Below, piece by piece: positions 1 through 64,000 of a stretch of 64,000 nt of DNA. A program made the position numbers and the translations under genes. Source of the stretch: an uncultured Christensenella sp. (GTDB taxonomy: Bacteria > Bacillota > Clostridia > Christensenellales > UBA3700); the NCBI GenBank assembly GCA_949290515.1, contig CASERZ010000003.1, forward strand, positions 2,961 to 66,960. The letters run 5' to 3'. Each line of letters begins with the position of its first letter. Positions within the stretch are counted from its first letter, which is position 1. The notes under the pieces are model-generated. The model was not told where the DNA came from. It made no database searches and was given only the letters and a program-made list of their open reading frames with translations.

Positions 1-454
1 TCGTAATAACGTCGCTTTCGTAAAATACTGCAAAGTGCAGTCTTAAAATCACATCTTTATCGGTGCATTTCAATTGAACGGTCAAAGTTTCGTCGCTGTT
101 GCGACTAGCTGCCGCCGTTTTAGAAGGTTTACCGTTTTTTATTATCTTATCGAATTGAAAATTGAAAACTTCGTTGTCTTCATCGCACAAAATACAAGCC
201 GACGGACGGGAATCTCCTCTGTGCGCGAACGAGTATTCGAAAGACATATCGTCAATGCCGTAAGAAACGTCGCCCGCCATATACAAAGAATTTACGAGCA
301 ACAACTTTCTCTTTGGAACAAGGGACTCTATATCGTCTTTATTGAGCTTTTTGCCTTAATAAATATGCTGAATATCCTTATGCGGAGTAATCATCATAGC
401 ATAAGTCGTATTAGCCGTTTCGATTATGACAAAATTATTTTTTATCATCGGCAT
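1..454 (-). pseudogene. GH36-type alpha-galactosidase, N-terminal portion (runs off window start), interrupted by in-frame TAA at 356-358 (codon 33)
   Basis: Own minus-strand translation from ATG 454-452 (GGAG 5 nt upstream): MPMIKNNFVIIETANTTYAMMITPHKDIQHIY*GKKLNKDDIESL...FEYSFAHRGDSRPSACIL...LRLHFAVFYESDVIT. The same frame stays open to position 1. It resembles GH36 N-terminal domains (H-I/L-Y-x-G-K-K-L, G-D-x-R-x-P-A). It is absent from the ORF track because of the stop and the window edge. Confidence 0.55.
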
Positions 455-463
455 AATATCTCC

Positions 464-2212
464 TTAAAGTAAATGTTTGTCAATAATTGCCAGACAATCT
501 TTTGCTCTTGCGTTTTCCACTACCGTTATCGTATTGTTTTCCTTGAGCAAGGGCGCAGGAAGATAAAGAGTGCGTTGAGGACCTTTTTTCCAATATCTTC
601 CTATATTGAATCCGTTGACGACAACGAATCCTTTTTCAAATCCGCGCATATCCACAAAGCAATCCTTGCCCTGTTGAGCTTTGAAAGTACCTTGCAATAT
701 AACTCCGCCCTGCAAATCCGCACTGTCTGAGAATCTGACTTTGTCTAGATTGTCGAAAGGCAACGTATAGATATCCCAACCGAATATCGTCTGCAAGCCC
801 AGTCTGACTTTCTGAATACCTTTTCTGTCGGTTTCCATATTAGGTCCGTAATTGGTCCTGCCCATTCCTTCCACGAGAATCTGAATTTTACACTCCTTGT
901 CGAATGCGGGAATTCTGCAAGCGAATCCGTCGTGGTTTTTCTGCGATTTGTTTTTGCATCTGTCATAAGATTTGAGAAGTTTTCCGTCAACTCTCAAATA
1001 CGCTATATCGTGTACGCCTTCGACATAAAGGACTTGTGAGGGATAGCTTCCTTTGATAGTCGTCTCGTAAAGTATATATCCGAAATTCTGATTGAAATAC
1101 TCCATAGATTCGGGGGTAACGTTGAAATGTTTTTCTCCCAAAACATAAATATTTTCCCACAAATCCGCCCTCTTTGTCAGATTTACTTTTCCGATATTTT
1201 GCAGCAACGGTCTTGCGGGCAACTCGCCGTAATCCATACCCTGCGCTTCGTGCAAAATTTTTCTTACTTTGTAATAAGCTTTTGTATAGTCGCCGTATTC
1301 GTTGAGAAGCGCCGCATCGTCGTAACTCGTAACCGTAGGCTGATACTTAGAATAATTATTTGCGCCTGCCCAGAAATTGAAATTCGTACCGCCGTGGAAA
1401 GTATATATATTGATATTTGCTCCAAGGTCAACAAGATTCTTTACTTCGCAAGCCACTTGCTGTGCTATTCTCGTGTGATGTATCTCTCCCCAATGGTCAA
1501 ACCAACCGCACCAAAATTCCATACACGTTTTGGGCATATCTTTTTGGTATTTTTCAAGTATATTGAACGCAGAATTTGCTCGCGAGCCGAAATTGAGAGT
1601 CTTGTATATATGAGGCAACGTGCCGCCCGACAGCATAAAATCGGTATTGCCGTCCGACGTGAAAAACGGAACGTCTATTCCGCTGTCAGTAAGTATCTTT
1701 TCTATTGCTTTGAGATATTCCTTGTCATTACCGTAAGAGCCGTATTCGTTTTCTATCTGAACAGCGAGTATATTGCCCCCGTTGGAGATGAGCATAGGTT
1801 TGAGTTCCTTCGCCATTCTCTCGAGAAAAGGCTTTACCTTTTTCATATATTTGGAATCGTTGCATCTCAATCTCAAATTCTTGTCTTTTAATAACCAAGC
1901 AGGAAAACCGCCGAAATCCCACTCCGCACAGGTATACGGTCCGGGACGGACTATTGCGTAAAGTCCGAGTTTTTGAGCCGTCTTGCAAAATTCGACTATA
2001 TTAAGCATTCCGCCAAAATCGAACTTACCTTCTTCCGGCTCGTGCAAATTCCAGCAAGTTACCGTTTCCACGCAATTCATACCCAAAGCCTTGAGTTTTT
2101 TGAGTCTGTCTTCCCAATACTCGGGCAAAACTCTGAAATAGTGCATCGCTCCGGAAAAAACTCTGAAAGGTTTTCCGTCCAAATAAAACGAATCTTTTCT
2201 TATCTCGAACAT
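464..2212 (-). CDS. beta-galactosidase, glycoside hydrolase family 35
   Basis: ORF 464..2230. The likely start is MFEIRKDSFYLDGKPF at 2212, 1 nt after the upstream gene's stop. GH35 hallmarks are present: FRVFSGAMHYFR, PGPYTCAEWDFGGFP, QIENEYGSYG. Confidence 0.9.
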   Translation of the reverse strand: MFEIRKDSFYLDGKPFRVFSGAMHYFRVLPEYWEDRLKKLKALGMNCVETVTCWNLHEPEEGKFDFGGMLNIVEFCKTAQKLGLYAIVRPGPYTCAEWDFGGFPAWLLKDKNLRLRCNDSKYMKKVKPFLERMAKELKPMLISNGGNILAVQIENEYGSYGNDKEYLKAIEKILTDSGIDVPFFTSDGNTDFMLSGGTLPHIYKTLNFGSRANSAFNILEKYQKDMPKTCMEFWCGWFDHWGEIHHTRIAQQVACEVKNLVDLGANINIYTFHGGTNFNFWAGANNYSKYQPTVTSYDDAALLNEYGDYTKAYYKVRKILHEAQGMDYGELPARPLLQNIGKVNLTKRADLWENIYVLGEKHFNVTPESMEYFNQNFGYILYETTIKGSYPSQVLYVEGVHDIAYLRVDGKLLKSYDRCKNKSQKNHDGFACRIPAFDKECKIQILVEGMGRTNYGPNMETDRKGIQKVRLGLQTIFGWDIYTLPFDNLDKVRFSDSADLQGGVILQGTFKAQQGKDCFVDMRGFEKGFVVVNGFNIGRYWKKGPQRTLYLPAPLLKENNTITVVENARAKDCLAIIDKHLL

Positions 2213-2213
2213 A

Positions 2214-4085
2214 TTACAAATTCTCCTCAAATTTTATTTCAAATGCCTTAAGTTCGCCCGTTATCTTTCCTATACCCAACAAGTCGAAGTCATACGTCTG
2301 CGGTTTATCCCCGCTGTTCCTGAGCATTACTATGTGCTTTTTGTCGCGGCAAGCGTAATAACCGTATACCTGACCTTTATCGGGTCTTCCCCCGAAGAAT
2401 TGCGACGTACTCAATAAGTCAAAATTTTTCTCCGTCCATTTGAGAATATCGCACGTTGTCTGCCACTTCTGCTTATTCATCATTGCAGGAGAAAAATACA
2501 ATTCTATAAGTCCGCTGCCTCTCATCATACACGCTTTGAGATAAGTGGCAAACTCCTCGTCGGTATAGACGACGGGTTTATCCTTTTGCCAAGGTCGGGA
2601 AACATTGTAGTTTCTCAATGCGTAACAAGGCTCGTGATTGTAGAGATGGCAAGCAGGAAATTGCAATTGTCTGTCCTCGTAGAAATTGCGATAACGCTCG
2701 TCGCGGTAATTCAGACACATCGACAAATCGTTACCCTTGCCGACATAGCCCATATCCGAAGCGTTGTTCATCCAGATAAAATCCACCCACTTGAGAAACC
2801 AGGGCGAACAATGCACGTAAGACGTGATATTCAAACAAACGTCTGGCTGAACTCTGCGGATTTTTTCAAAGCCTTTTATCCACTCCTCCCAAAAATAAGT
2901 GTAGAAAGCAAGCCCTTCGCCTTTTGCCTTGATATGATTGTGATTACTCTTTTTGCAAGGCGCTTTCGCGAAGCCGTCGATTTTAAAATAATCCACGTTG
3001 TAAATGCGGCAAAACTCTGCCATTTTATCGCACAAATCCGATATGTATCTCTTGTCTGCCGTACAAATATCGCAGCTTCTCGTATTGACGTGATAGCCTA
3101 TTTTTTTGAGTAATCTTGCAAACTTTATAGTCTGCGACGTATATCCCCCTCTAGGACCGAACCATACCCCGAACTTACTGCCTAAAGACTGAGTAAGTTT
3201 GGCTTCGTTTGCAAAACCGTCCTTGAATTTGTCGTTGAACTCCCAGAATACGGGTTTCTTATACTCTGCCCAACCGTCGTCAACAACATAGCAATCCAAA
3301 GGTCTGAGTCCCGTATCTTTTAGTCCTTCGTATACTTGTTTGAAAGATTTTTCTATCCTCTCCGGCGTTATATCCAGCATATTGTCATACCAACTGTTGA
3401 ACTGAAGTCTCAATCTGAAAGGTCTGGATATGCTCTCGATATATTCAAAAAAGGCTTTTCTCATTGCCACAAAATTGTCGGCACTGCCCGCGCCTACTAC
3501 CTGCATAGGCAATTCGTAAACCAAATTCTCGCATACCTCAGAAAGCTTTCTGCCCGTATTGTATCTGCAATACGCTTTATCCGCCCCAATCGCATTCTCG
3601 CCTACGGGGGATTCGGTGCCTATAAACATATCGCCCAAATACAAAGGTTGTCCCAGTCTTGCGATAGATTGAGGCAAATAAGTCTTTCCCGCATAAGGCG
3701 CTTGCCACACAAACGCTATATTACCGCAATCAAAAGTCTGCAAATCCGCATACTCGATAAATATATCCTCTTTTGCCTTAAGAACAACTTTTTTATACAA
3801 TACGCCTTGCTTGCCCGATATGTAGGAAACTTGCAAAAGAAAACTGCCGTCTTTGCAAACAAGCTTATATCCCTTTTCGTCTGCGTTTTGCACTGTCATA
3901 TCAGCCTTCGTCACGACTTTTGCTTTCTTGTCGCAACCGCGTCTGTATTTTACGGACACGTCCTCGCTGTTTGAAGAATAGACGTTGCCGGTCAACAGAT
4001 TGCGGTATTCGACAGATTCGATAACACCGTTTTGACAGTAAAGAGTTTTTTGAATTTTTTGGCTTTGATAAATCAGTTTGTTCAT
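2214..4085 (-). CDS. clan GH-D-like glycosidase (GH27/GH36-like alpha-galactosidase / alpha-N-acetylgalactosaminidase superfamily)
   Basis: ORF 2214..4175. The start MNKLIYQ at 4085 is preceded by GGGGGAAA. Motifs CYVVDDGW and NVDYFKIDGF resemble the DDGW and K-x-D nucleophile regions of clan GH-D. The exact family is not resolved by eye. Confidence 0.55.
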   Translation of the reverse strand: MNKLIYQSQKIQKTLYCQNGVIESVEYRNLLTGNVYSSNSEDVSVKYRRGCDKKAKVVTKADMTVQNADEKGYKLVCKDGSFLLQVSYISGKQGVLYKKVVLKAKEDIFIEYADLQTFDCGNIAFVWQAPYAGKTYLPQSIARLGQPLYLGDMFIGTESPVGENAIGADKAYCRYNTGRKLSEVCENLVYELPMQVVGAGSADNFVAMRKAFFEYIESISRPFRLRLQFNSWYDNMLDITPERIEKSFKQVYEGLKDTGLRPLDCYVVDDGWAEYKKPVFWEFNDKFKDGFANEAKLTQSLGSKFGVWFGPRGGYTSQTIKFARLLKKIGYHVNTRSCDICTADKRYISDLCDKMAEFCRIYNVDYFKIDGFAKAPCKKSNHNHIKAKGEGLAFYTYFWEEWIKGFEKIRRVQPDVCLNITSYVHCSPWFLKWVDFIWMNNASDMGYVGKGNDLSMCLNYRDERYRNFYEDRQLQFPACHLYNHEPCYALRNYNVSRPWQKDKPVVYTDEEFATYLKACMMRGSGLIELYFSPAMMNKQKWQTTCDILKWTEKNFDLLSTSQFFGGRPDKGQVYGYYACRDKKHIVMLRNSGDKPQTYDFDLLGIGKITGELKAFEIKFEENL

Positions 4086-4446
4086 AATGATTTCCCCCTG
4101 GCTTGAATTTTTTCTGCAAGACTTCTGACATAGTCGCAGAATACGTTGTTTCTTTTGTCGAGGTCCTGTTCCCATACCAACAAGTCGGGCAAAGACACGG
4201 CAAAATAATCTATTATGCAGTGTTTGTTCTTGTTGACGTTATAGTAATTCGTAAATGCTTGCTTTATTTCTTTTGCACAAGACTTATTGCCGAGTTTTAG
4301 CTCAGCAAGCGCTTTGTAATAGATGTACTCGATAGGATTTCTGTGTAAGATAAATATTAGGTATTGCTATGACAAGTGCCAAAACCACCGCGCAAACCGT
4401 AACGGCAATAATTATTTTTTTCGATTTAGAAGACGGTTGTTTCATA
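4082..4446 (-). pseudogene. small N-terminally membrane-anchored protein with apparent +1 frameshift
   Basis: ATG 4446-4444 sits after GAGGT. Frame A gives MKQPSSKSKKIIIAVTVCAVVLALVIAIPNIYLTQKSYRVHLLQSAC*. A Met-less 95-codon open frame (+1) continues as ...NPIEYIYYKALAELKLGNKSCAKEIKQAFTNYYNV...SLAEKIQARGKSL*. That frame ends in an ATGA overlap with the next gene's start. Confidence 0.45.
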
Positions 4447-4452
4447 TTTACC

Positions 4453-6081
4453 TCATTGCAATTTTACGATATCGGAATTTTTGGATTTTATTCTTTTTGC
4501 GCCTTTGAAGACGTTGTCCGAGATGACTATGTTGTCAGTCGATTTAAAATACAATCCTCCTTTTTCGCCGCTGTCGAAGGTATTGTTTTTTATTGTAATA
4601 TTTTTGTGTACATATCCTCTGTGAAAGGCATTTTCGGGTTTGACGAAAACGTTGTACATAGGACACTCGCCGAAATAGTTGTTTTCAATGACGACGTCCT
4701 GCACGTTGCCGCTTTCGTACCAACTCTTCGCGTCATCGGATATCAGAATCGAATGCATTGACGTATTGATAAATCTGTTGTTGGAAATTCGTACTTTCCC
4801 GCTTGTAGTTACAAGTACTCCTCGCGTTATGATTCTGCTCATAGTATTGTTTTCAAAATTAAGACTAGGACAAGCGTCAATGTCTTCTATGACGAAACCG
4901 ACAGGCGCGGTAATTTCGCTGTCAAGTTCAAGTCGTAAGGTTTTTTCGTCTATGAGCTCGGAAGAGATTATTCTCGCTCTGTCTCCGCCCGTAAGAGTTT
5001 TGGGGTCAACGACCTTTACCGTATCCCCCTCTCTCAAAGGATTGAATCCGTGAGATTGCAGATGAGCGAATTTGACCGTTATAGTCTTACCTTCGCGCGA
5101 TACTATGGGAAAATGGATACCGTGTACGTTCAGACAATCGTCACCCGAACCTTTGAAATAATTATCCTTAATATTCACTACGCCTCTGCACATACAAATC
5201 TGAATAAAGTCAGCAACCGACGCCATTAACTTGCTGCTGTTTGCCTGAGGGGCAAATCTGCATTTGTTTATGGAAATATCCTTGCTGTTCTGGCATACGA
5301 CTGCCAAGGAATAGTTGAAGTATTGATTAATTCCTTCAAGCGTTACATTTTCGCAGTTGTCCACAAAAATTCCCGCATACTTTCTCCTGACGTCAAAGCA
5401 ATAGAATCTGTCGCCTTTTTTGTAGTTTTTAGGAAACAAATAATAGGCTCTGAACAAATTCGAAGAAAGTTCCTTGATTTTATACGAACCTAACAGCGGA
5501 TGACTAACGCGGCGTATCTTATCCGGATTATCCGTGCCGATATGTCCTATCCAAAAAGCCGAAGCCGCTTTATTGTTGAACGGAACGCAATAATCCTTAC
5601 CTGCAAAATAATATTTGCCGTCAATGCATACATAACGGCTTTCTGCATCTACGTTGAAATCTATATAATTGTATTTTTTATCTGAAACCCTGAATTCGTG
5701 CAAATCGGGATTTAAAGTCCTGATAGCAAAATCTTTGAGCGTAACGTTTTGACAACCTATGACGGATACATTCGTCATCTGACCGTCAAGTACAAAAGTG
5801 CAACCGTTGCCTTCAAAAATCAGATTGTCAACGTCTTCTATCAATACGGCAACGGTGTTTAGGTGAGGTTCCTCACCATTTTCCCACTCGTTGTCACCTA
5901 TCGTATTTGTTATGTACAATTTCTTTTTAGCGGCATTGGCCGACGATATAAAATACTCGCCTTTTTCAAATTCCAATATCTTTTCTTCTTTTACGCTCTT
6001 GAGCTCTTGAAGAAGTTGCTGCAATTCCTCGGTTATGTCTTTGCCGCATACGATACCTTTTTCTTTTACTTTTATCCTCAT
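4453..6081 (-). CDS. right-handed parallel beta-helix protein, candidate glycosidase (GH110-like alpha-1,3-galactosidase is my best guess)
   Basis: 542-aa ORF with repeated beta-helix (PbH1-like) turns (NVTLKDFAIR, ISNNRFINT, VVIENNYFGEC, ITIKNNTF). The motif DDAKSWYESGNVQDV and the N-terminal EFEKGEYF...IFEGNGCTFVLDG recall GH110. It is embedded in a glycosidase operon. Confidence 0.5.
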   Translation of the reverse strand: MRIKVKEKGIVCGKDITEELQQLLQELKSVKEEKILEFEKGEYFISSANAAKKKLYITNTIGDNEWENGEEPHLNTVAVLIEDVDNLIFEGNGCTFVLDGQMTNVSVIGCQNVTLKDFAIRTLNPDLHEFRVSDKKYNYIDFNVDAESRYVCIDGKYYFAGKDYCVPFNNKAASAFWIGHIGTDNPDKIRRVSHPLLGSYKIKELSSNLFRAYYLFPKNYKKGDRFYCFDVRRKYAGIFVDNCENVTLEGINQYFNYSLAVVCQNSKDISINKCRFAPQANSSKLMASVADFIQICMCRGVVNIKDNYFKGSGDDCLNVHGIHFPIVSREGKTITVKFAHLQSHGFNPLREGDTVKVVDPKTLTGGDRARIISSELIDEKTLRLELDSEITAPVGFVIEDIDACPSLNFENNTMSRIITRGVLVTTSGKVRISNNRFINTSMHSILISDDAKSWYESGNVQDVVIENNYFGECPMYNVFVKPENAFHRGYVHKNITIKNNTFDSGEKGGLYFKSTDNIVISDNVFKGAKRIKSKNSDIVKLQ

Positions 6082-6098
6082 AATTTATCCTTTCTCGT

Positions 6099-8297
6099 TT
6101 AAACAAGTTTTGCGTTTTCCAAAATCGCGTTTTCCGATAGGTTGACATTCCTCAATCTCACCGGTTTGTCTGATTTGAATTTTATCACCAGACCGTTTTG
6201 CCACTCAAAGTCTAATCTTATTCCGTTGACTATGTGTCCGCTTACGCTGCCGTTTTTAAGTTGGTCTATACACGCCGGTAACAATTCTATTATTCCGTCT
6301 TCCTCGTATACCAACAATTCGTTGATACCTGCGACAAATCCGAAGTTTCCGTCAATCTGAAAAAATACGGGCGGATGAAAATCAAAGAGATTTTTCAATA
6401 TGGATTTAGCAAGCATACAGTTTACTGTTTTTCCTGCTGTTTCCTTATCGTGGAATCTTCCCGCGAGACATATTGCCCACGCCGCGCTCCAACCGATAGA
6501 GGAATGAGAATTGTCCGTTCTTACTTTGAAAAGTTTGTAGTTGAGTTTGCAAAGTTCTTTGTCTTTATAATATCCTACCGTCTTCCCGGGATATACGCCG
6601 TACAGAGGAGAGAAATGTCTGTGCCCCTTTTCGTTAAAGTCAAATTCCTTATGCCATTCTGCAAGTCCGAATTTACACTCCTGATAAGGATAAAGTTTTT
6701 TCACCGCTTCTTTTATTCTCTGTTTGATATCCTCCGACATAGGACTTTCGAGCGCATACGAGAAAGCTCTCCTTATCACTGACATTTCGAAAGCTCCCGC
6801 ATAATCAACGCTTGCCGTACCGTCGCTTGCGTTGAATCTCAATTCGGGAGACGCTGAAGGACAGGTGACGAGATATCCGTCTTTTTCTGTAAGATAATCG
6901 AGAATAAACAATACGCTCTGTTCCAACGCATACAAGGTGTCTTTGTCGAAGCCCTTGCCGCCGTTAAGCTGATGCGCTACCGTCTCGTTGACTATCCACG
7001 CTCCGCACAGGGGCGCATACATATATTCGGCGTCGCCTCTCACGGGAGAAGTATTGCGCCAGATATCGACATTGTGATTGCAGGCAAATCCTTTTGCCCC
7101 GTAATTTACCTTTGCCGTATTCTGTCCTCTCTCGACAATTTCTTTGGTAGCTTGATAAAAAGGTTTCAAACACTCCTGCAAACCTACGGTACTAGCGTGC
7201 CAATAGTTCATTTCGTAATTTATATTAGTAGTGAGATTACTGCTCCAAGGCGGTCTGACGCTGTGATTCCATTGTCCTTGCAGATTAAGCGGTTGAGAAT
7301 TACGGCTTCCGGCTATCGTCATATATTTTCCGTAATTATACAAAAGGCTTATCAATTCCGCCTCAGCCATTCCGCTCTTTGCTTTTTCAAGCATAGAGAG
7401 TACGTCTTTATCCGAATTTTCGCCGATAACAAGCTTGTGTCTGTCGTACAATGCCTTATAGTCGCTTATGTGCGATTGCAATACCTTTTCATAATCGTAA
7501 ACTTTAAGATTTTTCACTGTATCCGCTATCACTTTTTCGCAATCGCTGACGGGCATTTTGTCATAACCCGAAAATCCCGTGCCTGTGACAGAATAAATAT
7601 TCACATAACTCGCACCCGTTACCTTGATACTTTTACTGCCGTAAATAACGCTGCCGTCGGTATCTATGCTTGTAGCAAGACAAAAAGCCATTGCCTTTTT
7701 CTCGTTGTACCTGATAGGGAAAAGTTTGGTTCTCAAATAATTAGGTAAAGCTACGTCGGGAGCGTTGCCGTACACGATAAGTTTTTTATCGCTCACTCTC
7801 ACGCTGTGTTTTACTTTCGAACTTGCGCTTATGACCAAACCGAATTTTTCCTTGCTTTCCGCCCTGTACACGGCAACGTTATCGGGATAGGATACAAAAC
7901 ACGTGCGCTTCAACTGACCGCTCTCTGCTTGAAAAAGCGCTGTCTCCAAATCAAGACTGTGTTTGTAATTCTTGCTGTCTTTAACGCTTGTAAATTTGAT
8001 TTTCAAGTCGGCAAGCGGCATATATGCCTGCGAATAATTGCCGTATAAATTGTCTTTTACAAATTGACTTGCAAGAGAATTTTTTCCTTGAAAAATCAGC
8101 TCTCTTGCTTTTTGCAAATTTTCAAAAGCCTCTTTTCTGTCGTGATTTTGAGGATAGCCCGACCAAAAAGTAGCGTCGTTGAAACAGAGTTTTTCGCTAC
8201 TTTTACCGCCGTAAACCATCACGGCTGTTTTGCCGTTACCCAAAGGCAATGCCTCGTGCCAGAATTTCGCAGGTCTGAAATAAATCAAACTGTTCAT
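6099..8297 (-). CDS. alpha-L-fucosidase, glycoside hydrolase family 95
   Basis: 732-aa ORF. The N-terminus WHEALPLGNGKTAVMVYGG...FNDATFWSG is the characteristic GH95 signature. Size is right for the family. Confidence 0.85.
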   Translation of the reverse strand: MNSLIYFRPAKFWHEALPLGNGKTAVMVYGGKSSEKLCFNDATFWSGYPQNHDRKEAFENLQKARELIFQGKNSLASQFVKDNLYGNYSQAYMPLADLKIKFTSVKDSKNYKHSLDLETALFQAESGQLKRTCFVSYPDNVAVYRAESKEKFGLVISASSKVKHSVRVSDKKLIVYGNAPDVALPNYLRTKLFPIRYNEKKAMAFCLATSIDTDGSVIYGSKSIKVTGASYVNIYSVTGTGFSGYDKMPVSDCEKVIADTVKNLKVYDYEKVLQSHISDYKALYDRHKLVIGENSDKDVLSMLEKAKSGMAEAELISLLYNYGKYMTIAGSRNSQPLNLQGQWNHSVRPPWSSNLTTNINYEMNYWHASTVGLQECLKPFYQATKEIVERGQNTAKVNYGAKGFACNHNVDIWRNTSPVRGDAEYMYAPLCGAWIVNETVAHQLNGGKGFDKDTLYALEQSVLFILDYLTEKDGYLVTCPSASPELRFNASDGTASVDYAGAFEMSVIRRAFSYALESPMSEDIKQRIKEAVKKLYPYQECKFGLAEWHKEFDFNEKGHRHFSPLYGVYPGKTVGYYKDKELCKLNYKLFKVRTDNSHSSIGWSAAWAICLAGRFHDKETAGKTVNCMLAKSILKNLFDFHPPVFFQIDGNFGFVAGINELLVYEEDGIIELLPACIDQLKNGSVSGHIVNGIRLDFEWQNGLVIKFKSDKPVRLRNVNLSENAILENAKLV

Positions 8298-8341
8298 CTT
8301 TTTCTCCCTTTATCTTTTTACATATATCGTCTGTCAATTTA

Positions 8342-8370
8342 ATTATATATTCATATAATTTTTTTGTCCA
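8342..8370 (-). promoter_or_regulatory. candidate sigma-A promoter for the GH95 operon (TGGACA-17 nt-TATAAT)
   Basis: Minus strand reads TGGACAaaaaaattatatgaataTATAAT, about 45 nt upstream of the GH95 ATG. Confidence 0.35.
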
Positions 8371-8379
8371 TACAAAATA

Positions 8380-8809
8380 TCAATCGACTTTTATCTCAAA
8401 ACAAACAGGCATCTTTGTATCCAAAGGTTTTTCCAGTCGTAATTCGAGATATTTTTTGCTGATTTTCCATTGAACTTTGTCACTGTATCCCAAGACTTTT
8501 ACGCCTTGTATAATGAAATGGAAATTATCTCTGCTTAACCCCAACTTTTTTAGCCTGAACACCTTTTGCTTACGCTTCGTCAAAGCGAATGCATATATGA
8601 CAAGGTCTGTACGTATATCTGTAATCGCCGCTCTTGTAGTGCATTCTCTCTCTGAAACTGCCTGCCGCCTGTTTGCTGCCCTCGCCCCAGAATTTATAAG
8701 GAACTGTACCCCATATAGCGTCTTTGTTATCCGATGCCGACAAACCCGTAAAAATAGGAACATACGTCGAAAAACAAGTAAAAGTATATATCAAAGATAT
8801 GCTTTTCAC
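8380..8809 (-). pseudogene. 5'-truncated, frame-shifted remnant of a GH29-type alpha-L-fucosidase C-terminal domain
   Basis: Two overlapping minus-strand frames (8380..8763 and 8570..8809). The distal part, ...DIRTDLVIYAFALTKRKQKVFRLKKLG...VKVLGYSDKVQWKISKKYLELRLEKPLDTKMPVCFEIKVD, resembles the C-terminal beta-sandwich of GH29 enzymes. There is no catalytic domain, no credible start and no RBS. Confidence 0.35.
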
Positions 8810-8990
8810 AAAAGACTTCGACAGAAAACAAGGCGACTATGCGGATTACTGTTGCAACGTGGAATGTTACACCAACCAATATATGCTCGAGATAGAATCT
8901 TTGTCAGCTCTGCAATCCTTGGAAGTCGGACAAAGCGTTATACACTCCGAGCACTGGACATTAAACAAAATCACCCATAATGTACAGTAA
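8724..8990 (+). pseudogene. 3' remnant of a mutarotase-like / DUF4380-like gene
   Basis: Only the last ~55 codons look protein-like (NVECYTNQYMLEIESLSALQSLEVGQSVIHSEHWTL). A strong terminator follows. The ORF overlaps the oppositely oriented GH29 remnant head-to-head. Confidence 0.3.
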
Positions 8991-9021
8991 AAGCCCTTAA
9001 GGCGGCACTGTTTCTTTCCCC

Positions 9022-9057
9022 GATATCCCCGATTTTTCGGGGATATCTTTCTTTATT
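9022..9057 (+). terminator. rho-independent terminator
   Basis: Perfect 11-bp stem GATATCCCCGA/TCGGGGATATC with a 4-nt loop, followed by TTTCTTTATT. Confidence 0.6.
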
Positions 9058-9151
9058 ACTCTATGCCTATGCGCCTTTTACTCACATCTGCCTACCTGCT
9101 TTTCTTTTAAATCGTTTACATTTATCCCGCGGCAATGCCTTTTGCATACTG

Positions 9152-10012
9152 TCAGTTCCTGAATTTAGCTCTGAATACGCTGGGAGACATACCAGTGTAA
9201 TGTCTGAATGCGTTGGAAAAATAGTGCTGGTCTATAAAATTCAATTTCTCGGATATTTCGCTCAGAGTATAATCGCTTGTCCTCAAATACATCTTGGCAA
9301 GTTCGATTTTCCGCCTTATATAATACTGCGCAGGCGTGCAACCGAATTGTTTTTTGAAACTGCGAATGATATAATTGACCGAATAATGAAGCTTTTCGGC
9401 AATATCTTTAACGGTAACGTTTTCGTGCGAAGAATAATCGAGTATATATTTTATTTTATATGCCACGCTCTGATTTTCACTTCTCGACAAAGCCGCATTG
9501 ACGTCAACCATAAAACTACAGAATAAAAGCGTAGAATATTTTATAAATTCTTCGATATTGCTTTTGTATGTATTGTATAAATCTGCAAGTCCTGAAAAAA
9601 GATATTCGGCATTAAAGTCCTTTACGTAGCAGGTATCTTCGGGAAGATACCACTCTACCATTTTGTGAGCCAGTTCTCCGTCGAGAATCAACCACTCTTT
9701 TTCCCACAGATTGTCTTTGTCCGGATAATATTTGTGATTGCTTCCTTTTGTAAGAAAAAACACGCTTCCTTGCGAAACCTTAAACGTTTTTCCGTTAACA
9801 ATCAGTGTTCCGCTTCCTTTTTTTATATATTCAACCGCAAGAATCTGCGAATTGACGCGCTCGACGAAATAGTTTTCGTCTTTTACGGCACGACAATCGG
9901 ACGAGCCAATCATTCCTATGAAAAAAGGCTTTTCGGGATTGTAATAATTCCACAAGGACAAAGCATCATCGCTAAGGTTGATTTTTTTAACATTCATTAT
10001 AGTTTTCTCCAT
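9152..10012 (-). CDS. AraC-family transcriptional regulator
   Basis: N-terminal cupin-like sugar-binding region. The C-terminal AraC HTH reads VKDIAEKLHYSVNYIIRSFKKQFGCTPAQYYIRRKIELAKMYL...QHYFSNAFRHYTGMSPSVFR. An alternative start MNVKK at 9997 has the better RBS spacing. Confidence 0.85.
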   Translation of the reverse strand: MEKTIMNVKKINLSDDALSLWNYYNPEKPFFIGMIGSSDCRAVKDENYFVERVNSQILAVEYIKKGSGTLIVNGKTFKVSQGSVFFLTKGSNHKYYPDKDNLWEKEWLILDGELAHKMVEWYLPEDTCYVKDFNAEYLFSGLADLYNTYKSNIEEFIKYSTLLFCSFMVDVNAALSRSENQSVAYKIKYILDYSSHENVTVKDIAEKLHYSVNYIIRSFKKQFGCTPAQYYIRRKIELAKMYLRTSDYTLSEISEKLNFIDQHYFSNAFRHYTGMSPSVFRAKFRN

Positions 10013-10195
10013 TCATCCTTACGCATATCTATGATAAAATTATAATAGCATAAAATTTAAAGGTTTACAACTTTCAAATCGACAAACAAAAAAAACACTC
10101 ATATACGTGCCCGGTCGACACAAAAAGTAGTCCTAGCAATGACCGTACTTACGACTCAAAGGCGCGCGTTGCAATTTACGAAATCGGGAGAAAAT

Positions 10196-10993
10196 ATGAA
10201 AAAATTTACAAAAAAGATACTCGTCTGTGCACTACTGCCCTTAATGATAGCTTCTTGTACTTTGACTTTTTCAGGCTGCCAATCGAAAATGCAACCTCAA
10301 TATTACAATCTCGATACCGAGACACTCAGAGTCGGCATTATCTCAGATGCTCAACTGACTGAAAATTACGACAGCTACGCTCAAAATCTGGAAAAAGCCC
10401 TGACTTATCTTAAAAATCGCGGCACGGACGTATTGATATTCGGGGGCGATTATTCAGACCTCGGTACGCAAAAAGCCGCCGACAGATTCAAAAGCGTATA
10501 TGACGGCGTTTTCGGCAATGACAAACCTATCAGTGTTGCCGTAATGGGCAACCACGACTATTGGCTCGGCAACTTCTTCGATTGCTGGGAAATACCCTTT
10601 AAATCCAAAATGCGTAAAAGACTCGAAGGAATTTTCGACGATAACTATATCAACGTAAAAGTTATCAACGGATATACGTTTTTTGCATTCAGTCCCGAAG
10701 ACGGGTCTATGGACGGCAAATACGATATCGAACTCGCACGCAAAGTGCTCGACGACGCCGTACAACGCACACCCGATAAACCTATATTCGTTGTTACGCA
10801 TCAAAACCCTTCTGACACGATAAGAGGAAGTCAGGCTTGGGGTAACTCTCAGCTCAACAAACTTTTTAAAAACTATCCGAACGTCTTATCTATATCCGGA
10901 CATTCGCATTATTCTATGCTTGACGAAACAAACGTTATGCAGACGATTGCAGCAAAGGCGGCACTCTCGCAACCCTCGATAACGCAAACGTAA
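10196..10993 (+). CDS. calcineurin-like metallophosphoesterase lipoprotein (3' end possibly frame-shifted or truncated)
   Basis: Start MKKFTKKILVCALLPLMIASCTLTFSGC (lipobox) follows GGGAGAAAAT. Motifs GGDYSDLG, GNHDYW and GHSHYS are present. Only 27 aa follow GHSH. A second frame continues to 11025 (GGTLATLDNANVKVSRILYTQN*). Confidence 0.7.
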   Translation: MKKFTKKILVCALLPLMIASCTLTFSGCQSKMQPQYYNLDTETLRVGIISDAQLTENYDSYAQNLEKALTYLKNRGTDVLIFGGDYSDLGTQKAADRFKSVYDGVFGNDKPISVAVMGNHDYWLGNFFDCWEIPFKSKMRKRLEGIFDDNYINVKVINGYTFFAFSPEDGSMDGKYDIELARKVLDDAVQRTPDKPIFVVTHQNPSDTIRGSQAWGNSQLNKLFKNYPNVLSISGHSHYSMLDETNVMQTIAAKAALSQPSITQT

Positions 10994-11095
10994 AAGTCAG
11001 TCGGATACTGTATACGCAAAACTGAATTTGCAGCATACCTATGCCGTAAATCTGCGTGACTTTTTAATATAATATAAAAACTTATAATATTATAT

Positions 11096-11134
11096 AATTT
11101 ATACAATTTACATAAGGCTTAAATTGTATAAATT
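11096..11134 (+). repeat. 39-bp hairpin repeat, copy 1 (AATTTATACAATTTA-CATAAGGCT-TAAATTGTATAAATT)
   Basis: Perfect 15-bp inverted arms around a 9-nt loop. Intergenic, between convergent genes. Flanked by TATAATATTATA-type AT-rich DNA and a GC-rich ACGCGTA-T-TACGCGT palindrome. Confidence 0.9.
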
Positions 11135-11188
11135 AAAGGCCGAACGCGTATTACGCGTACGCGCACAAACGTCTTAAGGCACATTATT

Positions 11189-11232
11189 TAAGAATACCTG
11201 CGGTAAAACTGCCGCAGGTATTCTTATTTTTA
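11189..11232. terminator. rho-independent terminator between convergent genes
   Basis: 14-bp stem AAGAATACCTGCGG/CCGCAGGTATTCTT with an 8-nt loop, followed by ATTTTTAT on the plus strand. Confidence 0.6.
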
Positions 11233-12885
11233 TCAGTACCTCATATCGGCAATAAATACGTCTATATCGTCTTTTTGCCTGTATTCTATCCTGAGAATAT
11301 TGTCGTCAAACTCCGCACTGAGAATAGTCGGCACGTTGCCGTCGAATACCTTTGCGATGATTTTCTTTTTCTCATCGTCGTAGTCGTCCACGTTATCGGA
11401 TGTAAACAATACCTTGCCCGTAAGTTTGTTGCACTCGGCAAGAGTCTTTTTCTGCTCCTTGTTAAGACGTATATTATTGTCCCTCAGCAAAAATACGTCG
11501 GGGTCGTTGCCGAAAGCTCTGCCGTCGAGATGTCTTCTGAATACGCTGTTGAGCATAGCGTGAATGATTGATACGCCTTCGCGACTGTCATACTTTCTCT
11601 TTCCCCACTCAAGACTGATGTCAGGTCCTATCCTGCAATAATCAACCTTGCCGAAAGCGGGAGCGAGAGGTACGCCGCAGCCTAAAATCAACTTGTCTTT
11701 ACAGCATTTTCTGAGTAAATCCATAGCATCGCACATAATCTCTCCGCGCGACTTTCCGTGAATGGGCTCTATGCACGCGCAGTAAAGAAAATCCAGTTTT
11801 ACGAGGTCGTATCCCCAGTCTGACAAAACGGTATCGAAGACTTTTTCTACGTATCGTCTTGCCTCGGGATTATAGATATCGAGCGAATAAAAGCCGCCCC
11901 AGTTTGCACCTGCTTTTACGAGTTTTCCCTTGCGGTTTCTTACCAACCAATCTTTGTGCTCTTTGTATATAAATGACTTTTGAGTTACGGCAAAAGGAGC
12001 AAGCCATATTCCCGCAAGCATACCTTTTGCGTGTATGGATTGAGCTACGGGTTTCATTCCGTCGGCAAACTTTGCTTTATCGGTGTTAAGCCAGTCGCCT
12101 ATCGCCCTTTGATAACCGTCATCTATCTGAAAGATATCCACTTTTTGAGGAAGTCTTCCGATAGCTTGCAAATCTCTCATAACGATTTTACAATCTATAT
12201 TGTTATAATAATTGTACCACGTGGTGTATCCCGTAAGAAGTTTCCGCTTGAAGGGCGCGATATTCATTGCGTTGAAGTACGCGTCGAAAGCATCCTCGTA
12301 GTCTCCCGAGAAAAATCCCAAATCGGCAAGCAAGTTTTCGCCTGCGCCAAACTCCTTACCCTCAAGGTCTTTCCATATTGTAATCTCATTTTGTTTTACG
12401 TCAAATTCGATTACGGTATAACCTGTCCTTTCGCTGAGCGAACCGATGAGGTCTATAGCGTTGCCTCGCCTTACGTAAGCATAAGAAAATCCGTAAAACT
12501 TTCCTGGGACGTTTTTGAATTTCAGTATAGGCAAATCTCCCGCGTTGCTGACTCCCGTCGCTTTTCCTAACGGTCCCGCAAGGAAAGCTTTCATTAAAGG
12601 GGCGGGAGAATACATCTTGTCGGTTATGCCGTATTCGAAACTGTCTGTCCAGGACTGATAGCCGTTGACGTATATCTTGTCGCCTTCGCAATAATCGTAT
12701 CTGAACTTCATTACGAATTTGTTTGCGCAAAACTTTTTATCAGACTTGCATTTTGCTCTTAATATGTTTGCTTCTCTCCCCATCGTAACTTCTATATTTG
12801 CACTATCGTCGGTGCCGATAAGTTTACATTCGGTTACGTAATAATTTTCATAGGTATTTTTGTCAGGTATTTTGTAGGTTATCAC
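11233..12885 (-). CDS. alpha-galactosidase, glycoside hydrolase family 36 (short subgroup)
   Basis: 550-aa ORF. Motifs DIFQIDDGYQRAIGDW and GYDLVKLDFLY (nucleophile region), TTWYNYY. Apparent GTG start with AAGGAG 10 nt upstream. Overlaps the transporter gene's 3' end by 23 nt. Confidence 0.85.
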   Translation of the reverse strand: MITYKIPDKNTYENYYVTECKLIGTDDSANIEVTMGREANILRAKCKSDKKFCANKFVMKFRYDYCEGDKIYVNGYQSWTDSFEYGITDKMYSPAPLMKAFLAGPLGKATGVSNAGDLPILKFKNVPGKFYGFSYAYVRRGNAIDLIGSLSERTGYTVIEFDVKQNEITIWKDLEGKEFGAGENLLADLGFFSGDYEDAFDAYFNAMNIAPFKRKLLTGYTTWYNYYNNIDCKIVMRDLQAIGRLPQKVDIFQIDDGYQRAIGDWLNTDKAKFADGMKPVAQSIHAKGMLAGIWLAPFAVTQKSFIYKEHKDWLVRNRKGKLVKAGANWGGFYSLDIYNPEARRYVEKVFDTVLSDWGYDLVKLDFLYCACIEPIHGKSRGEIMCDAMDLLRKCCKDKLILGCGVPLAPAFGKVDYCRIGPDISLEWGKRKYDSREGVSIIHAMLNSVFRRHLDGRAFGNDPDVFLLRDNNIRLNKEQKKTLAECNKLTGKVLFTSDNVDDYDDEKKKIIAKVFDGNVPTILSAEFDDNILRIEYRQKDDIDVFIADMRY

Positions 12886-14803
12886 AATCGTTGGTCTCCT
12901 TGTTGTTTTCTTTTATAATCATATCTTCGAAGGCTTCTCTTGCGAGTATCCGCAGATATCCTCTCTCTCCCGCCTGTTTTCTGCGGGCAATATCGTCCTT
13001 GATAAACTGCTTTTTCCTTTCCGCAAAGGCTTTGCGCTCAAAGTTGAATGAAGCTAGCTTTTCCTTGGTTTTCGCCCTTGCCTGCTCCTTTCTGTTATTG
13101 CGCTCTGCCTTTATGAAACGTTTGATTTCCTTTTCGCTCGCTCCTTGACTTCTCATTTCTTCCGCCTTAGCCGAAAGCGACGATTCGAAGTCTTCACGCT
13201 CTTTTATAGCCGCAAGACGTTTTTCTTCCGCAAGGTCTTTAGCCGCCTGAAGTTTTGCTTTGTCAGCCTCGTGCTCGAGTTCGATTTGCTCGAGGTGCTT
13301 AGCGTAAGCTTCGCGTACAACGCTTTCTTCCACGCCTTCGAAGTCGCCGTTGTCTCTGAATTTTTTAAATTCCAGCCTCTCGCGGATTTCTATCATATCC
13401 TTTGATTTGAGATTGCAGAATAAGTACGGCAGTGCCGCAAGCGCACCCGATATAAGCACGACTATAACTACCCACTGAATTATAGGCTCGCGAACGCTTG
13501 CCTGAGTAAGTATCTCGTAATCGGTTAGTCCTGTCTCGGGGTCCGCAACAAGTCCGAATTTCTCGTAAATAAACGAAAACGTTATTGTGGAAAGTATCGT
13601 GCCGACAGTAGTTATCATAAGCATAAAGTTCTGCGCAAATCCCTCAAGACGCGTGCCGTATTTGTCCTGATGATAGTCAAGTCCGTCCGAAAGCAGACTG
13701 GTCTGTATTATGTACTGGGGTCCCGAAGCAAAGTTGTAACAGAACAAAGCTATTACGAAAAAGGCAAATCCCCTTTTGAACGTAAATAGCATAAGCAGTG
13801 CCATTAAAGCATTGAGAAAGTGCGTTACGAAAGCTGCGTTTTTACGTCCCATTTTACTCATAAATATCGGCGCAAGCAGTATTCCCGGCGTAAAGCCTAC
13901 CGAAGTAATAGTCTGCACTATTCCCAACATAGAGGACTTGCCCAGCTGATACGTAACTACCCACGCAAGCAAAACGCCTATGCCGCCTTTGAATCCGTCA
14001 AAGAATTTTGATATGGACACTATCCAGAAATATCTGTTTTTGCTCAATTCCTTGCAACCCTTGAAAAACGATATCTTCTCAGTGGAAAGTCTGGTATCGA
14101 GCACTCTCTCACGCGTATTGTACAGACACAACAGACCCAGCATAAATCCGCTTATCGCAAATATGGGAACGAAAATTCTGTACGTAAGTATATTTTTCAT
14201 ACAGTCGTCGCCGAAGAATATACCCGCTATCGAAGGTAACAACAGCTGTATAAGACTGGGGCCTAAATTAGCCAGAAACTCGGATATACTGAGAATTCTC
14301 GTGCGCTCCTGCGAGTTGGGCGTAATTATCTGAGAGATACCCATATAAGCATTGTTGTACACGGGTTGAGTAATCGTGACGAGATTTATAAATATGCCTA
14401 CCAACACGCATTTGACCAAAGGCGACGCCTCGAGCGGAACGTAAGCCATACCTATAAGACCCACAACCGTAGGTATGCCCGCCCACAGCAGATAAGGACG
14501 GAATTTTCCTATCTTTGTATGCGTGTTGTCCACAAGCATACTCACGAAAGGCGTCTTGATAAGACTGATAATATTGGTGATTATCGTCAGAATGACAAAG
14601 TGTCTGGGGCTGAGTCCGTAGACCGTACCGAAAAGAAGACACGTAGAAGCAAGCGTCATATAAGAAAGAATGGAGCCGAGGCTCTTTATTCCCATTCCGC
14701 CAACGCTGAAGTAAAAAACTTCTTTATACGACACATATTCGTTCTTGCGCGGTTTTTGCCAAAAACTCCTGACGTCGTACATCAAATTAGTTAATTTTCC
14801 CAT
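12863..14803 (-). CDS. GPH-family (glycoside-pentoside-hexuronide) sugar:cation symporter with ~175-aa charged C-terminal extension
   Basis: Start MGKLTNL at 14803 follows GGGGA. About 12 hydrophobic segments are followed by a Lys/Glu/Ala-rich tail (EADKAKLQAAKDLAEEKRLAAIKERE...KEQARAKTKEK...). Confidence 0.8.
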   Translation of the reverse strand: MGKLTNLMYDVRSFWQKPRKNEYVSYKEVFYFSVGGMGIKSLGSILSYMTLASTCLLFGTVYGLSPRHFVILTIITNIISLIKTPFVSMLVDNTHTKIGKFRPYLLWAGIPTVVGLIGMAYVPLEASPLVKCVLVGIFINLVTITQPVYNNAYMGISQIITPNSQERTRILSISEFLANLGPSLIQLLLPSIAGIFFGDDCMKNILTYRIFVPIFAISGFMLGLLCLYNTRERVLDTRLSTEKISFFKGCKELSKNRYFWIVSISKFFDGFKGGIGVLLAWVVTYQLGKSSMLGIVQTITSVGFTPGILLAPIFMSKMGRKNAAFVTHFLNALMALLMLFTFKRGFAFFVIALFCYNFASGPQYIIQTSLLSDGLDYHQDKYGTRLEGFAQNFMLMITTVGTILSTITFSFIYEKFGLVADPETGLTDYEILTQASVREPIIQWVVIVVLISGALAALPYLFCNLKSKDMIEIRERLEFKKFRDNGDFEGVEESVVREAYAKHLEQIELEHEADKAKLQAAKDLAEEKRLAAIKEREDFESSLSAKAEEMRSQGASEKEIKRFIKAERNNRKEQARAKTKEKLASFNFERKAFAERKKQFIKDDIARRKQAGERGYLRILAREAFEDMIIKENNKETNDCDNLQNT

Positions 14804-14965
14804 AATTTCCCCATATGTCGGAAGTGCCGACATTTACATTATACAACAGCCCCCGAACGAATACAATAGACAATGCAAAGTCAGTTATTTATTATAAATA
14901 ATAATATATATTTATAATATTATAAATATTTAAATTATTGCGTGCGCGCAAGCGCGTAGCAAATT

Positions 14966-15006
14966 TTATATATACAATTTAGGCCTTATGTAAATTGTAT
15001 ATATAA
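14966..15006 (-). repeat. hairpin repeat, copy 2 (variant arms TTATATATACAATTTA / TAAATTGTATATATAA, loop GGCCTTATG)
   Basis: Perfect 16-bp arms. The loop is in the opposite orientation to copy 1. The outer arm bases differ from other copies on both sides, so pairing is kept. Confidence 0.85.
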
Positions 15007-15486
15007 TAAATATTTATAGTATTATTTATTTTATCTCTTTAAAAATAGTGATTTATGCAATGTTTTAATTAAATTAGCTTTTCTTGACCAAAGACTGTTT
15101 TAAACACTTCCGTATGCAATAAAACTTGTGCAGTTATGCTAAAAAACTACAAAAAAAACATATACCTCCGACGATATAAAAACAAGTTTCAAAAGACTTG
15201 CCGCAATGATTTTTTTACTCTAAACGATACTCAAAAGACCGTTCGAGTCAATTGCAATTATCAGCAATTTTTCCGCTTGTTCAGGTTCGTCAGGTTTTCC
15301 CGTCATACGATTCCGATATTTTTATACTCTGCAGGATTGTCTTTTAAATTTATAAAATAGAATAATTTATTCTCTTGAGACTTTTTTCAATGTTATTTAT
15401 ATCACTATTTTGTAGATTTTTTAACACACTTTATGGATATTTTGTAACAAAATATTAACTTTTTGAATATATTTTTAAAAACCTTC

Positions 15487-15515
15487 TTGAATTGTATAAA
15501 CTTTTAGTTTATAAT
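15487..15515 (+). promoter_or_regulatory. candidate sigma-A promoter (TTGAAT-17 nt-TATAAT)
   Basis: Located 56 nt upstream of the ATG at 15571. Confidence 0.5.
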
Positions 15516-15570
15516 GTATGTACAGTAATCCTTCGGACAAACTCCGAATAACAACATAGGAGGAAAGTAT

Positions 15571-17040
15571 ATGAAAAGCAAAAAGTACTTAGCCATTATA
15601 GCCTTGCTTCTCGTGTGTATAACGGTGTTTTCGCTTTTTGCTGCGTGCGAAAAAGCCGGAAACCGGCAAGATACTTCGTCGGAAGAAGCAGGCAACAATT
15701 CCGGAAACGAGAGCAGCGACAACCCCTCTCATTCTTCCGATAACAATCAGGGAGACGACGACTCGGACGACACTTTCTCGCCCCTCGACCCTTCGTTTGT
15801 TCCCGATATCGACAAAACCTATATCATCGACCCCGTTATCAACAACAGCTATGACGGTATCAACCGCTATATAGGCGCGTACGATTTCTCTGCTCCCGAG
15901 CAGATTGCCGTACCCGACGGAAGAGCTGTCAGCGATATTGTAGGCGCGGCAAACGTAGGCGGTAAATACAACTTCACTCAGCTCCCCTATCTTACAGAAG
16001 GCGCAGAGATGGTAGCGCACGACCTCGGCTCCAGCGTATACAGATTCGCTATGGGTCCCGAATATAAAGAAGTATATACGTTCAATCACAGCTGGAGCGA
16101 CGTATACTCTCTCAAAGAGTTGGCACAGACGTCCGCTTATGCTCAGGTATTTTCAAATTCCGACCTCAGAACTTTTGTAATCTCCGCGACGGAATTCAAC
16201 AGACTCGCTTATGAAAAGGTCGCTACCGAAAACAGAGACCCCAATTACTTTACTCAGGACTACGTAAGAGTTACAAACGAATTCTACGACCTCGCAAAAT
16301 ATCTTTTGCAAACTTACGGCTCACAGAACAAGACTTTTATTATCTCTACCGCTGACGGCGACGAAGTTTTCGGAGAGATTTACGACAAGTGCACCATCAA
16401 CGGCGGCACCACCCAAAGAAAAGCTCTTGTTGAAACTTATTACCGTTATCTCAATGCAAGACAGAACGGTATAAATAAAGCCGTAGCCGAAGTAAAAGCT
16501 TCGAAAGCAAAAGTTTACGGATGCATAGAAGTGAATTATATATCTTCGCAAATCACGGGCGTTGCAAACCGTCCCAGAATAGTAGACGAGGTAATTCCTC
16601 ATACCTACGCAGACTTGTACTCTTTCAATGACAGCTACACTGCTCTCGGATACAAAAACCTCGTCAGCGAATTGACTTATCTTTTATCCAAAATACCCAA
16701 CCCTAATAAGGACTTCGACGGCAAGAGAAACGTAATCCTCGGCGGAATTTCATACGCTGCCAATACTGAAGGCGCAGATGGTCAGCTCAACGCTATCGCA
16801 TCCAGCGTAATTCAAGCGGTCGAATGGGGCGTGCAGTACGTAGTATACGATTCTTATTTCTGCACCACCCGCACCGACTCTTCTCTCGACGACCGTCCTA
16901 CTAACGGCAATATGGCAGGTTGCTGGCTCGTATGCCCCGACGGCTCGTACGCACCGATATTCTGGTACCTCAAAGGTCTAAACGACGGCAAAAACTATAT
17001 GGAAAAAACTCCCTTGCTGAGACTGGAAGTACTCGAATAA
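15571..17040 (+). CDS. secreted lipoprotein of unknown function (possibly glycan-active)
   Basis: RBS AGGAGG. Signal/lipobox MKSKKYLAIIALLLVCITVFSLFAAC is followed by a Ser/Asp/Asn-rich linker and a ~400-aa globular part. I recognise no catalytic motif. Confidence 0.7.
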   Translation: MKSKKYLAIIALLLVCITVFSLFAACEKAGNRQDTSSEEAGNNSGNESSDNPSHSSDNNQGDDDSDDTFSPLDPSFVPDIDKTYIIDPVINNSYDGINRYIGAYDFSAPEQIAVPDGRAVSDIVGAANVGGKYNFTQLPYLTEGAEMVAHDLGSSVYRFAMGPEYKEVYTFNHSWSDVYSLKELAQTSAYAQVFSNSDLRTFVISATEFNRLAYEKVATENRDPNYFTQDYVRVTNEFYDLAKYLLQTYGSQNKTFIISTADGDEVFGEIYDKCTINGGTTQRKALVETYYRYLNARQNGINKAVAEVKASKAKVYGCIEVNYISSQITGVANRPRIVDEVIPHTYADLYSFNDSYTALGYKNLVSELTYLLSKIPNPNKDFDGKRNVILGGISYAANTEGADGQLNAIASSVIQAVEWGVQYVVYDSYFCTTRTDSSLDDRPTNGNMAGCWLVCPDGSYAPIFWYLKGLNDGKNYMEKTPLLRLEVLE

Positions 17041-17051
17041 AACATAAAATC

Positions 17052-17086
17052 AAAAAAAAGAAGCGGTTTCCCGCTTCTTTTTTTTG
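17052..17086 (+). terminator. rho-independent terminator
   Basis: A-tract, stem GAAGCGG/CCGCTTC (loop TTTC), then an 8-T run. Confidence 0.8.
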
Positions 17087-17886
17087 ATTTCCCGTCGTAG
17101 GGACTTGATATTGTATATGTGTTGTTAGGGGTATTTAAGTTTGTTTGGATTTTTGCCCTCAACGGTTCCTCAAAGATTGTTACCTTATGCGCCGAAACTC
17201 GGCTGCTAGGAGGTCAGACCGTATAAAGCTTTTCGGTTTTTGTGATAACACTATAATCATACCATACCCCGAATCGGGGAGCAATAGGATAATAACGCAG
17301 GTTTTACATAAAAAGCGCAGGCTTTGCGTACGGCGGTAACCTGAAAGCCGAAAATGAATCAAGCCTCAAATTCGCCAAATAAGAGCAATCTGGAATTATT
17401 CGCGGGATTTATCGACGATACTCAAGACACGCGCTGATTTGCCCTATTTCGCGCTTATACGCTATCGTCACAGCCTTTGCAAGAGAGAAAAACTCCTTAG
17501 CGAGCCTTGTCTGCCTTATTTATATATAATATAGCAATGGTATTTATGCTTAAACAGCACCGCTTAACAGGTAAAACAATCCGCACGTTCCGCATTACGC
17601 TTTATTGCCTTACAATCGCAAAGATTTTATTAAAGAGAAAATCCTTAATGCGCGTAATCGGCTTAGGTAAATCATTAAAGTATACGACGTCGCATAAAAA
17701 CCGCCCTCACGCAAAAGCGGAGAGCGGTGTGTTTTTTCTTTTTCGATGTCGCCCGCAAAGGCGCGTACTGGATTAGAGGACGTGCCGCGGACAAAAGAAA
17801 AAGGCGTGCCCTTACACGGAAACGCCTTGTATGACTGTTATTTACCAACTCTGTGCGAGCGTTAAATTAAAGATTACCAACTTTGT

Positions 17887-18014
17887 GCGAGCGCGGAGAG
17901 TGGTGTGATTTTGTGAATTTCTAGCGGTTGTCCCGAATCCCGAGCGTACTTGTCGTACGTAACGGTGAGGGACGTTCCTAAAATTCGCAAAGGCGCGCCG
18001 CTATACGCGGTCGC
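17887..18014 (+). repeat. structured ~125-bp intergenic repeat, unit E
   Basis: Homologous to the units at 62.5-63.3 kb: GCGAGCGCGGAGAGTGGTG..., central GCGTAC-ttgtc-GTACGT, ...GGCGCGCCGC...GCGGTCGC. Internal complementary pairs are GAATTT/AAATTC and GTCCC/GGGAC. It abuts the pilT stop codon. A partial duplicate of its 5' end lies at 17852-17871. Confidence 0.75.
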
Positions 18015-19055
18015 CTATTCAGCGACGTACATCTTATAATCCGAACTGCTGATAAGTCCTCTCTTGTACAAACTCTCGAGACTTTGATTGAGAGTGTACA
18101 TTCCCTGAGGTCCTGAGGTCAGCATCGTATTCTGAATCATATGAAGTCTGTTCTGTCTGATAAGGCTTCGAACTGCAGCATTTCCGACCATTACTTCGGT
18201 GGCAAGCACTCTGCCGTTATGAGAATTGGAGCTGGGAATAAGCTGTTGAGAAACTACGCAGGTCAATACCATCGACAACTGCATTCTGACCTGATTCTGC
18301 TGGTCGGAAGGGAAAGAGTCGATAATTCTGTCGACTGCGTTTACGGCTCCGGTGGTATGCATTGTCGCAAGCACCAAGTGACCCGTTTCTGCCGCGGTAA
18401 GCGCGGTACCTATACTTTCAAGGTCTCTCATTTCGCCCAGAACTATTATGTCGGGGTCTTGTCTCAATACCGCTTTAAGCGCAGCGGCAAAGGAAGGAGT
18501 ATCGTTGTTGATTTCTCTTTGAGTTACGAGACACTGTTCGCTGTCGAATACGAATTCTATAGGGTCTTCGATAGTGATAATATGTCCGCTTCGATGAGTG
18601 TTGATATAATCGAGCACCGTCGCAAGCGTCGTCGTCTTACCGCTACCCGTAGGTCCCGTGATAAGAATAAACCCGCTCTTTTTCATCGACAGTTCTTTAA
18701 GCACTTCGGGAATACCGAGTTGTTTGAAGTCCTTTTTCTCGTCGGAATATCTTCTGATTGCAAGCGACAATCCGTGCATATCCTGATAGGCGTTGCAACG
18801 GCATCTCTTCTTGCCGTCGAGACTGAATGAAAAGTCTACGTCTTTTTCGGTCTCGAGCGTCTGCCTCTGAACGTCGTTGAGAATCAAATCTGCCATCGCA
18901 ATGATGTCTTCGTTGCTGAGTACTCGCGTGCCTACTGCGTTGAGTGCGCCGTTGGTGCGGATGATGCCCAGTCTGCCCGGTTTCAAATGGATATCGGACG
19001 CTTTAGCCTGCTCGGCTTCTGCAATATAGTATCTTAAAAGTTTTGCATAGTCCAT
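18015..19055 (-). CDS. pilT: PilT-family type IV pilus retraction ATPase
   Basis: Walker A GPTGSGKTTTLA, Walker B DPDIIVLGEMRD, His box LVLATMHT. About 346 aa, typical for PilT. RBS GAGGT. Confidence 0.85.
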   Translation of the reverse strand: MDYAKLLRYYIAEAEQAKASDIHLKPGRLGIIRTNGALNAVGTRVLSNEDIIAMADLILNDVQRQTLETEKDVDFSFSLDGKKRCRCNAYQDMHGLSLAIRRYSDEKKDFKQLGIPEVLKELSMKKSGFILITGPTGSGKTTTLATVLDYINTHRSGHIITIEDPIEFVFDSEQCLVTQREINNDTPSFAAALKAVLRQDPDIIVLGEMRDLESIGTALTAAETGHLVLATMHTTGAVNAVDRIIDSFPSDQQNQVRMQLSMVLTCVVSQQLIPSSNSHNGRVLATEVMVGNAAVRSLIRQNRLHMIQNTMLTSGPQGMYTLNQSLESLYKRGLISSSDYKMYVAE

Positions 19056-19336
19056 AATGTTACCTCGTATAAAAATATTATAACTTTATAAATATGTATT
19101 TGTCAATATTGAATTCGTCATTATTTTCGCAATTTAATTTAATCGACACATATCGCAATTTTTACAACCGAGTTTGCATTTTTAAGGAAGAATTTTTTCT
19201 TTCTTTTACAAAAAATTTTATGCAAATACAAAATTTTGGCTCAACTTGTTTGACATAAACTCATATTAGTTTATAATAAAAATGCAAACGGTCAATTTCA
19301 CGCCATACGGCGAAAAATACAGGAGTAATACAGTAT

Positions 19337-19720
19337 ATGAACAAAATCAAAACTTTGGCATTAATCGCACACGACAACAAAAAAGCCGAGATGGTAAGCT
19401 GGGCTATGAAAAACAAGGACACCTTGGCAAAATTCAATCTTTGCGGTACGGGCACTACTGCCAAACTCGTAGGAGATGCGACAAATCTCGAAGTTACGCG
19501 TTATCTTTCCGGTCCTCTCGGAGGCGACCAGCAAATAGGAGCAAAGATTGCGGAAGGACAAATAGATATCGTGGTATTTTTCTGGGACCCTTTGCAGGCT
19601 CAGCCCCACGACCCCGACGTAAAAGCACTGTTGCGAATTGCGGTAGTATACGATATCCCTATAGCTACCAACAAAGCAACCGCCGATTACGTAATCACAT
19701 CTTCTCTGCTCAACAACTGA
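19337..19720 (+). CDS. mgsA: methylglyoxal synthase
   Basis: 127 aa. LALIAHDNKK, GTGTTA, LSGPLGGDQQIGA, FFWDPL...PHDPDV are typical MgsA motifs. RBS AGGAG. Confidence 0.9.
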   Translation: MNKIKTLALIAHDNKKAEMVSWAMKNKDTLAKFNLCGTGTTAKLVGDATNLEVTRYLSGPLGGDQQIGAKIAEGQIDIVVFFWDPLQAQPHDPDVKALLRIAVVYDIPIATNKATADYVITSSLLNN

Positions 19721-19723
19721 TTA

Positions 19724-19751
19724 AAAAAGCACCTCGCAAGGTGCTTTTTTC
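19724..19751. terminator. bidirectional rho-independent terminator (mgsA / ispE convergent)
   Basis: AAAAAA-GCACC-tcgcaa-GGTGC-TTTTTT. Confidence 0.75.
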
Positions 19752-19802
19752 TTAGTTTTTTCTTAGCATCGTCTTCGTCTTGCCGCCGCAAATTTGCTTG
19801 CT

Positions 19803-20633
19803 TCAGGCGTGCGCAAGTTCGGTTATGCCCCTGTCCTTTGTTACGGTGCACGTCTTGAATGTCATACCTTCGAGCGCATCGCAACATTCCGCAGCTTTGC
19901 GCTCATCGGAAAATACTCCGACGTATGCCGAGCCGCTGCCCGTCATAAATACCGTATCTGTAAATTTCAACAATTGTTGTTTTGCCTGCTCTATTTCGGG
20001 GCAAAGAGATATCGCGCTTTTTTCCAGCACGTTGAAAGGTGCAAAGCGGAATTTTATATCCTTTAACACCTCGTCGATACTCCCCTTTTCTCCCGCGCAT
20101 TCATCGTAGCGTTTGTAAATCTCTTTGGTAGACGCGCCCTCGCATTTTTGCGCTATCACGAGATGCATAACAGGAAAAGCGAGAGGAGATATTTCCTCGC
20201 CTACCCCCTGCACTCTAGCAGCACCGCCGAAAATCATATAAGGCACGTCGCAACCTATCGAAAGCGCGAGCGGCAACAAGCGGTCTATATCCAAAGAATA
20301 AAGTTTGTGCGCACAATAAAACACTCCGCTGGCGTCTGCCGAGGAGCCGCCCATACCGCTTGAAAAAGGTATTCCCTTGCGTATATCAATACGCATATTA
20401 ATGCCGAATTTATCTCTGAGCGCATTGACGGCTTTTAGCGCGGTATTGTCGGCACCCGCTTTTACTCCGTCCATAAAAACTTCTGACTTCTCGCTTTTGC
20501 AAGCTTCGATTACGTCGAATACGTCAACGGAAGTCATCAGCATATCCAGCAAATGATAGCCGTCTTTCCTTACCCCCGTAATATCCAGCGAAAGATTGAT
20601 TTTTGCATTGACTTTAATTTTTAAGGACTGCAT
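19803..20633 (-). CDS. ispE: 4-diphosphocytidyl-2-C-methyl-D-erythritol kinase
   Basis: KINLSLDITGVRKDGYHLLD and GMGGSSADA (GHMP kinase motif). ATG at 20633 follows GAGGTG; the track's 20639 start is a GTG. Confidence 0.9.
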   Translation of the reverse strand: MQSLKIKVNAKINLSLDITGVRKDGYHLLDMLMTSVDVFDVIEACKSEKSEVFMDGVKAGADNTALKAVNALRDKFGINMRIDIRKGIPFSSGMGGSSADASGVFYCAHKLYSLDIDRLLPLALSIGCDVPYMIFGGAARVQGVGEEISPLAFPVMHLVIAQKCEGASTKEIYKRYDECAGEKGSIDEVLKDIKFRFAPFNVLEKSAISLCPEIEQAKQQLLKFTDTVFMTGSGSAYVGVFSDERKAAECCDALEGMTFKTCTVTKDRGITELAHA

Positions 20634-20778
20634 ATTCACCTCACTATCAGTCTAACATTTTTCCGCAGCCTTTTCAATAGTATTTTATAATTTTAGACAT
20701 TGTTTAATGCAAATCACGATTTGCTTTGCATACCATTTTCTTTCTAAATATAAAACTAAATATTTACAATATAAGAGT

Positions 20779-20817
20779 AATTTATACAATTTACATAAGG
20801 CTTAAATTGTATAAATT
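20779..20817 (+). repeat. 39-bp hairpin repeat, copy 3
   Basis: Identical to copy 1 (arms and loop CATAAGGCT). Lies in the ispE/veg divergent intergenic region. Followed by CAAAATCGCAAA, which also occurs in the structured repeat units. Confidence 0.9.
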
Positions 20818-20918
20818 AGAGAGCAAAATCGCAAAACTGCCCCTCTTTTTTCTGCGCACAAGCCCCCCGTACGGCTTCCTTTACGTTTAGATACTAGAAA
20901 AAAGGATATACTTTCCGT

Positions 20919-21167
20919 ATGAGAGAAATTATAAGACAAATCGACGAAGTCAAACGAAGAATAGGTCTTGTCATAGGCAAACCCCTTTCCTTTAAAATCA
21001 ACCGCGGTCGCAATAAATTCGTATCCTTCGACGGATATATCGAAAACGCTTATCCCGCTATTTTTACCGTACGCACGGATAAAGAGGGCGAAGACCCCTT
21101 GCAGTCTTATTCGTACAACGACATCCTCACAAAAAACGTAAGAATACGCAACCGTACCCCGCAATAA
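20919..21167 (+). CDS. veg: Veg (DUF1021) biofilm/sporulation-associated small protein
   Basis: 82 aa. ...FKINRGRNKFVSFDGYIENAYPAIFTV...SYSYNDILTKNVRI matches the Veg family pattern. The veg-ispE neighbourhood is classical in Firmicutes. Confidence 0.8.
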   Translation: MREIIRQIDEVKRRIGLVIGKPLSFKINRGRNKFVSFDGYIENAYPAIFTVRTDKEGEDPLQSYSYNDILTKNVRIRNRTPQ

Positions 21168-21240
21168 TTTTTTTTATCGTTGCATATTGCCCGATAAGCC
21201 TCAATATAATATTGTGTAAAAACATATTTGCGGAGGATAT

Positions 21241-22740
21241 ATGGCAATCAATATAATCACTAAGACGGTCAATACCGATTACGAAAGGACGTTGGACGGC
21301 AAACAAATAGTTACGCAATGCAACTTCGATACTCAGTCGAGAGGCGGAGTAAGCAAACTCTGCGCGCTTACCGGCGATGTGCAGATTATCAAGGCGCAAA
21401 CTCTCTCAAAACAACTGAAAATCAGCGGCAGACTCGCGCTCAAACTCGTCTACCTCGACTCAGACAGACAGCTCAAAAACTTTGACTACATCTCAGACTT
21501 TGCCGAGGACCTGAACGACGATTGTATTGTGGCGGATATGCCTTGTATCGTAAATGCGCATATTGTAGATATTCAATCGGGCGTGTCGGGTAACGAAATA
21601 AAAGTGCAGACGGTGATAGAACTTACGCCCGCCGTAGTAGAAATATCCACAAACGAAGTTGTCGCTGACGCAGAAGGCGCGCTTACGCTCAAAGAGCCCG
21701 CTTGCTACCAAAAATATCTGGGCACGATAGACGAAGAATTTTCGCTCAGCGAAGAATACGCAACTGGCGTGAAAGTCGATGACGTACTCCTTTACGACGC
21801 GAAAGCAATCGTACTCGGCGTAGAAAACAATTCCGACAAACTCGAAGTATCGGGACAGGCAGAGATTTGCCTCGTATACAGCGCGGAAGGCTGTGTTTCC
21901 ACAAAAAACATAAGCATTCCTTTTGTTCAGCAGACCGCCGTTACGGGTGAAAACCTTACGGCTTGCGTAAATGCAAAAATCAAGGACAGCAAGCTTGTTA
22001 TCGAAGGCGACGAGAAAGACAACGTATTCAAAGCATACGTAACAGTCGCTCTCAGCGGATTCGTAATGCAGTCGCAGGAAGAGGATACCGTAACCGACCT
22101 GTACAGCCCTTGCAACAAGCTGGAAGTATCTCAAATTCAAACCTCCTATTTCAAACAGGCGGGCGTCAGAAAATACGAAGAACGCATCAGCGGCAGCGTA
22201 GCAGTGGAAGAAGGCGAAAGCATCCAGAGTATAGTAAGCGCGGTTGTTACGCAAAACACTCTCTCCTCTTTAGTCGCTATGGACGACGAATTGCTTGCTG
22301 AAGGCGTGGCAAACACATCGGTGATTTACAAAAACGCCGACGGAGAAAACAAGTGCATACAGATAGAACTTCCCTATTCTCTGCAATTCCCTTCGCAGGG
22401 CACTTGCAAAGACGACGTACTCAGCGGCAACGCAATCGCAACCGATTGTACATATAAGAAAAAACGCGACAAGGAAGTGGAGATTACTCTCGCAATACTG
22501 GTCAGCGTTTGTTCGCGCCGTAAGATAACCGCGCAGGCAGTAATCGGAGCAGAAGAAGGTGAAGCTCTCGAGAGAAATGACAGCGCTGTCAGCATCTATC
22601 TCCCCGACAAAGGCGAAACTATCTGGCAAATCGCAAAAACGCTCGGCTCCTCTATCGAGAAGATAAAAGAGCAAAACCCCGACATAACAAACGAGATGCA
22701 AGGGGACGAACGTATAGTGATTTACAGAGAAATAGGCTGA
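21241..22740 (+). CDS. DUF3794-repeat protein with C-terminal LysM domain (SafA-like sporulation protein)
   Basis: 499 aa. The C-terminus SIYLPDKGETIWQIAKTLGSSIEKIKEQNPDI...DERIVIYR is LysM-like. The repetitive beta-rich body is typical of DUF3794. RBS GGAGG. Confidence 0.65.
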   Translation: MAINIITKTVNTDYERTLDGKQIVTQCNFDTQSRGGVSKLCALTGDVQIIKAQTLSKQLKISGRLALKLVYLDSDRQLKNFDYISDFAEDLNDDCIVADMPCIVNAHIVDIQSGVSGNEIKVQTVIELTPAVVEISTNEVVADAEGALTLKEPACYQKYLGTIDEEFSLSEEYATGVKVDDVLLYDAKAIVLGVENNSDKLEVSGQAEICLVYSAEGCVSTKNISIPFVQQTAVTGENLTACVNAKIKDSKLVIEGDEKDNVFKAYVTVALSGFVMQSQEEDTVTDLYSPCNKLEVSQIQTSYFKQAGVRKYEERISGSVAVEEGESIQSIVSAVVTQNTLSSLVAMDDELLAEGVANTSVIYKNADGENKCIQIELPYSLQFPSQGTCKDDVLSGNAIATDCTYKKKRDKEVEITLAILVSVCSRRKITAQAVIGAEEGEALERNDSAVSIYLPDKGETIWQIAKTLGSSIEKIKEQNPDITNEMQGDERIVIYREIG

Positions 22741-22880
22741 GAATAAGCAGATTTTTGACGGGCGGTTGTGTTACAACCGCCCTATTTTACATAAAATTTG
22801 CATTTATCAAAAGAGTTTTACAAGCTTTATATTGATATGCGATTGCCGTTGTGCTAAAATTATCCTAGAGGAAAGTGTAT

Positions 22881-23771
22881 ATGGATAAATTCATTCAGGG
22901 ATGTATGAAAATCAAAAATTTGTCCGTAAAGGAAGTACGGGCACTCATTGACGCCAATCTCGAAAACGGCGTCAACGTCTTTGACCACGCTGATATCTAC
23001 GGCGCGGGAGAATGCGAAACGCTCTTCGGAAAAGCTTTGAAAGAAGCCCCCGGACTAAGAGAGAAAATCGTCATACAGACTAAGTGCGGCATAGTAAAAG
23101 ACCTGTCCTGTCACCGCTACGACAACTCGACCAACTATATTCTCGATTGCGTGCATAAAAGTCTCAAGCGTCTGGGCGTAGAAAAAATCGACAGACTTCT
23201 CATTCACCGTCCCGACGCGCTTTTAAGCCCGGAAGAGATTGCCAAGGCATTTGACAGACTTCAGGGTGACGGAGAAGTCGACACTTTCGGCGTAAGCAAT
23301 TTTTCAGCAGGACAGATTGCTTTGCTTGAAAATTCTCTCAGACAAAAAATAGAATACGACCAGGTGCGCGTAAGCATTGCGCATTGTCCTATGATTGAAA
23401 ACGGCATAAACTACAACCGCTATAACGACGCGGGCGTCAACCGCGATTACGGCACTCTGGAATATTGCAGAATAAACAAAATCCAAATTCAATGTTATTC
23501 CCCTTACAAGGGCATAAACAAGAGTTTCATAGGCGACAATTTCCATTTCCGCGCGCTCAACAAGCTGCTTAAAGAATACGCGTTCAAACACGGAGTCGAA
23601 CCAAATGCGATTGCTGCGGCATGGCTTTTGAAACACCCCGCTAATTTCGCGGTAATCAACGGCACGACCAAACCCGAAAGAGTAGCGCAAATCGTAAAAG
23701 CAAAAGATATTACCATCACCCGAAGCGAATGGTACGAACTCTACAAGAGCGTAGGACGCCTTTTGCCGTAA
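22881..23771 (+). CDS. aldo/keto reductase family oxidoreductase
   Basis: FDHADIYGAGECETLFGKAL, LLIHRPD, VSNFSAGQI. ATG at 22881 follows AGAGGAAAG. Confidence 0.85.
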   Translation: MDKFIQGCMKIKNLSVKEVRALIDANLENGVNVFDHADIYGAGECETLFGKALKEAPGLREKIVIQTKCGIVKDLSCHRYDNSTNYILDCVHKSLKRLGVEKIDRLLIHRPDALLSPEEIAKAFDRLQGDGEVDTFGVSNFSAGQIALLENSLRQKIEYDQVRVSIAHCPMIENGINYNRYNDAGVNRDYGTLEYCRINKIQIQCYSPYKGINKSFIGDNFHFRALNKLLKEYAFKHGVEPNAIAAAWLLKHPANFAVINGTTKPERVAQIVKAKDITITRSEWYELYKSVGRLLP

Positions 23772-23797
23772 ATTTCCCGCATAGGGGTATCTTCCCT

Positions 23798-23836
23798 AAT
23801 TTATACAATTTACCCAAGACTTAAATTGTATAAATT
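23798..23836 (+). repeat. 39-bp hairpin repeat, copy 4 (loop variant CCCAAGACT)
   Basis: Arms are identical to copies 1, 3 and 5; only the loop differs. Lies between convergent genes. Confidence 0.9.
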
Positions 23837-23984
23837 AATACTTTATTTTATGATAGTAAAAAAATATTTAAAAAACCGCTCCTGTGAGGGCGGCTTTGTG
23901 ATTTATCCGTAATAATCGTGAGCTGCCCGCTACACTTTGAAAGCAAACAATAAAAAAGATTTTATAGCAATTTGTCACTAAATA

Positions 23985-24383
23985 TTATAGCAATTCGTCG
24001 CGTATTTTTTTAATAATTCCGTAATCCGCTTCTGCCCACTCGACTGAAAACAGCTCGTCCTTTGTGAGCCACTTGCTGTCGATATGCTCTTTGAGAGTAA
24101 ATCCGCTGAGCGCTTGACATACAAACACGGTCAAATGAACAAACACGTCGTCGTACTCGTGAAGCACGTCGCAAAATTCTTTAATAGGTTGAATATCGCA
24201 ATCCATTTCCTCTTTTAGCTCTCTGACAAGTGCTTGCTCTTTGCTCTCGCCCTGTTCGACTTTTCCGCCTGCAAATTCGTATTTGTATGCTACCTTAGGG
24301 TTTTTGTTTGCGCCTCGCTTTACGGCTAAAATCTTGTCGCCGTCTACTATGACTGCGCCTACTACTTCCAGCGTCTTTTTCAT
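23985..24383 (-). CDS. NUDIX hydrolase (MutT-like)
   Basis: Nudix box GGKVEQGESKEQALVRELKEEMD. The start lies 1 nt after the metH stop, with an RBS inside the metH 3' end. Confidence 0.8.
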   Translation of the reverse strand: MKKTLEVVGAVIVDGDKILAVKRGANKNPKVAYKYEFAGGKVEQGESKEQALVRELKEEMDCDIQPIKEFCDVLHEYDDVFVHLTVFVCQALSGFTLKEHIDSKWLTKDELFSVEWAEADYGIIKKIRDELL

Positions 24384-24384
24384 A

Positions 24385-26754
24385 TTACCTCTTAAAAATA
24401 CTTTCTGCGTATTTTGCGCTTTGATTGGCGTCCTTGCAATATTTGTCCGCGCCTATCTTCCTTGCGTAATCTTCCGTAAGCACCGCTCCTCCTACCATAA
24501 TCTTGCAGTCGGGACATTCTTTTTTGAGAAGTTCGACTGTAATTCTCATATTCTCTACGGTAGTCGTCATCAATGCGGAAAGTCCGCACAGTCTTATATC
24601 GTTTTGCTTTACCGCCTCGACTACGAGCTGAGGGTCTGCGTTTTTGCCGAGGTCTATCACCTTGTAGCCGTAATTCTCGAGTACGGTTTTGACTATGTTT
24701 TTACCTATGTCGTGCACGTCACCCTTGACGGTAGCAAGTACGATTTTTCCCTTGTCTGAGTTTTCGTCGTTGGGAATACGCTTTTTTACTTCGTCAAAAC
24801 ACGCTTTCGCGCTCTCTGCGGACGCAATAAGCTGAGGCAGGAATATCCTTCCTTTTTCGTAGTTATCTCCTACCTTGTTAAGGGCGGGGATAAGATACCC
24901 GTCGATTACATCGAGAGGTTTGTGCGTTTCGAGAAGTTTCGCCGTAACGGCTCGCGCTTTATCCAAACCTTTTTCTATACAATAGAATATATCGTCCTCG
25001 TTTGCCTTTTCTTCGGCTTTGACCGCGATTGTGTTGGTTGCCGCCGCGGCAGCGGGCTGATAGGACGCGTATTTTTGAGTATAGCGCGTACAGTTTTTGT
25101 CCTTTTCGGTAAGCACGTTGAAAGCGTCTACCGCCTGCATATTCTCGGGAATATTGGGGTTGAGAATAGGCAAATCCAGTCCCGCATACATAGCCATAGT
25201 CAAAAACGCGGAATTGATAATCTGTCTTGCCGGCAAGCCGAAAGATATATTGGATACGCCCAGTACGGTCTTGACGTCGTATTTGGATTTCAAAAGCGTG
25301 ATTGCCTGCAACGTCTGCATAGCCTGGTCAGGCTCCGCGCTAACGGTAAGAGTGAGACAGTCGATATAAATATCCTGCTCTTTTATGCCGTATTTCTTTG
25401 CGCGCTCTATAATCTTCTCGGCAAGCATAAGACGCTTTTCCACGCTCTTGGGAATACCCGCGTCGTCCATCGTCAGTCCCACAACGCTCGCGCCGTATTT
25501 TGCTACGAGAGGAAGCACAGTCTCGAGCGAGCTTTCCTCGGCATTTACCGAATTTACGATAGGCTTGCCGTTGTAATACCTCAAGGCACGCTCAATCGCA
25601 TCGGGCTTGGAGCAGTCTATCTGTAAAGGCGCGTCCGTCAAGCCCTGAATATATTTTACCATCTCGGTAAGCATTTCTTTTTCGTCTATCTGAGGAAGTC
25701 CAGCATTGACGTCGAGTATTTCCGCACCCGCTTCTACCTGCTCTAAGGTCTGTGTTGCGATATATCCGAAGTCCTTGTCTATAAGGGCTTGTTTCATAGC
25801 TTTTTTGCCCGTGGGATTTATGCGCTCGCCTATGACCTTGACGCCGTCTATATATACTACTTTCGTGGATGAACAAACTGCCGTCTTATATACAAAATCA
25901 CGTTTTAAGGGTGTTAATTTCTTTCTTAGTTTGTCAAGCTCCTTTATATACTCCGGAGTAGTGCCGCAGCAACCGCCGAGGATATTTATGCCGAGCGACA
26001 AAAACCTTTCGTACTCTTTAGCAAAATCCTGCGCCGATACCGAATAGTTCATATCGCTGTCGGGAAGTCCCGCGTTGGCTTTTATGAAAAGCGGTAAATC
26101 GGTATTTTCCGCAAGCCTTTGCATTATAGGGAAAAGCTTGTCCGGTCCTAACGAACAGTTGACTCCGAGAGCGTCCGCAAACGCGCCCGCCGTCAAGGCA
26201 AACGCCTCTACGGGACAGCCCGTGAACGTTCTGCCGTTTTCGTCGAAAGTCATACTGCACATTACGTCAAGCTTAGTATTTTCTTTCACGGCAAGCAATG
26301 CGGCTTTAAGCTCGTACAAGTCGCTCATCGTTTCGATAACTACAAGGTCAGCTCCCGCCTTTTCGCCCGCAACGGCTTGCTCTTTATATATATCGTAAGC
26401 CTCGTCGAAAGTCATACTGCCGAGCGGCTCTATGAGCGCGCCCGTAGGTCCTAAGTCGAGTGCAACGAGTTTATCCCCCGCCGCCCTTTTGGCTATCTTC
26501 ACCGCGGCGTCGATAATCTTCTCAACCTCTCCTTTCTCTTTGAGCTTTTTACGGTTTGCTCCGAAAGTGTTGGTATAGATTATATCGCTGCCCGCGTCTA
26601 TATATTCCTTGTGCACCTCGTATACCGTGTCGGGAGAAGTAAGGTTCAGCCTCTCGGGCAATTCGCCCGTCTTTAGCCCGCGCTTTTGCAGCTGCGTGCC
26701 CAGCGCTCCGTCGAGAAGCATTATTCTGTCTTTAATAAGTTCGTTGAATTTCAT
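24385..26754 (-). CDS. metH: cobalamin-dependent methionine synthase, short form (Hcy-binding, pterin-binding, B12 cap and B12 domains; no C-terminal reactivation domain)
   Basis: LLDGALGTQL, GGCCGTTPEYI, pterin-binding region, DVHDIGKN (DxHxxG). At 789 aa it is too short to include the AdoMet reactivation domain. Confidence 0.88.
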   Translation of the reverse strand: MKFNELIKDRIMLLDGALGTQLQKRGLKTGELPERLNLTSPDTVYEVHKEYIDAGSDIIYTNTFGANRKKLKEKGEVEKIIDAAVKIAKRAAGDKLVALDLGPTGALIEPLGSMTFDEAYDIYKEQAVAGEKAGADLVVIETMSDLYELKAALLAVKENTKLDVMCSMTFDENGRTFTGCPVEAFALTAGAFADALGVNCSLGPDKLFPIMQRLAENTDLPLFIKANAGLPDSDMNYSVSAQDFAKEYERFLSLGINILGGCCGTTPEYIKELDKLRKKLTPLKRDFVYKTAVCSSTKVVYIDGVKVIGERINPTGKKAMKQALIDKDFGYIATQTLEQVEAGAEILDVNAGLPQIDEKEMLTEMVKYIQGLTDAPLQIDCSKPDAIERALRYYNGKPIVNSVNAEESSLETVLPLVAKYGASVVGLTMDDAGIPKSVEKRLMLAEKIIERAKKYGIKEQDIYIDCLTLTVSAEPDQAMQTLQAITLLKSKYDVKTVLGVSNISFGLPARQIINSAFLTMAMYAGLDLPILNPNIPENMQAVDAFNVLTEKDKNCTRYTQKYASYQPAAAAATNTIAVKAEEKANEDDIFYCIEKGLDKARAVTAKLLETHKPLDVIDGYLIPALNKVGDNYEKGRIFLPQLIASAESAKACFDEVKKRIPNDENSDKGKIVLATVKGDVHDIGKNIVKTVLENYGYKVIDLGKNADPQLVVEAVKQNDIRLCGLSALMTTTVENMRITVELLKKECPDCKIMVGGAVLTEDYARKIGADKYCKDANQSAKYAESIFKR

Positions 26755-26801
26755 ACGCTTTCCTAAGCCGAATGTACGGCAATTTGTCGGTTGTCTTTAT
26801 A

Positions 26802-26834
26802 CCGAAAACGCCCTGCCGTCAATCGGTCGGGCGT
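26802..26834 (-). terminator. weak terminator/attenuator-like hairpin between metF and metH
   Basis: Minus strand reads ACGCCC-(15 nt)-GGGCGT followed by TTTTCGG. Short stem and only 4 U. Confidence 0.3.
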
Positions 26835-26848
26835 CTTAAGTGTCGATA

Positions 26849-27721
26849 TTATTTGGAATTGAGTTTGTCTATAAGCGGTTGTACGTTTTGCGTAATGCGC
26901 TTTGCTACGTAAGAGTTGTTCATAATATACAGGTGTATTCCCTGTACTCCGCTTGACAACAAGTCTACTATCTGGTCGGTCGCATACGCTATACCCGCTT
27001 CCATAAGCGAATCGGCATCGTCGGCGAATTTGCTGTACATTCTGGATATCTTGGAAGGGATTTTCGCACCAGTCATCTTGACTATGCCGCCGAATTGCGA
27101 AGCCTTGACGAGAGGCATTACGCCCGCCTGCACAGGCACGTCGATGCCCGCAAGTCTTACCATATCGAGGTACTTGAGAAAATCGTCGTTGTCGAAAAAG
27201 AGCTGAGAATTGAGATGCGTCACGCCCTTGTCAACCTTGATTTTGAGATTGCGTATATCCTCTACCATATTCGCGCTTTCGGGATGTCCCTCGGGATAGC
27301 ACGCGCCTGCTATGTTGAAGTCTCCGCGCGCCTTTATAAATTCCACGAGGTCTGAAGCGTGAGCAAAGTCTGTCTTGACCGCTCCCTCTATCCTGTCACC
27401 TCTCAAAGCCAGTATGTTTTCCACGCCGATATCGCCAAGTCCCGCGAGTGCGTTTTCTACTTCCTCTTTTGAAGAATTTATGCAAGTAAGATGCGCCAAA
27501 GGCTCAATGCCGTATTTGTTTTTTACTATCTCTGCTATCTCTTTCGTACGAGAGTTTTTGCTTCCGCCGGCACTGTATGTAATGGATACGTAATCGGGAT
27601 TAACTCCCTTTATCTCAGCCAAAGTATCGTATATCTTGGATATGTCGTCATTGACTTTCGGAGGGAATATCTCGAATGAGTAAACCACTTTTTTCTGTTT
27701 GAATAAATCGCAAATTTTCAT
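26849..27721 (-). CDS. metF: 5,10-methylenetetrahydrofolate reductase
   Basis: 290 aa. N-terminus ...VYSFEIFPPK, then HLTC and LALRGD. RBS AGGGAG. Confidence 0.9.
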   Translation of the reverse strand: MKICDLFKQKKVVYSFEIFPPKVNDDISKIYDTLAEIKGVNPDYVSITYSAGGSKNSRTKEIAEIVKNKYGIEPLAHLTCINSSKEEVENALAGLGDIGVENILALRGDRIEGAVKTDFAHASDLVEFIKARGDFNIAGACYPEGHPESANMVEDIRNLKIKVDKGVTHLNSQLFFDNDDFLKYLDMVRLAGIDVPVQAGVMPLVKASQFGGIVKMTGAKIPSKISRMYSKFADDADSLMEAGIAYATDQIVDLLSSGVQGIHLYIMNNSYVAKRITQNVQPLIDKLNSK

Positions 27722-27811
27722 AAATGCTCCCTGCCTTTGCCCGCAAACTTCGGCGGGACGGGCTGATTTCGGTGTGTGTTTTTCTTTATTTCTTTTGCCG
27801 AATTAAATATG

Positions 27812-28210
27812 TCAGTCGGCAAGGTTTTTGATATACTCTCTGTCCTTGACGTCGGCAGGAATTATCTCCAGCCAGTAACCGTCGGGGTCAACGATAAAAT
27901 ATATACCCATATCCTTGTTGACGTAGCATACGCAATCCATATCCTTGTGCAAAGAATACGCCTTTGCTATATCGTCCACGGTGAAAGCGAGATGTATCTC
28001 GTTGTCTCCCAAATCGTACGCGCCTTTTTTATCTTCCAGATATGTCAGCTCCAGCTTGTGAGGCATAACGCCGTCGCTCATAAACACTATCTTAAAGCCT
28101 TTGCCATCTATCTCCTCTTCCTTTTTCAAACCCAAAGCTTTTTGATAAAACTCTAAAGATTTTTCCATATCTGTTACGTTGAGATTGTTGTGAACGAATT
28201 TGAATTGCAC
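27812..28210 (-). CDS. VOC-family protein (glyoxalase I-like)
   Basis: FKFVHNNLNVTDMEKSLEFYQKALGL... The preferred start is GTG at 28210, 5 nt after AGGAGG. The track's longer N-terminus lacks an RBS. Confidence 0.75.
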   Translation of the reverse strand: MQFKFVHNNLNVTDMEKSLEFYQKALGLKKEEEIDGKGFKIVFMSDGVMPHKLELTYLEDKKGAYDLGDNEIHLAFTVDDIAKAYSLHKDMDCVCYVNKDMGIYFIVDPDGYWLEIIPADVKDREYIKNLAD

Positions 28211-28350
28211 ACCTGCCTCCTGTCTTTTTTGAATTCTATACGCATATATTATCGCATAATAATCGGCTTTTTGCAAACTCTTTTCAACAGCAAAACTTTC
28301 CCGAAAAGGTTTTTTTTGTTCAAATTAAAATCCCAAAACCTCTTTTATGA

Positions 28351-28379
28351 TTGACAAATACCCCCCGTAGATATATTAT
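28351..28379 (+). promoter_or_regulatory. candidate sigma-A promoter for leuS (TTGACA-17 nt-TATTAT)
   Basis: Consensus -35 with 17-nt spacer, about 40 nt upstream of the leuS ATG. Confidence 0.55.
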
Positions 28380-28419
28380 ATATGTATAAATTTTATTATA
28401 ATTTTTACCCGGAGTAATT

Positions 28420-30858
28420 ATGGATTTTATCGAAATCGAAAAAAAGTGGCAAAAAAAGTGGAACGACACAAAGCTCTACTCCTTTGACAAATCGCGAATC
28501 AAAGACAAATATTACGTGCTCGAAATGTTCTCCTACCCCTCGGGTGCAAAGCTGCACGCAGGACATTGGTACAACTACGGACCTACCGACAGCTACGCTC
28601 GCTTTATGCGTATGCAGGGTAAGGAAGTCTTTCAGCCTATGGGCTTCGACGCTTTCGGTCTGCCCGCTGAAAACTATGCTATAAAATCGGGTATTCACCC
28701 TCAGGACAGCACGCTCAAAAATATAGATACTATGGAAAAACAGCTCAAGGCTATGGGCGCGTCCTTCGACTGGGATTACGAGATAAAAACCTGTATGCCC
28801 GACTATTACAAGTGGACGCAGTGGATTTTCCTTCAGCTTTATCACAACGGGCTGGCTTACAGAAAAGAAGCTCCCGTCAACTGGTGTCCCTCTTGCAATA
28901 CCGTACTCGCCAACGAACAGGTAGTTGACGGCGCGTGCGAAAGATGCGGAACAACGGTACTCAGAAAAAACCTTACTCAATGGTTTTTCAAAATCACCAA
29001 GTACGCCGAGGAGCTTTTGCAAGGTCTCGATACTCTAGACTGGCCCGAAAAAACCAAAGCTATGCAACGTAACTGGATTGGCAAATCCTCGGGCGGAGAA
29101 ATAGAATTCAAGTGCGAAAGCGGAGACACGTTCAGAGTATTCACAACGCGTGCCGATACGGTATTCGGCGTATCATACGTAATACTCGCTCCCGAGCATC
29201 CTCTCGTAGACAAGATTACCACCCCCGAACAGAAGGAAGCCGTAGAAGCTTATAAACTCCAGTGCGCTAAGGCAAGCGAAATCGAAAGACTTTCCACCAC
29301 TAGAGAAAAGACGGGCGTATTCACGGGTGCATACTGCATCAACCCCGTAAACGGCGACAAGGTCCCCGTATGGATAGGCGACTACGTACTCTACTCTTAC
29401 GGCACGGGCGCGGTAATGGGCGTAGCAGCTCACGACGAAAGAGACTACGACTTCGCTAAAAAATTCAATCTGCAAATCAAACGCGTAATCAAATCCAAAG
29501 ACGGTCAGAACGACGATTTGCCTTTCTGCGATTACGGCGTAATATGCAATACAAATTCGCAGTTTGACGGTATGACTTCCGAAGAAGGCAAGGTTGCTAT
29601 CGTCAAATGGCTGGAAGATAAAAAACAAGGCGAGCTCAAGACGAATTACAGACTGCGCGACTGGCTCATCTCACGTCAGAGATACTGGGGCGCACCTATT
29701 CCTATCGTCTACTGCGACAAGTGCGGAGAAGTACCCGTACCCGAAAAAGACTTGCCCGTCAAACTTCCTTACAACGTCAAGTTCAAGCCCGACGGAAAGT
29801 CCCCTCTCGCTACCTGCGAAGAATTTATGAACACCACCTGCCCTAAGTGCGGCGGCAAGGCAAGACGCGACCCCGATACTATGGACACATTCGTTTGCTC
29901 GAGCTGGTATTATCTCAGATACCCCGACGCACATAACGACAAGATGGCGTTTGACCCCGAAATAATCAACAAGATGCTCCCCGTCGATAAGTACGTAGGC
30001 GGTGCGGAACACGCTTGTATGCACCTGCTCTATGCGCGTTTCTTCACAAAGGCTTTGCGCGATATGGGCTATCTCAAGTTTGACGAGCCTTTCAAGTCGC
30101 TCGTGCATCAAGGCACCATACTCGGCCCCGACGGTTTCAAAATGTCCAAGAGCCGCGGCAACATAATCTCCCCCGACGACTACGTTTCCAAATACGGTTC
30201 GGACGCTTTCAGACTCTATCTGATGTTCGGCTTCAGCTATATTGAGGGCGGCCCCTGGAGCGCAAGCGGTATGGATTCTATCACGAAATTCCTCGAAAGA
30301 GTGGAAAGAATCGTCGACAAGTCCGCTAAACTCCAAGCAAAAGACGGCGTAATCGGCAGCGAAGAAAAAGCCCTCAACTATACCCGCAACTATACTATCA
30401 AGAGAGTGTGCGAGGATATGAAAATATTCTCTTTCAATACGGCTATCGCGCGTATAATGGAATACGTCAACGACCTCTACAAGTACGACAACGCAAAGGG
30501 TGACGCTAAGAACACCGCTTTCTTTAAAGACTGCATAAAGGACCTCGTACTCTTGCTCGCGCCTTTCGTTCCTCATATCGCGGAAGAACTCAACGAGAGA
30601 ATAGGCGGTACTTACTCGGTATTCAATATGAGCTATCCCGTATGCGACGAAAAAGCTCTCGTCAAGGACGAATATGAGCTTGCCGTACAGGTAAACAGCC
30701 GTATGAAAGCAAAAATCGTAGTACCCAGCGACGCGGATAACAAGACGATAGAAAATATTGCTCTTGCCAACGAATCCGTAGCAGGCGCGGTCAGCGGATT
30801 GCAAATCGTAAAGGTTATCGTAATTCCCAAACGTCTCGTAAACATCGTCTGCAAATAA
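28420..30858 (+). CDS. leuS: leucine--tRNA ligase
   Basis: 812 aa. [14 protein letters not shown] (HIGH-type), FKMSKSRGN (KMSKS), CP1 editing insertion. Confidence 0.95.
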
Positions 30859-30909
30859 TTCAGGACAATCACAATCGTTCCCCCTATGCGAAGGGGCAAG
30901 GAGTAAAAT

Positions 30910-32169
30910 ATGTTAGACTTAAAATTCGTATGCGAAAACATTGAAGAAGTAAAGGAAAGACTTTCTCACAGAAGCGGCAAATTTGACCTCGAAGGTCTTG
31001 GAGAACTTGCCAACGAGAGAAAGGCTCTCATTCAGAACACCGAACATAAAAAGGCTACCAAAAATGCCGTTTCCAAGCAAATCCCTACTTTGAAAGGCGA
31101 CGAAAAAGCCGCAAAGATTGCTGAGATGAAGACTCTCGGCGACGATATCAAAGCCCTCGACGCAAGACTTTCGGAAGTAGAGGCTAAAATCAGCGAAATT
31201 ATGCTTACTATCCCCAATCTTCCCAACAAGGAAGTGCCTATCGGCGAGGATAGCGACGATAACCTCGAAGTGAGAAGATGGGGCGAACCCACTAAATTCG
31301 ATTTCGAACCTAAAGCTCACTGGGATATTGCTGAAGAAAAGGATATCTGCGACTGGCCCAGAGCAAGCAAAATATCAGGCGCGAGATTTACCGTTTACAA
31401 GGGTATGGGCGCAAGACTCGAAAGAGCTATATACAACTTTATGCTCGACACTCACACCTCCAACGGATATACGGAAATCTTCCCTCCCTTTATGGTCAAC
31501 AAAAACGCTATGATTGGCACGGGACAACTTCCTAAATTCGCAGAAGATATGTATTACGTCAACAACGAGGGACAGGACTTCTACCTCGTACCTACCGCCG
31601 AAGTGCCCGTAACAAATCTCCACAGAGAAGAGATACTTCCCTATGACGCACTTCCTATCAAGTACTGCGCTTATACCGCTTGCTTCAGAGGCGAGGCAGG
31701 TAGCGCGGGCAGAGATACGAGAGGTCTTATCCGTCAACACCAGTTCAATAAGGTAGAACTCGTAAAATTCACTACTCCCGAAACGAGCTACGACGAGCTT
31801 GAAAAACTCACCAACAATGCTGAGCAAATACTCCAACTTCTCGGTATCCCCTACCGCGTAGTATGCCTGTGTACGGGCGACCTCGGCTTCGGCTCGGCAA
31901 AGACTTACGACATAGAAGTATGGATGCCTTCTTACAACCGTTATGTGGAAATATCCTCCTGCTCGGACTACGAAGACTTCCAGGCAAGACGCGCAAGCAT
32001 AAGATACCGCGATAAGGACGGCAAAGTTAAACTCGTCCATACCCTCAACGGTAGCGGTCTTGCTGTAGGCAGAACAACCGCCGCTATTCTCGAAAACTTC
32101 CAACAAGCAGACGGCAGCGTGGTTATTCCCGAAGTGCTCAGAAAATATATGGGCGTAGACAAAATCTAA
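30910..32169 (+). CDS. serS: serine--tRNA ligase
   Basis: 419 aa. N-terminal coiled-coil arm plus class II core ([30 protein letters not shown]). Confidence 0.95.
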
Positions 32170-32175
32170 TATTTT

Positions 32176-33039
32176 ATGACTGAAAAGACCGCGTTCAATC
32201 CTACGGCTATACAAAAACCGCAAAAGCAAAGAATCTGGGAACTGGATTTTTTGCGCGGTATTTGCGTGCTTCTTATGATTTTCGACCATACGATGTACGA
32301 TATAGGCGGCCTTTTCTGCGACGCGTGGATTGCTACGGGCAAAGAATATATAATTATGCTCGTAGAACTCGCTCAGGATTATTATTCAAATTCCCAACTG
32401 CGCTTTACCGTACAAAAAATCGTCGTGTGGATTTTCGCACTGCTCTGCGGTATCTCCTGCTCTTTCTCGAGAAGCAACCTCAAGCGCGGTATTCAAGCGA
32501 CTATTATTGCGTGCATCATCACGATTGTAACTTTCTATATGGATACCGTAATCAAATTCGGCATACTCCATATGTTTGCCTTCTCGATACTCTTGTGGTG
32601 GTTTATCGACACGCTTTGCTGTCACAAGAAAATGATAACCGCAGGCGTGTGTCTCTTTCTGGGCGTAATGATTATCACTATGAACGAAGGCTTTATGTCG
32701 GTATACGCTGACAACGTACAAGCTTTTGCTAGCGACAACTCCAAATACTTCATAGGCGAATTTATGCTCGGTCATCCCAGCAGTTTCAGCTCGGCAGACT
32801 ATTATCCTATCTTCCCTACGACGGGCTATATGCTCATAGGCGCAGGCATAAGCGTACTTCTCTATCCCAAGAAAAAATCGCTCCTGCCGTGGCTGGGCAA
32901 ATACGACTGGTACAAGCCTTTCAACTTCTGGGGACGTATCGCAATATGGGTGTACGCTTTCCATCAGGTTGCGGTAGTAGTCATACTCGCGCTTATAAGC
33001 TTTTTGTTTATCACGCCGGGCAACTTTGTGGTAATATAG
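32176..33039 (+). CDS. DUF1624 / heparan-alpha-glucosaminide N-acetyltransferase-like membrane protein
   Basis: IWELDFLRGICVLLMIFDH at the N-terminus, followed by multiple TM segments. Confidence 0.65.
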   Translation: MTEKTAFNPTAIQKPQKQRIWELDFLRGICVLLMIFDHTMYDIGGLFCDAWIATGKEYIIMLVELAQDYYSNSQLRFTVQKIVVWIFALLCGISCSFSRSNLKRGIQATIIACIITIVTFYMDTVIKFGILHMFAFSILLWWFIDTLCCHKKMITAGVCLFLGVMIITMNEGFMSVYADNVQAFASDNSKYFIGEFMLGHPSSFSSADYYPIFPTTGYMLIGAGISVLLYPKKKSLLPWLGKYDWYKPFNFWGRIAIWVYAFHQVAVVVILALISFLFITPGNFVVI

Positions 33040-33124
33040 AAAAATTATACGTCAATAAAAATAAATTGTAATTTCCAAAGCGTTGCACTCAAAAGAATAA
33101 TTCACTTTGTAAATAATAAACATT

Positions 33125-33157
33125 AATACACTTTCATTATAGGGTGTATTTTATTTT
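33125..33157 (+). terminator. candidate rho-independent terminator
   Basis: AATACAC-(12 nt)-GTGTATT followed by TTATTTT. Confidence 0.4.
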
Positions 33158-33385
33158 GAGAAAATCCTTCTTAATTCTTTACTATATAAAAGGATTTGCC
33201 TGAACGTGGTAAATCGCCTTGCAAATCGGCTTTTACGGCGCGAGATGGACTTATATATAATATATTCAATTTATATTTTCAGACACAAACTAGACTGCAC
33301 GGCATAATGGGATTTTGCTTTTCATAACATAAAATCTTTAATCTGCGCTTCTATAAGAATTACGTTTATGCTTTATATATAAAGT

Positions 33386-33412
33386 CAAAAAGGACGCTCT
33401 CGCGTCCTTTTG
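33386..33412 (-). terminator. rho-independent terminator downstream of the LRR gene
   Basis: AAAAGGACGC-tctc-GCGTCCTTTT. T-tract on both strands. Confidence 0.6.
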
Positions 33413-33441
33413 TGTTTATGATTTTAAGACTTTGACTTTTA

Positions 33442-35091
33442 TCAGGGAATAAGGTCTACGCCCGCTATGCTCGACTCGGATACGGCGTCTGCAAGCAAAA
33501 GCAAGAATTCATTGATTTCCTGCGTGGTACCTGCCGACTTCAAAATACTTACTGCTATCGCAGGAGCCCCTTCGTCCTCAACTGCAAAACTGTACTCTTG
33601 CCATTCCCACGATATGGAAGGCGCGTAAACAACGTCGATATCGCTGTTAAAGAAAACGTAATCCCCTACGTTGTCCAAAGACATAGGAAGAAGAATATAC
33701 GCAAAATCCACGCCTGCGAACGCATACGCGCTTATGGACTTGATAGTCTTTATCTGCGTGCCGTCTTTTCCGTAGAATCTGAAAGTCTGTCCGCCGTTTC
33801 CGTTGGTGGAGTTTTCGTCGTAATTATCACCGAAGTATGCAAGTACTACACTGCCGTCCGCATTGGTAAGAAGTCCGTGAGTATATTCCGCAGCTGTGCC
33901 CGACTTACGGAAGTCCTCGAGCGCGATAGTCTTGTAATTCTCGTTTTCCGCATCGACGATGATATCGTTTCTCGCGTAAGAGGTACTGTTGGAATAAATC
34001 GCAAACGCACCTTCGCCTATGGTCTCTACGTTTTTGCTTACGGTAAACGGAGAAGCGTAGAGAAGTCTGGAACAACCCTTGAACATCTTTTCAGGAATAA
34101 CCGTCGTAGCCTCGGGCAAAGTTATAGTCGACAAAGAAGAACAGTTTTCAAAACAACCTACACCGAAAGCAATGTCTTTTGCATCGTCTGCAAATTTAAC
34201 TTTACTCAAAGACGTACAACTCAAAAACGCATTTTCGCCTACCGCCGTTACACTTGCAGGGAAAGCGAAATAGGTAAAGTTACTCTTGACGTTTGCAAAA
34301 GCTTTTTCTCCTATCGTAATGAGATTGGGGAAGTTTAAAGGAGCAGCTTCGTTGGACTTGATTATCGCACTGTAAAAAGCACTTGCGCCGATAGTCGTCA
34401 ATTCGCTGTTGTCGGCAACTTTAACGTTGCTAAGACGAGTGCAGTTGTAAAAAGCATTGTCGTCTATTTTCTCGAGGCTCTTTGCTATATACAAGCCCTC
34501 AAGACGGGTACAACCGTAAAACGCGCTGTTTCCTATCTCGAGCAAGGACTCGGGAAGATAAAATACGCTTTCGCTTACGTCCTCACCGTAGCTCTGCGAA
34601 CTATAGGAAAATACAAGCGAAGTACATTCGTAAAAAGCTTTTTCTCCGATAGCCGTCAAGGTCGAAGGCATATATACCTCTTTGAGCGCGCTGCATCCGC
34701 TGAAACACTCGTCGGGAATCTCCTTAAGCCCCGAAGGAAGCACTACCTTGGTAAGTGCAGTCAGTTTTTCAAAAGCCTTTTCTTCTATCTCAAAATTCGA
34801 ATAAGTGCTGTTGATGACAATGCTAGTAATCTCTTTTGCTTTGTCGTCAAACGCACCGCTTGCGATAGCTACAACCCTGTTACCTCTTATCTTGTCGGGT
34901 ATTACCACAGCGGTATCGCTGCCGTTGTAATCGGTGATCGTAGCTCTCGAGCCGTTGAGAGTATAGCCGAAACCGTCGCTGTAATCGCTCATTTGTCCCG
35001 CATCGACGATAAGCCCGATAATAGTACCGAGCGAAGCGATTGCGAGTACGAATACCGCGACTACTATGATAATCTGTTTTGTTTTGTTCAT
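33442..35091 (-). CDS. BspA-type leucine-rich-repeat (LRR_5) surface protein with N-terminal membrane anchor
   Basis: N-terminal TM IIIVVAVFVLAIASLGTIIGLIV. Repeated units of the type I(G/D)xxAFxxCxxLxxVxxP (AFYECTSL, AFYGCTRL, AFYNCTRL, AFLSCTSL, CFENCSSL). RBS GAGGT. Confidence 0.8.
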   Translation of the reverse strand: MNKTKQIIIVVAVFVLAIASLGTIIGLIVDAGQMSDYSDGFGYTLNGSRATITDYNGSDTAVVIPDKIRGNRVVAIASGAFDDKAKEITSIVINSTYSNFEIEEKAFEKLTALTKVVLPSGLKEIPDECFSGCSALKEVYMPSTLTAIGEKAFYECTSLVFSYSSQSYGEDVSESVFYLPESLLEIGNSAFYGCTRLEGLYIAKSLEKIDDNAFYNCTRLSNVKVADNSELTTIGASAFYSAIIKSNEAAPLNFPNLITIGEKAFANVKSNFTYFAFPASVTAVGENAFLSCTSLSKVKFADDAKDIAFGVGCFENCSSLSTITLPEATTVIPEKMFKGCSRLLYASPFTVSKNVETIGEGAFAIYSNSTSYARNDIIVDAENENYKTIALEDFRKSGTAAEYTHGLLTNADGSVVLAYFGDNYDENSTNGNGGQTFRFYGKDGTQIKTIKSISAYAFAGVDFAYILLPMSLDNVGDYVFFNSDIDVVYAPSISWEWQEYSFAVEDEGAPAIAVSILKSAGTTQEINEFLLLLADAVSESSIAGVDLIP

Positions 35092-35207
35092 ATTTACCTC
35101 AATTGAGTTTTGCTGTCTTATGTTGTCGGTCCTACAAGACTGTGCGCCTTAAGCGACCGTAATGTTTTTGCTGTCTACCGCCAAATCTCCCGAAAGATTC
35201 CACTTCG

Positions 35208-35366
35208 TCAAAGTCGAGCAGCTTCTCGGTATGACTTTGAAATTCTTGAGAGACAATCCGTCGACGTATCTCTCTCTTCGCTCTGCTCGCAAGATGCCAA
35301 ACATAAAGCAGCCGTCAATACCACAGTTGCCGTAGCAACAATTCCAAACAACCTTTTCCCTTTCAT
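35208..35366 (-). CDS. candidate 52-aa small lipoprotein (or 5' part of a frame-shifted lipoprotein gene)
   Basis: Own translation: GGGGAAAAAT-ATG MKGKRLFGIVATATVVLTAALCLASCEQSEERDTSTDCLSRISKSYREAARL*. Lipobox LASC. Too short for the ORF track. The overlapping 77-aa track ORF is in another frame. Confidence 0.3.
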   Translation of the reverse strand: MKGKRLFGIVATATVVLTAALCLASCEQSEERDTSTDCLSRISKSYREAARL

Positions 35367-35547
35367 ATTTTTCCCCACGCATACAATATTATATCACAGT
35401 AAATATCAAAACACAATAAAAAAGCGTTTTATATTACACGCGCAAGCGTATAAGTATGGTAAATTTTAAGCCCCTTACCGCCCTTTTTCTCTAAGGATAT
35501 TTTTTGTGCATACCGACAAACGCGTTTTCGTATTTTAGAATATCTGT

Positions 35548-37134
35548 CTATCGGATATATTTCCCTAGCAGACGGAGTGCGCAATTGATACCGTCAACCG
35601 CCGCCGACGTAATGCCTCCCGCATATCCCGCGCCTTCTCCGCAGGGCATAAGACCTTTGATATCGCTGTCACCGTTATCGTCCCTCAACATTTTAACAGG
35701 AGAGGACGAACGGCTCTCCACGCCCGTCAAAAGCGCGTCGGGATGCGCAAATCCCTTGAGTTTGTTATCGAATATTCCTATGGCTTGCTTAATACTGTCG
35801 GCAACGTATGCAGGCAGACACTCTCTCAAATCCGCAAATACCGTACCCAAAGGGTAAGTGGGCTTTACCTCACCGAAAGACGTCGAAACTCTACCCTCTT
35901 TGAAATCCCCGTATCTCTGACAGGGTGCTTTGTAGGACGAAGACAAAGAGTACGCAAGTCTTTCGTATTTACGTTGGAATTCGACTCCCGCAAGCACGCC
36001 TTGTCCTCCGAAATCCGGCGGCTCGACGCCCACCAAAAGCGCGGAATTAGAATTTACTCCGTCACGCGCAAAATAACTCATACCGTTGGTTACCACCGCA
36101 TTTTCTTCGGAAGTAGCGGGCATTACGTAACCGCCGGGGCACATACAGAAAGTATAGCACGACCTGCCGCTGTCCAGATGACAGGCAAGCTTGTAATCGG
36201 CGGGAGGCAGTTTACCCCCGCTAACGCCGTATTGCGCTATATCGGTATTTTTCTGAAGATGTTCTATTCTCACACCCACGGAAAAAGGCTTTTGCACCAT
36301 TGCGATTTTGCCCGTGAGCATCTCGAACGTATCGCGCGCGCTGTGTCCTACGGCAAGTATGCAGTCCTTGCAATCTATCCCGATTAGACCTCTGTCCGCC
36401 GTCTGAATATCCACGCTTTTCAGCGTGCCGTCAACCGTCTTTATCCCTACAAGCTTTGCGTCGAAATAAACTTCACCGCCCAGCTTTATAATATCTTCGC
36501 GCATATTGCGCACGACTTTGACGAGATTGTCTGTGCCTACGTGAGGTTTTGCCTCATAGACTATCTGCGCGGGCGCGCCGTATTTGACAAACTCGTGAAG
36601 CACTACGTTGATTTTGTCCGACCCTATGCCCGTATTGAGTTTGCCGTCCGAAAAAGTACCTGCGCCGCCCTCTCCGAATTGCACGTTGCATTCGGTATCC
36701 AGTATGCCCGTACGCTCGAATTCATCTATCTTTGCGCGCCTGTCCTCTACGCACTTTCCGCGCTCGAATACGAGAGGTTTCAATCCCGCCTTTGCAAGCG
36801 TAAGCGCGGCAAACAGTCCCGCAGGTCCCGTGCCTATTACTACGGGACGGACGTCGCACTTTACATTGTCGGGCAAAAGCTCCTCAATCGTGCATACGGG
36901 AGAATTGTATATGTCGGCATTTTTGTTTTTGCTAAGATATGCGCGCTCGTTTTTCAATTCGACGGCTACAGACAATACGTATTTAAGCTGTTTGTTTCTG
37001 CTGTCTAAAGAGCGTTTGATAATTTTGTAACTCTTTACGTCGCTCGCTTTAAGTCGCAACGCCGAATAAACTGCGTTGTCCAGCTGAATATCGGTATAGC
37101 CGACAGGCAATTTTAGCTGATTTAATCTAATCAT
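35548..37134 (-). CDS. FAD-dependent oxidoreductase (COG2509-like uncharacterised dehydrogenase)
   Basis: Start MIRLNQLKLPVGY at 37134 overlaps the upstream stop by 8 nt. Dinucleotide fold VVIGTGPAGLFAAL. C-terminal GEGAGYAGGITSAAVDG. Confidence 0.8.
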   Translation of the reverse strand: MIRLNQLKLPVGYTDIQLDNAVYSALRLKASDVKSYKIIKRSLDSRNKQLKYVLSVAVELKNERAYLSKNKNADIYNSPVCTIEELLPDNVKCDVRPVVIGTGPAGLFAALTLAKAGLKPLVFERGKCVEDRRAKIDEFERTGILDTECNVQFGEGGAGTFSDGKLNTGIGSDKINVVLHEFVKYGAPAQIVYEAKPHVGTDNLVKVVRNMREDIIKLGGEVYFDAKLVGIKTVDGTLKSVDIQTADRGLIGIDCKDCILAVGHSARDTFEMLTGKIAMVQKPFSVGVRIEHLQKNTDIAQYGVSGGKLPPADYKLACHLDSGRSCYTFCMCPGGYVMPATSEENAVVTNGMSYFARDGVNSNSALLVGVEPPDFGGQGVLAGVEFQRKYERLAYSLSSSYKAPCQRYGDFKEGRVSTSFGEVKPTYPLGTVFADLRECLPAYVADSIKQAIGIFDNKLKGFAHPDALLTGVESRSSSPVKMLRDDNGDSDIKGLMPCGEGAGYAGGITSAAVDGINCALRLLGKYIR

Positions 37135-38293
37135 CGTAACCTCCGACTGCCATCGCGCTTGCCCACGCCCATTGCAAATTGTATCCTCCGCACAAGCCGT
37201 CCACGTCAAGCACTTCGCCTATACAGTACAAGCCTTTGTGTCTGAGCGATTGCAGAGTATGACAATCGAAGCCGTCGGTACTTATGCCGCCGCTTGCAAC
37301 CTGTGCAAACTCCCTGCCCGCTACACCCGTAACGTTGACTTCGAAACGCTTGCAGGATTTTGCAAGCGCGCCTGCCTTTGCAGGGGACATCAACAGCGAC
37401 TTGTCCATAGGAGTACGGGACATTACGTTGATAGCCAAAGCTTTATGCAAAATACCTTCGAGAGGATTAATAGCATTGTCGTAGTCGAGAATCAACTGTT
37501 TGAGCTTTTCCTCGCTGTAATCGGGTACAAAGTCAATAATTACTTTGCAAGACGAGAATTTCCCCTTTTTGCGCGCAAGCATACTCGACAGTCTGAAAGC
37601 CAGCACGCCCGAGAGCGCATTATCCTTGAAAAGCATCTCTCCTCTCTCGCTCATAAGAGTTTCTCCGTCAACGACTATTTGCGCGAGGACTTTTGCCCTT
37701 ACGCCGTTGGCTCCTTTTATATCCTTGCAAAGAAGAGGCGCAATCGCGTAATTCACGGGCGTGAGGGAGTGACCCAGAGATTGCACCAGCGAATAGCTTT
37801 TGCTACCCGAAGTCGCGTCGCTTCCCGTAGCTAATATCAGCTTGTCGCAACTAAACTCGCCATTGTCGGTGAGTGCAATCCATTTGCCCTCTTTTCTCAC
37901 TATTTCTCTGACTTCGCATTGCGTTATTACTCGCACGCCGTAATTCTGCAGATTTCTCATAAGCACATTCAGCACGGTAGTCGCGCTTTCGCTATAAGGG
38001 TAAACTCTGCCTTCATCGTCAACGCGCGTCAACAGTCCCAGCGAAGAGAAAAACCCCACTACTTTTTGAGGAGGATATCTGTCGATAACGTCTTTGACAA
38101 AAGGCGTATTGTAATCGTCGGGAGTACAATTGATATTCGTGAGATTGCACTTGCCGTTTCCTGTTGAAAGCAACTTCTTGCCGATACGGTCGCTTTTTTC
38201 CAGCAAAACTACGTCCTCGCCCTTGCGCGCACAAACTATTGCCGCAAGAATACCGCTTGCGCCGCCGCCCGCTATAACAGTTTTTGTCTGCAT
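37127..38293 (-). CDS. HI0933/BaiN-like NAD(P)/FAD-dependent flavoprotein
   Basis: VIAGGGASGILAAI...STGNGKCNLTN and C-terminal CIGEVLDVDGLCGGYNLQWAW are typical of the HI0933-like family. RBS GGGAGG. Confidence 0.8.
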   Translation of the reverse strand: MQTKTVIAGGGASGILAAIVCARKGEDVVLLEKSDRIGKKLLSTGNGKCNLTNINCTPDDYNTPFVKDVIDRYPPQKVVGFFSSLGLLTRVDDEGRVYPYSESATTVLNVLMRNLQNYGVRVITQCEVREIVRKEGKWIALTDNGEFSCDKLILATGSDATSGSKSYSLVQSLGHSLTPVNYAIAPLLCKDIKGANGVRAKVLAQIVVDGETLMSERGEMLFKDNALSGVLAFRLSSMLARKKGKFSSCKVIIDFVPDYSEEKLKQLILDYDNAINPLEGILHKALAINVMSRTPMDKSLLMSPAKAGALAKSCKRFEVNVTGVAGREFAQVASGGISTDGFDCHTLQSLRHKGLYCIGEVLDVDGLCGGYNLQWAWASAMAVGGYDD

Positions 38294-38564
38294 ATCGACC
38301 TCCCTTTATCTTATGCCTTTAGGCTTATACGGCATCGTTACGCGCCAACCGAAAAGCAATCCGCAAAATATATACATATTATAACTTAATTTGCAATCTT
38401 TTGCAACAAAAGTCCAACTACTGCAAAACGCAGGCATACGCATTGACAAAAAAAGCATTATCATACGTCTTTGCCTATACCGTCATTTTTCCGACAGACA
38501 TAAAACAAAAAAAACCGCACTCCGCGCACAGGTAGTTTTACTGCGGTTTCCGTCAATCCGATTA

Positions 38565-38598
38565 TAAATAATAAAGGGACCGCACGCCGTGCGGTCCC
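38565..38598 (-). terminator. rho-independent terminator ending the giant-protein operon
   Basis: 10-bp GC-rich stem GGGACCGCAC/GTGCGGTCCC (3-nt loop), followed on the minus strand by TTTATTATTTAT. Confidence 0.7.
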
Positions 38599-38623
38599 TC
38601 TATCGGATTTGCTTTCAAATCAA

Positions 38624-41600
38624 TCAGTATTTCATAGTAACGTTTACGCTTACGCTGTAAGTAGTTCCGTTGCTTTCTACGTCATAGCTGACCGATATAG
38701 TCTTGAGCTTGCTGTTTGCCGAATCTGCAGTTACGGTAACTTTGCCCTTAGTAGCGGAAGCTATTCCGAGGAAGTTTTTGGCGTCCTTGATATCCGCTTT
38801 GAAGGTTGCGGTTCCGTTTGAATCGGTAAACGATGCGTTTTCGAAGTACTCGTTTTTGAAGTTGAATCCCGTACCCTTACCCGAGAGGGAGAAGCTGCCG
38901 TCGGGATTAAGTCCGTCTGCGAAAGTTTCTTCTCCGTCATCGTACTTATAGATAAGCGTCGAGCCGCTCTTGACTTCGATGACTACTTCTCTGTCCTTCT
39001 CGTTGCTTGCCTTGGAGTAAGAAGCAAGTTGGAAGAGAGAGTCCTGAGTAAAGGTTTTGGTTTCGCAAGCTGCAAATACTACTGCGAATACGGTAGCTAT
39101 TGCAACTGTTGCAACTATTACCTTGAAGAGATTTTTCTTGTTGGCTTTAGGCATTTTCTTCTTGTCGTCCTTTTCTCTTTTCTTAGCGGATACGGAAAGC
39201 ATTACGCCTGCAAGCGCAAGACCTGCGCCCGTAGTAAGTGCAAGAGTCAACGCACCTTTGCCTGTCATACCCGAAGCCTTGGTTGCTACGGATTGCGCTC
39301 CGCCGATAACGTCTATTGCACCGCTGAGCAAATCTTCATAAGACTGTCTGAGTGCATCAACCTTTTCGGTGTCGATAGATGCCATATCGTCTTCGCCTAC
39401 GAGTTCGAGCTGAGACAACATACTCTTGTATTCGTCGATATTGCTGAAGTCTACCTTGTCGATAGAGTCGATAGCTGCGATAACCGTCGAAGGATTGATA
39501 CCCGTGGTTACGGTAAAGGTAACTTCGTTGGACTCGAGATAGTTGTCAGTCTCGCCCGCTTTTGCGCTTACGGTGTAAGACGTGAGAGCTTTTGCATCGA
39601 ACGTGTTGGTAGTGAGATATGCACCGTCATCTACCTTGTACTGCATATTTTCAAAAGCACTGTTGAAAGTAAGTTTGTTGTAGTTGATAATCTTTTCGAT
39701 ATCGTCTGCGCTCAAAACTCTCTCAGCCTTGTTTACAACAAAGGTAAGAGTGTTGGGCTCGCCTGTGAACATCGAACCGCTGCCGTCAACGGAAACGGTA
39801 ACGTAATACGTACCTGCATTGATTATTTCGGTAATTACGTTGAGACCTTCTGCATCGGAAGTAATCTTATAAGTATAACCGGTAATGCCTTCAGCTACGT
39901 TAAATGCGATTTGACCGATAAGGTTTTCGCCCGTATAGCTCGTCTGGTCGGAAACAAGCTGAATTGAAGAGATGCTCGTGCCCGTTACGGTAAGAGTACC
40001 CTTTTGGGTAACGGTAAGGATATAGTTGTCAGCAGCCTCACCGCTGATAACGATTGTCAGGCTGTTGGGATAATCCTGTGCGCCTGCGGTGATATCTACG
40101 TCAGTCACAAGCTCGACTACGAGTTTGCCGGAATCGATATCGGACTGTACAAACGTTACGCCTGTGTTGTAAGTATAAGGGTCGCCTACGGGAGTAATAT
40201 CTGCTATACCGTATTCTCTTGTAGCGTTGTTTACGGTAATGCTGACTTCTCTTTGGGTGATTGTAAAGGTCGTGGAAGGAAGCTCTTGTCCCTCACCGAT
40301 AACGAGATTGTAGTTGGGGCTGTCAACGCCGCTGATAACTGCATCGTAAGTACCTACGTTGATTGCATTGACCTTTTCGCCGTTCTGGAAGTAATCGAAA
40401 GCTACACTTACGGTATCATCGCCTACGAGTGCGCCGTCTTCGAATACGGCTCTTACCTCGGGAGCGATAACTTCACCTGTGTATACAAAGCTGTCTTCGC
40501 CTACGATTTCGGCACTGAGGATACGGATATCCTTGGGAGTGATTTCAAACGTAGCCTTTTCCATATTGACGATATAGTTGTCATTGTAGCCCGTTACGAT
40601 TACTTCGTAAGTACCTACATTCTTTACTTCCTTATCTGCTACGGCAGTAATAACAATGCCGTCGCCTTCGTAGAATCTGTTGTCGCCTACGTACTCGAAA
40701 CCGAATACGGGAGCTTCGTCACCGTATACCATAGTCGTCTTGGACGTGGTGGTAGCAACGCTTACTTCGTAAGGAATTACAGTCATAGTACCGTTGTCGT
40801 AAACGATATCGTAGTTGGATACGTTGCCTTCGGTGGAAGTGCAGGTGATATCGTACTCGCCTACACCGCCGAACTGTCCTGCAGCAGTGGAGAGATTGAG
40901 AACAACGCCGTCTCTCTCGATGAAAGTATTTTCGGCATCGGCATAAGACCAAACGAATTCAGGGTCGAGTTCGCCGTAAACCTTTTGTGCGTCGGCAATA
41001 TTAACTCCTACTTGCTTAGGAGCGATTTCAAATGCAAAACCGCCGTCCTCGTAAATAATCTCATAGCTGGAGGTATCGAAGGAAGCAACAAGTTTAGCAG
41101 TTACGGTATAAGAGCCGGCATCAATTGCTTCGCTGACAGTCTCGCTTCCGTTTTTAACGAATGAATACTCGAGCTTTACTCTGCCTGCGTGTATGTTGAG
41201 CAAGCCGGTGTTTGTCTCGTTGTTTTGAGTTTCGTAAGTTGCTGCTACGGGTACGGCACTGCCGTTGTACTCGTAATTTGTAGGCAAACCGTCGTCAAAC
41301 GTTACGGTAACCTTACGGGGAGTTACGTTATAAGTGCAAGCTGCGCTTACTGCTTCGTTGTAATTCTTGTTTACGCCGAATGAACCGCCTACGTAGTATA
41401 CTACTGCGTATTTGCCTGCAATGGAAGGAACTCCCTGAGTATACTCGGTAACAGAGAAAGGCGTGTCCTTAAGGTCGTAATCGATATAGTACCATTCGCC
41501 CGTAGGAACTTCGTTGTTTACACCTGTTACGGTGATTGCGGGTGCAGAGTTGATTTGTCCGAATGCAATGGATTTCTCCGTTTCGGTAAGATTGAGAACT

Positions 41601-44377
41601 ACATCTGCTTTATCAATGTATACGGTATAAGTTACGTTTGCGGCAAGGTTGTAGTTGCGCGCTGCAATACCTTCGTTGAGTCCGATGTTGACTTCAAAAG
41701 AGCCTACATTGACGGTATCGCCGTTGTGAGCTACGTTTATAATGCCGTGGTCCTTGTCAAGGACGTTGCAAATTACGATATTCTCGCTAGGAAGCGCGGG
41801 CTTATCGTTGTAGATACCGTAAGTGAGCGACTGGTCGAGACCGTTGTACTGTACGGAAAGATAATAATCGGATTCCAAAGGAGTCAACGTATTGTTGAGA
41901 ATGGAAACCTCACGTTTTGCGATAGTAAAATCTACGCGTGTTGCTTCATAATCGTACGTATAGTTGGAATTGGAAAGCGATTCGAGCATTACGTAGTAAT
42001 CGCCTGCGTTTATAGCAGAGTTATTGTCGGGCAAGGAGCCGTCGGAATTGTAGTACTTAAGAGTTGCGTTGACTGTGTCGCCCGCTACGATACCCGAGCC
42101 GAAAGCCGCGGTATAAAGGACTGCTTCGCCGTCATACTGATTGTTAGCGGCAAAGTCTGCGGGAGCGTTGAGCGTAACGCTGAGATTCTTAGCTACAACG
42201 TTCTGATAAACTCTGGGCTGCCACGTAGTAGCACTGGAAGTTGTGCCCGAGCCGTCCGTAGGATAAGCGTCGTTGTCTTTTCTGTAAGCAACGTATCTGT
42301 TGGTGGTATCGAGGACGTCGATTGCGCTCTCGGGTTGATTGTTGTAAATAAAGTATTCGTATTCGCCTACATTCTTCGTATCGTCGAGAGAATAAAGGTT
42401 CATATCGTCAGTTTTCTTTGCTACCCAATACTGAGCCGCCTCGTCGGAATTGTAAGCAATCGTCTTGATAGCGCTTGCGGAAGGATTGTCTCTGTCCGCA
42501 TAGTCGTATACGTCGATATTGGGAATAATAACTCTCGAGCCGTCGTACTCTTTGTCGGAAAGTCTGTAATTCTTGCCTTCGGGAGTAGCGGTTACGTTGT
42601 CGCTGAATCTGAACTTGTAATATACGATTTTACCGAGCTGGTATTTGATTTCCGTAGGAGAAGAGTGAGTTCTTTCGATAGTCGTATAGGTAACTTCGTA
42701 TTTACCTGCCTCTTCATACTCGGTAATTTTGTCGTAGAAGTTGGTAATTTCGCCGCTGGAATTGTTGGCGGTATCGAGGTTTACTTCCATCTGCCAGAGA
42801 ATAGCGCCGGGGTTATTCTGAAGGTCTGTGTTGTAAACAGCAAGAACGTCTGCAGTCTTGAGGTTGCTGGAGAAAGTAAGATAAGCGTTGGCTGCCTTTG
42901 CAGTGCCGTTTACGTTATAATACTCACCAGTTGACTCATTGTAATCCATTATGTAGATACGTTCTACAGACATACCGCAAGTTCCCGTAGCAAAGTTGTA
43001 GCCCGTTACGCTGGAATTGGATATCTGCGACTCGTCGTACATAAAGTATACGTTGGATACGGTAGCGCTGCTGTTCTTTTGGTTGCCCGAAAGTCCGCAA
43101 ATCTGCGATGCGATGGAGTTGTTGACCTGACCTATCGGTGAGTTACTCGTATCCTTAACAAGATAAACCGCTCTGCCCGTCCAGGTATTGATAACGCCGT
43201 CGATAGAGCCTGCGCTCAAAATATCGCCGACTAAGCTCGACTGGTTGCCTGTATTTTGGGAAGGAATAGCACAGCTTCCTGCTACTATACCCGAATAGGA
43301 AAGAGGGTTATCGCCCGCGTTACTTCCGGTGTAACCCGTTACTGCGGCGATATTGCCGCTACCTGCAGTCGTGATATTATATACGGACGCGCCGTTGCCC
43401 ATCCAGCCTGCTATGCCGCCGCCCCATACTCTGACGTTAGCGGTTTTGCTGGCACTTCTTGCAGCAGTTATATTAGCAGCAGTGCCTACTTTAGAGTTGG
43501 TATGAGTAGTGCCGCTCAATGTAATCTTAGAGTTGGATACAACGCCGTTGTTGGACAAAAGTCCTACATATCCGCCAATAGCATAAGAGTGGCTTGCCAT
43601 TTCTTTGTATCTGCCGAGCCAGTCATCACTCTTTGTACCGTTTGTGGTAACATCAAAATAACCGTTTACTGTCAACGAGCAGTTATCTATCGTACCGGAA
43701 GACAAAGCCGCGATTATACCGCCTGCACCCGATTCGGCAGAGTTGTACGAACCGGCCACTTGTCCGTTATATACGAAATTAATATTTTTTATAGTGCTGC
43801 TAGAGGGGATATAACCTACCAGACCGCCGTTAAGGTCGAAATAATCGCTAGGGAATCCTGAGCCCTTGTAGGACAAATCTTGAGTAAACGTATTCTTTAA
43901 AGCGTTTGTGAAATCGGTACTGGAGCCTATTCCCATCCAAGGCTGAGTATTGAGCGAAGTCGCGGTCATATATATCTTATGTCCGCAACCGTCAAGCGTT
44001 CTGCCCTCCGCCATCATCTGACTGGTAAACGAATTGCTCCAAGAGAAGCCGGTGATATCTGTTGTCAGATAGCCATATGTTCCGTTGTTACCCTGCAAGA
44101 AGGACTGCAATTCGCCTACAGTTGAAATCGGGGTGCCCGATACACTGTAACCCTCGGGTACGTTGCCGTTTATCATCAAATCGCCTATTACGATTGCTCC
44201 TTCGTCTCCCGACGCGGCTATAGAGCCGCTGCCGCTACCGCTGCCTGCGACAGTACTGCTGTCTTCGGCAATAGCTGTAGAGACGTTGGAGGTAGCTGAG
44301 ATGATAGACGCAACTAAAAACAGAATCAATGCTAACGCTACAACTAGCATAAGACTTTGTTTTCTTGCTTTTGTCAT
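38624..44377 (-). CDS. giant cell-envelope protein 3 (1917 aa): signal/anchor, GLUG-motif region, MBG/Ig-like repeats, TM anchor, then in-frame lipoprotein-like segment and 146-aa terminal domain
   Basis: N-terminus MTKARKQSLMLVVALALILFLVASII. GLUG-like motifs GGIIAALSSG, GGYVGLLSNNG, GGIAGWMGNG. MBG (YGX-type) units such as KVYGELDPEF...GEYDI...NYDIVYDNGTMTV. C-terminal part ...LALAGVMLSVSAKKREKDDKKKMPKANKKNLFKVIVATVAIATVFAVVFAAC.... RBS AGGAGG. Confidence 0.85.
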   Translation of the reverse strand: MTKARKQSLMLVVALALILFLVASIISATSNVSTAIAEDSSTVAGSGSGSGSIAASGDEGAIVIGDLMINGNVPEGYSVSGTPISTVGELQSFLQGNNGTYGYLTTDITGFSWSNSFTSQMMAEGRTLDGCGHKIYMTATSLNTQPWMGIGSSTDFTNALKNTFTQDLSYKGSGFPSDYFDLNGGLVGYIPSSSTIKNINFVYNGQVAGSYNSAESGAGGIIAALSSGTIDNCSLTVNGYFDVTTNGTKSDDWLGRYKEMASHSYAIGGYVGLLSNNGVVSNSKITLSGTTHTNSKVGTAANITAARSASKTANVRVWGGGIAGWMGNGASVYNITTAGSGNIAAVTGYTGSNAGDNPLSYSGIVAGSCAIPSQNTGNQSSLVGDILSAGSIDGVINTWTGRAVYLVKDTSNSPIGQVNNSIASQICGLSGNQKNSSATVSNVYFMYDESQISNSSVTGYNFATGTCGMSVERIYIMDYNESTGEYYNVNGTAKAANAYLTFSSNLKTADVLAVYNTDLQNNPGAILWQMEVNLDTANNSSGEITNFYDKITEYEEAGKYEVTYTTIERTHSSPTEIKYQLGKIVYYKFRFSDNVTATPEGKNYRLSDKEYDGSRVIIPNIDVYDYADRDNPSASAIKTIAYNSDEAAQYWVAKKTDDMNLYSLDDTKNVGEYEYFIYNNQPESAIDVLDTTNRYVAYRKDNDAYPTDGSGTTSSATTWQPRVYQNVVAKNLSVTLNAPADFAANNQYDGEAVLYTAAFGSGIVAGDTVNATLKYYNSDGSLPDNNSAINAGDYYVMLESLSNSNYTYDYEATRVDFTIAKREVSILNNTLTPLESDYYLSVQYNGLDQSLTYGIYNDKPALPSENIVICNVLDKDHGIINVAHNGDTVNVGSFEVNIGLNEGIAARNYNLAANVTYTVYIDKADVVLNLTETEKSIAFGQINSAPAITVTGVNNEVPTGEWYYIDYDLKDTPFSVTEYTQGVPSIAGKYAVVYYVGGSFGVNKNYNEAVSAACTYNVTPRKVTVTFDDGLPTNYEYNGSAVPVAATYETQNNETNTGLLNIHAGRVKLEYSFVKNGSETVSEAIDAGSYTVTAKLVASFDTSSYEIIYEDGGFAFEIAPKQVGVNIADAQKVYGELDPEFVWSYADAENTFIERDGVVLNLSTAAGQFGGVGEYDITCTSTEGNVSNYDIVYDNGTMTVIPYEVSVATTTSKTTMVYGDEAPVFGFEYVGDNRFYEGDGIVITAVADKEVKNVGTYEVIVTGYNDNYIVNMEKATFEITPKDIRILSAEIVGEDSFVYTGEVIAPEVRAVFEDGALVGDDTVSVAFDYFQNGEKVNAINVGTYDAVISGVDSPNYNLVIGEGQELPSTTFTITQREVSITVNNATREYGIADITPVGDPYTYNTGVTFVQSDIDSGKLVVELVTDVDITAGAQDYPNSLTIVISGEAADNYILTVTQKGTLTVTGTSISSIQLVSDQTSYTGENLIGQIAFNVAEGITGYTYKITSDAEGLNVITEIINAGTYYVTVSVDGSGSMFTGEPNTLTFVVNKAERVLSADDIEKIINYNKLTFNSAFENMQYKVDDGAYLTTNTFDAKALTSYTVSAKAGETDNYLESNEVTFTVTTGINPSTVIAAIDSIDKVDFSNIDEYKSMLSQLELVGEDDMASIDTEKVDALRQSYEDLLSGAIDVIGGAQSVATKASGMTGKGALTLALTTGAGLALAGVMLSVSAKKREKDDKKKMPKANKKNLFKVIVATVAIATVFAVVFAACETKTFTQDSLFQLASYSKASNEKDREVVIEVKSGSTLIYKYDDGEETFADGLNPDGSFSLSGKGTGFNFKNEYFENASFTDSNGTATFKADIKDAKNFLGIASATKGKVTVTADSANSKLKTISVSYDVESNGTTYSVSVNVTMKY

Positions 44378-44529
44378 AATTACCTCCTATCATATTGACG
44401 GATTGCCCGCCATATCAATATAAGAATTTAATAAATATCGTATTATATCTTCCGTCGCACTGCGACGCTTGTTGTCGCGTATGAGTTTTCCACGGCGGGC
44501 GGACTTGCCGTCCGCCGTGAGTTTAGTTA

Positions 44530-47500
44530 TCAGACCGTACCTCTTTGTTTTCTCTTCTTAACGGTAACGATTGATGTGATGATTGCCGCTATCATTAGCG
44601 CGCCTACCACGCCGATTACAATCCAGCCTACCAGACCGATATTGCTCTCGTTGATTTGTCCCACCTTAAGTTCCCAGGTATTCTGGAGATAATGGTTGTT
44701 GTCTACCTCGATATATACGGTATATACGCCGTCGGGCAATACGCCGTTCGCGTCAGGCTTGACAAGTGTGAGATTACCGGTTTCTGCACTCTTGGTGTAG
44801 TACAAGAGGTCACCCGTCTTTTCTACGCCGTCAATCGTGTAAGTACCGTAGTACTTGCTTACCGATACTCCCGAAGGAAGCTTGTTGGGCAAAGTAATGT
44901 TTGCGCTGTCTGCGGTGAGTGCCATAGGATAAATTTCGATATAAGTCTGCAAATCGAATGCTTCGTAGTTGTTGACGAATATCGTGATATTTCCGCCGTA
45001 AACTCCCGCGTCGGTTGCGGATACGGTACCGCTGATAAGTGCGTTTACTTCCTTGCCGTGGTCCATATAGTAATAGTTTCCGTCTCTGAACTCCAGTCCG
45101 TTGAAGGTCAGGTAATGTGCCGTACCGTCATAAGTAGCCACTAGCGCGTTTGCGGTAATGTTGAGCTTAGCGTTTGTAATGCTTACGGTAGCCTCGATAT
45201 TGAGAGGCACATAGTTATCTTTGGACATTCTGAGCGTGATTCTGTAATTACCTACGTTAACGCAAGCACCCAGAGCATAGATATCTTCGAGCGAATTGTA
45301 AGCTCTGCCGTTGTAGTAATAGCTAATCGTCGAGCTGTTTCTGTATTCGTCGGGAATAACTTCGGTTACCTTGTAGACCTCTGCGTTGTATACGCCGGAT
45401 ACGCCTGCAAAGGTAACGTTCTGGAATACTGCCTTGTCGATGACCATAGTCACATCGATGGAACAGCTTGCGTAGTTTTCGGTTCCTACATACTCAACTC
45501 TGAACGAATAACTATCAACGTCCATAAACCAGCCGCCGAGTTTGTCCTCGCTCTTATCCACTTCGACGTAAGAGTTTGTTGCATCATCGTAATACTTGAT
45601 TACGATTGCGCCTTCGGTAGGCATAGAGCTATCCCACAATACTTTCTCGTCCGCCGTAGCCTTGACTTCTATCTTTCCTTTGACAACGTCGTAGGTGTGC
45701 TTCTGGTCGTCATAGTTGAAAACGACGGATTCGCCAGTGATTTCTGTCTTTGCTATGTTGACTATGATAAGTCCGAGTTCGCCTGCGTCTTTACCGTAAG
45801 TCTGACCCAAGAAGTAATCGTTTTCTCTGACTACGACTTCTACCTTGTAATAACCTCTCTGCGAAGTATTTGTAGTAGGATTGAGGTCATAGGAGCCGAC
45901 CATTTCTTTCTTTACGCTGTCGTAGTACGCGCCATCGTTGTACTTGTAGTAGTTGATGGTGATATCACCCTCTGCGAAGTACTTCTTCTGTTCTTCGGTG
46001 AGTCCGAGGTCGTAAGTATTGTTGTTTCCGGTATAGTCTACATTGACAACCTTCATCTCGATATTTACGAAGCCCTTGGTGACTGTCATTTCAAAGGTAT
46101 CCATTCCGTCAACCACATAGTTAGCGTCGCCTGTGGATATCTTGTAATTGAACTTACCGATTTTGGTAAATCCTGACATAACTTTATTGTCTTCAACGAA
46201 GGTGTAATCTACCGTAGCATTCTTCGGTTCGCCTGTTATCGCGTCTTTATACGTAGCAGTAATTGCGTGAGTAAGTCCGTCAAACTGTATCTTTGTAGGT
46301 ATGTTGGTCGAGCCGTCGTATCTGAGGTCGACGAATACGGGCAAAGCTACGATTTGAATAGAAGTATTGTTGATTGTTACGTCAATACTGTCGTTTGCAG
46401 TATGAATCTTACCTTCAACTGCATAAGTACCTACGCCTGCGCCCTTCTTTGCATTGGTGATAAGGTCGATTCTCGCTACTTCGTCAGCCGTAATGTTGGC
46501 ATCAACGTAAGTAGGAATATCGTCACCGTAGAAGTACTGAGCGTTGAGGTAATCTGCAAGATTTACGGTTACGCTGAGTTTGGTGATGGCAGCTGCAACC
46601 TTATTGATTGCCTCTGCATTATTCTGATAGTCGCCGCTGAGGTCTGCAAACCATACGTCAAACTTATAGTCGTTGTCACCCTCGAGCACCGCCCACATTC
46701 TGATATTGGTAGAGCCTATGGAAGCTCTCTCGTATTCGAGCACGAGCTTGATGGTAGAGAAGTCAGGGTTAACAACGGTTGCGTTGTAAGCGTCGGTGTT
46801 GACCATTACATAACCGCTTCTTGTCAGGTCGATTTCGAGTTCAGGACCCTTGTAAGCCTGAGTGCTGTCATATACTTTATTAAAGTAATCGGGATCGCCT
46901 GCAAGTAAATCCTTGAGCGAGTTTCCAGCCTTGTCGACAATTGCATCGAGAGAGATATCGATATAGAAGTCAGCCATCTTCATATATACGCAGAATTGAC
47001 CGACAAGTCCGTCTGCAGTACCGTTGGCATATACGTCTTCGTAAAGTCCCTCGTTGTTGACCATCTTTACTCTGAAGTCGGCGGGAGAATAGGTGTTGTA
47101 ATCGCCTATGTTCCAGTCAACCTTGTTGATGAAGTCGCCGTTTACTACCTCGCCCATCTCTTTCCATACGGGGTTGCCGTCTCCGTCAACGCTGTCGCTG
47201 ACATACAAAGTCCAACCGGAATTACCTACTTCTGCTCTGTTCATCAAATTGAAACCGTCCTGGTCGTAAGTGCCGTAATAGAGTGAATATCCGCTTACGC
47301 TTACGTCGAGACTTCCCGCATTGAGGTCAACGAGAGCCTTCATTTCAAACGTAGTTGAGTTGCCGACTACGTCGGTATAGGTAAGGGAATGAGCCTTGTC
47401 ATCGGTCAACGTCAAAGTAACGTTGTACATATTTTTCTCGTCAACGATTTCGTTGGAGATATACGTATTGTTGTCGGAAGCAACTGTCTGCAAACCGCTC

Positions 47501-49932
47501 TTTCCGTTTTCGGTTACGGTAAACGTAACGATAACCTTTTCTTTCTGCCAGCTGTTGAGTATAGCTTCGGTTACTTCGGTACGTACACCTTCGGCATTTT
47601 CCGTAAAGTATCTTACGTCATAGATTTCGGGAGCCTCGTTGTCGATTTTAACCGTCTTGGACGAGCTGACCGCAACTACTACGTAATCTTCCAAAATTTC
47701 GTCGTACTTGTACGCGTAGAAGGTGTACTGCATACCGTTTTTACCGGTACCCTGTCTTGTAATAAACGTCGCAGAGTTGTCGGTATCGGGAACGTTGATT
47801 TGCTCTGACGCGAATACACCGTTTTGTTGATATCTCATCATATCGAAGTCATCGGCTCTGTCCATCTTAAGAGTAAATTTGAATTCTTTCTCCCAGCCTG
47901 TGGACGACGTAGTATTTGCTTCGTCGTATGAGAATACGCCCTGCGTAATCGTAAAGGTATAGTCGGTCTTTGACTGCCAAGCTATCATTCTGTCCGTTTC
48001 GCTGAAGTAGCCGTAGGTATTGGTACCCAGCTTTACAGCCGTACGCATCGAATACGTGCCGGGCATATAAGATTGCTTTATATCGGTAGCATAACCGTCT
48101 CTGTATACTTCCCAGGTGTAATCCTCGGTAGGTTGCTTGTCTCCGCCTACGAAGTTAGCCGTAGGAAGGGAGAGCGCGCCGCCGACACCTTCGTAACCCT
48201 TGGTGTTTTTACCGTTAACGTAGTTGCCGTTGTCGGTATAAGTGATATTGCCCATAGTACCGAATGTGTAATTGAACTTACCGTAGTCGGTAGATTTGAG
48301 CATATAGATTTCTGCATATATGGGCTTATCGACGTCCATATTGATATGGTTGGTCAAAGAGCCGTTTTTATCGAATACTCCCGACCAGATAATCTTACCC
48401 GTCGAGCCTTCAGGCATAAAATACTTATGATAAGCAGTACCCGTGGTGGACATATCGAAGTCGCTGATAGCTTCCTTTTCGTCATCGTGTCCGTCAGCCA
48501 CAGCCTCGATTCTTATATCGTAGAGTACGGTAGAGTTATCGTATCTTACGCTCATCGAGCCGCCCGTGGAAGAAGGATAAATCTCCGTCCAGTTGTCGAT
48601 TTTCTGAGCACTGTCAAGAGTGGTGTACTCTGTACCGCCGTTTTCCTTAGTCAAAAGGTTAAGGTTGTAAAGTACCGCGCAAGACTGCACGTTTTTACCT
48701 ACAAAGTCAAAGAGCAAACCTTTTACTGATTTGTATGTTTTGCCCCAGTTGTCTTCTCTGGTACCCGTCCAGGAGGAGATAATACCCTTTATCTGTCCTT
48801 CGTTTACTTCAGTGGAATCAAATGTAACGTCGCCGTTGATATTTCCGCTGGTAGCGATTGCACCGCCTGCAAAAGACATTTTATCAACGTCTCCGTGCGA
48901 AGTGTTGGAGCAAGCGTATATACGTCCGCCGCCCGTCAAGGCACAGTATTCTACTTTCGCGCTTCCGCTCTGCAACTTACCTATCATACCGCCCGCTGCA
49001 GAACCTGAATTCCAGTGGTCGGTAGGCCAAAATGCAGCTTCACCTTCGACAAAGACTTCTATACCGCCGTCGGTAGAAATATTGACTTGAGAATTAGACA
49101 ATATGCCTGCTGTCATAGCACCTGCTATACCGCCTACGTAACCCGTATTCTGGTAAAGTTTTCTGTCGCCGCCCGGCTTCATATAAAAGTTGAATATGCC
49201 GTTGACGTTGAGACGTATATTGTCGATGGTTCCTTTGTTAAGACCCGTTACGATACCTGCCGAAGCTACTACGCCCGAATCCTGAGGAACGTAAAGCGCG
49301 TTAGGATTGGAAGCCGACTGCGTGATAATATGGTTGGATGAGAAGTCAATCGTCAAGTTTTTGATAGTACCTTGGTTGACTGCGCAAAGATAACCCGTGT
49401 ACCAGTGAGTACCGCCGTTGTCGCCCGTATTGTCTCCGGGATTAGCAAACGAACCGTTACCCGAACCCGCCTCGATAGAAACCTTGTAGCCGTTACCGTC
49501 GAGATATTTGGTAAATACCGAATTAGAGCTGTGTACGCTCACGGTACTGTAACCGGACTTGTTTATGCCCGAGAATGCAATGGCTACGTCGTTGGCAAGA
49601 TATGCGTATTGATACGAACTGTAAGAACCCGAGTTGTTCAGATAATCGTACAGCATCTGACCGTTAGTAATGGTCAAAAGACTGTTGACGTCCGAAAGTC
49701 CTAACTGCGCTGCCAACTGACTCTTGGTATAGTGTCCGTCAACCGCAGCGTCGTCCGTTATCTGTCCGTTGGTACCGTTGTAGCTTGCATACATTAGCGT
49801 CTCTTCCGTTGCCGCGGAAACAACGCTCATCTGCTCTGCACCCAGTGCCGAGGACATTGCTACCGCGAGTACTGCTATGAGCAGTACCGCGATAACGCTG
49901 ATTGAGATTTTAGTAAATGTCTTATTATTCAT
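44530..49932 (-). CDS. giant cell-envelope protein 2 (1800 aa): signal peptide, GLUG-motif region, Ig-like/MBG repeats, C-terminal TM anchor
   Basis: N-terminus MNNKTFTKISISVIAVLLIAVLAVAMSSALG. GLUG-like GGIAGAMTAGILSNS and AGGMIGKLQSG. Many YDG/YNG beta-repeat units. C-terminus GWIVIGVVGALMIAAIITSIVTVKKRKQRGTV (no LPXTG). RBS GGGGGA. Lies 18 nt after the upstream stop. Confidence 0.85.
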   Translation of the reverse strand: MNNKTFTKISISVIAVLLIAVLAVAMSSALGAEQMSVVSAATEETLMYASYNGTNGQITDDAAVDGHYTKSQLAAQLGLSDVNSLLTITNGQMLYDYLNNSGSYSSYQYAYLANDVAIAFSGINKSGYSTVSVHSSNSVFTKYLDGNGYKVSIEAGSGNGSFANPGDNTGDNGGTHWYTGYLCAVNQGTIKNLTIDFSSNHIITQSASNPNALYVPQDSGVVASAGIVTGLNKGTIDNIRLNVNGIFNFYMKPGGDRKLYQNTGYVGGIAGAMTAGILSNSQVNISTDGGIEVFVEGEAAFWPTDHWNSGSAAGGMIGKLQSGSAKVEYCALTGGGRIYACSNTSHGDVDKMSFAGGAIATSGNINGDVTFDSTEVNEGQIKGIISSWTGTREDNWGKTYKSVKGLLFDFVGKNVQSCAVLYNLNLLTKENGGTEYTTLDSAQKIDNWTEIYPSSTGGSMSVRYDNSTVLYDIRIEAVADGHDDEKEAISDFDMSTTGTAYHKYFMPEGSTGKIIWSGVFDKNGSLTNHINMDVDKPIYAEIYMLKSTDYGKFNYTFGTMGNITYTDNGNYVNGKNTKGYEGVGGALSLPTANFVGGDKQPTEDYTWEVYRDGYATDIKQSYMPGTYSMRTAVKLGTNTYGYFSETDRMIAWQSKTDYTFTITQGVFSYDEANTTSSTGWEKEFKFTLKMDRADDFDMMRYQQNGVFASEQINVPDTDNSATFITRQGTGKNGMQYTFYAYKYDEILEDYVVVAVSSSKTVKIDNEAPEIYDVRYFTENAEGVRTEVTEAILNSWQKEKVIVTFTVTENGKSGLQTVASDNNTYISNEIVDEKNMYNVTLTLTDDKAHSLTYTDVVGNSTTFEMKALVDLNAGSLDVSVSGYSLYYGTYDQDGFNLMNRAEVGNSGWTLYVSDSVDGDGNPVWKEMGEVVNGDFINKVDWNIGDYNTYSPADFRVKMVNNEGLYEDVYANGTADGLVGQFCVYMKMADFYIDISLDAIVDKAGNSLKDLLAGDPDYFNKVYDSTQAYKGPELEIDLTRSGYVMVNTDAYNATVVNPDFSTIKLVLEYERASIGSTNIRMWAVLEGDNDYKFDVWFADLSGDYQNNAEAINKVAAAITKLSVTVNLADYLNAQYFYGDDIPTYVDANITADEVARIDLITNAKKGAGVGTYAVEGKIHTANDSIDVTINNTSIQIVALPVFVDLRYDGSTNIPTKIQFDGLTHAITATYKDAITGEPKNATVDYTFVEDNKVMSGFTKIGKFNYKISTGDANYVVDGMDTFEMTVTKGFVNIEMKVVNVDYTGNNNTYDLGLTEEQKKYFAEGDITINYYKYNDGAYYDSVKKEMVGSYDLNPTTNTSQRGYYKVEVVVRENDYFLGQTYGKDAGELGLIIVNIAKTEITGESVVFNYDDQKHTYDVVKGKIEVKATADEKVLWDSSMPTEGAIVIKYYDDATNSYVEVDKSEDKLGGWFMDVDSYSFRVEYVGTENYASCSIDVTMVIDKAVFQNVTFAGVSGVYNAEVYKVTEVIPDEYRNSSTISYYYNGRAYNSLEDIYALGACVNVGNYRITLRMSKDNYVPLNIEATVSITNAKLNITANALVATYDGTAHYLTFNGLEFRDGNYYYMDHGKEVNALISGTVSATDAGVYGGNITIFVNNYEAFDLQTYIEIYPMALTADSANITLPNKLPSGVSVSKYYGTYTIDGVEKTGDLLYYTKSAETGNLTLVKPDANGVLPDGVYTVYIEVDNNHYLQNTWELKVGQINESNIGLVGWIVIGVVGALMIAAIITSIVTVKKRKQRGTV

Positions 49933-49950
49933 AATTCGCTAATCCCCCTG

Positions 49951-52900
49951 TCAACCTTGCGCTCCGCTGTCGGAAGCGGTGTTGATTTGCTGTTTTACTA
50001 CGTGCATCTTAAGCGTGGTTTCGATTGCTATATCGCCGCTGAATACGGTAACCTTTACGCTCATTGCCGCGTTGAAGATTTCTTCTTCAGTAGAAAGCAC
50101 GTTGCCGGCATTGTCTTTGTAAATTATGTTGTTTCCGTCGGAAACTATCAACAAAGTGTATGCATCGTCCGCAGTGTAAGCAAGATTCGAGATGTCAATG
50201 GTACATTCGTAGTTGCCGTTTGTGCCGTCGGTGAAGTAAACGTTGAGATTCTTGACAATCTTCTTCGTCTGCTTCTCGTTCTCGGTAAGGCTGGTACCGC
50301 CCCAAGTAACTACCTGATAGGTATTTACGCCGCCGACAGAGCTGATATCTTCAGCCGTCTTAGCCTTGACGTTTGCGCTGACTCTGAATACCTTCTGACT
50401 TGCGCCCGTACCTGCTATAGCTTTTACGTTATATACGTCGCTTACGGCATAGTTGATTTCGCTCAAATCCCAGGTTACGGGAGTGGTGTAGTTGATTCTT
50501 ACCTCTGTAGAAGTAATGAGTGACTTGTTGTTTGCTACGAAGTCTGCTGCTTCCTTCCACTCCTTGGTAGTGAATACGAAGTCTTTGACTTCTCCGTCTA
50601 CCTCCTGCGAGTAGTTGATGATGTAACTGAAGTAGTAGCTGTAGTCGGAAGTTGCCGCAATGGTGCCCATATTGACGTTTCCGTTTACGGTTACGCTATC
50701 GAGATTAATCGTACCTACCTTCTGATAGAGCAGCAACGTGTCGGTAAATACGCTGTATACTCTGTTGCCGTTTTCGTCATAAGTAAACGTGTAGGAATCT
50801 ACGTCTACGCTCTTGAGGTCGGTTACGAGAGCCGAACGGTCGAGTATCTCTACGTTGACGTCGTAACGGTACGTGTCGGTAATTACCGCGGTTGCGGTCA
50901 TTCCCTTCTGACCTGCCATAGGAACGTAGCCTGCATCCTGATAATCCCATATCCATTCGTGTACGGGAAGTTCTGTCGTCTTGCCCGTATCGTAAACAAC
51001 GGTTACGGTCTCAGGGAATACGCTCTCGCCGTAGTAGTTGACGCGTACGGGGTCGATATAATACGTTCCGCCTGCGTATGCACTACCTGCAAGATTTATG
51101 CCTACGGGATTGAGGTCTTCTACTCTGACGTTTACTGTAATCGTCTGTTCGAAGTCGCCTATTACGCCCGCGAGCTTGCCTTCGTAGTCCATACCGATAC
51201 GAACCTTGAGCTGTGCAAACTGGTTAGCGTACTTGACCTCGAAGTCTTCCGTGCCAATCCACTCGATAGGCATATAGTATACCTTGCCGTTGGTGAATTG
51301 TACGTATGCGTGGTCAGGATAATTTGCCTTGCCGAGTTCTTTGTTGATAAAGTACTCGAAAGGATCGATATAGTACATCGACTGAGTGAGTTTCTCATCG
51401 AAGTAAACCGCCTCGATTTCGTTTCTCATTACTACTACCTGAGTATTGAAGTCCCAAGTGAACGAAGAGTTAGAATACTCTGCATTGTCGAGCGAAACTT
51501 TGATGTTCTGGCTGTTCGTGTTATTGTTATCCCAGCTGAAGTCTATTCCGCTGTAGTCGCCCCAAGTAATCTTTACGTCTTCGCTGTAAGAGTCGATGAT
51601 TTCCTGAGTACCGTCTGCCGACATATACTTGTCATAGTATTCTGCCGTAGCAACGGTGGTGAAAGGATTGTACTGTTCGTCACCCGTAATCAGGTACATA
51701 TAGTATCTGTAAGGGTCAACTCTCAGCGTGTTCTCCAAACCGTTGATTGTGAGTTTTGCAACGTTCTTGGTGTTAACCGTAAAGATGAGTTCTACTCTCT
51801 GCTCGGTAGCACCGCTTCCGATATATGCGTATGCCATAAACTGCGTGCCGCTTACGTTGGTGGAGTATACTCCGTCTTTGTCGAGCGCTCTGTTGAAGAA
51901 CTCGTCAGCACCGACAGCTACCCAGTCTCTGGATACTTCAAGACCGGTGGACAAGCCGTCTGCGTACTTGAAGAATATAGTATCGGATATATAATCGGTT
52001 ATCTTAGTAGATTTAATATTATATTGATACAAATCAATAGTAATTACGTTGCCCGTAGCGCCGTCGATATTGATTTGAGTTACAGTACTGTCAAGATATC
52101 TGAACTCTACGTTTTCGACTACCGTGCCGTTAGCGAATGCAGCCTTACCTGCTACCGTATGCTCAGTATAAGCCTGAGGAGCGTTTTCGCTGAAGGTTAC
52201 GTACTTGGTGTGAATCTTTCTGCTCGTTCCGTCATTGAGATTGATGGTTACGAAGTCAGGCAATTCGTCATATACGTGCATCGAAACAGGGTCGATACTC
52301 TTTATTCCGCCGCCGTCGTCAAGTACTGTGATTATGGTATCAATCGTACGGGTTACGTTGTTAGCGAATGCCGCCGTACCTCTTACTACGTAAGTGCCGG
52401 GAGTATTGAAGTTGAGCTGGTCTATGGTCTTGTCAACCGTAGTACCGTTTTCACTGACAATCTTGAATACTACCGCTGTCTTGTACAATTCCTGCGCCTT
52501 CTGGTAGCTAGCCTGCTTACCGCTGAAGTGTTCACGAATGATTGAAGCTACGCCTTCGGCATTGTTGGTGTACGAATAAGGGTCGTAGGTAATCTGCATA
52601 GGAATACCGTTCCACGTTACGATACCCTCAGGGAAGAGAATTCCACCGTCGTCGCCGTATACGGGTTTACCTACGCTGTCGGAAGTGTTGTACAGCTTAA
52701 TCGAAGTGAAGTAACCGTCTCTGTTGATAACGCTGTTGTTGTTGACGTTACCCTTTCTGCCGCTCTTGGAAGCCGAATATGCAACCTGTCCGTTGGTATC
52801 GTAGATATCCTGTCCCCAGTCGAATCCGTCGATACTTATGTTGGCTATCGTAGCGTCCGCAACTTCCACGTTGACGGTGAGTTCGTTGAATACCGCGAAA

Positions 52901-55900
52901 GGCAATATACCTGCTGTAATATTTCTTACCTGTCCGAGTACGCCGCCTATCAACGCATTAGTGATGAGAGGTGCTACCCAGCCGTATCCCAAAGACGATA
53001 CAAGGTCTCTAAGAATAGGAACGACCTGTTCGCTCAAAGTACCCCAGAAAGATACTCCGTCGTTTGCCTCGCCTTTAAGTTCTCTCGTCCAGTTGACGTA
53101 AGCGAGATAGTTGTCGCTGAACATATCGGGAGCCAATTCAGCAAGATTGAGAACTGTCTTGGGACCGAATACCAAGGACAACATATCGTCGAGGAGTTTG
53201 TTGATAAGATAAGGGTCAAACTCAACGGTTACTCCGAAGTTGCCGTTTGAGAGCAAGCTTGCATTGATACCGCCGCCGAGAAGTGCCACTATGTCGAGAT
53301 TAGCAAAGATTTCATCAAAAGGACTGGGCTCGGTTGCAGTTGTTTCGCCACCGCTCTGAGTGCCATCTCCGGTAGTACCTTCACCCGTAGGAGGTACTTC
53401 GCTGCCACCGTCACCGCTGCCGTCGCCGCTGCCGATACCGTCGAGTGCGTCGTCTATCTGAGCAAACAGATTGTCAAACGTACCGGAAAGCATTCCGACA
53501 AGGTCGAGGTCGAAGGACAAAGCTCCGATGGTATTACCGATATCGACTACGAGATTGATTACGCCCGAACAGATATGGAGAGTCATCTGTTGAGAAGGTT
53601 TGGTATAGTCAAGTATGACGTATATTAAAGGGGTCATCGTACCCTTATTGGAGTTTTCGTATCTCGTGCTGTCTATCTGTGCAAGAGTAATAAGGAAGCA
53701 TCCCTTAGGAACGGTTACCGTATTGGCAAGGTTAGTAAGAGTCTTACTCGTCTGGAGTTTTTCTATGATAACTCTCGTGTACATTGCCTGATTGCTTCCC
53801 TTGGTTACTTCGGTATCGCCCGTAAAGTTAGCTATATCGAGAGTGAAACCTATATTGAGGTTGTCGAGCAAAGCCTTGGTAAACGTCTCGCCGTTGCTAG
53901 CGTCCCAGTCGGGGATAGCATCGTAGTCGATATTTACTACGGGAGACTCGCCGATGGCAAGCTGCATATTGACTTGAGCGGAGATATCCTCTACTCCTAT
54001 GTCAAAGTTAAACGCGTTTCCGCCGAACAAGTCGAGGTCGGCTGCAAGGCTTATATCCATACCGAGATTCATACCCGCAAGGGTATTGATTATCTCTGCA
54101 AAGAGCGCAGCGGTAACGTTGATGGTAATCTTGGTATCTTCGAATCCTACGGCACGCAATACATATTCTATGATATCCATAGTAGTATCGTCGAGAGCCC
54201 CTTCTGCGGATTCTTCGTCCGTAGCAATTTCTACGTCAGTATTGCCGTCTTCTCCGGTACCGGGAAGGGTAGGCAAACCGCTGTCTGCAAGCAAATCGTT
54301 GATTATCTCGTTGAGGTCAAGACCTTGAATGTCGCTTACGATTCCGTCAAGTGCTCCGAACAATTTCGTAATAATGTTGGAATTTGTGATTTCAACCTGG
54401 AAGAATCCGAGACCTTCGAGGTCAATCATAAGGCTGTTACGGTAGATATATACGCCGAATATCTGCTTGCCCTCATAGGACAACGTGAGCACTACCGTGC
54501 TGTTTGCAGTATTCTTAAGGTCGAGATCCCACTGTACAACGAGTTCAACGAAAGAGTTCCAGTCGTCAAGGTCGAGAGTGATAGGCAGCTCGAGTCTGCG
54601 TCCCGCGCTCGCGAGAATATTATTGATAAGCTTGGTGAGGTTCATCTCGTTGTTGAGAGTCTGCAAATCAATCTTTGCTCTTATCGTAGCCTTACCTACG
54701 GTATCAATTATCGCTTGAACGAGGTCGGACTGATATGCCTCGAATTCGCCTATCTTCTGAGCGATATCAAACTTAGCATCGCCGATATCTCCTACTATAA
54801 TAGGATTTTCGTCATCGCCGGCAACAAAGGAGAGGGTCATACCGCTTCCGTAGTTGTATTCTTTGCGAGCATAATCTTCGGGAGCGTAATAAATCTTATT
54901 GCCCTCTTTATCTCTGCAAGGCAGTTTGTTGCCTTCGGCGTCGTAATAGTATACGGCATTGCCCTCAGCATCCTGCATAGGTATCAATTCGCCTGCAAAA
55001 TTGAATTCGAAGCCGTTCTTTCTGCCCATCTCGAAGCTAAGACTGAGTTCCATCAAGCTCAACGCCTCGGCTATAGTCTGACCGAGTTCTGTCTGAGTCT
55101 GAGAAAGAATGGAAAGTATAGCAGCAAGAGATACGGTTGCGTATATCTTGTCGCAGTTGAGACCGAATATTATAGCTTGCAACTCTTCTTCGGGCACTTC
55201 GGAAGTGCTTCCGTCGCCGGTCGAACCTGCTTCGTCTGCAAGATATGCCGTAGCTGCCGCAGAAGCGTCTGCGCTTTCTCCGGGCGTCTTGTTAAGTCCG
55301 AGAAGCTCTACGAGGTCAAAGTCAAAAGGCAAATTGCTGTCCATTCCGGCTCCCTCGAGCAGGTCACCCAAAGTCGAACCCAACAAATTGTATACCAAAT
55401 CGGTAAAGTTGAGAGAGAAGTTGAGCTTAGGCAAGGTTATACTTGCTATCTTGAAGTTGGATACATCTATGAATATTTGATTCTGATATCCGTAAATACC
55501 CAAAATTACAGTATCAGCAGGGATAATGGAAGTACCGCCGACTTTAATACCGGTGAGCGTCTTAAGTTCTACCACTATCTGACTGTTGTACGCATCTAAG
55601 CTGTCAAGCGCTATCTGAACGTTGAGCTGAGCGTCCAAAGTAAAGTTTTCGGTAAACGTCCACAGCATCTCGGTCTGAGCAAGCTGAGATACTCCGAAAC
55701 CTGCTATGAAAGGAGCAAGGTCGTATGTACCCTTATTGAAATTGAGAGTAATTCTACTGCTCATAGTAATTCCGCCGAGTATCTTGTCAAGCAAGCCTTT
55801 TCTTTCTTTATCGGAGAAGAGGGAGTCAGCATAACTCGTATTTTCGAGGTTTACTCTGTCAGCAATATATACGCTGAGATTTTCTTTTGCCGTTCCGATG

Positions 55901-57858
55901 AGGAAATCCCATATCTTGAGTTCTACGTCAAACGCAGGGTCGCTCTCGCCGTCGAGAACTGCCGCGTTTACTTTGACGCTGTCAAGACCTATATCCGAGA
56001 AGTTTACGGAGAGTACTATATCGGAGATATAGTCAGGGAAAGCAAAATTTATAGGTTGAGGATTGGTTTCGTTCTTAAGCAAATTATTGAGCGAAGAAAG
56101 GAAATCATTGTTGAGAATAATGTCGATTGAGTCATTGTCCGCAACTATATTCTCAGGCAACATCAGCAATTCGCCGATAACCTGTACAAATCTCTGCACC
56201 CCTGCTGATACGTAAATCTTGCCGTCCTCTCCCTCGCTGAGAGCAACTACGGAAGTGCCGCTTGCTTTTGCGCTGGAAAGAAGCTTGAGTACGTCAGCCC
56301 CGGAAGTGGTGGAAAGCTGTCCGTTATCCTCGACTTTCACATTGAGATTGCCGTTTTTGATATCGTCATAGCTAGTGCCGAATACTCCGTCAATCGCTTC
56401 GGTAACAAGGTCAACGATCGCATTGATGAGGTCGGACAAACCTGCATTAACCTTAAGGTTAACACCCTTCATATAGTCGGGAAGCAATCTGTCGAGATTG
56501 AGATAGAAGCTGCCCTCGGTATAGTAAATACCCATCTGAGGTACGGGTTGACCGCCCTCGAGCTCCTGATAATTACCGAACTGGTCGATAAGATAGAGTT
56601 CGATAGCAATCTTGTTGTTATCGACAGGCTTTCTGTCATAGTTAAGGTCGAGGTCCAATGCGAATTTCAACCTCAATCCCGTACCGCCTTCGAGCAGCAA
56701 TACGTCGAGAGGCAGTATGTTTTGTCCCATAAAGCCGTTGATAATCTTGCCGACGTCAAGCTGAGTCTTAGAGCCGTCGGGATTAATTCTCGTACCGAGC
56801 GTTAAGTCAATGGTAAAATTGATATTCGTAAGCGAAAATTCGCTAATCTCCATTTCGTCGATTGCGGGAATGGTCATATCACAGGGGGTATTACCCAAGT
56901 CCAAAGACAATTCGACCTTGTTAGTTTCTCCGTCACTGTGAGCTACCGAATCCAAATCCATATCGGTGAGCTTACCGTCAGCATCGAAGTCCGCGTCGAT
57001 ATAGAAATCAGCCTCAGGCACTACTTCAAGGAGATAGTTGAATATAATATTCAAATCCAAAGGAAGGTCGCCCAAATCAAACGCACCCAGAATACCGCTT
57101 GCGTTTTGCAGCAAATCTCTGAGCTTAATCTTCATACGTATGTTTTCGAGTACCTTGGTCTCCGAATTGTAAGTAGCGACAGGGTCCTCAAAAAGCAAAC
57201 CTATTACAAGACTCAATACGTCATCTATCGTCAAGCCCAAACTTTCGTCCAGCAAATCGTTGAGCATATCAATTAAATCGCCGAACAATTCAGGACTTTC
57301 CTTCATCATAGCGATGAGATAATTCATATCGAAGTCCGACAAATACAACAACGCTCTGTCATTGCCGAGTTCGTCTTTTCCGAGGTCTAAGTACGCCTTG
57401 CCATTGACTACGTAGAGAGCGAATTTCATAACTCTGCTTTCGTCAGGCTGGTCCTTGCCCTGCAGATATACGCCGAGCACCAACTCGTTCTTGACAGTAT
57501 CAAACAAGTTGACCTGGAACAACAGAGTGATTATCTCGTTGGTATCAGGCTTGTCGATTTTTACCTCGAAGTCGACACTCATCGTATCTTCTTCAGGACT
57601 GTCGGCGCCGTTGGCAATCTTGTTCAAGGCGTCATTCGGCGACATATAGGCAGGCACGTCGTCTTCTTCGTCTTCGTCACCGTCGTCGGGGGGACCATCA
57701 GGTCCGTCAGGCGGTCCCTGATTTTCGTCGCCGCTTACGTCTCCGCTAGGGTTTTCTTCTCCCTCGCCGAAGAGGTCGCACGCCGCAAAGAGCGACGAGA
57801 GCGCGAGTACAAAAATCATCACTAAAATTGTCAAAACTATAAGTTTAGATTTTCTCAT
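49951..57858 (-). CDS. giant lipoprotein 1 (2635 aa): lipobox, acidic linker, ~1650 aa of unassigned repeated modules, ~950 aa of Ig-like beta-sandwich repeats
   Basis: Start MRKSKLIVLTILVMIFVLALSSLFAAC at 57858 follows GGAGAGGAAATT. Acidic Pro/Asp/Glu linker. See findings for module structure. The C-terminal part has repeated P-x-TVTV-x-Y-x-(D/T)G...V-x-W-type units. Confidence 0.8.
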   Translation of the reverse strand: MRKSKLIVLTILVMIFVLALSSLFAACDLFGEGEENPSGDVSGDENQGPPDGPDGPPDDGDEDEEDDVPAYMSPNDALNKIANGADSPEEDTMSVDFEVKIDKPDTNEIITLLFQVNLFDTVKNELVLGVYLQGKDQPDESRVMKFALYVVNGKAYLDLGKDELGNDRALLYLSDFDMNYLIAMMKESPELFGDLIDMLNDLLDESLGLTIDDVLSLVIGLLFEDPVATYNSETKVLENIRMKIKLRDLLQNASGILGAFDLGDLPLDLNIIFNYLLEVVPEADFYIDADFDADGKLTDMDLDSVAHSDGETNKVELSLDLGNTPCDMTIPAIDEMEISEFSLTNINFTIDLTLGTRINPDGSKTQLDVGKIINGFMGQNILPLDVLLLEGGTGLRLKFALDLDLNYDRKPVDNNKIAIELYLIDQFGNYQELEGGQPVPQMGIYYTEGSFYLNLDRLLPDYMKGVNLKVNAGLSDLINAIVDLVTEAIDGVFGTSYDDIKNGNLNVKVEDNGQLSTTSGADVLKLLSSAKASGTSVVALSEGEDGKIYVSAGVQRFVQVIGELLMLPENIVADNDSIDIILNNDFLSSLNNLLKNETNPQPINFAFPDYISDIVLSVNFSDIGLDSVKVNAAVLDGESDPAFDVELKIWDFLIGTAKENLSVYIADRVNLENTSYADSLFSDKERKGLLDKILGGITMSSRITLNFNKGTYDLAPFIAGFGVSQLAQTEMLWTFTENFTLDAQLNVQIALDSLDAYNSQIVVELKTLTGIKVGGTSIIPADTVILGIYGYQNQIFIDVSNFKIASITLPKLNFSLNFTDLVYNLLGSTLGDLLEGAGMDSNLPFDFDLVELLGLNKTPGESADASAAATAYLADEAGSTGDGSTSEVPEEELQAIIFGLNCDKIYATVSLAAILSILSQTQTELGQTIAEALSLMELSLSFEMGRKNGFEFNFAGELIPMQDAEGNAVYYYDAEGNKLPCRDKEGNKIYYAPEDYARKEYNYGSGMTLSFVAGDDENPIIVGDIGDAKFDIAQKIGEFEAYQSDLVQAIIDTVGKATIRAKIDLQTLNNEMNLTKLINNILASAGRRLELPITLDLDDWNSFVELVVQWDLDLKNTANSTVVLTLSYEGKQIFGVYIYRNSLMIDLEGLGFFQVEITNSNIITKLFGALDGIVSDIQGLDLNEIINDLLADSGLPTLPGTGEDGNTDVEIATDEESAEGALDDTTMDIIEYVLRAVGFEDTKITINVTAALFAEIINTLAGMNLGMDISLAADLDLFGGNAFNFDIGVEDISAQVNMQLAIGESPVVNIDYDAIPDWDASNGETFTKALLDNLNIGFTLDIANFTGDTEVTKGSNQAMYTRVIIEKLQTSKTLTNLANTVTVPKGCFLITLAQIDSTRYENSNKGTMTPLIYVILDYTKPSQQMTLHICSGVINLVVDIGNTIGALSFDLDLVGMLSGTFDNLFAQIDDALDGIGSGDGSGDGGSEVPPTGEGTTGDGTQSGGETTATEPSPFDEIFANLDIVALLGGGINASLLSNGNFGVTVEFDPYLINKLLDDMLSLVFGPKTVLNLAELAPDMFSDNYLAYVNWTRELKGEANDGVSFWGTLSEQVVPILRDLVSSLGYGWVAPLITNALIGGVLGQVRNITAGILPFAVFNELTVNVEVADATIANISIDGFDWGQDIYDTNGQVAYSASKSGRKGNVNNNSVINRDGYFTSIKLYNTSDSVGKPVYGDDGGILFPEGIVTWNGIPMQITYDPYSYTNNAEGVASIIREHFSGKQASYQKAQELYKTAVVFKIVSENGTTVDKTIDQLNFNTPGTYVVRGTAAFANNVTRTIDTIITVLDDGGGIKSIDPVSMHVYDELPDFVTINLNDGTSRKIHTKYVTFSENAPQAYTEHTVAGKAAFANGTVVENVEFRYLDSTVTQINIDGATGNVITIDLYQYNIKSTKITDYISDTIFFKYADGLSTGLEVSRDWVAVGADEFFNRALDKDGVYSTNVSGTQFMAYAYIGSGATEQRVELIFTVNTKNVAKLTINGLENTLRVDPYRYYMYLITGDEQYNPFTTVATAEYYDKYMSADGTQEIIDSYSEDVKITWGDYSGIDFSWDNNNTNSQNIKVSLDNAEYSNSSFTWDFNTQVVVMRNEIEAVYFDEKLTQSMYYIDPFEYFINKELGKANYPDHAYVQFTNGKVYYMPIEWIGTEDFEVKYANQFAQLKVRIGMDYEGKLAGVIGDFEQTITVNVRVEDLNPVGINLAGSAYAGGTYYIDPVRVNYYGESVFPETVTVVYDTGKTTELPVHEWIWDYQDAGYVPMAGQKGMTATAVITDTYRYDVNVEILDRSALVTDLKSVDVDSYTFTYDENGNRVYSVFTDTLLLYQKVGTINLDSVTVNGNVNMGTIAATSDYSYYFSYIINYSQEVDGEVKDFVFTTKEWKEAADFVANNKSLITSTEVRINYTTPVTWDLSEINYAVSDVYNVKAIAGTGASQKVFRVSANVKAKTAEDISSVGGVNTYQVVTWGGTSLTENEKQTKKIVKNLNVYFTDGTNGNYECTIDISNLAYTADDAYTLLIVSDGNNIIYKDNAGNVLSTEEEIFNAAMSVKVTVFSGDIAIETTLKMHVVKQQINTASDSGAQG

Positions 57859-57911
57859 AATTTCCTCTCCTATATTAGTAAATTTATAGTGCACACCTAT
57901 TTTAAAAACGG

Positions 57912-57932
57912 TACCTTAAAAATACCTTAAAA
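57912..57932 (-). promoter_or_regulatory. two TACCTTAAAA direct repeats with 11-bp phasing, immediately upstream of a candidate -10 (TATAAA, 57883-57888): possible response-regulator site
   Basis: TACCTTAAAA at 57912-57921 and 57923-57932. Further copies at 57984-57993 (TACCTTAAAA) and 58107-58116 (TATCCTTAAA). No good -35 hexamer at the expected position. Confidence 0.4.
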
Positions 57933-58516
57933 TTTTTCGTTGCCCTTATATATATAGCGTTTCTGTAATACGTAAGGTGATACTACCTTAAAATTTCTGC
58001 TTTTTTTCGATGCTGAAAATGCACTTTTGTGCGTTTTGAGTTAGTTTCGCACATATAAGAATTTTTTTGCAATTTTACATAAAATTTACATTAATAAAAC
58101 TTAAACTATCCTTAAATTTTGCAAAATTTTTATTTTTTCCATATATCATTCTCCTTTTCGGATACTTTCTGCGGTAATCGGACGCGATTCATCGAAGAGT
58201 GACAAATTTCGTCGTTTTAAAGAAATATTTTGCCTTGCAATCAGCAAAATTTCAGCATTTTTTATGGACAAAACAGTTTTAAAATATGCACTATTTAATC
58301 AACAAAATCACTCTGCCACATCAGCAAGCAGTGCCGACGTATTTTTAAATAATCGGTCAAAAAACAAGCCGGTTTTTTATCAATTTTTATTCCTATATCA
58401 GCTATTTGTATACTTGTTTTATAAGTATATATTGATAGTCAATACAGAACGTAACAGGATAACGTATTATCATAAATATAGATGCCGCTAAAGCCGCAAC
58501 CGCTTATATACAAGAC

Positions 58517-58546
58517 GGAAAAAAGGCGCACGAAGACGCCTTTTAT
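58517..58546 (-). terminator. rho-independent terminator after the histidine kinase gene
   Basis: AAAAGGCG-cacgaaga-CGCCTTTT. On the minus strand the stem is followed by TTTTTTCC. Confidence 0.65.
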
Positions 58547-58580
58547 ACATATTTATTCTAAATTATAACGCTATACCGAC

Positions 58581-59843
58581 TCAGCTATTTTCGCCGGTCT
58601 TATCCATCTCTATATCCACTCGGAAACCGTGAGGTGAATTATGGCTAGCGTGCACATTCCATTTCAGCGTTTGCGCTATCGACTTGACTATGGACAATCC
58701 GAGCCCGCTGCCGCCTGTAGATTGCGTGCGCGAATTGTCGGCACGATAGAATCTGTCGAATATCTTTTCCAAGTCCTCATCGCTTACGCCTTTACCCGTA
58801 TCAGCCACGCTTACGTGCACTTTGGTAGACGTATGGCGCACTTGTATAATTACAGCATCTCCCTTACGCGTGTATTTAACTGCGTTGTCCAGCAGAATCA
58901 TTACCGCCTGTCTTATTTTATCCGCATCGGTAGTCGCCATAATGTTTGGCGCAATATCCGATATAAAAGTCTTGTCGTCCATTTCACACATCAGTTCGAA
59001 AGGCTCGACCAAATCCTGCAATAACTGCGATACGTTGCAGTACGTCTTGTTTACAACCACTCTGTTGTTGTCCGAGCGCGACAATTCAAGCAAATCGCGC
59101 ACCATTCTCTTCATTCTCGTAGCTTCGTCAAGAATTACCATCAGCTTGTCAGAACTGTCCTCTATGCTCTTGTCCGAATGCGCAAGAATATTGTCTACGT
59201 TAGTCTTGATTACAGCAAGCGGAGTATTAAGCTCGTGCGATATGTCGTATATCATTCTGTTACTGCTCGCAACAAGTTTTTTATATGGACGAATTCGGTA
59301 TTTGCTCATTATAGCGGAAAACACTATTACAAGCCCCATCGCAAGCAACATTATTGTAATCGATATAGCTGTTCCCTTCTCGAATATTGCGTTTTCACTC
59401 TCGATATCTCTGAATATCATAAGATGCGTTGCGCCGTATTCGTTTTCCTTAACCACATCCATCGAAAGCGCGATATAACTCTCCCCGTTAATCTCATACA
59501 CGCCCTCGCCGTCTATCGGCACGTACTTCTCGGGAATTCCCTCTACCGGTTGACTTCCCAGCCCCTTATCGTCAAGCCTGTTTCCCGACGCATCATAATA
59601 TATCACGTACCACGTATTAGTAAGCGTAGCGGCTTCCGAGCGCGTGAGAATTTTAGTCGTACCGAATTCCCTGCCGTACGTCTTTGTTCGTGTCATCAAA
59701 TCACTCATCAATTGATTTTTCCAAATCTGAATTATTAAAATGGTTGATAAAAGAAAAATCACAAAAGGAATTACAATGTTTAAAATATTAAACATTGTAT
59801 TTTTATCTATAGGCGTCTTTCTGCCGCTATCCTCAATCTTCAA
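58581..59843 (-). CDS. sensor histidine kinase (two TM segments, ~130-aa extracytoplasmic loop, HisKA, HATPase_c)
   Basis: H-box ISHELNTPLA, N-box LLDNAVKYT, G1 DTGKGV, G2 GGSGLGLSIV. Overlaps the regulator gene by 11 nt. Confidence 0.85.
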   Translation of the reverse strand: MKIEDSGRKTPIDKNTMFNILNIVIPFVIFLLSTILIIQIWKNQLMSDLMTRTKTYGREFGTTKILTRSEAATLTNTWYVIYYDASGNRLDDKGLGSQPVEGIPEKYVPIDGEGVYEINGESYIALSMDVVKENEYGATHLMIFRDIESENAIFEKGTAISITIMLLAMGLVIVFSAIMSKYRIRPYKKLVASSNRMIYDISHELNTPLAVIKTNVDNILAHSDKSIEDSSDKLMVILDEATRMKRMVRDLLELSRSDNNRVVVNKTYCNVSQLLQDLVEPFELMCEMDDKTFISDIAPNIMATTDADKIRQAVMILLDNAVKYTRKGDAVIIQVRHTSTKVHVSVADTGKGVSDEDLEKIFDRFYRADNSRTQSTGGSGLGLSIVKSIAQTLKWNVHASHNSPHGFRVDIEMDKTGENS

Positions 59844-60507
59844 CCTTTTCTCTCCACATATAGCCGATATTTTTTATCGTCTTGAGATAATCCTTGCAAC
59901 CGTACTTTTCAAGAATCTTGCGGAGATTGGACACGTAAACTTCTATAACGGTTATTACAGTGTCGCTGTCAAAGCCCCATATTCTGTTGAAAAGCTGCTC
60001 CTTAGGAATTATAATGTTGCGGTTGCGGATAAGATATTCGACTATATCGTACATCTTGCCGGCAAGCTTGACATATTCACCGTTGACCTTGAACATCTTG
60101 TTGGCAAAATCAAGCTCGATATTGTCATAAGTGTATTTGGTATGGAAATTATTATTGTATCTTCTCAACACCGCTTCGGCTCTCGCTACAAGCTCGTCTC
60201 TGTCGAAAGGCTTGGGAAGATAATCGTCCGCGCCGAGTTTAAGTCCTTCGATTTTCTTATCCGTGCTGCTGAGCGCGGTAAGAATGATTACGGGGCAGGT
60301 GCTCTTTTTCCTGAGTTCCTGCAATACTTCAAAACCGTTTTTCTTAGGAAGAAGCAAATCGAGAATAATGAGGTCGTAAGTGTTTGACTCAGCCATATAC
60401 AACCCCTCGAGTCCGTCGTAAGCGGCGTCGCTCGTGCCGAGTTTTCCCAAACAATCTCTGATGCTCTGATTAAGATTGATATTGTCTTCTATAACCAAAA
60501 ATTTCAT
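59833..60507 (-). CDS. OmpR/PhoB-family response regulator
   Basis: Start MKFLVIEDN at 60507 follows GGAGG. Receiver domain (DLIILDLLLPKKNG). Winged-helix C-terminus (VEYLIRNRNIIIPKEQLFNRIWG...IEVYVSNLRKIL). Confidence 0.9.
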   Translation of the reverse strand: MKFLVIEDNINLNQSIRDCLGKLGTSDAAYDGLEGLYMAESNTYDLIILDLLLPKKNGFEVLQELRKKSTCPVIILTALSSTDKKIEGLKLGADDYLPKPFDRDELVARAEAVLRRYNNNFHTKYTYDNIELDFANKMFKVNGEYVKLAGKMYDIVEYLIRNRNIIIPKEQLFNRIWGFDSDTVITVIEVYVSNLRKILEKYGCKDYLKTIKNIGYMWREKVED

Positions 60508-60553
60508 ACGTACCTCCGCCGACCGTGTCGGCAAACAATTATTGTTTATAATC

Positions 60554-60583
60554 ATTATAACACACCCTGTAACGGTTTAGCAA
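60554..60583 (-). promoter_or_regulatory. candidate promoter of the two-component operon (TTGCTA-18 nt-TGtTATAAT, extended -10)
   Basis: Minus strand reads TTGCTAaaccgttacagggtgTGTTATAAT, about 45 nt upstream of the regulator ATG. Confidence 0.45.
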
Positions 60584-61263
60584 TAACAAAATAAAACAGT
60601 ATCAAACTATATCCCGCTTGACGCAAAGCTCTTACATTAAGCGTATAAAAAATCTTTTGATTACATTGAATTGATATCCGTTTTGTGAATATTTTATTCT
60701 CCTGTCAAACGCAGTTTTTTCAAACTTGTAGCGATTTTGTTTTGAACACGAATAAAATTGTCAATATCTCTCTGTCCTCTTTTCATAAAAACCCGGACAA
60801 AAGTTTTGCGTTTTTTGCAAATCTGTTTTGGTATCGGCGCCCGCATTTTCGCCGTCTCTTTTGCGCCTCTCGAAAAACACCTTTCTAGCCCGCTAATTTA
60901 TCAAAAACCGCTTTATTTACTGATATATTTTCCACCTTATGTTTTTATATACCGCTTGCAATAAAAATAGACTGTAACAGATAAAATAAACGTTTATAAG
61001 TTCCCGCCTTTTTCTCAACCTGAAACTTTTATTTTGAATGCACTTTTAGCGCGGCAATTTTCTTTGCGCGCGCCGATACGCGCTCACGGACGTTACACAA
61101 AGTTAATCTCTCTTGCTTTTGCAACCGTTATGTCCATAAATTTTTAGCCAGATATTTACTCTGTTTTAAGGCTATTACTTTTGAATTTTTATTTATGTAA
61201 ACCTCAACAAACGTCTTTGAAAAAAAGTTTTTCCTTAACTTTTTTTAAGTTTGAATAGCCCCG

Positions 61264-61296
61264 TATAAAATCCGCCGCCCGTGCAATCGGGCGGCG
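61264..61296 (-). terminator. candidate terminator downstream of the NlpC/P60 gene
   Basis: CCGCCGCCCG-tgcaat-CGGGCGGCG. On the minus strand it is followed by ATTTTATAC. Confidence 0.5.
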
Positions 61297-61378
61297 ACAG
61301 TGCGCAATCTTTACGGCAAGGCTATGCTTGTTTCTCGCGCCTTTTGCCTGCCTGTTCAAGATTGATTGAGCAATATCA

Positions 61379-62242
61379 CTATACCAGTCTCTTGGCTACT
61401 ATAAAGTACTTCCATCTCGTGCTGCTAATCTCTTCGATTACCGCAAAATCGCTTGCCGTATGCAGTATGTAGTTATCTCCGAGATAGAGCGCGACGTGTC
61501 CTATTCTTTCAACTCCGCTGAGATTATACCTCGACGAATTCGTGAAAAACATCAAATCGCCTCTCTGCAAATCCCCGCTCACGACCTCTCTTCCTTGCAG
61601 TACCTGAGTACGTGTCGTCAAATCGAGGTTTATGTTTGCTCCGTGATAATATATATACTGCATTAAAGCCGAGCAATCGTACTCTCCTTGCACAAAATTG
61701 GAATTGAGCTTTCCGTTGCCCCAGTGATAACGCTGACTGCCCCATACGTAAGGATAACCCATAAGCGTTTCGCCTATCGCGATTACACTTTCTACTTTTT
61801 CGTTGCTTTGCGTCATTTTCACTATGTAGGCATAATTGTTACCCGCATAAACGTAAGCTGTCTTTTGCTTATATACGGTCTTATACCAACCGTTTACCTC
61901 TCCTTCAAAACGCAGCATATCGCCTTTATCCATTTTACCTACTATCGTCGCTCCGGTATTCGGTGCAGAACGGATATTGAGCGATGACGTGTTGCTCTTA
62001 ATCATATACGAATAGCTTACGGCGGGAGCTAGCGTATCTTCGTTGTCGGGAGTTTCTTCCTCGTCCTTCTCATCGTCCGACCCGTCTTCGGGAAGAGAGG
62101 GAAGTCCGCCCTCGGGCTGGAACTTATCCCAGTCCACAACCCAGTCTTTTTCACCTGCAGGAGTCGCGCACGCCGCAAAAGTAAAGGCGCAAATAAGCGT
62201 ACACAACAAAACGGTGATACTTGTTTTCGTCAGTCTTTTCAT
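61379..62242 (-). CDS. SH3b-NlpC/P60 peptidoglycan endopeptidase lipoprotein
   Basis: Lipobox LICAFTFAAC. Acidic linker. SH3-like LNIRSAPNTGATIVGKMDKGDML...GWYKV. Catalytic DCSALMQYIY and GHVALYLG. RBS AGGAGG. Confidence 0.85.
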   Translation of the reverse strand: MKRLTKTSITVLLCTLICAFTFAACATPAGEKDWVVDWDKFQPEGGLPSLPEDGSDDEKDEEETPDNEDTLAPAVSYSYMIKSNTSSLNIRSAPNTGATIVGKMDKGDMLRFEGEVNGWYKTVYKQKTAYVYAGNNYAYIVKMTQSNEKVESVIAIGETLMGYPYVWGSQRYHWGNGKLNSNFVQGEYDCSALMQYIYYHGANINLDLTTRTQVLQGREVVSGDLQRGDLMFFTNSSRYNLSGVERIGHVALYLGDNYILHTASDFAVIEEISSTRWKYFIVAKRLV

Positions 62243-62525
62243 ATATACGACCTCCTTTGTCTTTTGTACTTACATTTTAGCAGAGGAGGGCAGGGGAGGG
62301 CAATGCACAAAATTTTCCAATTAGGCGAGCGCGTATAGCGGCGCGTTCGCTCACCTCGACGAAATACCCACGCTTCCGAAGTGTCGAAAGCGTAAGGCAA
62401 AATGTCGGGTTCGCTCTATACCGACCAAACGAAACGGTGTATATTCGACAAGCGAATAAAACCGTTTGTCGGTACTGTCTTCAAGCGGATAGCGCAATTG
62501 ATAATCGAAACAGACAGATATCCCG

Positions 62526-62649
62526 CGCGCTTGGAGATTGGCGGAGAGTTAGTTTTTTTGCGGTTAAGCGCGACGGGAGCATACTAGCCGTATGTGACCT
62601 AGCGCGCACACCGCACAAAAAGCTAAATATGCGCCGATATACAAGCGCG
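62526..62649 (+). repeat. structured intergenic repeat, unit D
   Basis: Nested complementary pairs: CGCGCTTG/CAAGCGCG (outer), TTAGTTTTTTTGCGG/CCGCACAAAAAGCTAA (middle), GCATAC-tagcc-GTATGT (central). Confidence 0.8.
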
Positions 62650-62702
62650 TAAGACGTGCGTATATATGCCCGCACATATACGCATACACACGTTGGAAAC
62701 TT

Positions 62703-62741
62703 AATTTATACAATTTAAGCCTTATGTAAATTGTATAAATT
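62703..62741 (-). repeat. 39-bp hairpin repeat, copy 5 (loop AGCCTTATG, i.e. inverted orientation)
   Basis: Arms are identical to copies 1, 3 and 4. Followed by the ATTATATTATAATATATAT AT-rich flank, as at copy 1. Confidence 0.9.
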
Positions 62742-62884
62742 ATTATATTATAATATATATATGGTATTTGACTTTGCTTATAGCGCGCATTTACGGCAAG
62801 CGAAAAAGGAAAATATAATTACTTACTTCGTGCGAGTGTCGCAGATAAAGGCAAAATATGCGCCGCTAGTATTACATACTTCGT

Positions 62885-63010
62885 GCGACCGCAGAGATTG
62901 GTGCAGAGTTGCGATTTTGAAGAGAGTTCGCGAGCGGCGCGTACTAGACGTACGTAACTAACGTGGGCGTAGTGAGGATAAAGGCTAAAAGTGTGCCGCT
63001 AAATATTACT
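62885..63010 (+). repeat. structured intergenic repeat, unit A (5' half identical to unit C, divergent 3' half)
   Basis: 62876-62935 is identical to 63166-63225. Central CGTAC-taga-CGTACG. The 3' half no longer complements the 5' middle helix. An internally deleted copy lies at 62824-62875. Confidence 0.75.
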
Positions 63011-63042
63011 ATACTAATAAATAATTTATTACAAAACTTCGT

Positions 63043-63156
63043 GCGAGCGCGGAGAGTGGTGCAGAGTTTGTCTTTTCCAGACTGAGCGCGACAGGCGCAT
63101 ACTTTGCGTATGTAACTGAGCGCGAGCGTCGCAGATAAAAGGAAAAGGCGCGCCGC
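63043..63156 (+). repeat. structured intergenic repeat, unit B
   Basis: Middle helix CTTTTCC/GGAAAAG. Central GCATAC-tttgc-GTATGT. The ends GCGAGCGCGG...GGCGCGCCGC are shared with unit E. Confidence 0.75.
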
Positions 63157-63174
63157 TAGTATTACATACTTCGT

Positions 63175-63300
63175 GCGACCGCAGAGATTGGTGCAGAGTT
63201 GCGATTTTGAAGAGAGTTCGCGAATGAGCGTACTTGTCGTACGTGACTGAGCGCAACTACTCGCGCAAAATCGCAAATATGTGCCGATATATGCGGTCGC
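63175..63300 (+). repeat. structured intergenic repeat, unit C
   Basis: Outer GCGACCGCA/TGCGGTCGC (9 bp). Middle TTGCGATTTTG/CAAAATCGCAA (11 bp). CGCGA/TCGCG. Central GCGTAC-ttgtc-GTACGT. Confidence 0.8.
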
Positions 63301-63311
63301 CTAAAAAAAGG

Positions 63312-63340
63312 TTGTCTTTATTAAATATTAATGCTATAAT
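63312..63340 (+). promoter_or_regulatory. candidate promoter (TTGTCT-17 nt-TGcTATAAT, extended -10)
   Basis: Located 19 nt upstream of the ATG at 63359, so the leader would be short. Confidence 0.45.
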
Positions 63341-63358
63341 TATCACCGAGGAAAAAAT

Positions 63359-64000
63359 ATGCAAAATCTTACTTCAAAACTCAAATTATACGATATATCA
63401 AATACTATACTGGAAAGATTCGTAAAACTGTCGCAAAACTCTCAGGAAGTCAATCTCAACAATACTTTGGGGGATTTGATGGACTTTGCAAATACGCACG
63501 CAGTAAGAGGCAACAGCTGGCATTATTATATAGCTTATTTCATTGCAAGCGACGTCAACGCTTTTTCGCTTGCCTACGAGCGCAGAGAAGGCGTAGAAGG
63601 CTCGCTTAAGGACATTGCCTATGACGATTGCAAAATCCTTATGGAGATTTTCAACTACCGTCTGGAAAGTATAAACCGAATCGGAGATACGGCACAATAC
63701 ATTACAAAATTCAAAAGCACTCTGTTGACTTCTGCTAAACCCTATGCAGATTTGATTGCCGTATTTACTGCAAAACTCGAAAAATGCAATTCGGCAACCT
63801 CTTTTCTCGATTGCATAATAGATTTTTACAGAACTTACGGCGTAGGCGAATTGGGACTCAATAAGGCCTTCAGAGTAGTAGCAAAAGACAGTCTTCCTCA
63901 AAAGAAGATTACGCACCACTCTTCTCAGCTTCTGCCTATCACGAGTATGGATTCAAAACTTCTCAAAGACTTGGTCGGCTACGAATTGCAAAAGCAGAAA
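63359..64000 (+). CDS. DUF815-family AAA-type ATP-binding protein, 5' part (continues beyond window end)
   Basis: Own translation after GAGGAAAAAAT: MQNLTSKLKLYDISNTILERF...NSWHYYIAYFIASDVNAFSL...DFYRTYGVGELGLNKAFRV...LKDLVGYELQKQK, open to the last base. The L-x-G-Y-E-x-QK segment precedes the Walker A in DUF815 proteins. Not in the ORF track because no stop is reached. Confidence 0.65.
   Translation, partial: MQNLTSKLKLYDISNTILERFVKLSQNSQEVNLNNTLGDLMDFANTHAVRGNSWHYYIAYFIASDVNAFSLAYERREGVEGSLKDIAYDDCKILMEIFNYRLESINRIGDTAQYITKFKSTLLTSAKPYADLIAVFTAKLEKCNSATSFLDCIIDFYRTYGVGELGLNKAFRVVAKDSLPQKKITHHSSQLLPITSMDSKLLKDLVGYELQKQK

Follow-up and report, generated by a model that had tools for sequence, protein, structure and literature searches.

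A gene cluster at 38,624-60,507 of the analysed window, a stretch of 64,000 nt from an uncultured Christensenella sp. known from metagenome-assembled genomes alone (GCA_949290515.1 CASERZ010000003.1:2961-66960), is probably an operon for surface proteins, specific to one clade of uncultured Christensenellaceae-like Clostridia, that a dedicated response regulator (RR) of the OmpR/PhoB type activates, with adhesin-like products in its second and third giant genes. Its five ORFs, all co-oriented, lie on the minus strand, as does every feature given below, in the order RR, sensor histidine kinase (HK), G1, G2, and G3. The sizes given for the giant proteins in an earlier, sequence-only reading of this DNA (2635, 1800, and 1917 aa, co-oriented) were reproduced by the ORF coordinates (G1 49951-57858, G2 44530-49932, G3 38624-44377), which together cover 19 kb and 6352 codons. 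The three proteins would most likely form together a co-regulated fibrillar coat by which the cells attach or aggregate in the gut.

G1 and G2 are 18 nt apart, just as that reading had stated, and GGGGGA precedes the G2 ATG; translation of the two genes may be coupled. The gap of 152 nt between G2 and G3 was also read correctly, as was its GC-rich hairpin without a U-tract, but the hairpin is larger than claimed (44491-44519; a 12-bp stem with 10 GC pairs, and the coding strand has no T-run). L005, L009, and L010 retain a stem there, though of different sequence, and the G2-G3 spacers of distant loci measure just 16-18 nt. A promoter-like TTGATA-18-TATGAT (44389-44418) follows the hairpin, and G3 might be transcribed by readthrough of this non-terminating element, from a weak internal promoter, or by both. 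Directly 3' of the G3 stop, a terminator-like hairpin of 16 bp (38570-38604) marks the predicted end of the operon. The host looks like a spore-forming Firmicute (SipL), and there is no sign of an outer membrane within the window.

Gene order was compared across related loci, all of them from uncultured Christensenellaceae/Clostridia genomes. G1 and G2 are adjacent in all 31 distinct loci that extend past G1, with a spacing of 10-22 nt, and G3 follows wherever the locus is long enough (G1-G2-G3 in L001-L006, L008, and L033; G1-G2 in L009-L032). In 22 loci G1 has an RR orthologue immediately upstream of it, and a 23rd, cut at the contig end, has the HK there. RR orthologues are 51-100% identical (at least 62% in all loci except L020), vs. 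24-45% for G1 outside the closest relatives; the order RR-(HK)-G1-G2-G3 is conserved across lineages whose giant proteins are only 24-45% identical. Because G1-G2 adjacency is universal and G3 comes next wherever the sequence reaches, the comparison supports the view that G1, G2, and G3 act as a functional unit.

G2 (44530-49932) has a signal peptide, a beta-helix-type head, MBG-like stalk motifs, and a C-terminal TM helix (residues 1771-1789) followed by KKRKQRGTV; its homologues keep the helix and the basic tail, with a KRK-type motif in the closer ones. G3 proper (39191-44377) has a signal peptide, a right-handed beta-helix head (residues ~55-520), an MBG/Ig-like stalk, and a TM helix, TM1 (residues 1709-1729; 39191-39253), followed by the basic loop KKREKDDKKK. 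The two proteins are indeed distant paralogues (heads 26% identical over ~280 aa, E = 2e-8), but their description as GLUG-headed failed, with Pfam GLUG (PF07581) unmatched in either head even at E <= 10; GGxxG...G(T)I.N repeat strings are visible by eye in the heads, and the resemblance to GLUG is at the motif/fold level only. The MBG/Ig-like repeats ascribed to both proteins were recovered by Pfam in G3 (MBG_2, 1.8e-11, in two stretches, plus at least six motif repeats spaced 85-100 aa) but not in G2, whose stalk has no Pfam match and only motif-level repeats. The AF2 model of the G3 head is a confident beta-helix (pLDDT 78, pTM 0.85), and its Foldseek matches include 7jgj (IgA1 protease, probability 1.0), 3n6z (0.99), the binding region of an SRRP (0.5), and PfbA. 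The head also resembles lyases, and since beta-helix heads occur in polysaccharide lyases and hydrolases too, it may be enzymatic. Anchoring by a C-terminal TM helix and basic tail describes G2 as had been read, but not G3, in which a second hydrophobic segment, a lipobox, and a ~146-aa domain come after TM1. It was also correct that the anchors are other than LPXTG, SLH, or choline-binding: the C-termini have no LPXTG-like motif, Pfam finds no anchor domain, and all three giant proteins are predicted to be membrane-anchored, not wall-anchored. By sequence and model, G2 and G3 fit the fibrillar-adhesin pattern: they would be exported and kept in the membrane by TM helices at the C-terminus, each displaying on an MBG/Ig-like stalk a beta-helix head that varies among strains; the ligand of the head would most likely be a glycan or another cell surface.

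What follows TM1 in G3 appears as a fused small-lipoprotein module, G4 (38624-39154), with an in-frame Met (39154), a hydrophobic segment (G3 residues 1753-1771) ending in the lipobox VFAAC, and the ~146-aa domain. This tail is conserved down to 30-35% identity. In the distant locus L033, G3 ends after TM1 and a basic tail, and a separate gene for a 179-aa lipoprotein (lipobox ...FVFVAC) begins 2 nt later, the C-terminal part of which matches the G3 tail of the window (E = 3e-4). Judged by this comparison, the G3 of the window joins an ancestral G3 to a small lipoprotein, which L033 encodes as a gene of its own. Processing of the internal lipobox in the fused protein is speculative.

A single joint structure of the three giant proteins, as the sequence-only reading had proposed, is plausible. 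Co-conservation of the set is strict across all related loci, its genes are tightly coupled at the short spacings given above, G4 is always the last gene or fused to G3, and among strains G1 diverges less than G2 or G3, as expected of a scaffold. Furthermore, the lengths of G1 and G2 covary (r = 0.93, n = 8, uncorrected for phylogeny). The more specific proposal, a heteromeric fibre or apparatus of the envelope built from G1, G2, G3, and the fused G4, in which an oppositely oriented G1 with its N-terminus at the membrane pairs with the C-terminally anchored G2/G3, must be set against the complete signal-head-stalk-anchor layout of both G2 and G3, each of which could act alone, and no interaction domain was identified; we hold it to be possible, on balance unlikely.

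In a second alternative the products are not ligand-binding adhesins but a protective or structural coat, serving as an S-layer substitute, a spacer, or a shield against phage or immunity. The very large investment in codons and the membrane anchoring of all three proteins would suit such a coat. Strain variation is concentrated in the heads (residues 100-500 of G3 are 83-92% identical, vs. 96-100% in the stalk), which counts toward the adhesin-like reading, but exposed variable heads are as compatible with pressure from phage or immunity as with ligand binding; giant surface proteins of Staphylococcus aureus under ArlRS-MgrA do shield other adhesins (PMC4856396, PMC6548404). A beta-helix head on a stalk is, however, a typical adhesin or binding design (PMC9210967), and the sensor-dependent expression that appears ancestral here would be unusual for a constitutive structural layer. 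We regard a protective or structural coat as an unlikely account and favor an operon with adhesin-like G2 and G3.

G1 (49951-57858; 2635 aa from ATG) had been called a lipoprotein, and the assignment stands on a signal peptide and a lipobox (LFAAC, Cys27) kept in every homologue examined, the Cys lying in each at the end of the hydrophobic segment of the signal peptide. Against the criterion used (signal peptide ending [LVI][ASTVI][GAS]C), the lipobox ...LSSLFAAC is slightly atypical in its Phe at -3. After the lipobox come an acidic linker and ~4-5 diverged modules with a period of ~350 aa (residues ~90-1500), divided by acidic or Gly/Ser/Thr linkers; the C-terminal ~900 aa are beta-rich and Ig-like-looking, with a single sub-threshold match to Big_4. 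G1 returned no sequence match in Pfam, PDB, or NCBIfam, a profile of its module found nothing among PDB sequences and Pfam, and the family has only 67 representatives (clusters) among 1.84 billion proteins. By these searches G1 is an orphan modular lipoprotein, which would be lipid-anchored at its N-terminus and extend the opposite way to G2/G3 as a chain of ~350-aa modules. As there is no informative homologue, the AF2 model is of moderate confidence only (mean pLDDT 64), and fold matches are weak, any role assigned to G1 is a guess.

Two readings that give G1 a role may be stated. The more ambitious unites G1-G4 in a single membrane-anchored surface apparatus of Christensenellales, of a type not described before, that is deployed on a signal sensed by the dedicated kinase. 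In it G1, a giant lipoprotein made of copies of a new ~350-aa module, their number determining its length, would run antiparallel to two TM-anchored beta-helix-headed fibres, e.g., for attachment to partner microbes or host mucus; we consider it a long shot. The other takes G1 for a chain of LolA-like half-barrels that handles lipid or hydrophobic ligands, by which lipids or lipoproteins would be shuttled or held across a thick envelope; G2/G3 would be accessories. It derives from the top-probability Foldseek matches of the G1 model (a S. aureus hypothetical protein, 4egd, 1.0; LolA, 2w7q, 0.89), followed by microsomal triglyceride transfer protein (6i7s, 0.69) and LolA-superfamily structures (3buu, 9tp6, and 7arm, ~0.45), but the E values are only 2e-3 to 0.1 and the TM-scores 0.25-0.36, on the model of pLDDT 64. 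The silence of the module profile, a module number that varies widely between species in the manner of a stalk, and the spore-forming Firmicute-like host without outer-membrane sign in the window also speak against lipid handling, which we judge very improbable. We return to the surface-protein operon and to its control.

The RR (59833-60507, with the ORF open to 60555) likely starts at MKFLVIEDN (60507) and is assigned by Pfam (Response_reg 1e-24, Trans_reg_C 2e-17), translation, and orthologues; its phospho-acceptor Asp sits within YDLIILDLLLP. The HK (58581-59843), whose gene overlaps that of the RR by 11 nt, has HisKA (2e-14) and HATPase_c (2e-24) domains, the His box SHELNTPL, and, by hydropathy scan, TM1 at residues 20-38, an extracytoplasmic loop, and TM2 at residues 160-178; HAMP was not detected in it. 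Past the HK stop, a terminator-like hairpin AAAGGCG...CGCCTTT is followed by a T-run (58517-58541). An OmpR-type regulator and a kinase with their own terminator had been recognized before; the loop, then put at ~130 aa, measures ~120 aa. All NCBIfam equivalog cut-offs for named RR/HK pairs (PhoB/PhoR, WalR/WalK, VanR/VanS, CpxR/CpxA, and others) were missed, the best scores being 170 bits vs. a cut-off of 350 for the RR and 180 bits vs. 400 for the HK.

The HK-G1 gap (57859-58580, ~720 nt) has 27-33% GC, vs. ~46% in genes, and its longest ORF is an implausible antisense one of 75 aa. The sequence-only reading of a 690-bp AT-rich ORF-free leader was thus right in composition and in the lack of a plausible ORF but not in calling it a leader: because no more than 40-75 nt separate the conserved candidate regulator boxes and a -10-like TAAAAT from the G1 ATG, the gap is probably for the most part untranscribed promoter DNA. 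Upstream of the RBS (GGAGAGG, 57864-57870), the -10-like TAAAAT (57899-57904) lies 10 nt downstream of the proximal candidate regulator box, which consists of TTTAAGGTA twice at 11-bp spacing (57912-57931; the TTAAG-N6-TTAAG itself is 57915-57930) and overlaps the -35 region; T(T/C)TAAAAT is found at the same offset in related loci, and transcription of G1 would start near this hexamer. A third copy of TTTAAGGTA is at 57984-57992, and all three exact occurrences of this 9-mer in the window are within this intergenic stretch. The distal candidate box TTAAGGATAGTTTAAG, again TTAAG-N6-TTAAG (58100-58115), is 257 nt upstream of the G1 ATG, with counterparts at the same position in L001, L005, L009, L010, L011, L013, L014, and L022. 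The two boxes are the only exact TTAAG-N6-TTAAG matches in the 64-kb window (0.32 expected), both in the HK-G1 intergenic region.

The boxes track the regulator. Of the 23 loci bearing RR or HK, 22 have TTAAG-N6-TTAAG at 66-107 nt before the G1 ATG (the L008 copy is degenerate); where the RR is kept, these 11-bp-spaced repeats cover the -35 region of the G1 promoter. In five RR-less near-clade lineages the repeat is absent and a consensus sigma-70-type promoter, TTGAC-17-TA(T/A)A(T/C)T, takes its place. In 702 kb of related loci, 32 of 35 exact repeats are within 300 nt upstream of G1, and the remaining three are 55-70 nt upstream of other cluster genes, the RR gene in two cases. L007 has the box and no RR within 32.8 kb. 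Glu replaces the phospho-acceptor Asp in 9/9 kinase-less lineages of one group, and Asp is retained in 9/9 kinase-bearing loci; as the Glu-bearing group is probably one clade, this correlation between kinase loss and Glu may reflect a single evolutionary event. All near-clade loci share a separate conserved direct repeat, TGTAAATTTTATGTAAA (58074-58090, 11-bp period, a TGTAAA repeat), at 216-249 nt before the G1 ATG, and all 21 of its plus-strand matches in 765 kb of related loci fall at this single position; since RR-less loci have it too, regulation is not fully explained.

Given RR adjacency, the co-occurrence of repeat and RR, the promoter swap in RR-less lineages, and the Glu at the acceptor site, control of G1-G2-G3 by the adjacent RR and kinase, which the sequence-only reading had proposed, is well supported by comparative genomics, and the comparison of 30 loci indicates that the RR switches the operon on. 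The HK loop would sense an extracytoplasmic cue and the HK phosphorylate the RR, which we infer from comparative genomics alone to bind the TTAAG repeats, perhaps as a tandem dimer, and which would then recruit RNA polymerase to a promoter without a -35 of its own, as PhoB does at pho boxes. That the two-component system is a mere neighbor regulating something else, to which its own terminator, the long gap to G1, and the loss of kinase, or of kinase and RR, from several lineages might point, is largely refuted and exceedingly improbable given the RR-box correlation, the near-exclusive placement of boxes upstream of G1, the recurrence of the RR-HK-G1-G2-G3 cassette in another chromosomal neighborhood (L006, L008), and the coincidence of RR loss with gain of a consensus -35 element.

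To our knowledge, the cell-surface biology of Christensenellaceae and their relatives is essentially unknown. These are heritable, health-associated gut bacteria (PMC6819567), and flocs of C. minuta are colonized by methanogens (PMC7002349). For the way in which members of this group attach or aggregate, the locus is a concrete candidate that experiments can test, and it supplies a predicted regulator, operator, and promoter, plus strain-variable candidate binding heads. The orphan giant lipoprotein family of G1 would define a new domain, and the loci offer a clear natural series of regulatory change, from a sensor-dependent RR with its HK, via an orphan RR that has Glu at the acceptor site, to a consensus promoter where the RR is missing.

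The statement that no described system has this composition holds for the exact composition but not for the general kind, as tandem giant surface-protein genes and fibrillar adhesins are both known. Fibrillar adhesins of Firmicutes include beta-solenoid-headed SRRPs and PfbA (PMC8286594, PMC9210967), with MBG listed among stalk domains and beta-solenoids among adhesive heads (PMC9210967). Like them, G2 and G3 are very long, with a signal peptide, a surface anchor, a predicted N-terminal beta-solenoid head distal to the anchor, and a repetitive stalk (MBG_2 in G3), and Foldseek ties the G3 head to PfbA and to the binding region of the L. reuteri SRRP. Unlike them, G2 and G3 have no LPXTG/sortase signal and no serine-rich repeats, nor, in the Pfam scan, an SLH, choline-binding, or SH3b anchor; they are anchored by a C-terminal TM helix and basic tail, and the best fold matches are IgA1-protease-type helices. 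Identity as SRRPs was rejected, with no serine-rich tracts visible (Ser+Thr 16-19%) and no LPXTG; SecA2/SecY2 and glycosyltransferase genes were not found in Pfam scans of ten neighboring ORFs.

Tandem giant surface-protein genes with beta-solenoid heads are represented by Giant1-5 of Apilactobacillus kunkeei (PMC12863079). Shared with these are consecutive co-oriented genes for giant extracellular proteins that occupy a considerable part of a small genome, N-terminal beta-solenoid heads on long repeat stalks in several members, co-divergence of neighboring giants, and, in Giant5 as in G1, a member with no beta-solenoid and no recognizable fold. Giant1-5 are, however, predicted to lack TM segments and to attach via C-terminal SH3b-like domains (PMC12863079), vs. 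lipid (G1) and TM helices (G2, G3) here; their stalk repeats differ from those of G2/G3, and the terms "two-component" and "lipoprotein" are absent from the text of that paper. With predicted TM anchors and no SH3-type Pfam domain in G1-G3, membership in this group was rejected, and the locus is set apart by architecture.

Ebh of staphylococci is anchored not through LPXTG but through a TM segment at its C-terminus and the positively charged tail behind it, a style that it shares with G2. Ebh/Embp, under ArlRS-MgrA control (PMC3868527, PMC4856396, PMC6548404, PMC9302970), are also giant surface proteins governed by a two-component system, but they are made of FIVAR/GA-type helical repeats, of which Pfam finds none in G1-G3, and membership was rejected with only the anchor style in common. 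ArlRS is moreover unlinked, works via MgrA, and represses, whereas the RR here is adjacent and appears to be a direct activator.

The proposed control has its closest parallels in two other regulators, PhoB, which acts by class II activation at pho boxes, and ChxR of Chlamydia, an atypical phosphorylation-independent OmpR/PhoB regulator with Glu at the acceptor site. The RR differs from PhoB in its repeat sequence (TTAAG) and regulon, and falls below every NCBIfam equivalog cut-off. Like PhoB, it combines a receiver with a winged helix, and two direct repeats of 11-bp period replace the -35 ~10 nt before a -10-like hexamer; like ChxR, it has Glu at the acceptor site in the kinase-less lineages.

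We compared the locus with related loci from other genomes (L001-L033). Its five minus-strand ORFs, named in the sequence-only reading, are all present: an OmpR-type response regulator (RR, 59833-60555, likely start 60507; Pfam Response_reg and Trans_reg_C), a histidine kinase (HK, 58581-59843; Pfam HisKA and HATPase_c), and the giant genes G1 (49951-57858, 2635 aa), G2 (44530-49932, 1800 aa), and G3 (38624-44377, 1917 aa). HK has a loop of ~120 aa between two TM helices and no detectable HAMP domain. Both RR and HK fall below every NCBIfam equivalog cut-off, and so are treated as an unnamed OmpR/PhoB-type pair. Downstream of the kinase, at ~58517-58541, is a hairpin with its T-run, in agreement with the claim that HK has its own terminator, and the AT-rich gap before G1 (720 nt, 27-33% GC) holds no credible ORF, also as described. 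The G1-G2 distance of 18 nt was measured correctly, as was the 152-nt G2-G3 spacer with its GC-rich hairpin lacking a T-run (12 bp, 44491-44519); 3' of this hairpin is a promoter-like TTGATA-18-TATGAT. A terminator-like 16-bp hairpin (38570-38604) follows G3. No RNA element was identified in the leader or spacers, either with Rfam at its gathering thresholds or by scanning the window for tRNAs.

The G1 family was found only in metagenome-assembled genomes labelled uncultured Christensenellaceae, Christensenella sp., Clostridia, or Clostridiales (24 of 185,579 species-level genomes; 42 protein clusters in a large protein index). Gene-neighbourhood comparison showed that the order is conserved: a G2 orthologue lies 3′ of G1 in 31/31 distinct related loci that reach past G1, and a G3 orthologue follows G2 in every locus of sufficient length. 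G1 and G2 are 10-22 nt apart in all loci. Between G2 and G3, the distant L006, L008, and L033 have 16-18 nt; the longer spacer (152 nt) and its hairpin are restricted to the window's near relatives, in which the stem is retained and the sequence changed. In L006 and L008 the whole RR-HK-G1-G2-G3 set lies in a different chromosomal neighbourhood, which argues that the cassette travels as a unit. The earlier description of the locus is largely right, and the locus is conserved, unannotated, and real.

The downstream genes common to L033 and the window are HI0933-like, FAD-dependent protein, and BspA-type leucine-rich-repeat (LRR) genes, the last of which encodes in the window a 549-aa protein (LRR_5, 2.5e-59; 33442-35091, minus strand, 3.5 kb downstream of the operon) that is probably another surface protein. 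A gene for a SipL (SPOCS domain) plus LysM protein at 21241-22740 points to spore-forming Clostridia and suggests that the organism is an endospore-forming member of that group. Upstream, an 820-nt AT-rich, ORF-poor gap (60556-61378) separates RR from an NlpC/P60-SH3 gene (61379-62242). A rubrerythrin-like gene downstream of NlpC/P60 stands before RR in L001 and directly before G1 in L003; a remnant of it was looked for in the window and not detected. In one strain (L002, 1-8701), phage-like genes including a reverse transcriptase (RVT_1) and XhlA replace the genes upstream of RR; these could represent a prophage, with a diversity-generating retroelement, that has inserted beside the locus.

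G2 and G3 each begin with a signal peptide, and their heads are distant paralogues, as had been proposed (26% identity, E = 2e-8). The proposed GLUG motifs were not recovered by profile search, Pfam GLUG being undetected in either head even at E <= 10, and head, tail, and mid-region tiles searched at this threshold returned nothing interpretable. Of the MBG repeats assigned to both proteins, those of G3 are significant (Pfam MBG_2), whereas those of G2 stand at motif level; MBG-like "G-x-Y...N-Y" motifs spaced 85-100 aa occur in both. NCBIfam gave zero matches for G1, G2, and G3, and PDB sequence searches with the three gave nothing useful. AlphaFold2 modelled G3 residues 55-560 confidently (pLDDT 78, pTM 0.85), with a run of short strands forming a beta-helix. 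The best PDB matches of this head were the S. pneumoniae IgA1 protease 7jgj (prob 1.0) and the Bacteroides "putative IgA1 protease" 3n6z (prob 0.99), followed by the L. reuteri SRRP beta-solenoid binding region (prob 0.5), PfbA, and pectin/pectate enzymes.

Both proteins had been described as held by C-terminal TM helices with basic tails. This is the case for G2, whose TM helix is followed by KKRKQRGTV and whose family keeps the helix and basic tail, but the G3 C-terminus is more complex. Its TM1 (residues 1709-1729) is followed by a KKREKDDKKK loop, a second hydrophobic segment that closes with the lipobox VFAAC (residues 1753-1771), and a domain of ~146 aa, and this tail is conserved to 30-35% identity. 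In the distant L033, G3 terminates after TM1 and the basic tail, and a separate 179-aa lipoprotein gene (17785-18324) starts 2 nt on, its product matching the window G3 tail in its C-terminal part (E = 3e-4). Given these split genes, window G3 is, by sequence comparison, a fusion of G3 to a small lipoprotein (G4), and four genes made up the ancestral operon. The G4 module spans G3 residues 1742-1917 (176 aa; 38624-39154), with signal peptide and lipobox retained in the fusion. An internal translation start for G4 was considered at the in-frame ATG at 39154, but a convincing Shine-Dalgarno is absent and the Met is missing in several homologues, so G4 is read as a true fusion.

Fibrillar adhesins have been given a working definition as very long proteins whose stalk of repeated domains bears, distal to the anchor, a binding-type head (PMC8286594, PMC9210967). 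G2 and G3 fit this definition, anchor type excepted, the binding role of the heads being predicted. G1 would be oriented oppositely, with its N-terminal lipid at the membrane. Across lineages a longer G1 goes with a longer G2 (r = 0.93, n = 8, no phylogenetic correction), a relation compatible with a common reach from the membrane and, perhaps, with co-assembly. The interpretation we favour is a fibrillar coat, activated by the regulator and serving attachment or aggregation, in which G1 is a putative scaffold or partner. The length correlation could also be read under a rival explanation, a single heteromeric apparatus of giant proteins, in which the oppositely oriented G1 would pair with G2 and G3. 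Strains of the window's species averaged 97.7% identity in G1, 93.2% in G2, and 95.2% in G3, with the variation concentrated in the heads (G3 residues 100-500: 83-92% identical vs. 96-100% in stalk and tail). This is the pattern expected of exposed tips facing ligand or immunity, and it fits attachment and a second rival, a protective coat, alike. The most variable stretches among these strains were G2 residues 200-400 and 800-1200 and G3 residues 100-500, with stalks and G1 at 96-100%.

The putative scaffold or partner in this fibrillar coat, G1, is predicted to be a lipoprotein, as had been claimed: its signal peptide ends in the lipobox LFAAC, and the Cys closing the hydrophobic segment is kept in every homologue examined, even at 24% identity. 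After an acidic linker, residues ~90-1500 consist of a module that recurs, in diverged form, roughly every 350 aa, and homologues of greater length (3300-4300 aa) carry it in additional copies. The C-terminal ~900 aa are beta-rich and Ig-like in appearance, the sole Pfam signal there being one sub-threshold Big_4 match. Sequence searches with G1 gave nothing significant in Pfam, NCBIfam, or PDB, and Pfam on five distant family members returned borderline Big_4 matches only. When residues 85-1195 were run exhaustively with HMMER against 1.84 billion representative proteins, only 67 matched, the full-length ones being mostly giant proteins of up to 7116 aa. The AlphaFold2 model of the same residues, of moderate confidence (pLDDT 64, pTM 0.47), repeats sheet-plus-helix units. 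At domain level, its high-probability Foldseek matches were limited to 4egd, a hypothetical protein of S. aureus, several members of the LolA superfamily, and microsomal triglyceride transfer protein; a third rival, a lipid-handling G1, would draw on such matches, but their TM-scores were just 0.25-0.36. A profile built from the best-conserved G1 module matched neither PDB sequences nor Pfam. Given this result and the weak Foldseek matches, we regard the module as an orphan domain whose LolA-like character is unproven. Foldseek of the model against viral structures gave low-probability matches only, and a phage-fibre origin of G1 is thus unsupported.

An RR orthologue lies directly upstream of G1 in 22 loci, 51-100% identical to the window RR (at least 62% except in L020); G1 is just 24-45% identical outside the closest relatives. 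The 9-mer TTTAAGGTA has three exact copies in the window, all within 57912-57992 and two of them 11 bp apart, and the direct repeat TTAAG-N6-TTAAG (the box) occurs twice in 64 kb, both times in the RR/HK-G1 intergenic region (0.32 expected). Among 30 loci compared, the box lies 66-107 nt upstream of the G1 ATG in 22 of the 23 with RR or HK (an adjacent RR, or HK where the contig end removes RR); L008 alone departs from this, with a degenerate TTAAA-N6-TTAAG. Some 10 nt beyond the box stands a conserved -10 that reads T(T/C)TAAAAT or resembles TATAAT. In the OmpR/PhoB family, 11-bp direct repeats in place of the -35 are the classic activator architecture. The box is absent from five RR-less near-clade lineages, closer relatives of the window (six loci: L003/L024, L017, L019, L021, and L023), which carry at its position a consensus TTGAC-17-TA(T/A)A(T/C)T promoter, ~40-75 nt upstream of the G1 ATG.

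Across 702 kb of loci (both strands), 32 of 35 exact boxes fall within 300 nt upstream of G1. Two others lie ~55-67 nt upstream of the RR gene in L030 (~3532) and L032 (~3198), where their position suggests RR autoregulation in that lineage; the window has no box upstream of RR. The remaining one, in L007, precedes the final gene of the cluster by 68 nt. This most distant locus (G1 of 4280 aa) has boxes at ~9934, upstream of G1, and at ~30232, before a 362-aa gene 3′ of the G2-like gene; no regulator gene was found within the 32.8-kb locus, and a sigma factor, an RsgI-type anti-sigma, and a trypsin-like protease are encoded upstream. A different direct repeat, TGTAAA-N5-TGTAAA (58074-58090, minus strand; 216-249 nt upstream of the G1 ATG), is present in every near-clade locus (L001, L003, L005, L009-L014, and L016-L024), RR-less ones included, with 21/21 plus-strand matches in 765 kb of loci at that one position; it may mark a second promoter or be bound by another regulator.

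The phospho-acceptor Asp of RR is retained in 9/9 kinase-bearing loci and replaced by Glu in 9/9 kinase-less lineages of one group (L001, L011-L014, L016, L018, L020, and L022); four other kinase-less loci (L026 and L030-L032) retain Asp. Glu at this position is often used as a phosphomimetic, and atypical regulators such as ChxR carry it naturally. Because the Glu-bearing group may be a single clade, the correlations are not independent events. We infer a three-step series across lineages: RR with HK would give signal-dependent activation of the operon, RR with Glu and the kinase gone would give kinase-independent activation, and loss of RR with a consensus promoter in place would give constitutive expression. 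Such a series argues that control of the G1-G3 operon would be the main job of the two-component system. The proposal that this system controls the operon is well supported at the sequence level, by RR-box co-occurrence over 30 loci and the consensus promoter where RR is absent, a pattern that speaks against a further rival, coincidental adjacency of the system and the giant genes.

Clustered giant surface proteins are a kind already known, and we found no described Christensenellaceae giant-protein or adhesin system in the literature. The anchor of Ebh/Embp is likewise a TM segment with a basic tail. Ebh/Embp resemble the window giants in size and in expression that depends on a two-component system, but differ in their repeats and in that the pathway is unlinked, indirect, and repressing (PMC4856396, PMC6548404). 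The closest described analogue is the Apilactobacillus kunkeei Giant1-5 cluster, which shares consecutive giant genes, SRRP-like beta-solenoid heads, one orphan partner, and co-divergence (PMC12863079). In contrast to the window proteins, Giant1-5 are predicted to lack TM segments and to attach by SH3b-like domains, and the paper makes no mention of a two-component system (PMC12863079). What distinguishes the present locus is a dedicated activator with a defined putative operator, membrane/lipid anchoring, an orphan giant lipoprotein, and the G3-lipoprotein fusion.

Follow-up and report, generated by a model that had tools for sequence, protein, structure and literature searches.

The intergenic spacer between the NlpC/P60 and DUF815 genes of the window (the whole 64-kb stretch of DNA that we analysed) carries an array of hairpin elements, which belong to a family that is limited to one taxon, the Christensenellales, and is present in dozens of copies per genome. 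Each unit forms a long hairpin whose stems vary between copies while their pairing is kept, folds better on one strand than on the other, and typically lies with its 3' end against the stop codon of a convergent gene. Such a unit is most likely a small mobile DNA element rather than an RNA gene. Our favoured reading, which we hold with about even confidence, is that the family is a new non-autonomous mobile hairpin repeat of the MITE/REPIN type, specific to Christensenellales. In the human gut flora, Christensenellales are prominent and heritable, yet, to our knowledge, the non-coding features of their genomes have hardly been explored.

The consensus layout of the element was obtained from a MAFFT alignment of 86 full copies and RNAalifold. 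A unit is ~125-137 nt long and consists of a short 5' tail followed by a single long imperfect hairpin. The outermost helix, H1, has 8-9 bp of variable sequence and is separated from H2 by an invariant 4x4 internal loop, in which GAGA lies opposite TATA. H2 (8 bp, GUGGUGYR/YRCGCCGC) conserves U·G at two positions and is followed by a second small loop, the variable helix H3 (~7-11 bp), a subfamily-specific inner part and the tip hairpin, GCGTAC-5 nt-GTACGT, with its conserved G·U closing pair. The GAGA/TATA loop, H2 and the tip hairpin with CGTAC are the constant parts of the element; in H1, H3 and the inner stems, any change is tolerated that leaves pairing intact. The initial annotation had described three nested helices and had taken GAGATTGG and ATATGYGCCG to be single-stranded. 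Both segments are half paired and contribute to H2, a fourth helix absent from that annotation (TTGG/GTGG...CCGA/CCGC), and only GAGA and TATA are unpaired. H2 covaries in its own right, with a compensatory switch between T-A in units C and D and G-C in units B and F. The two intact units of the array, D and C, are predicted to fold as RNA into long hairpins far beyond chance (minimum free energies of -69.8 and -66.4 kcal/mol, z -8.5 and -7.3), against just -55 and -50 kcal/mol for their reverse complements.

The proposal that the stems differ between copies, with complementarity kept by compensatory change, holds over the 145 copies collected with the covariance model R1 at E<1e-8. In the alignment of these copies, which was fitted to the model and thereby favours structure, 91.4% of paired cells form standard pairs, compared with 73.8±0.4% in shuffles and 23-51% in a slid control with shifted 3' partners. 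Double-sided changes number 772, against 241±21 in shuffles, and are present in 26 of the 30 base pairs. The seed alignment (MAFFT/RNAalifold) gives the same pattern, and coordinated changes are also found among 13 orthologous copies behind one gene. Paralogous and orthologous copies together provide a large natural data set on compensatory evolution in one hairpin.

Table 1. Positions of the elements and of neighbouring features in the window
Feature	Position	Strand	Description
Unit G	17707-17827	+	degenerate, upstream of F; covariance model 27 bits
Unit F	17887-18014	+	intact; covariance model 113.5 bits
pilT gene	18015-19055	-	stop codon adjoins 3' end of unit F
NlpC/P60+SH3 gene	61379-62242	-	
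Spacer	62243-63358		1116 nt, flanked by divergent genes
Remnant	62316-62337	-	22 nt of a reversed unit: 3' arms of H2 and H1, plus loop
Element 2	62344-62490		second repeat family
Unit D	62526-62649	+	intact; covariance model 103.6 bits
Promoter-like site TTTACG-18-TATAAT	62790-62819	+	just upstream of E; local, not family-wide
Unit E	62824-62875	+	B-like; internal deletion between short GCGAG repeats
Unit A	62885-~63010	+	chimera without H1 3' arm; covariance model 64 bits
Unit B	63043-63158	+	H2, H3 and tip hairpin present; without H1 3' arm
Junction and 5' extension TAGTATTACATACTTCGT	63157-63174	+	second occurrence 62867-62884
Unit C	63175-63300	+	intact, reference copy; covariance model 128.5 bits
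Unit C, H1	63175-63183 with 63292-63300		
Unit C, GAGA/TATA loop	63184-63187 opposite 63288-63291		
Unit C, H2	63188-63195 with 63280-63287		T·G pairs included
Unit C, second loop			GAG/ATA
Unit C, H3	63199-63209 with 63266-63276		
Unit C, tip hairpin	63228-63244		G·T closing pair
DUF815 gene	from 63359 onward	+	

Between positions 62290 and 63350, the window contains two intact units (D and C), two without the 3' outer arm (A and B), the internally deleted E and a remnant of 22 nt (Table 1). As first described, D, A, B, C and the deleted copy E share one orientation between the NlpC/P60 and DUF815 genes, all on the + strand, and the stem sequences quoted for C, B and D are as claimed. Unit D differs in its H1 (CGCGCTTG/CAAGCGCG) and in its H3. 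Rather than being merely degenerate, A and B lack the H1 3' arm, as do the internal units of other arrays; B terminates in ...GCCGCTA and is followed directly by the 5' extension of C. This extension has the layout TA + TTACNNACTNNGT, which is seen ahead of BRZ-type units, the subfamily of the window's units, named after the BRZ MAGs that carry such units. Unit A had been regarded as a chimera of a 5' half identical to C and a foreign 3' half. Its 5' half is indeed close to C (91% over 82 nt, with the first ~56 nt identical), and the 3' half is B/E-like. Unit E, which was thought to share the central stem CGTAC/GTACG, has no central stem. A longer version of the remnant is found at the orthologous locus L026. 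The array is not an assembly artefact, because an independent assembly (L119) has an identical spacer of 1116 nt.

The elements are not limited to this spacer: local BLAST, nhmmer and then the covariance model revealed two additional copies, F and G, at 17.7-18.0 kb, as well as the remnant on the - strand. The arrangement of unit F next to pilT is typical of the family, whereas the main array of the window is atypical in sitting between divergent genes. A two-anchor pattern scan, performed on one genome per species, gave at least 107 loci, with about 25 species-representative genomes among the matches listed. Four of these loci look like chance matches; the remaining listed loci are in gut and rumen MAGs classed as Christensenellaceae, Christensenella or unclassified Clostridia. 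The MAG CALWHJ01, to which the window is ~94% identical, has at least ~30 copies in the sequence blocks examined. Consistent with the earlier statement that the family was not recognised, the window and 18 divergent loci had no match in Rfam 15 that reached the gathering score, nor any relevant one at E<=10. The family matched none of the PLSDB plasmids, GenBank phages or IMG/VR sequences, and no account of it was found in the literature.

Close strains differ in which copies they have, by insertion or loss. At the pilT site, the window has an element and strains with a 95% identical PilT have none; the protein ends in ...YVAE in both alleles, with the stop codon TAA in the empty and TAG in the filled one, where the element follows immediately. 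At the loci L026 and L102, a unit with a distinct H1 (GCCGTAA/TTACGGC) lies inside element 2, of which at least eight other copies are uninterrupted between CCGAC and CAAACG. This clean pair of filled and empty sites shows either no target-site duplication or a duplication of (C)AAA. We rejected the idea that H1 is the stem of a pre-existing host hairpin entered by the core, since neither arm derives from the target at the clean site and the frame CGA...TCG is kept across copies. Among strains with an identical NlpC/P60 protein, the spacer measures 580, 708, 754, 1036 or 1116 nt. Unit D is missing in L117, L120 and L026 and half deleted in L118. The unit content of the array differs among strains, and the last unit always has matched arms. 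Being hypervariable between strains, the arrays could serve as typing markers.

These same-orientation arrays, including that of the window, arise by units nesting into the TA of resident units, either in the TATA loop or in the CGTACG tip. The BRZ-type junction reads GCGCCGC-TATA-TTACNNACTNNGT-H1, so that the next unit follows the TATA loop of the preceding one. Several inserted units are followed by the displaced 3' arm of their host unit, and in the rumen subfamily the upstream partial units stop at the TA of the tip CGTACG. Of 25 BRZ-type units, 16 have TA at the 5' flank and 19 at the 3' flank, compared with a background of 9%, and 12 have it on both sides. The element probably prefers TA targets.

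The two strands of the element differ markedly in their folding. The mean RNA minimum free energy is -65.4 kcal/mol for the + strand and -46.6 kcal/mol for the - strand, a difference of ~19 kcal/mol, and the + strand is the more stable one in 86 of 86 copies. Folding with DNA parameters gives -35 to -41 kcal/mol for the + strand versus -23 to -31 kcal/mol for the - strand. G·U outnumbers A·C by 607 to 77 in the paired columns, and by 240 to 74 after removal of three G·U pairs that are conserved family-wide. A mutational artefact was rejected as the source of this asymmetry: had it come from deamination on the sense or leading strand, the G·T pairs would fall on the strand opposite to the observed one, and the three G·U pairs are kept throughout the family. 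Because deamination biases put G·T on the other strand, we prefer selection on a single-stranded form of the + strand.

Elements are positioned by a rule that is new and was absent from the initial annotation, namely that the 3' end meets a stop codon. With each array counted once, 61 of 74 sites have the gene beside the 3' end in opposite orientation to the element. Measured from the last H1 pair, the reversed stop codon begins at -4 to +5 nt in 69 of 140 copies, and it falls inside the TATA loop in 10 further ones. When protein families are collapsed, 56 of the 85 independent families of convergent genes have their stop between -14 and +6 nt relative to H1. As the 3' end abuts the stop of a convergent gene, the folding strand is antisense to that gene, and at most sites transcription of the neighbouring gene would yield the - strand. 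By GC skew, an indirect indicator, the folding strand appears to occupy the leading-strand template in 62 of 73 loci, and likewise in the window. Replication alone was nevertheless rejected as the cause of orientation: ~20% of copies would then be expected to meet a stop codon with their 5' end, and none does, so orientation tracks the gene and not only the direction of replication. The abutting genes use all three stop codons, with TAA and TAG favoured over TGA (81% versus 60% in control genes), and the orientation relative to the gene is fixed. Genes ahead of elements have housekeeping functions (pilT, ffh, pfk and glnA, for example). Copies are kept at orthologous sites across species, a persistence that also fits a functional element. 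TA targeting alone falls short as an explanation for the stop-codon placement and the fixed orientation. Possible causes are target choice in TA-rich stop contexts together with purifying selection, harm done by the stronger hairpin if it lies inside an mRNA, and a secondary role as a barrier to antisense transcription.

This last possibility leads to the first of several rivals, all of which are compatible with a mobile origin. We consider it unlikely that the element is a gene-end RNA module, a terminator or insulator whose + strand hairpin, formed just ahead of the gene in transcripts that arrive from downstream, blocks antisense read-in. The U-rich tract after the hairpin would then be the antisense of the stop and Lys codons, and a weaker - strand version would lie in the gene's own 3' UTR. 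The distance to the stop codon, the conservation of element positions across species and the preference for TAA and TAG fit such a role, as do head-to-head element pairs between convergent genes. Lys accounts for 15.7% of the C-terminal residues of abutting genes, against 8.5% in controls. Such Lys-rich gene ends make the + strand T-rich after the hairpin, where the first 9 nt contain 4.13 T, compared with 3.36 (p=0.002). However, U tracts are poor in the window's own subfamily (e.g. CCUAUUCAGC), and at 34 of 74 sites the flanking genes are co-directional, so that a convergent transcript is not to be expected. Just 9 of 136 copies have a direct T tail on the - strand, and a recognisable separate terminator lies beyond the element on this strand, that of the gene, in only 40 of 136, about a third. 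The invariant internal loops and the conserved G·U pairs are unneeded by a terminator, and the arrays of truncated units and the nested insertions are left unexplained.

Less probable than a terminator or insulator is a distinct gene-end module, in which a mechanism that recognises the end of a gene would bring the hairpin to stop codons, or keep it there, in one orientation; the hairpin would then shield gene 3' ends. Candidates for such a mechanism are an attC-like recombination system in Firmicutes and the insertion of a single-stranded intermediate coupled to termination or transcription.

A slimmer chance still is given to multicopy genes for structured small RNAs, with + strand transcripts that act in trans or bound to protein. 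Strong covariation, the conserved G·U pairs and the conserved unpaired GAGA/UAUA would be at home in such genes, and a promoter-like site does lie upstream of the window's array. The initial annotation had likewise seen in the G-U closing pairs a weak hint of a plus-strand transcript. The + strand is the folding strand in all 86 copies, but the suggested transcript was not supported: own promoters were rejected because sigma-70-like sites are not enriched upstream of the elements (4% of copies versus 6-7% in controls), and transcription from neighbouring genes would mostly yield the - strand. Moreover, the units have no 3' terminator, their 3' ends running into the neighbouring gene; many are truncated or nested, their presence varies between strains, and Rfam holds no relative.

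The mobile reading accords with the neighbourhood of MITE, REP, Correia and BOX-like elements with which the array had originally been compared. This comparison was right in that the family is multicopy and dispersed, forms arrays, is polymorphic between strains and has no Rfam match. A mobile element of this kind would move or be maintained via a single-stranded + strand intermediate, with the conserved loop, H2 and the tip presumably recognised by a trans-acting protein, and with the mobilising enzyme probably encoded elsewhere in the genome. Its position at stop codons may reflect TA-rich target choice combined with selection, and it may have a secondary use, or have been co-opted at gene 3' ends, as a 3'-end hairpin. 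Whichever protein reads the GAGA/TATA loop would, once found, establish either a mobilisation system or a gene-end control element that is new. Several observations count against this reading: the strand asymmetry is not expected from a DDE cut-and-paste MITE, the folding strand is apparently on the leading-strand template, opposite to the IS200/IS605 rule, the stop-codon placement goes beyond what TA targeting explains, and copies persist for long at orthologous sites. Neither a transposase nor an integrase is present within the 64-kb window, and no transposase family recurs among 140 neighbouring ORFs, which are housekeeping genes. At the loci examined, there were no split or half-elements flanking an ORF and no autonomous parent IS sharing the element ends. 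Two candidate mobilisers were rejected. The sole recurrent family of neighbour proteins is one orthologous 908-aa surface-protein locus in related MAGs, and the ORFs enclosed by inverted element pairs (L041, L088) have no transposase domains.

REPINs and REP sequences are mobilised by RAYT (Y1 HUH) transposases (Bertels & Rainey 2011, PMC3116915). Like these (PMC3116915), the elements described here are ~100-nt extragenic hairpins with many dispersed copies and tandem clusters, have two inverted arms with compensatory stem changes, persist vertically, and are presumed to be single-stranded, strand-specific substrates. Unlike in REPINs, where conservation resides in the two terminal REP arms, it resides here in the internal loops, H2 and the tip, and placement against stop codons is both strict and limited to a single orientation. 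The conserved 5' GTAG of class 1 REPs is absent from the column counts of the 145 copies. In REP-RAYT systems, the repeats flank a cognate RAYT gene. No RAYT turned up near the copies here, which is weak evidence: phmmer searches with IS608 TnpA and E. coli RayT gave no match in ~830 kb around them. Terminal inverted repeats (H1 and the whole hairpin) are shared with MITEs, although the terminal sequence varies between copies.

Correia (NEMIS) and ERIC/IRU are MITE-like repeats that form imperfect palindromes of 100-150 nt near gene ends; Correia elements have TA at both flanks, and orientation-dependent effects on neighbouring mRNAs are reported for ERIC. The Christensenellales elements likewise form imperfect palindromes near gene ends and resemble Correia in their TA flanks, but differ from both in their unrelated sequence, their strong G·U strand asymmetry and their Firmicutes host. 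Correia and ERIC also keep the sequence of their terminal inverted repeats, whereas the terminal helix here varies and covaries. We did not find strand-specific folding together with antisense stop-codon placement described for REP, REPIN, ERIC, Correia or BOX elements. The IS200/IS605 family differs in having separate left-end and right-end subterminal hairpins instead of one continuous hairpin per unit, and in its use of the lagging-strand template. MIRUs of mycobacteria are direct repeats that carry short ORFs co-oriented with the operon. They too are oriented intergenic repeats in tandem arrays, with ends that overlap the stop codon of the upstream gene; the long antisense-folding hairpins set our elements apart. 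Single-strand origins of the ssoA type, present in single copy on rolling-circle plasmids of Firmicutes, are similar in forming ssDNA hairpins (130-200 nt) on a specific strand and in conserving unpaired motifs, but they are plasmid-borne and our family has no plasmid match. Membership in REP-RAYT, among IS200/IS605 derivatives, integron attC sites or any Rfam family is not established.

It is highly improbable that the elements are attC-like sites of a cassette system, that is, hairpins recombined as ssDNA by a site-specific recombinase: as in integron cassettes, structure is conserved over stem sequence and the folded strand is antisense to the upstream ORF, starts at or overlaps its stop and is apparently on the leading-strand template, yet the R''/R' core sites (RYYYAAC...GTTRRRY) are absent from the sequence and from the alignment consensus, there is no integrase in the window or among the neighbours, the preceding genes are housekeeping genes, and the copies are dispersed, with no ORF between tandem units and no ORF-attC cassette array.

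The junction motif TAGTATTAC/TAATATTAC, found in one subfamily only, contains TTAC, the IS608 target, and equals the Rep nick-site nonanucleotide of circoviruses and geminiviruses, which is no more than a resemblance. The family also breaks MAG assemblies, and several MAG contigs end inside arrays.

The closing pairs of the GAGA/TATA loop, the conserved 4x4 internal loop of the hairpin unit, occur in two coupled states throughout the family: G-GAGA-G...C-TATA-C versus A-GAGA-T...A-TATA-T. Both states were found in many genomes, even among orthologous copies. Within the window, units B and F (the intact copy abutting the pilT stop codon) contrast with unit C in this respect, while unit D mixes the two states.

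The spacer between the NlpC/P60 and DUF815 genes, which holds units A–E, also carries element 2, a repeat family distinct from the hairpin family. Copies that were 85-99% identical were identified in L028, L030, L096, L102 (two copies), L104, and L117-L124, with a partial duplication in strain L120. In L026 and L102, element 2 served as the target of a hairpin unit, which was inserted into it. The very AT-rich interval between units D and E contains two inverted repeats, both conserved in sister strains. A short repeat, or its reverse complement, recurrently adjoins hairpin elements in other genomes, and the spacers in which the two occur appear to accumulate several repeat families.

Features in and around the repeat-bearing regions (window coordinates unless a locus is named)
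Feature	Position	Details
Local duplication	17845-17881	37 nt; element 5' extension and first 7 nt of outer helix H1; upstream of F
Giant ORFs	38624-57894	- strand; three consecutive, 1917, 1800, 2647 aa
Long stretch	60556-61378	823 nt; between response-regulator and NlpC/P60 genes
Element 2	62344-62490	~145 nt; own stem TACCGACCAAACG/CGTTTGTCGGTA
Inverted repeat	62657-62684	13 nt; TGCGTATATATGC/GCACATATACGCA; between D and E
Inverted repeat	62702-62742	16 nt, perfect; TAATTTATACAATTTA/TAAATTGTATAAATTA; between D and E
Array junction	62867-62875, 63157-63165; L020 4105-4113	TAGTATTAC or TAATATTAC
Short repeat	5' flanks of elements in L100, L011, L038, L004, L075, L099, L002, L036	GAGATTTCTC(C/G)AC...CG..TCGAAATGAC

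The nonanucleotides at the array junctions are limited to one subfamily of the hairpin family. They are identical to the nick-site nonanucleotides of circovirus and geminivirus Rep proteins and include the IS608 target TTAC; these resemblances may be coincidental.

At the pilT locus, the duplication upstream of F is absent from the ortholog L057. A comparison of window positions 17040-18015 with L108-L113 (2700-3800), whose PilT is 95% identical, showed that F and the degenerate copy G upstream of it take the place of a 366-367-aa ORF, located there between pilT and a 489-aa gene and lacking any Pfam match.

Several public contigs (L122-L126, L057, L066, and L089) terminate within or beside hairpin-family repeats, and the family therefore fragments MAG assemblies.

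Elsewhere in the window, the three giant ORFs probably encode surface proteins; they are almost devoid of Pfam matches, the only ones being an MBG_2 domain and, weakly, Big_4. The 823-nt stretch, which has neither a long ORF nor an Rfam match, is matched by a stretch of equal size in sister strains.
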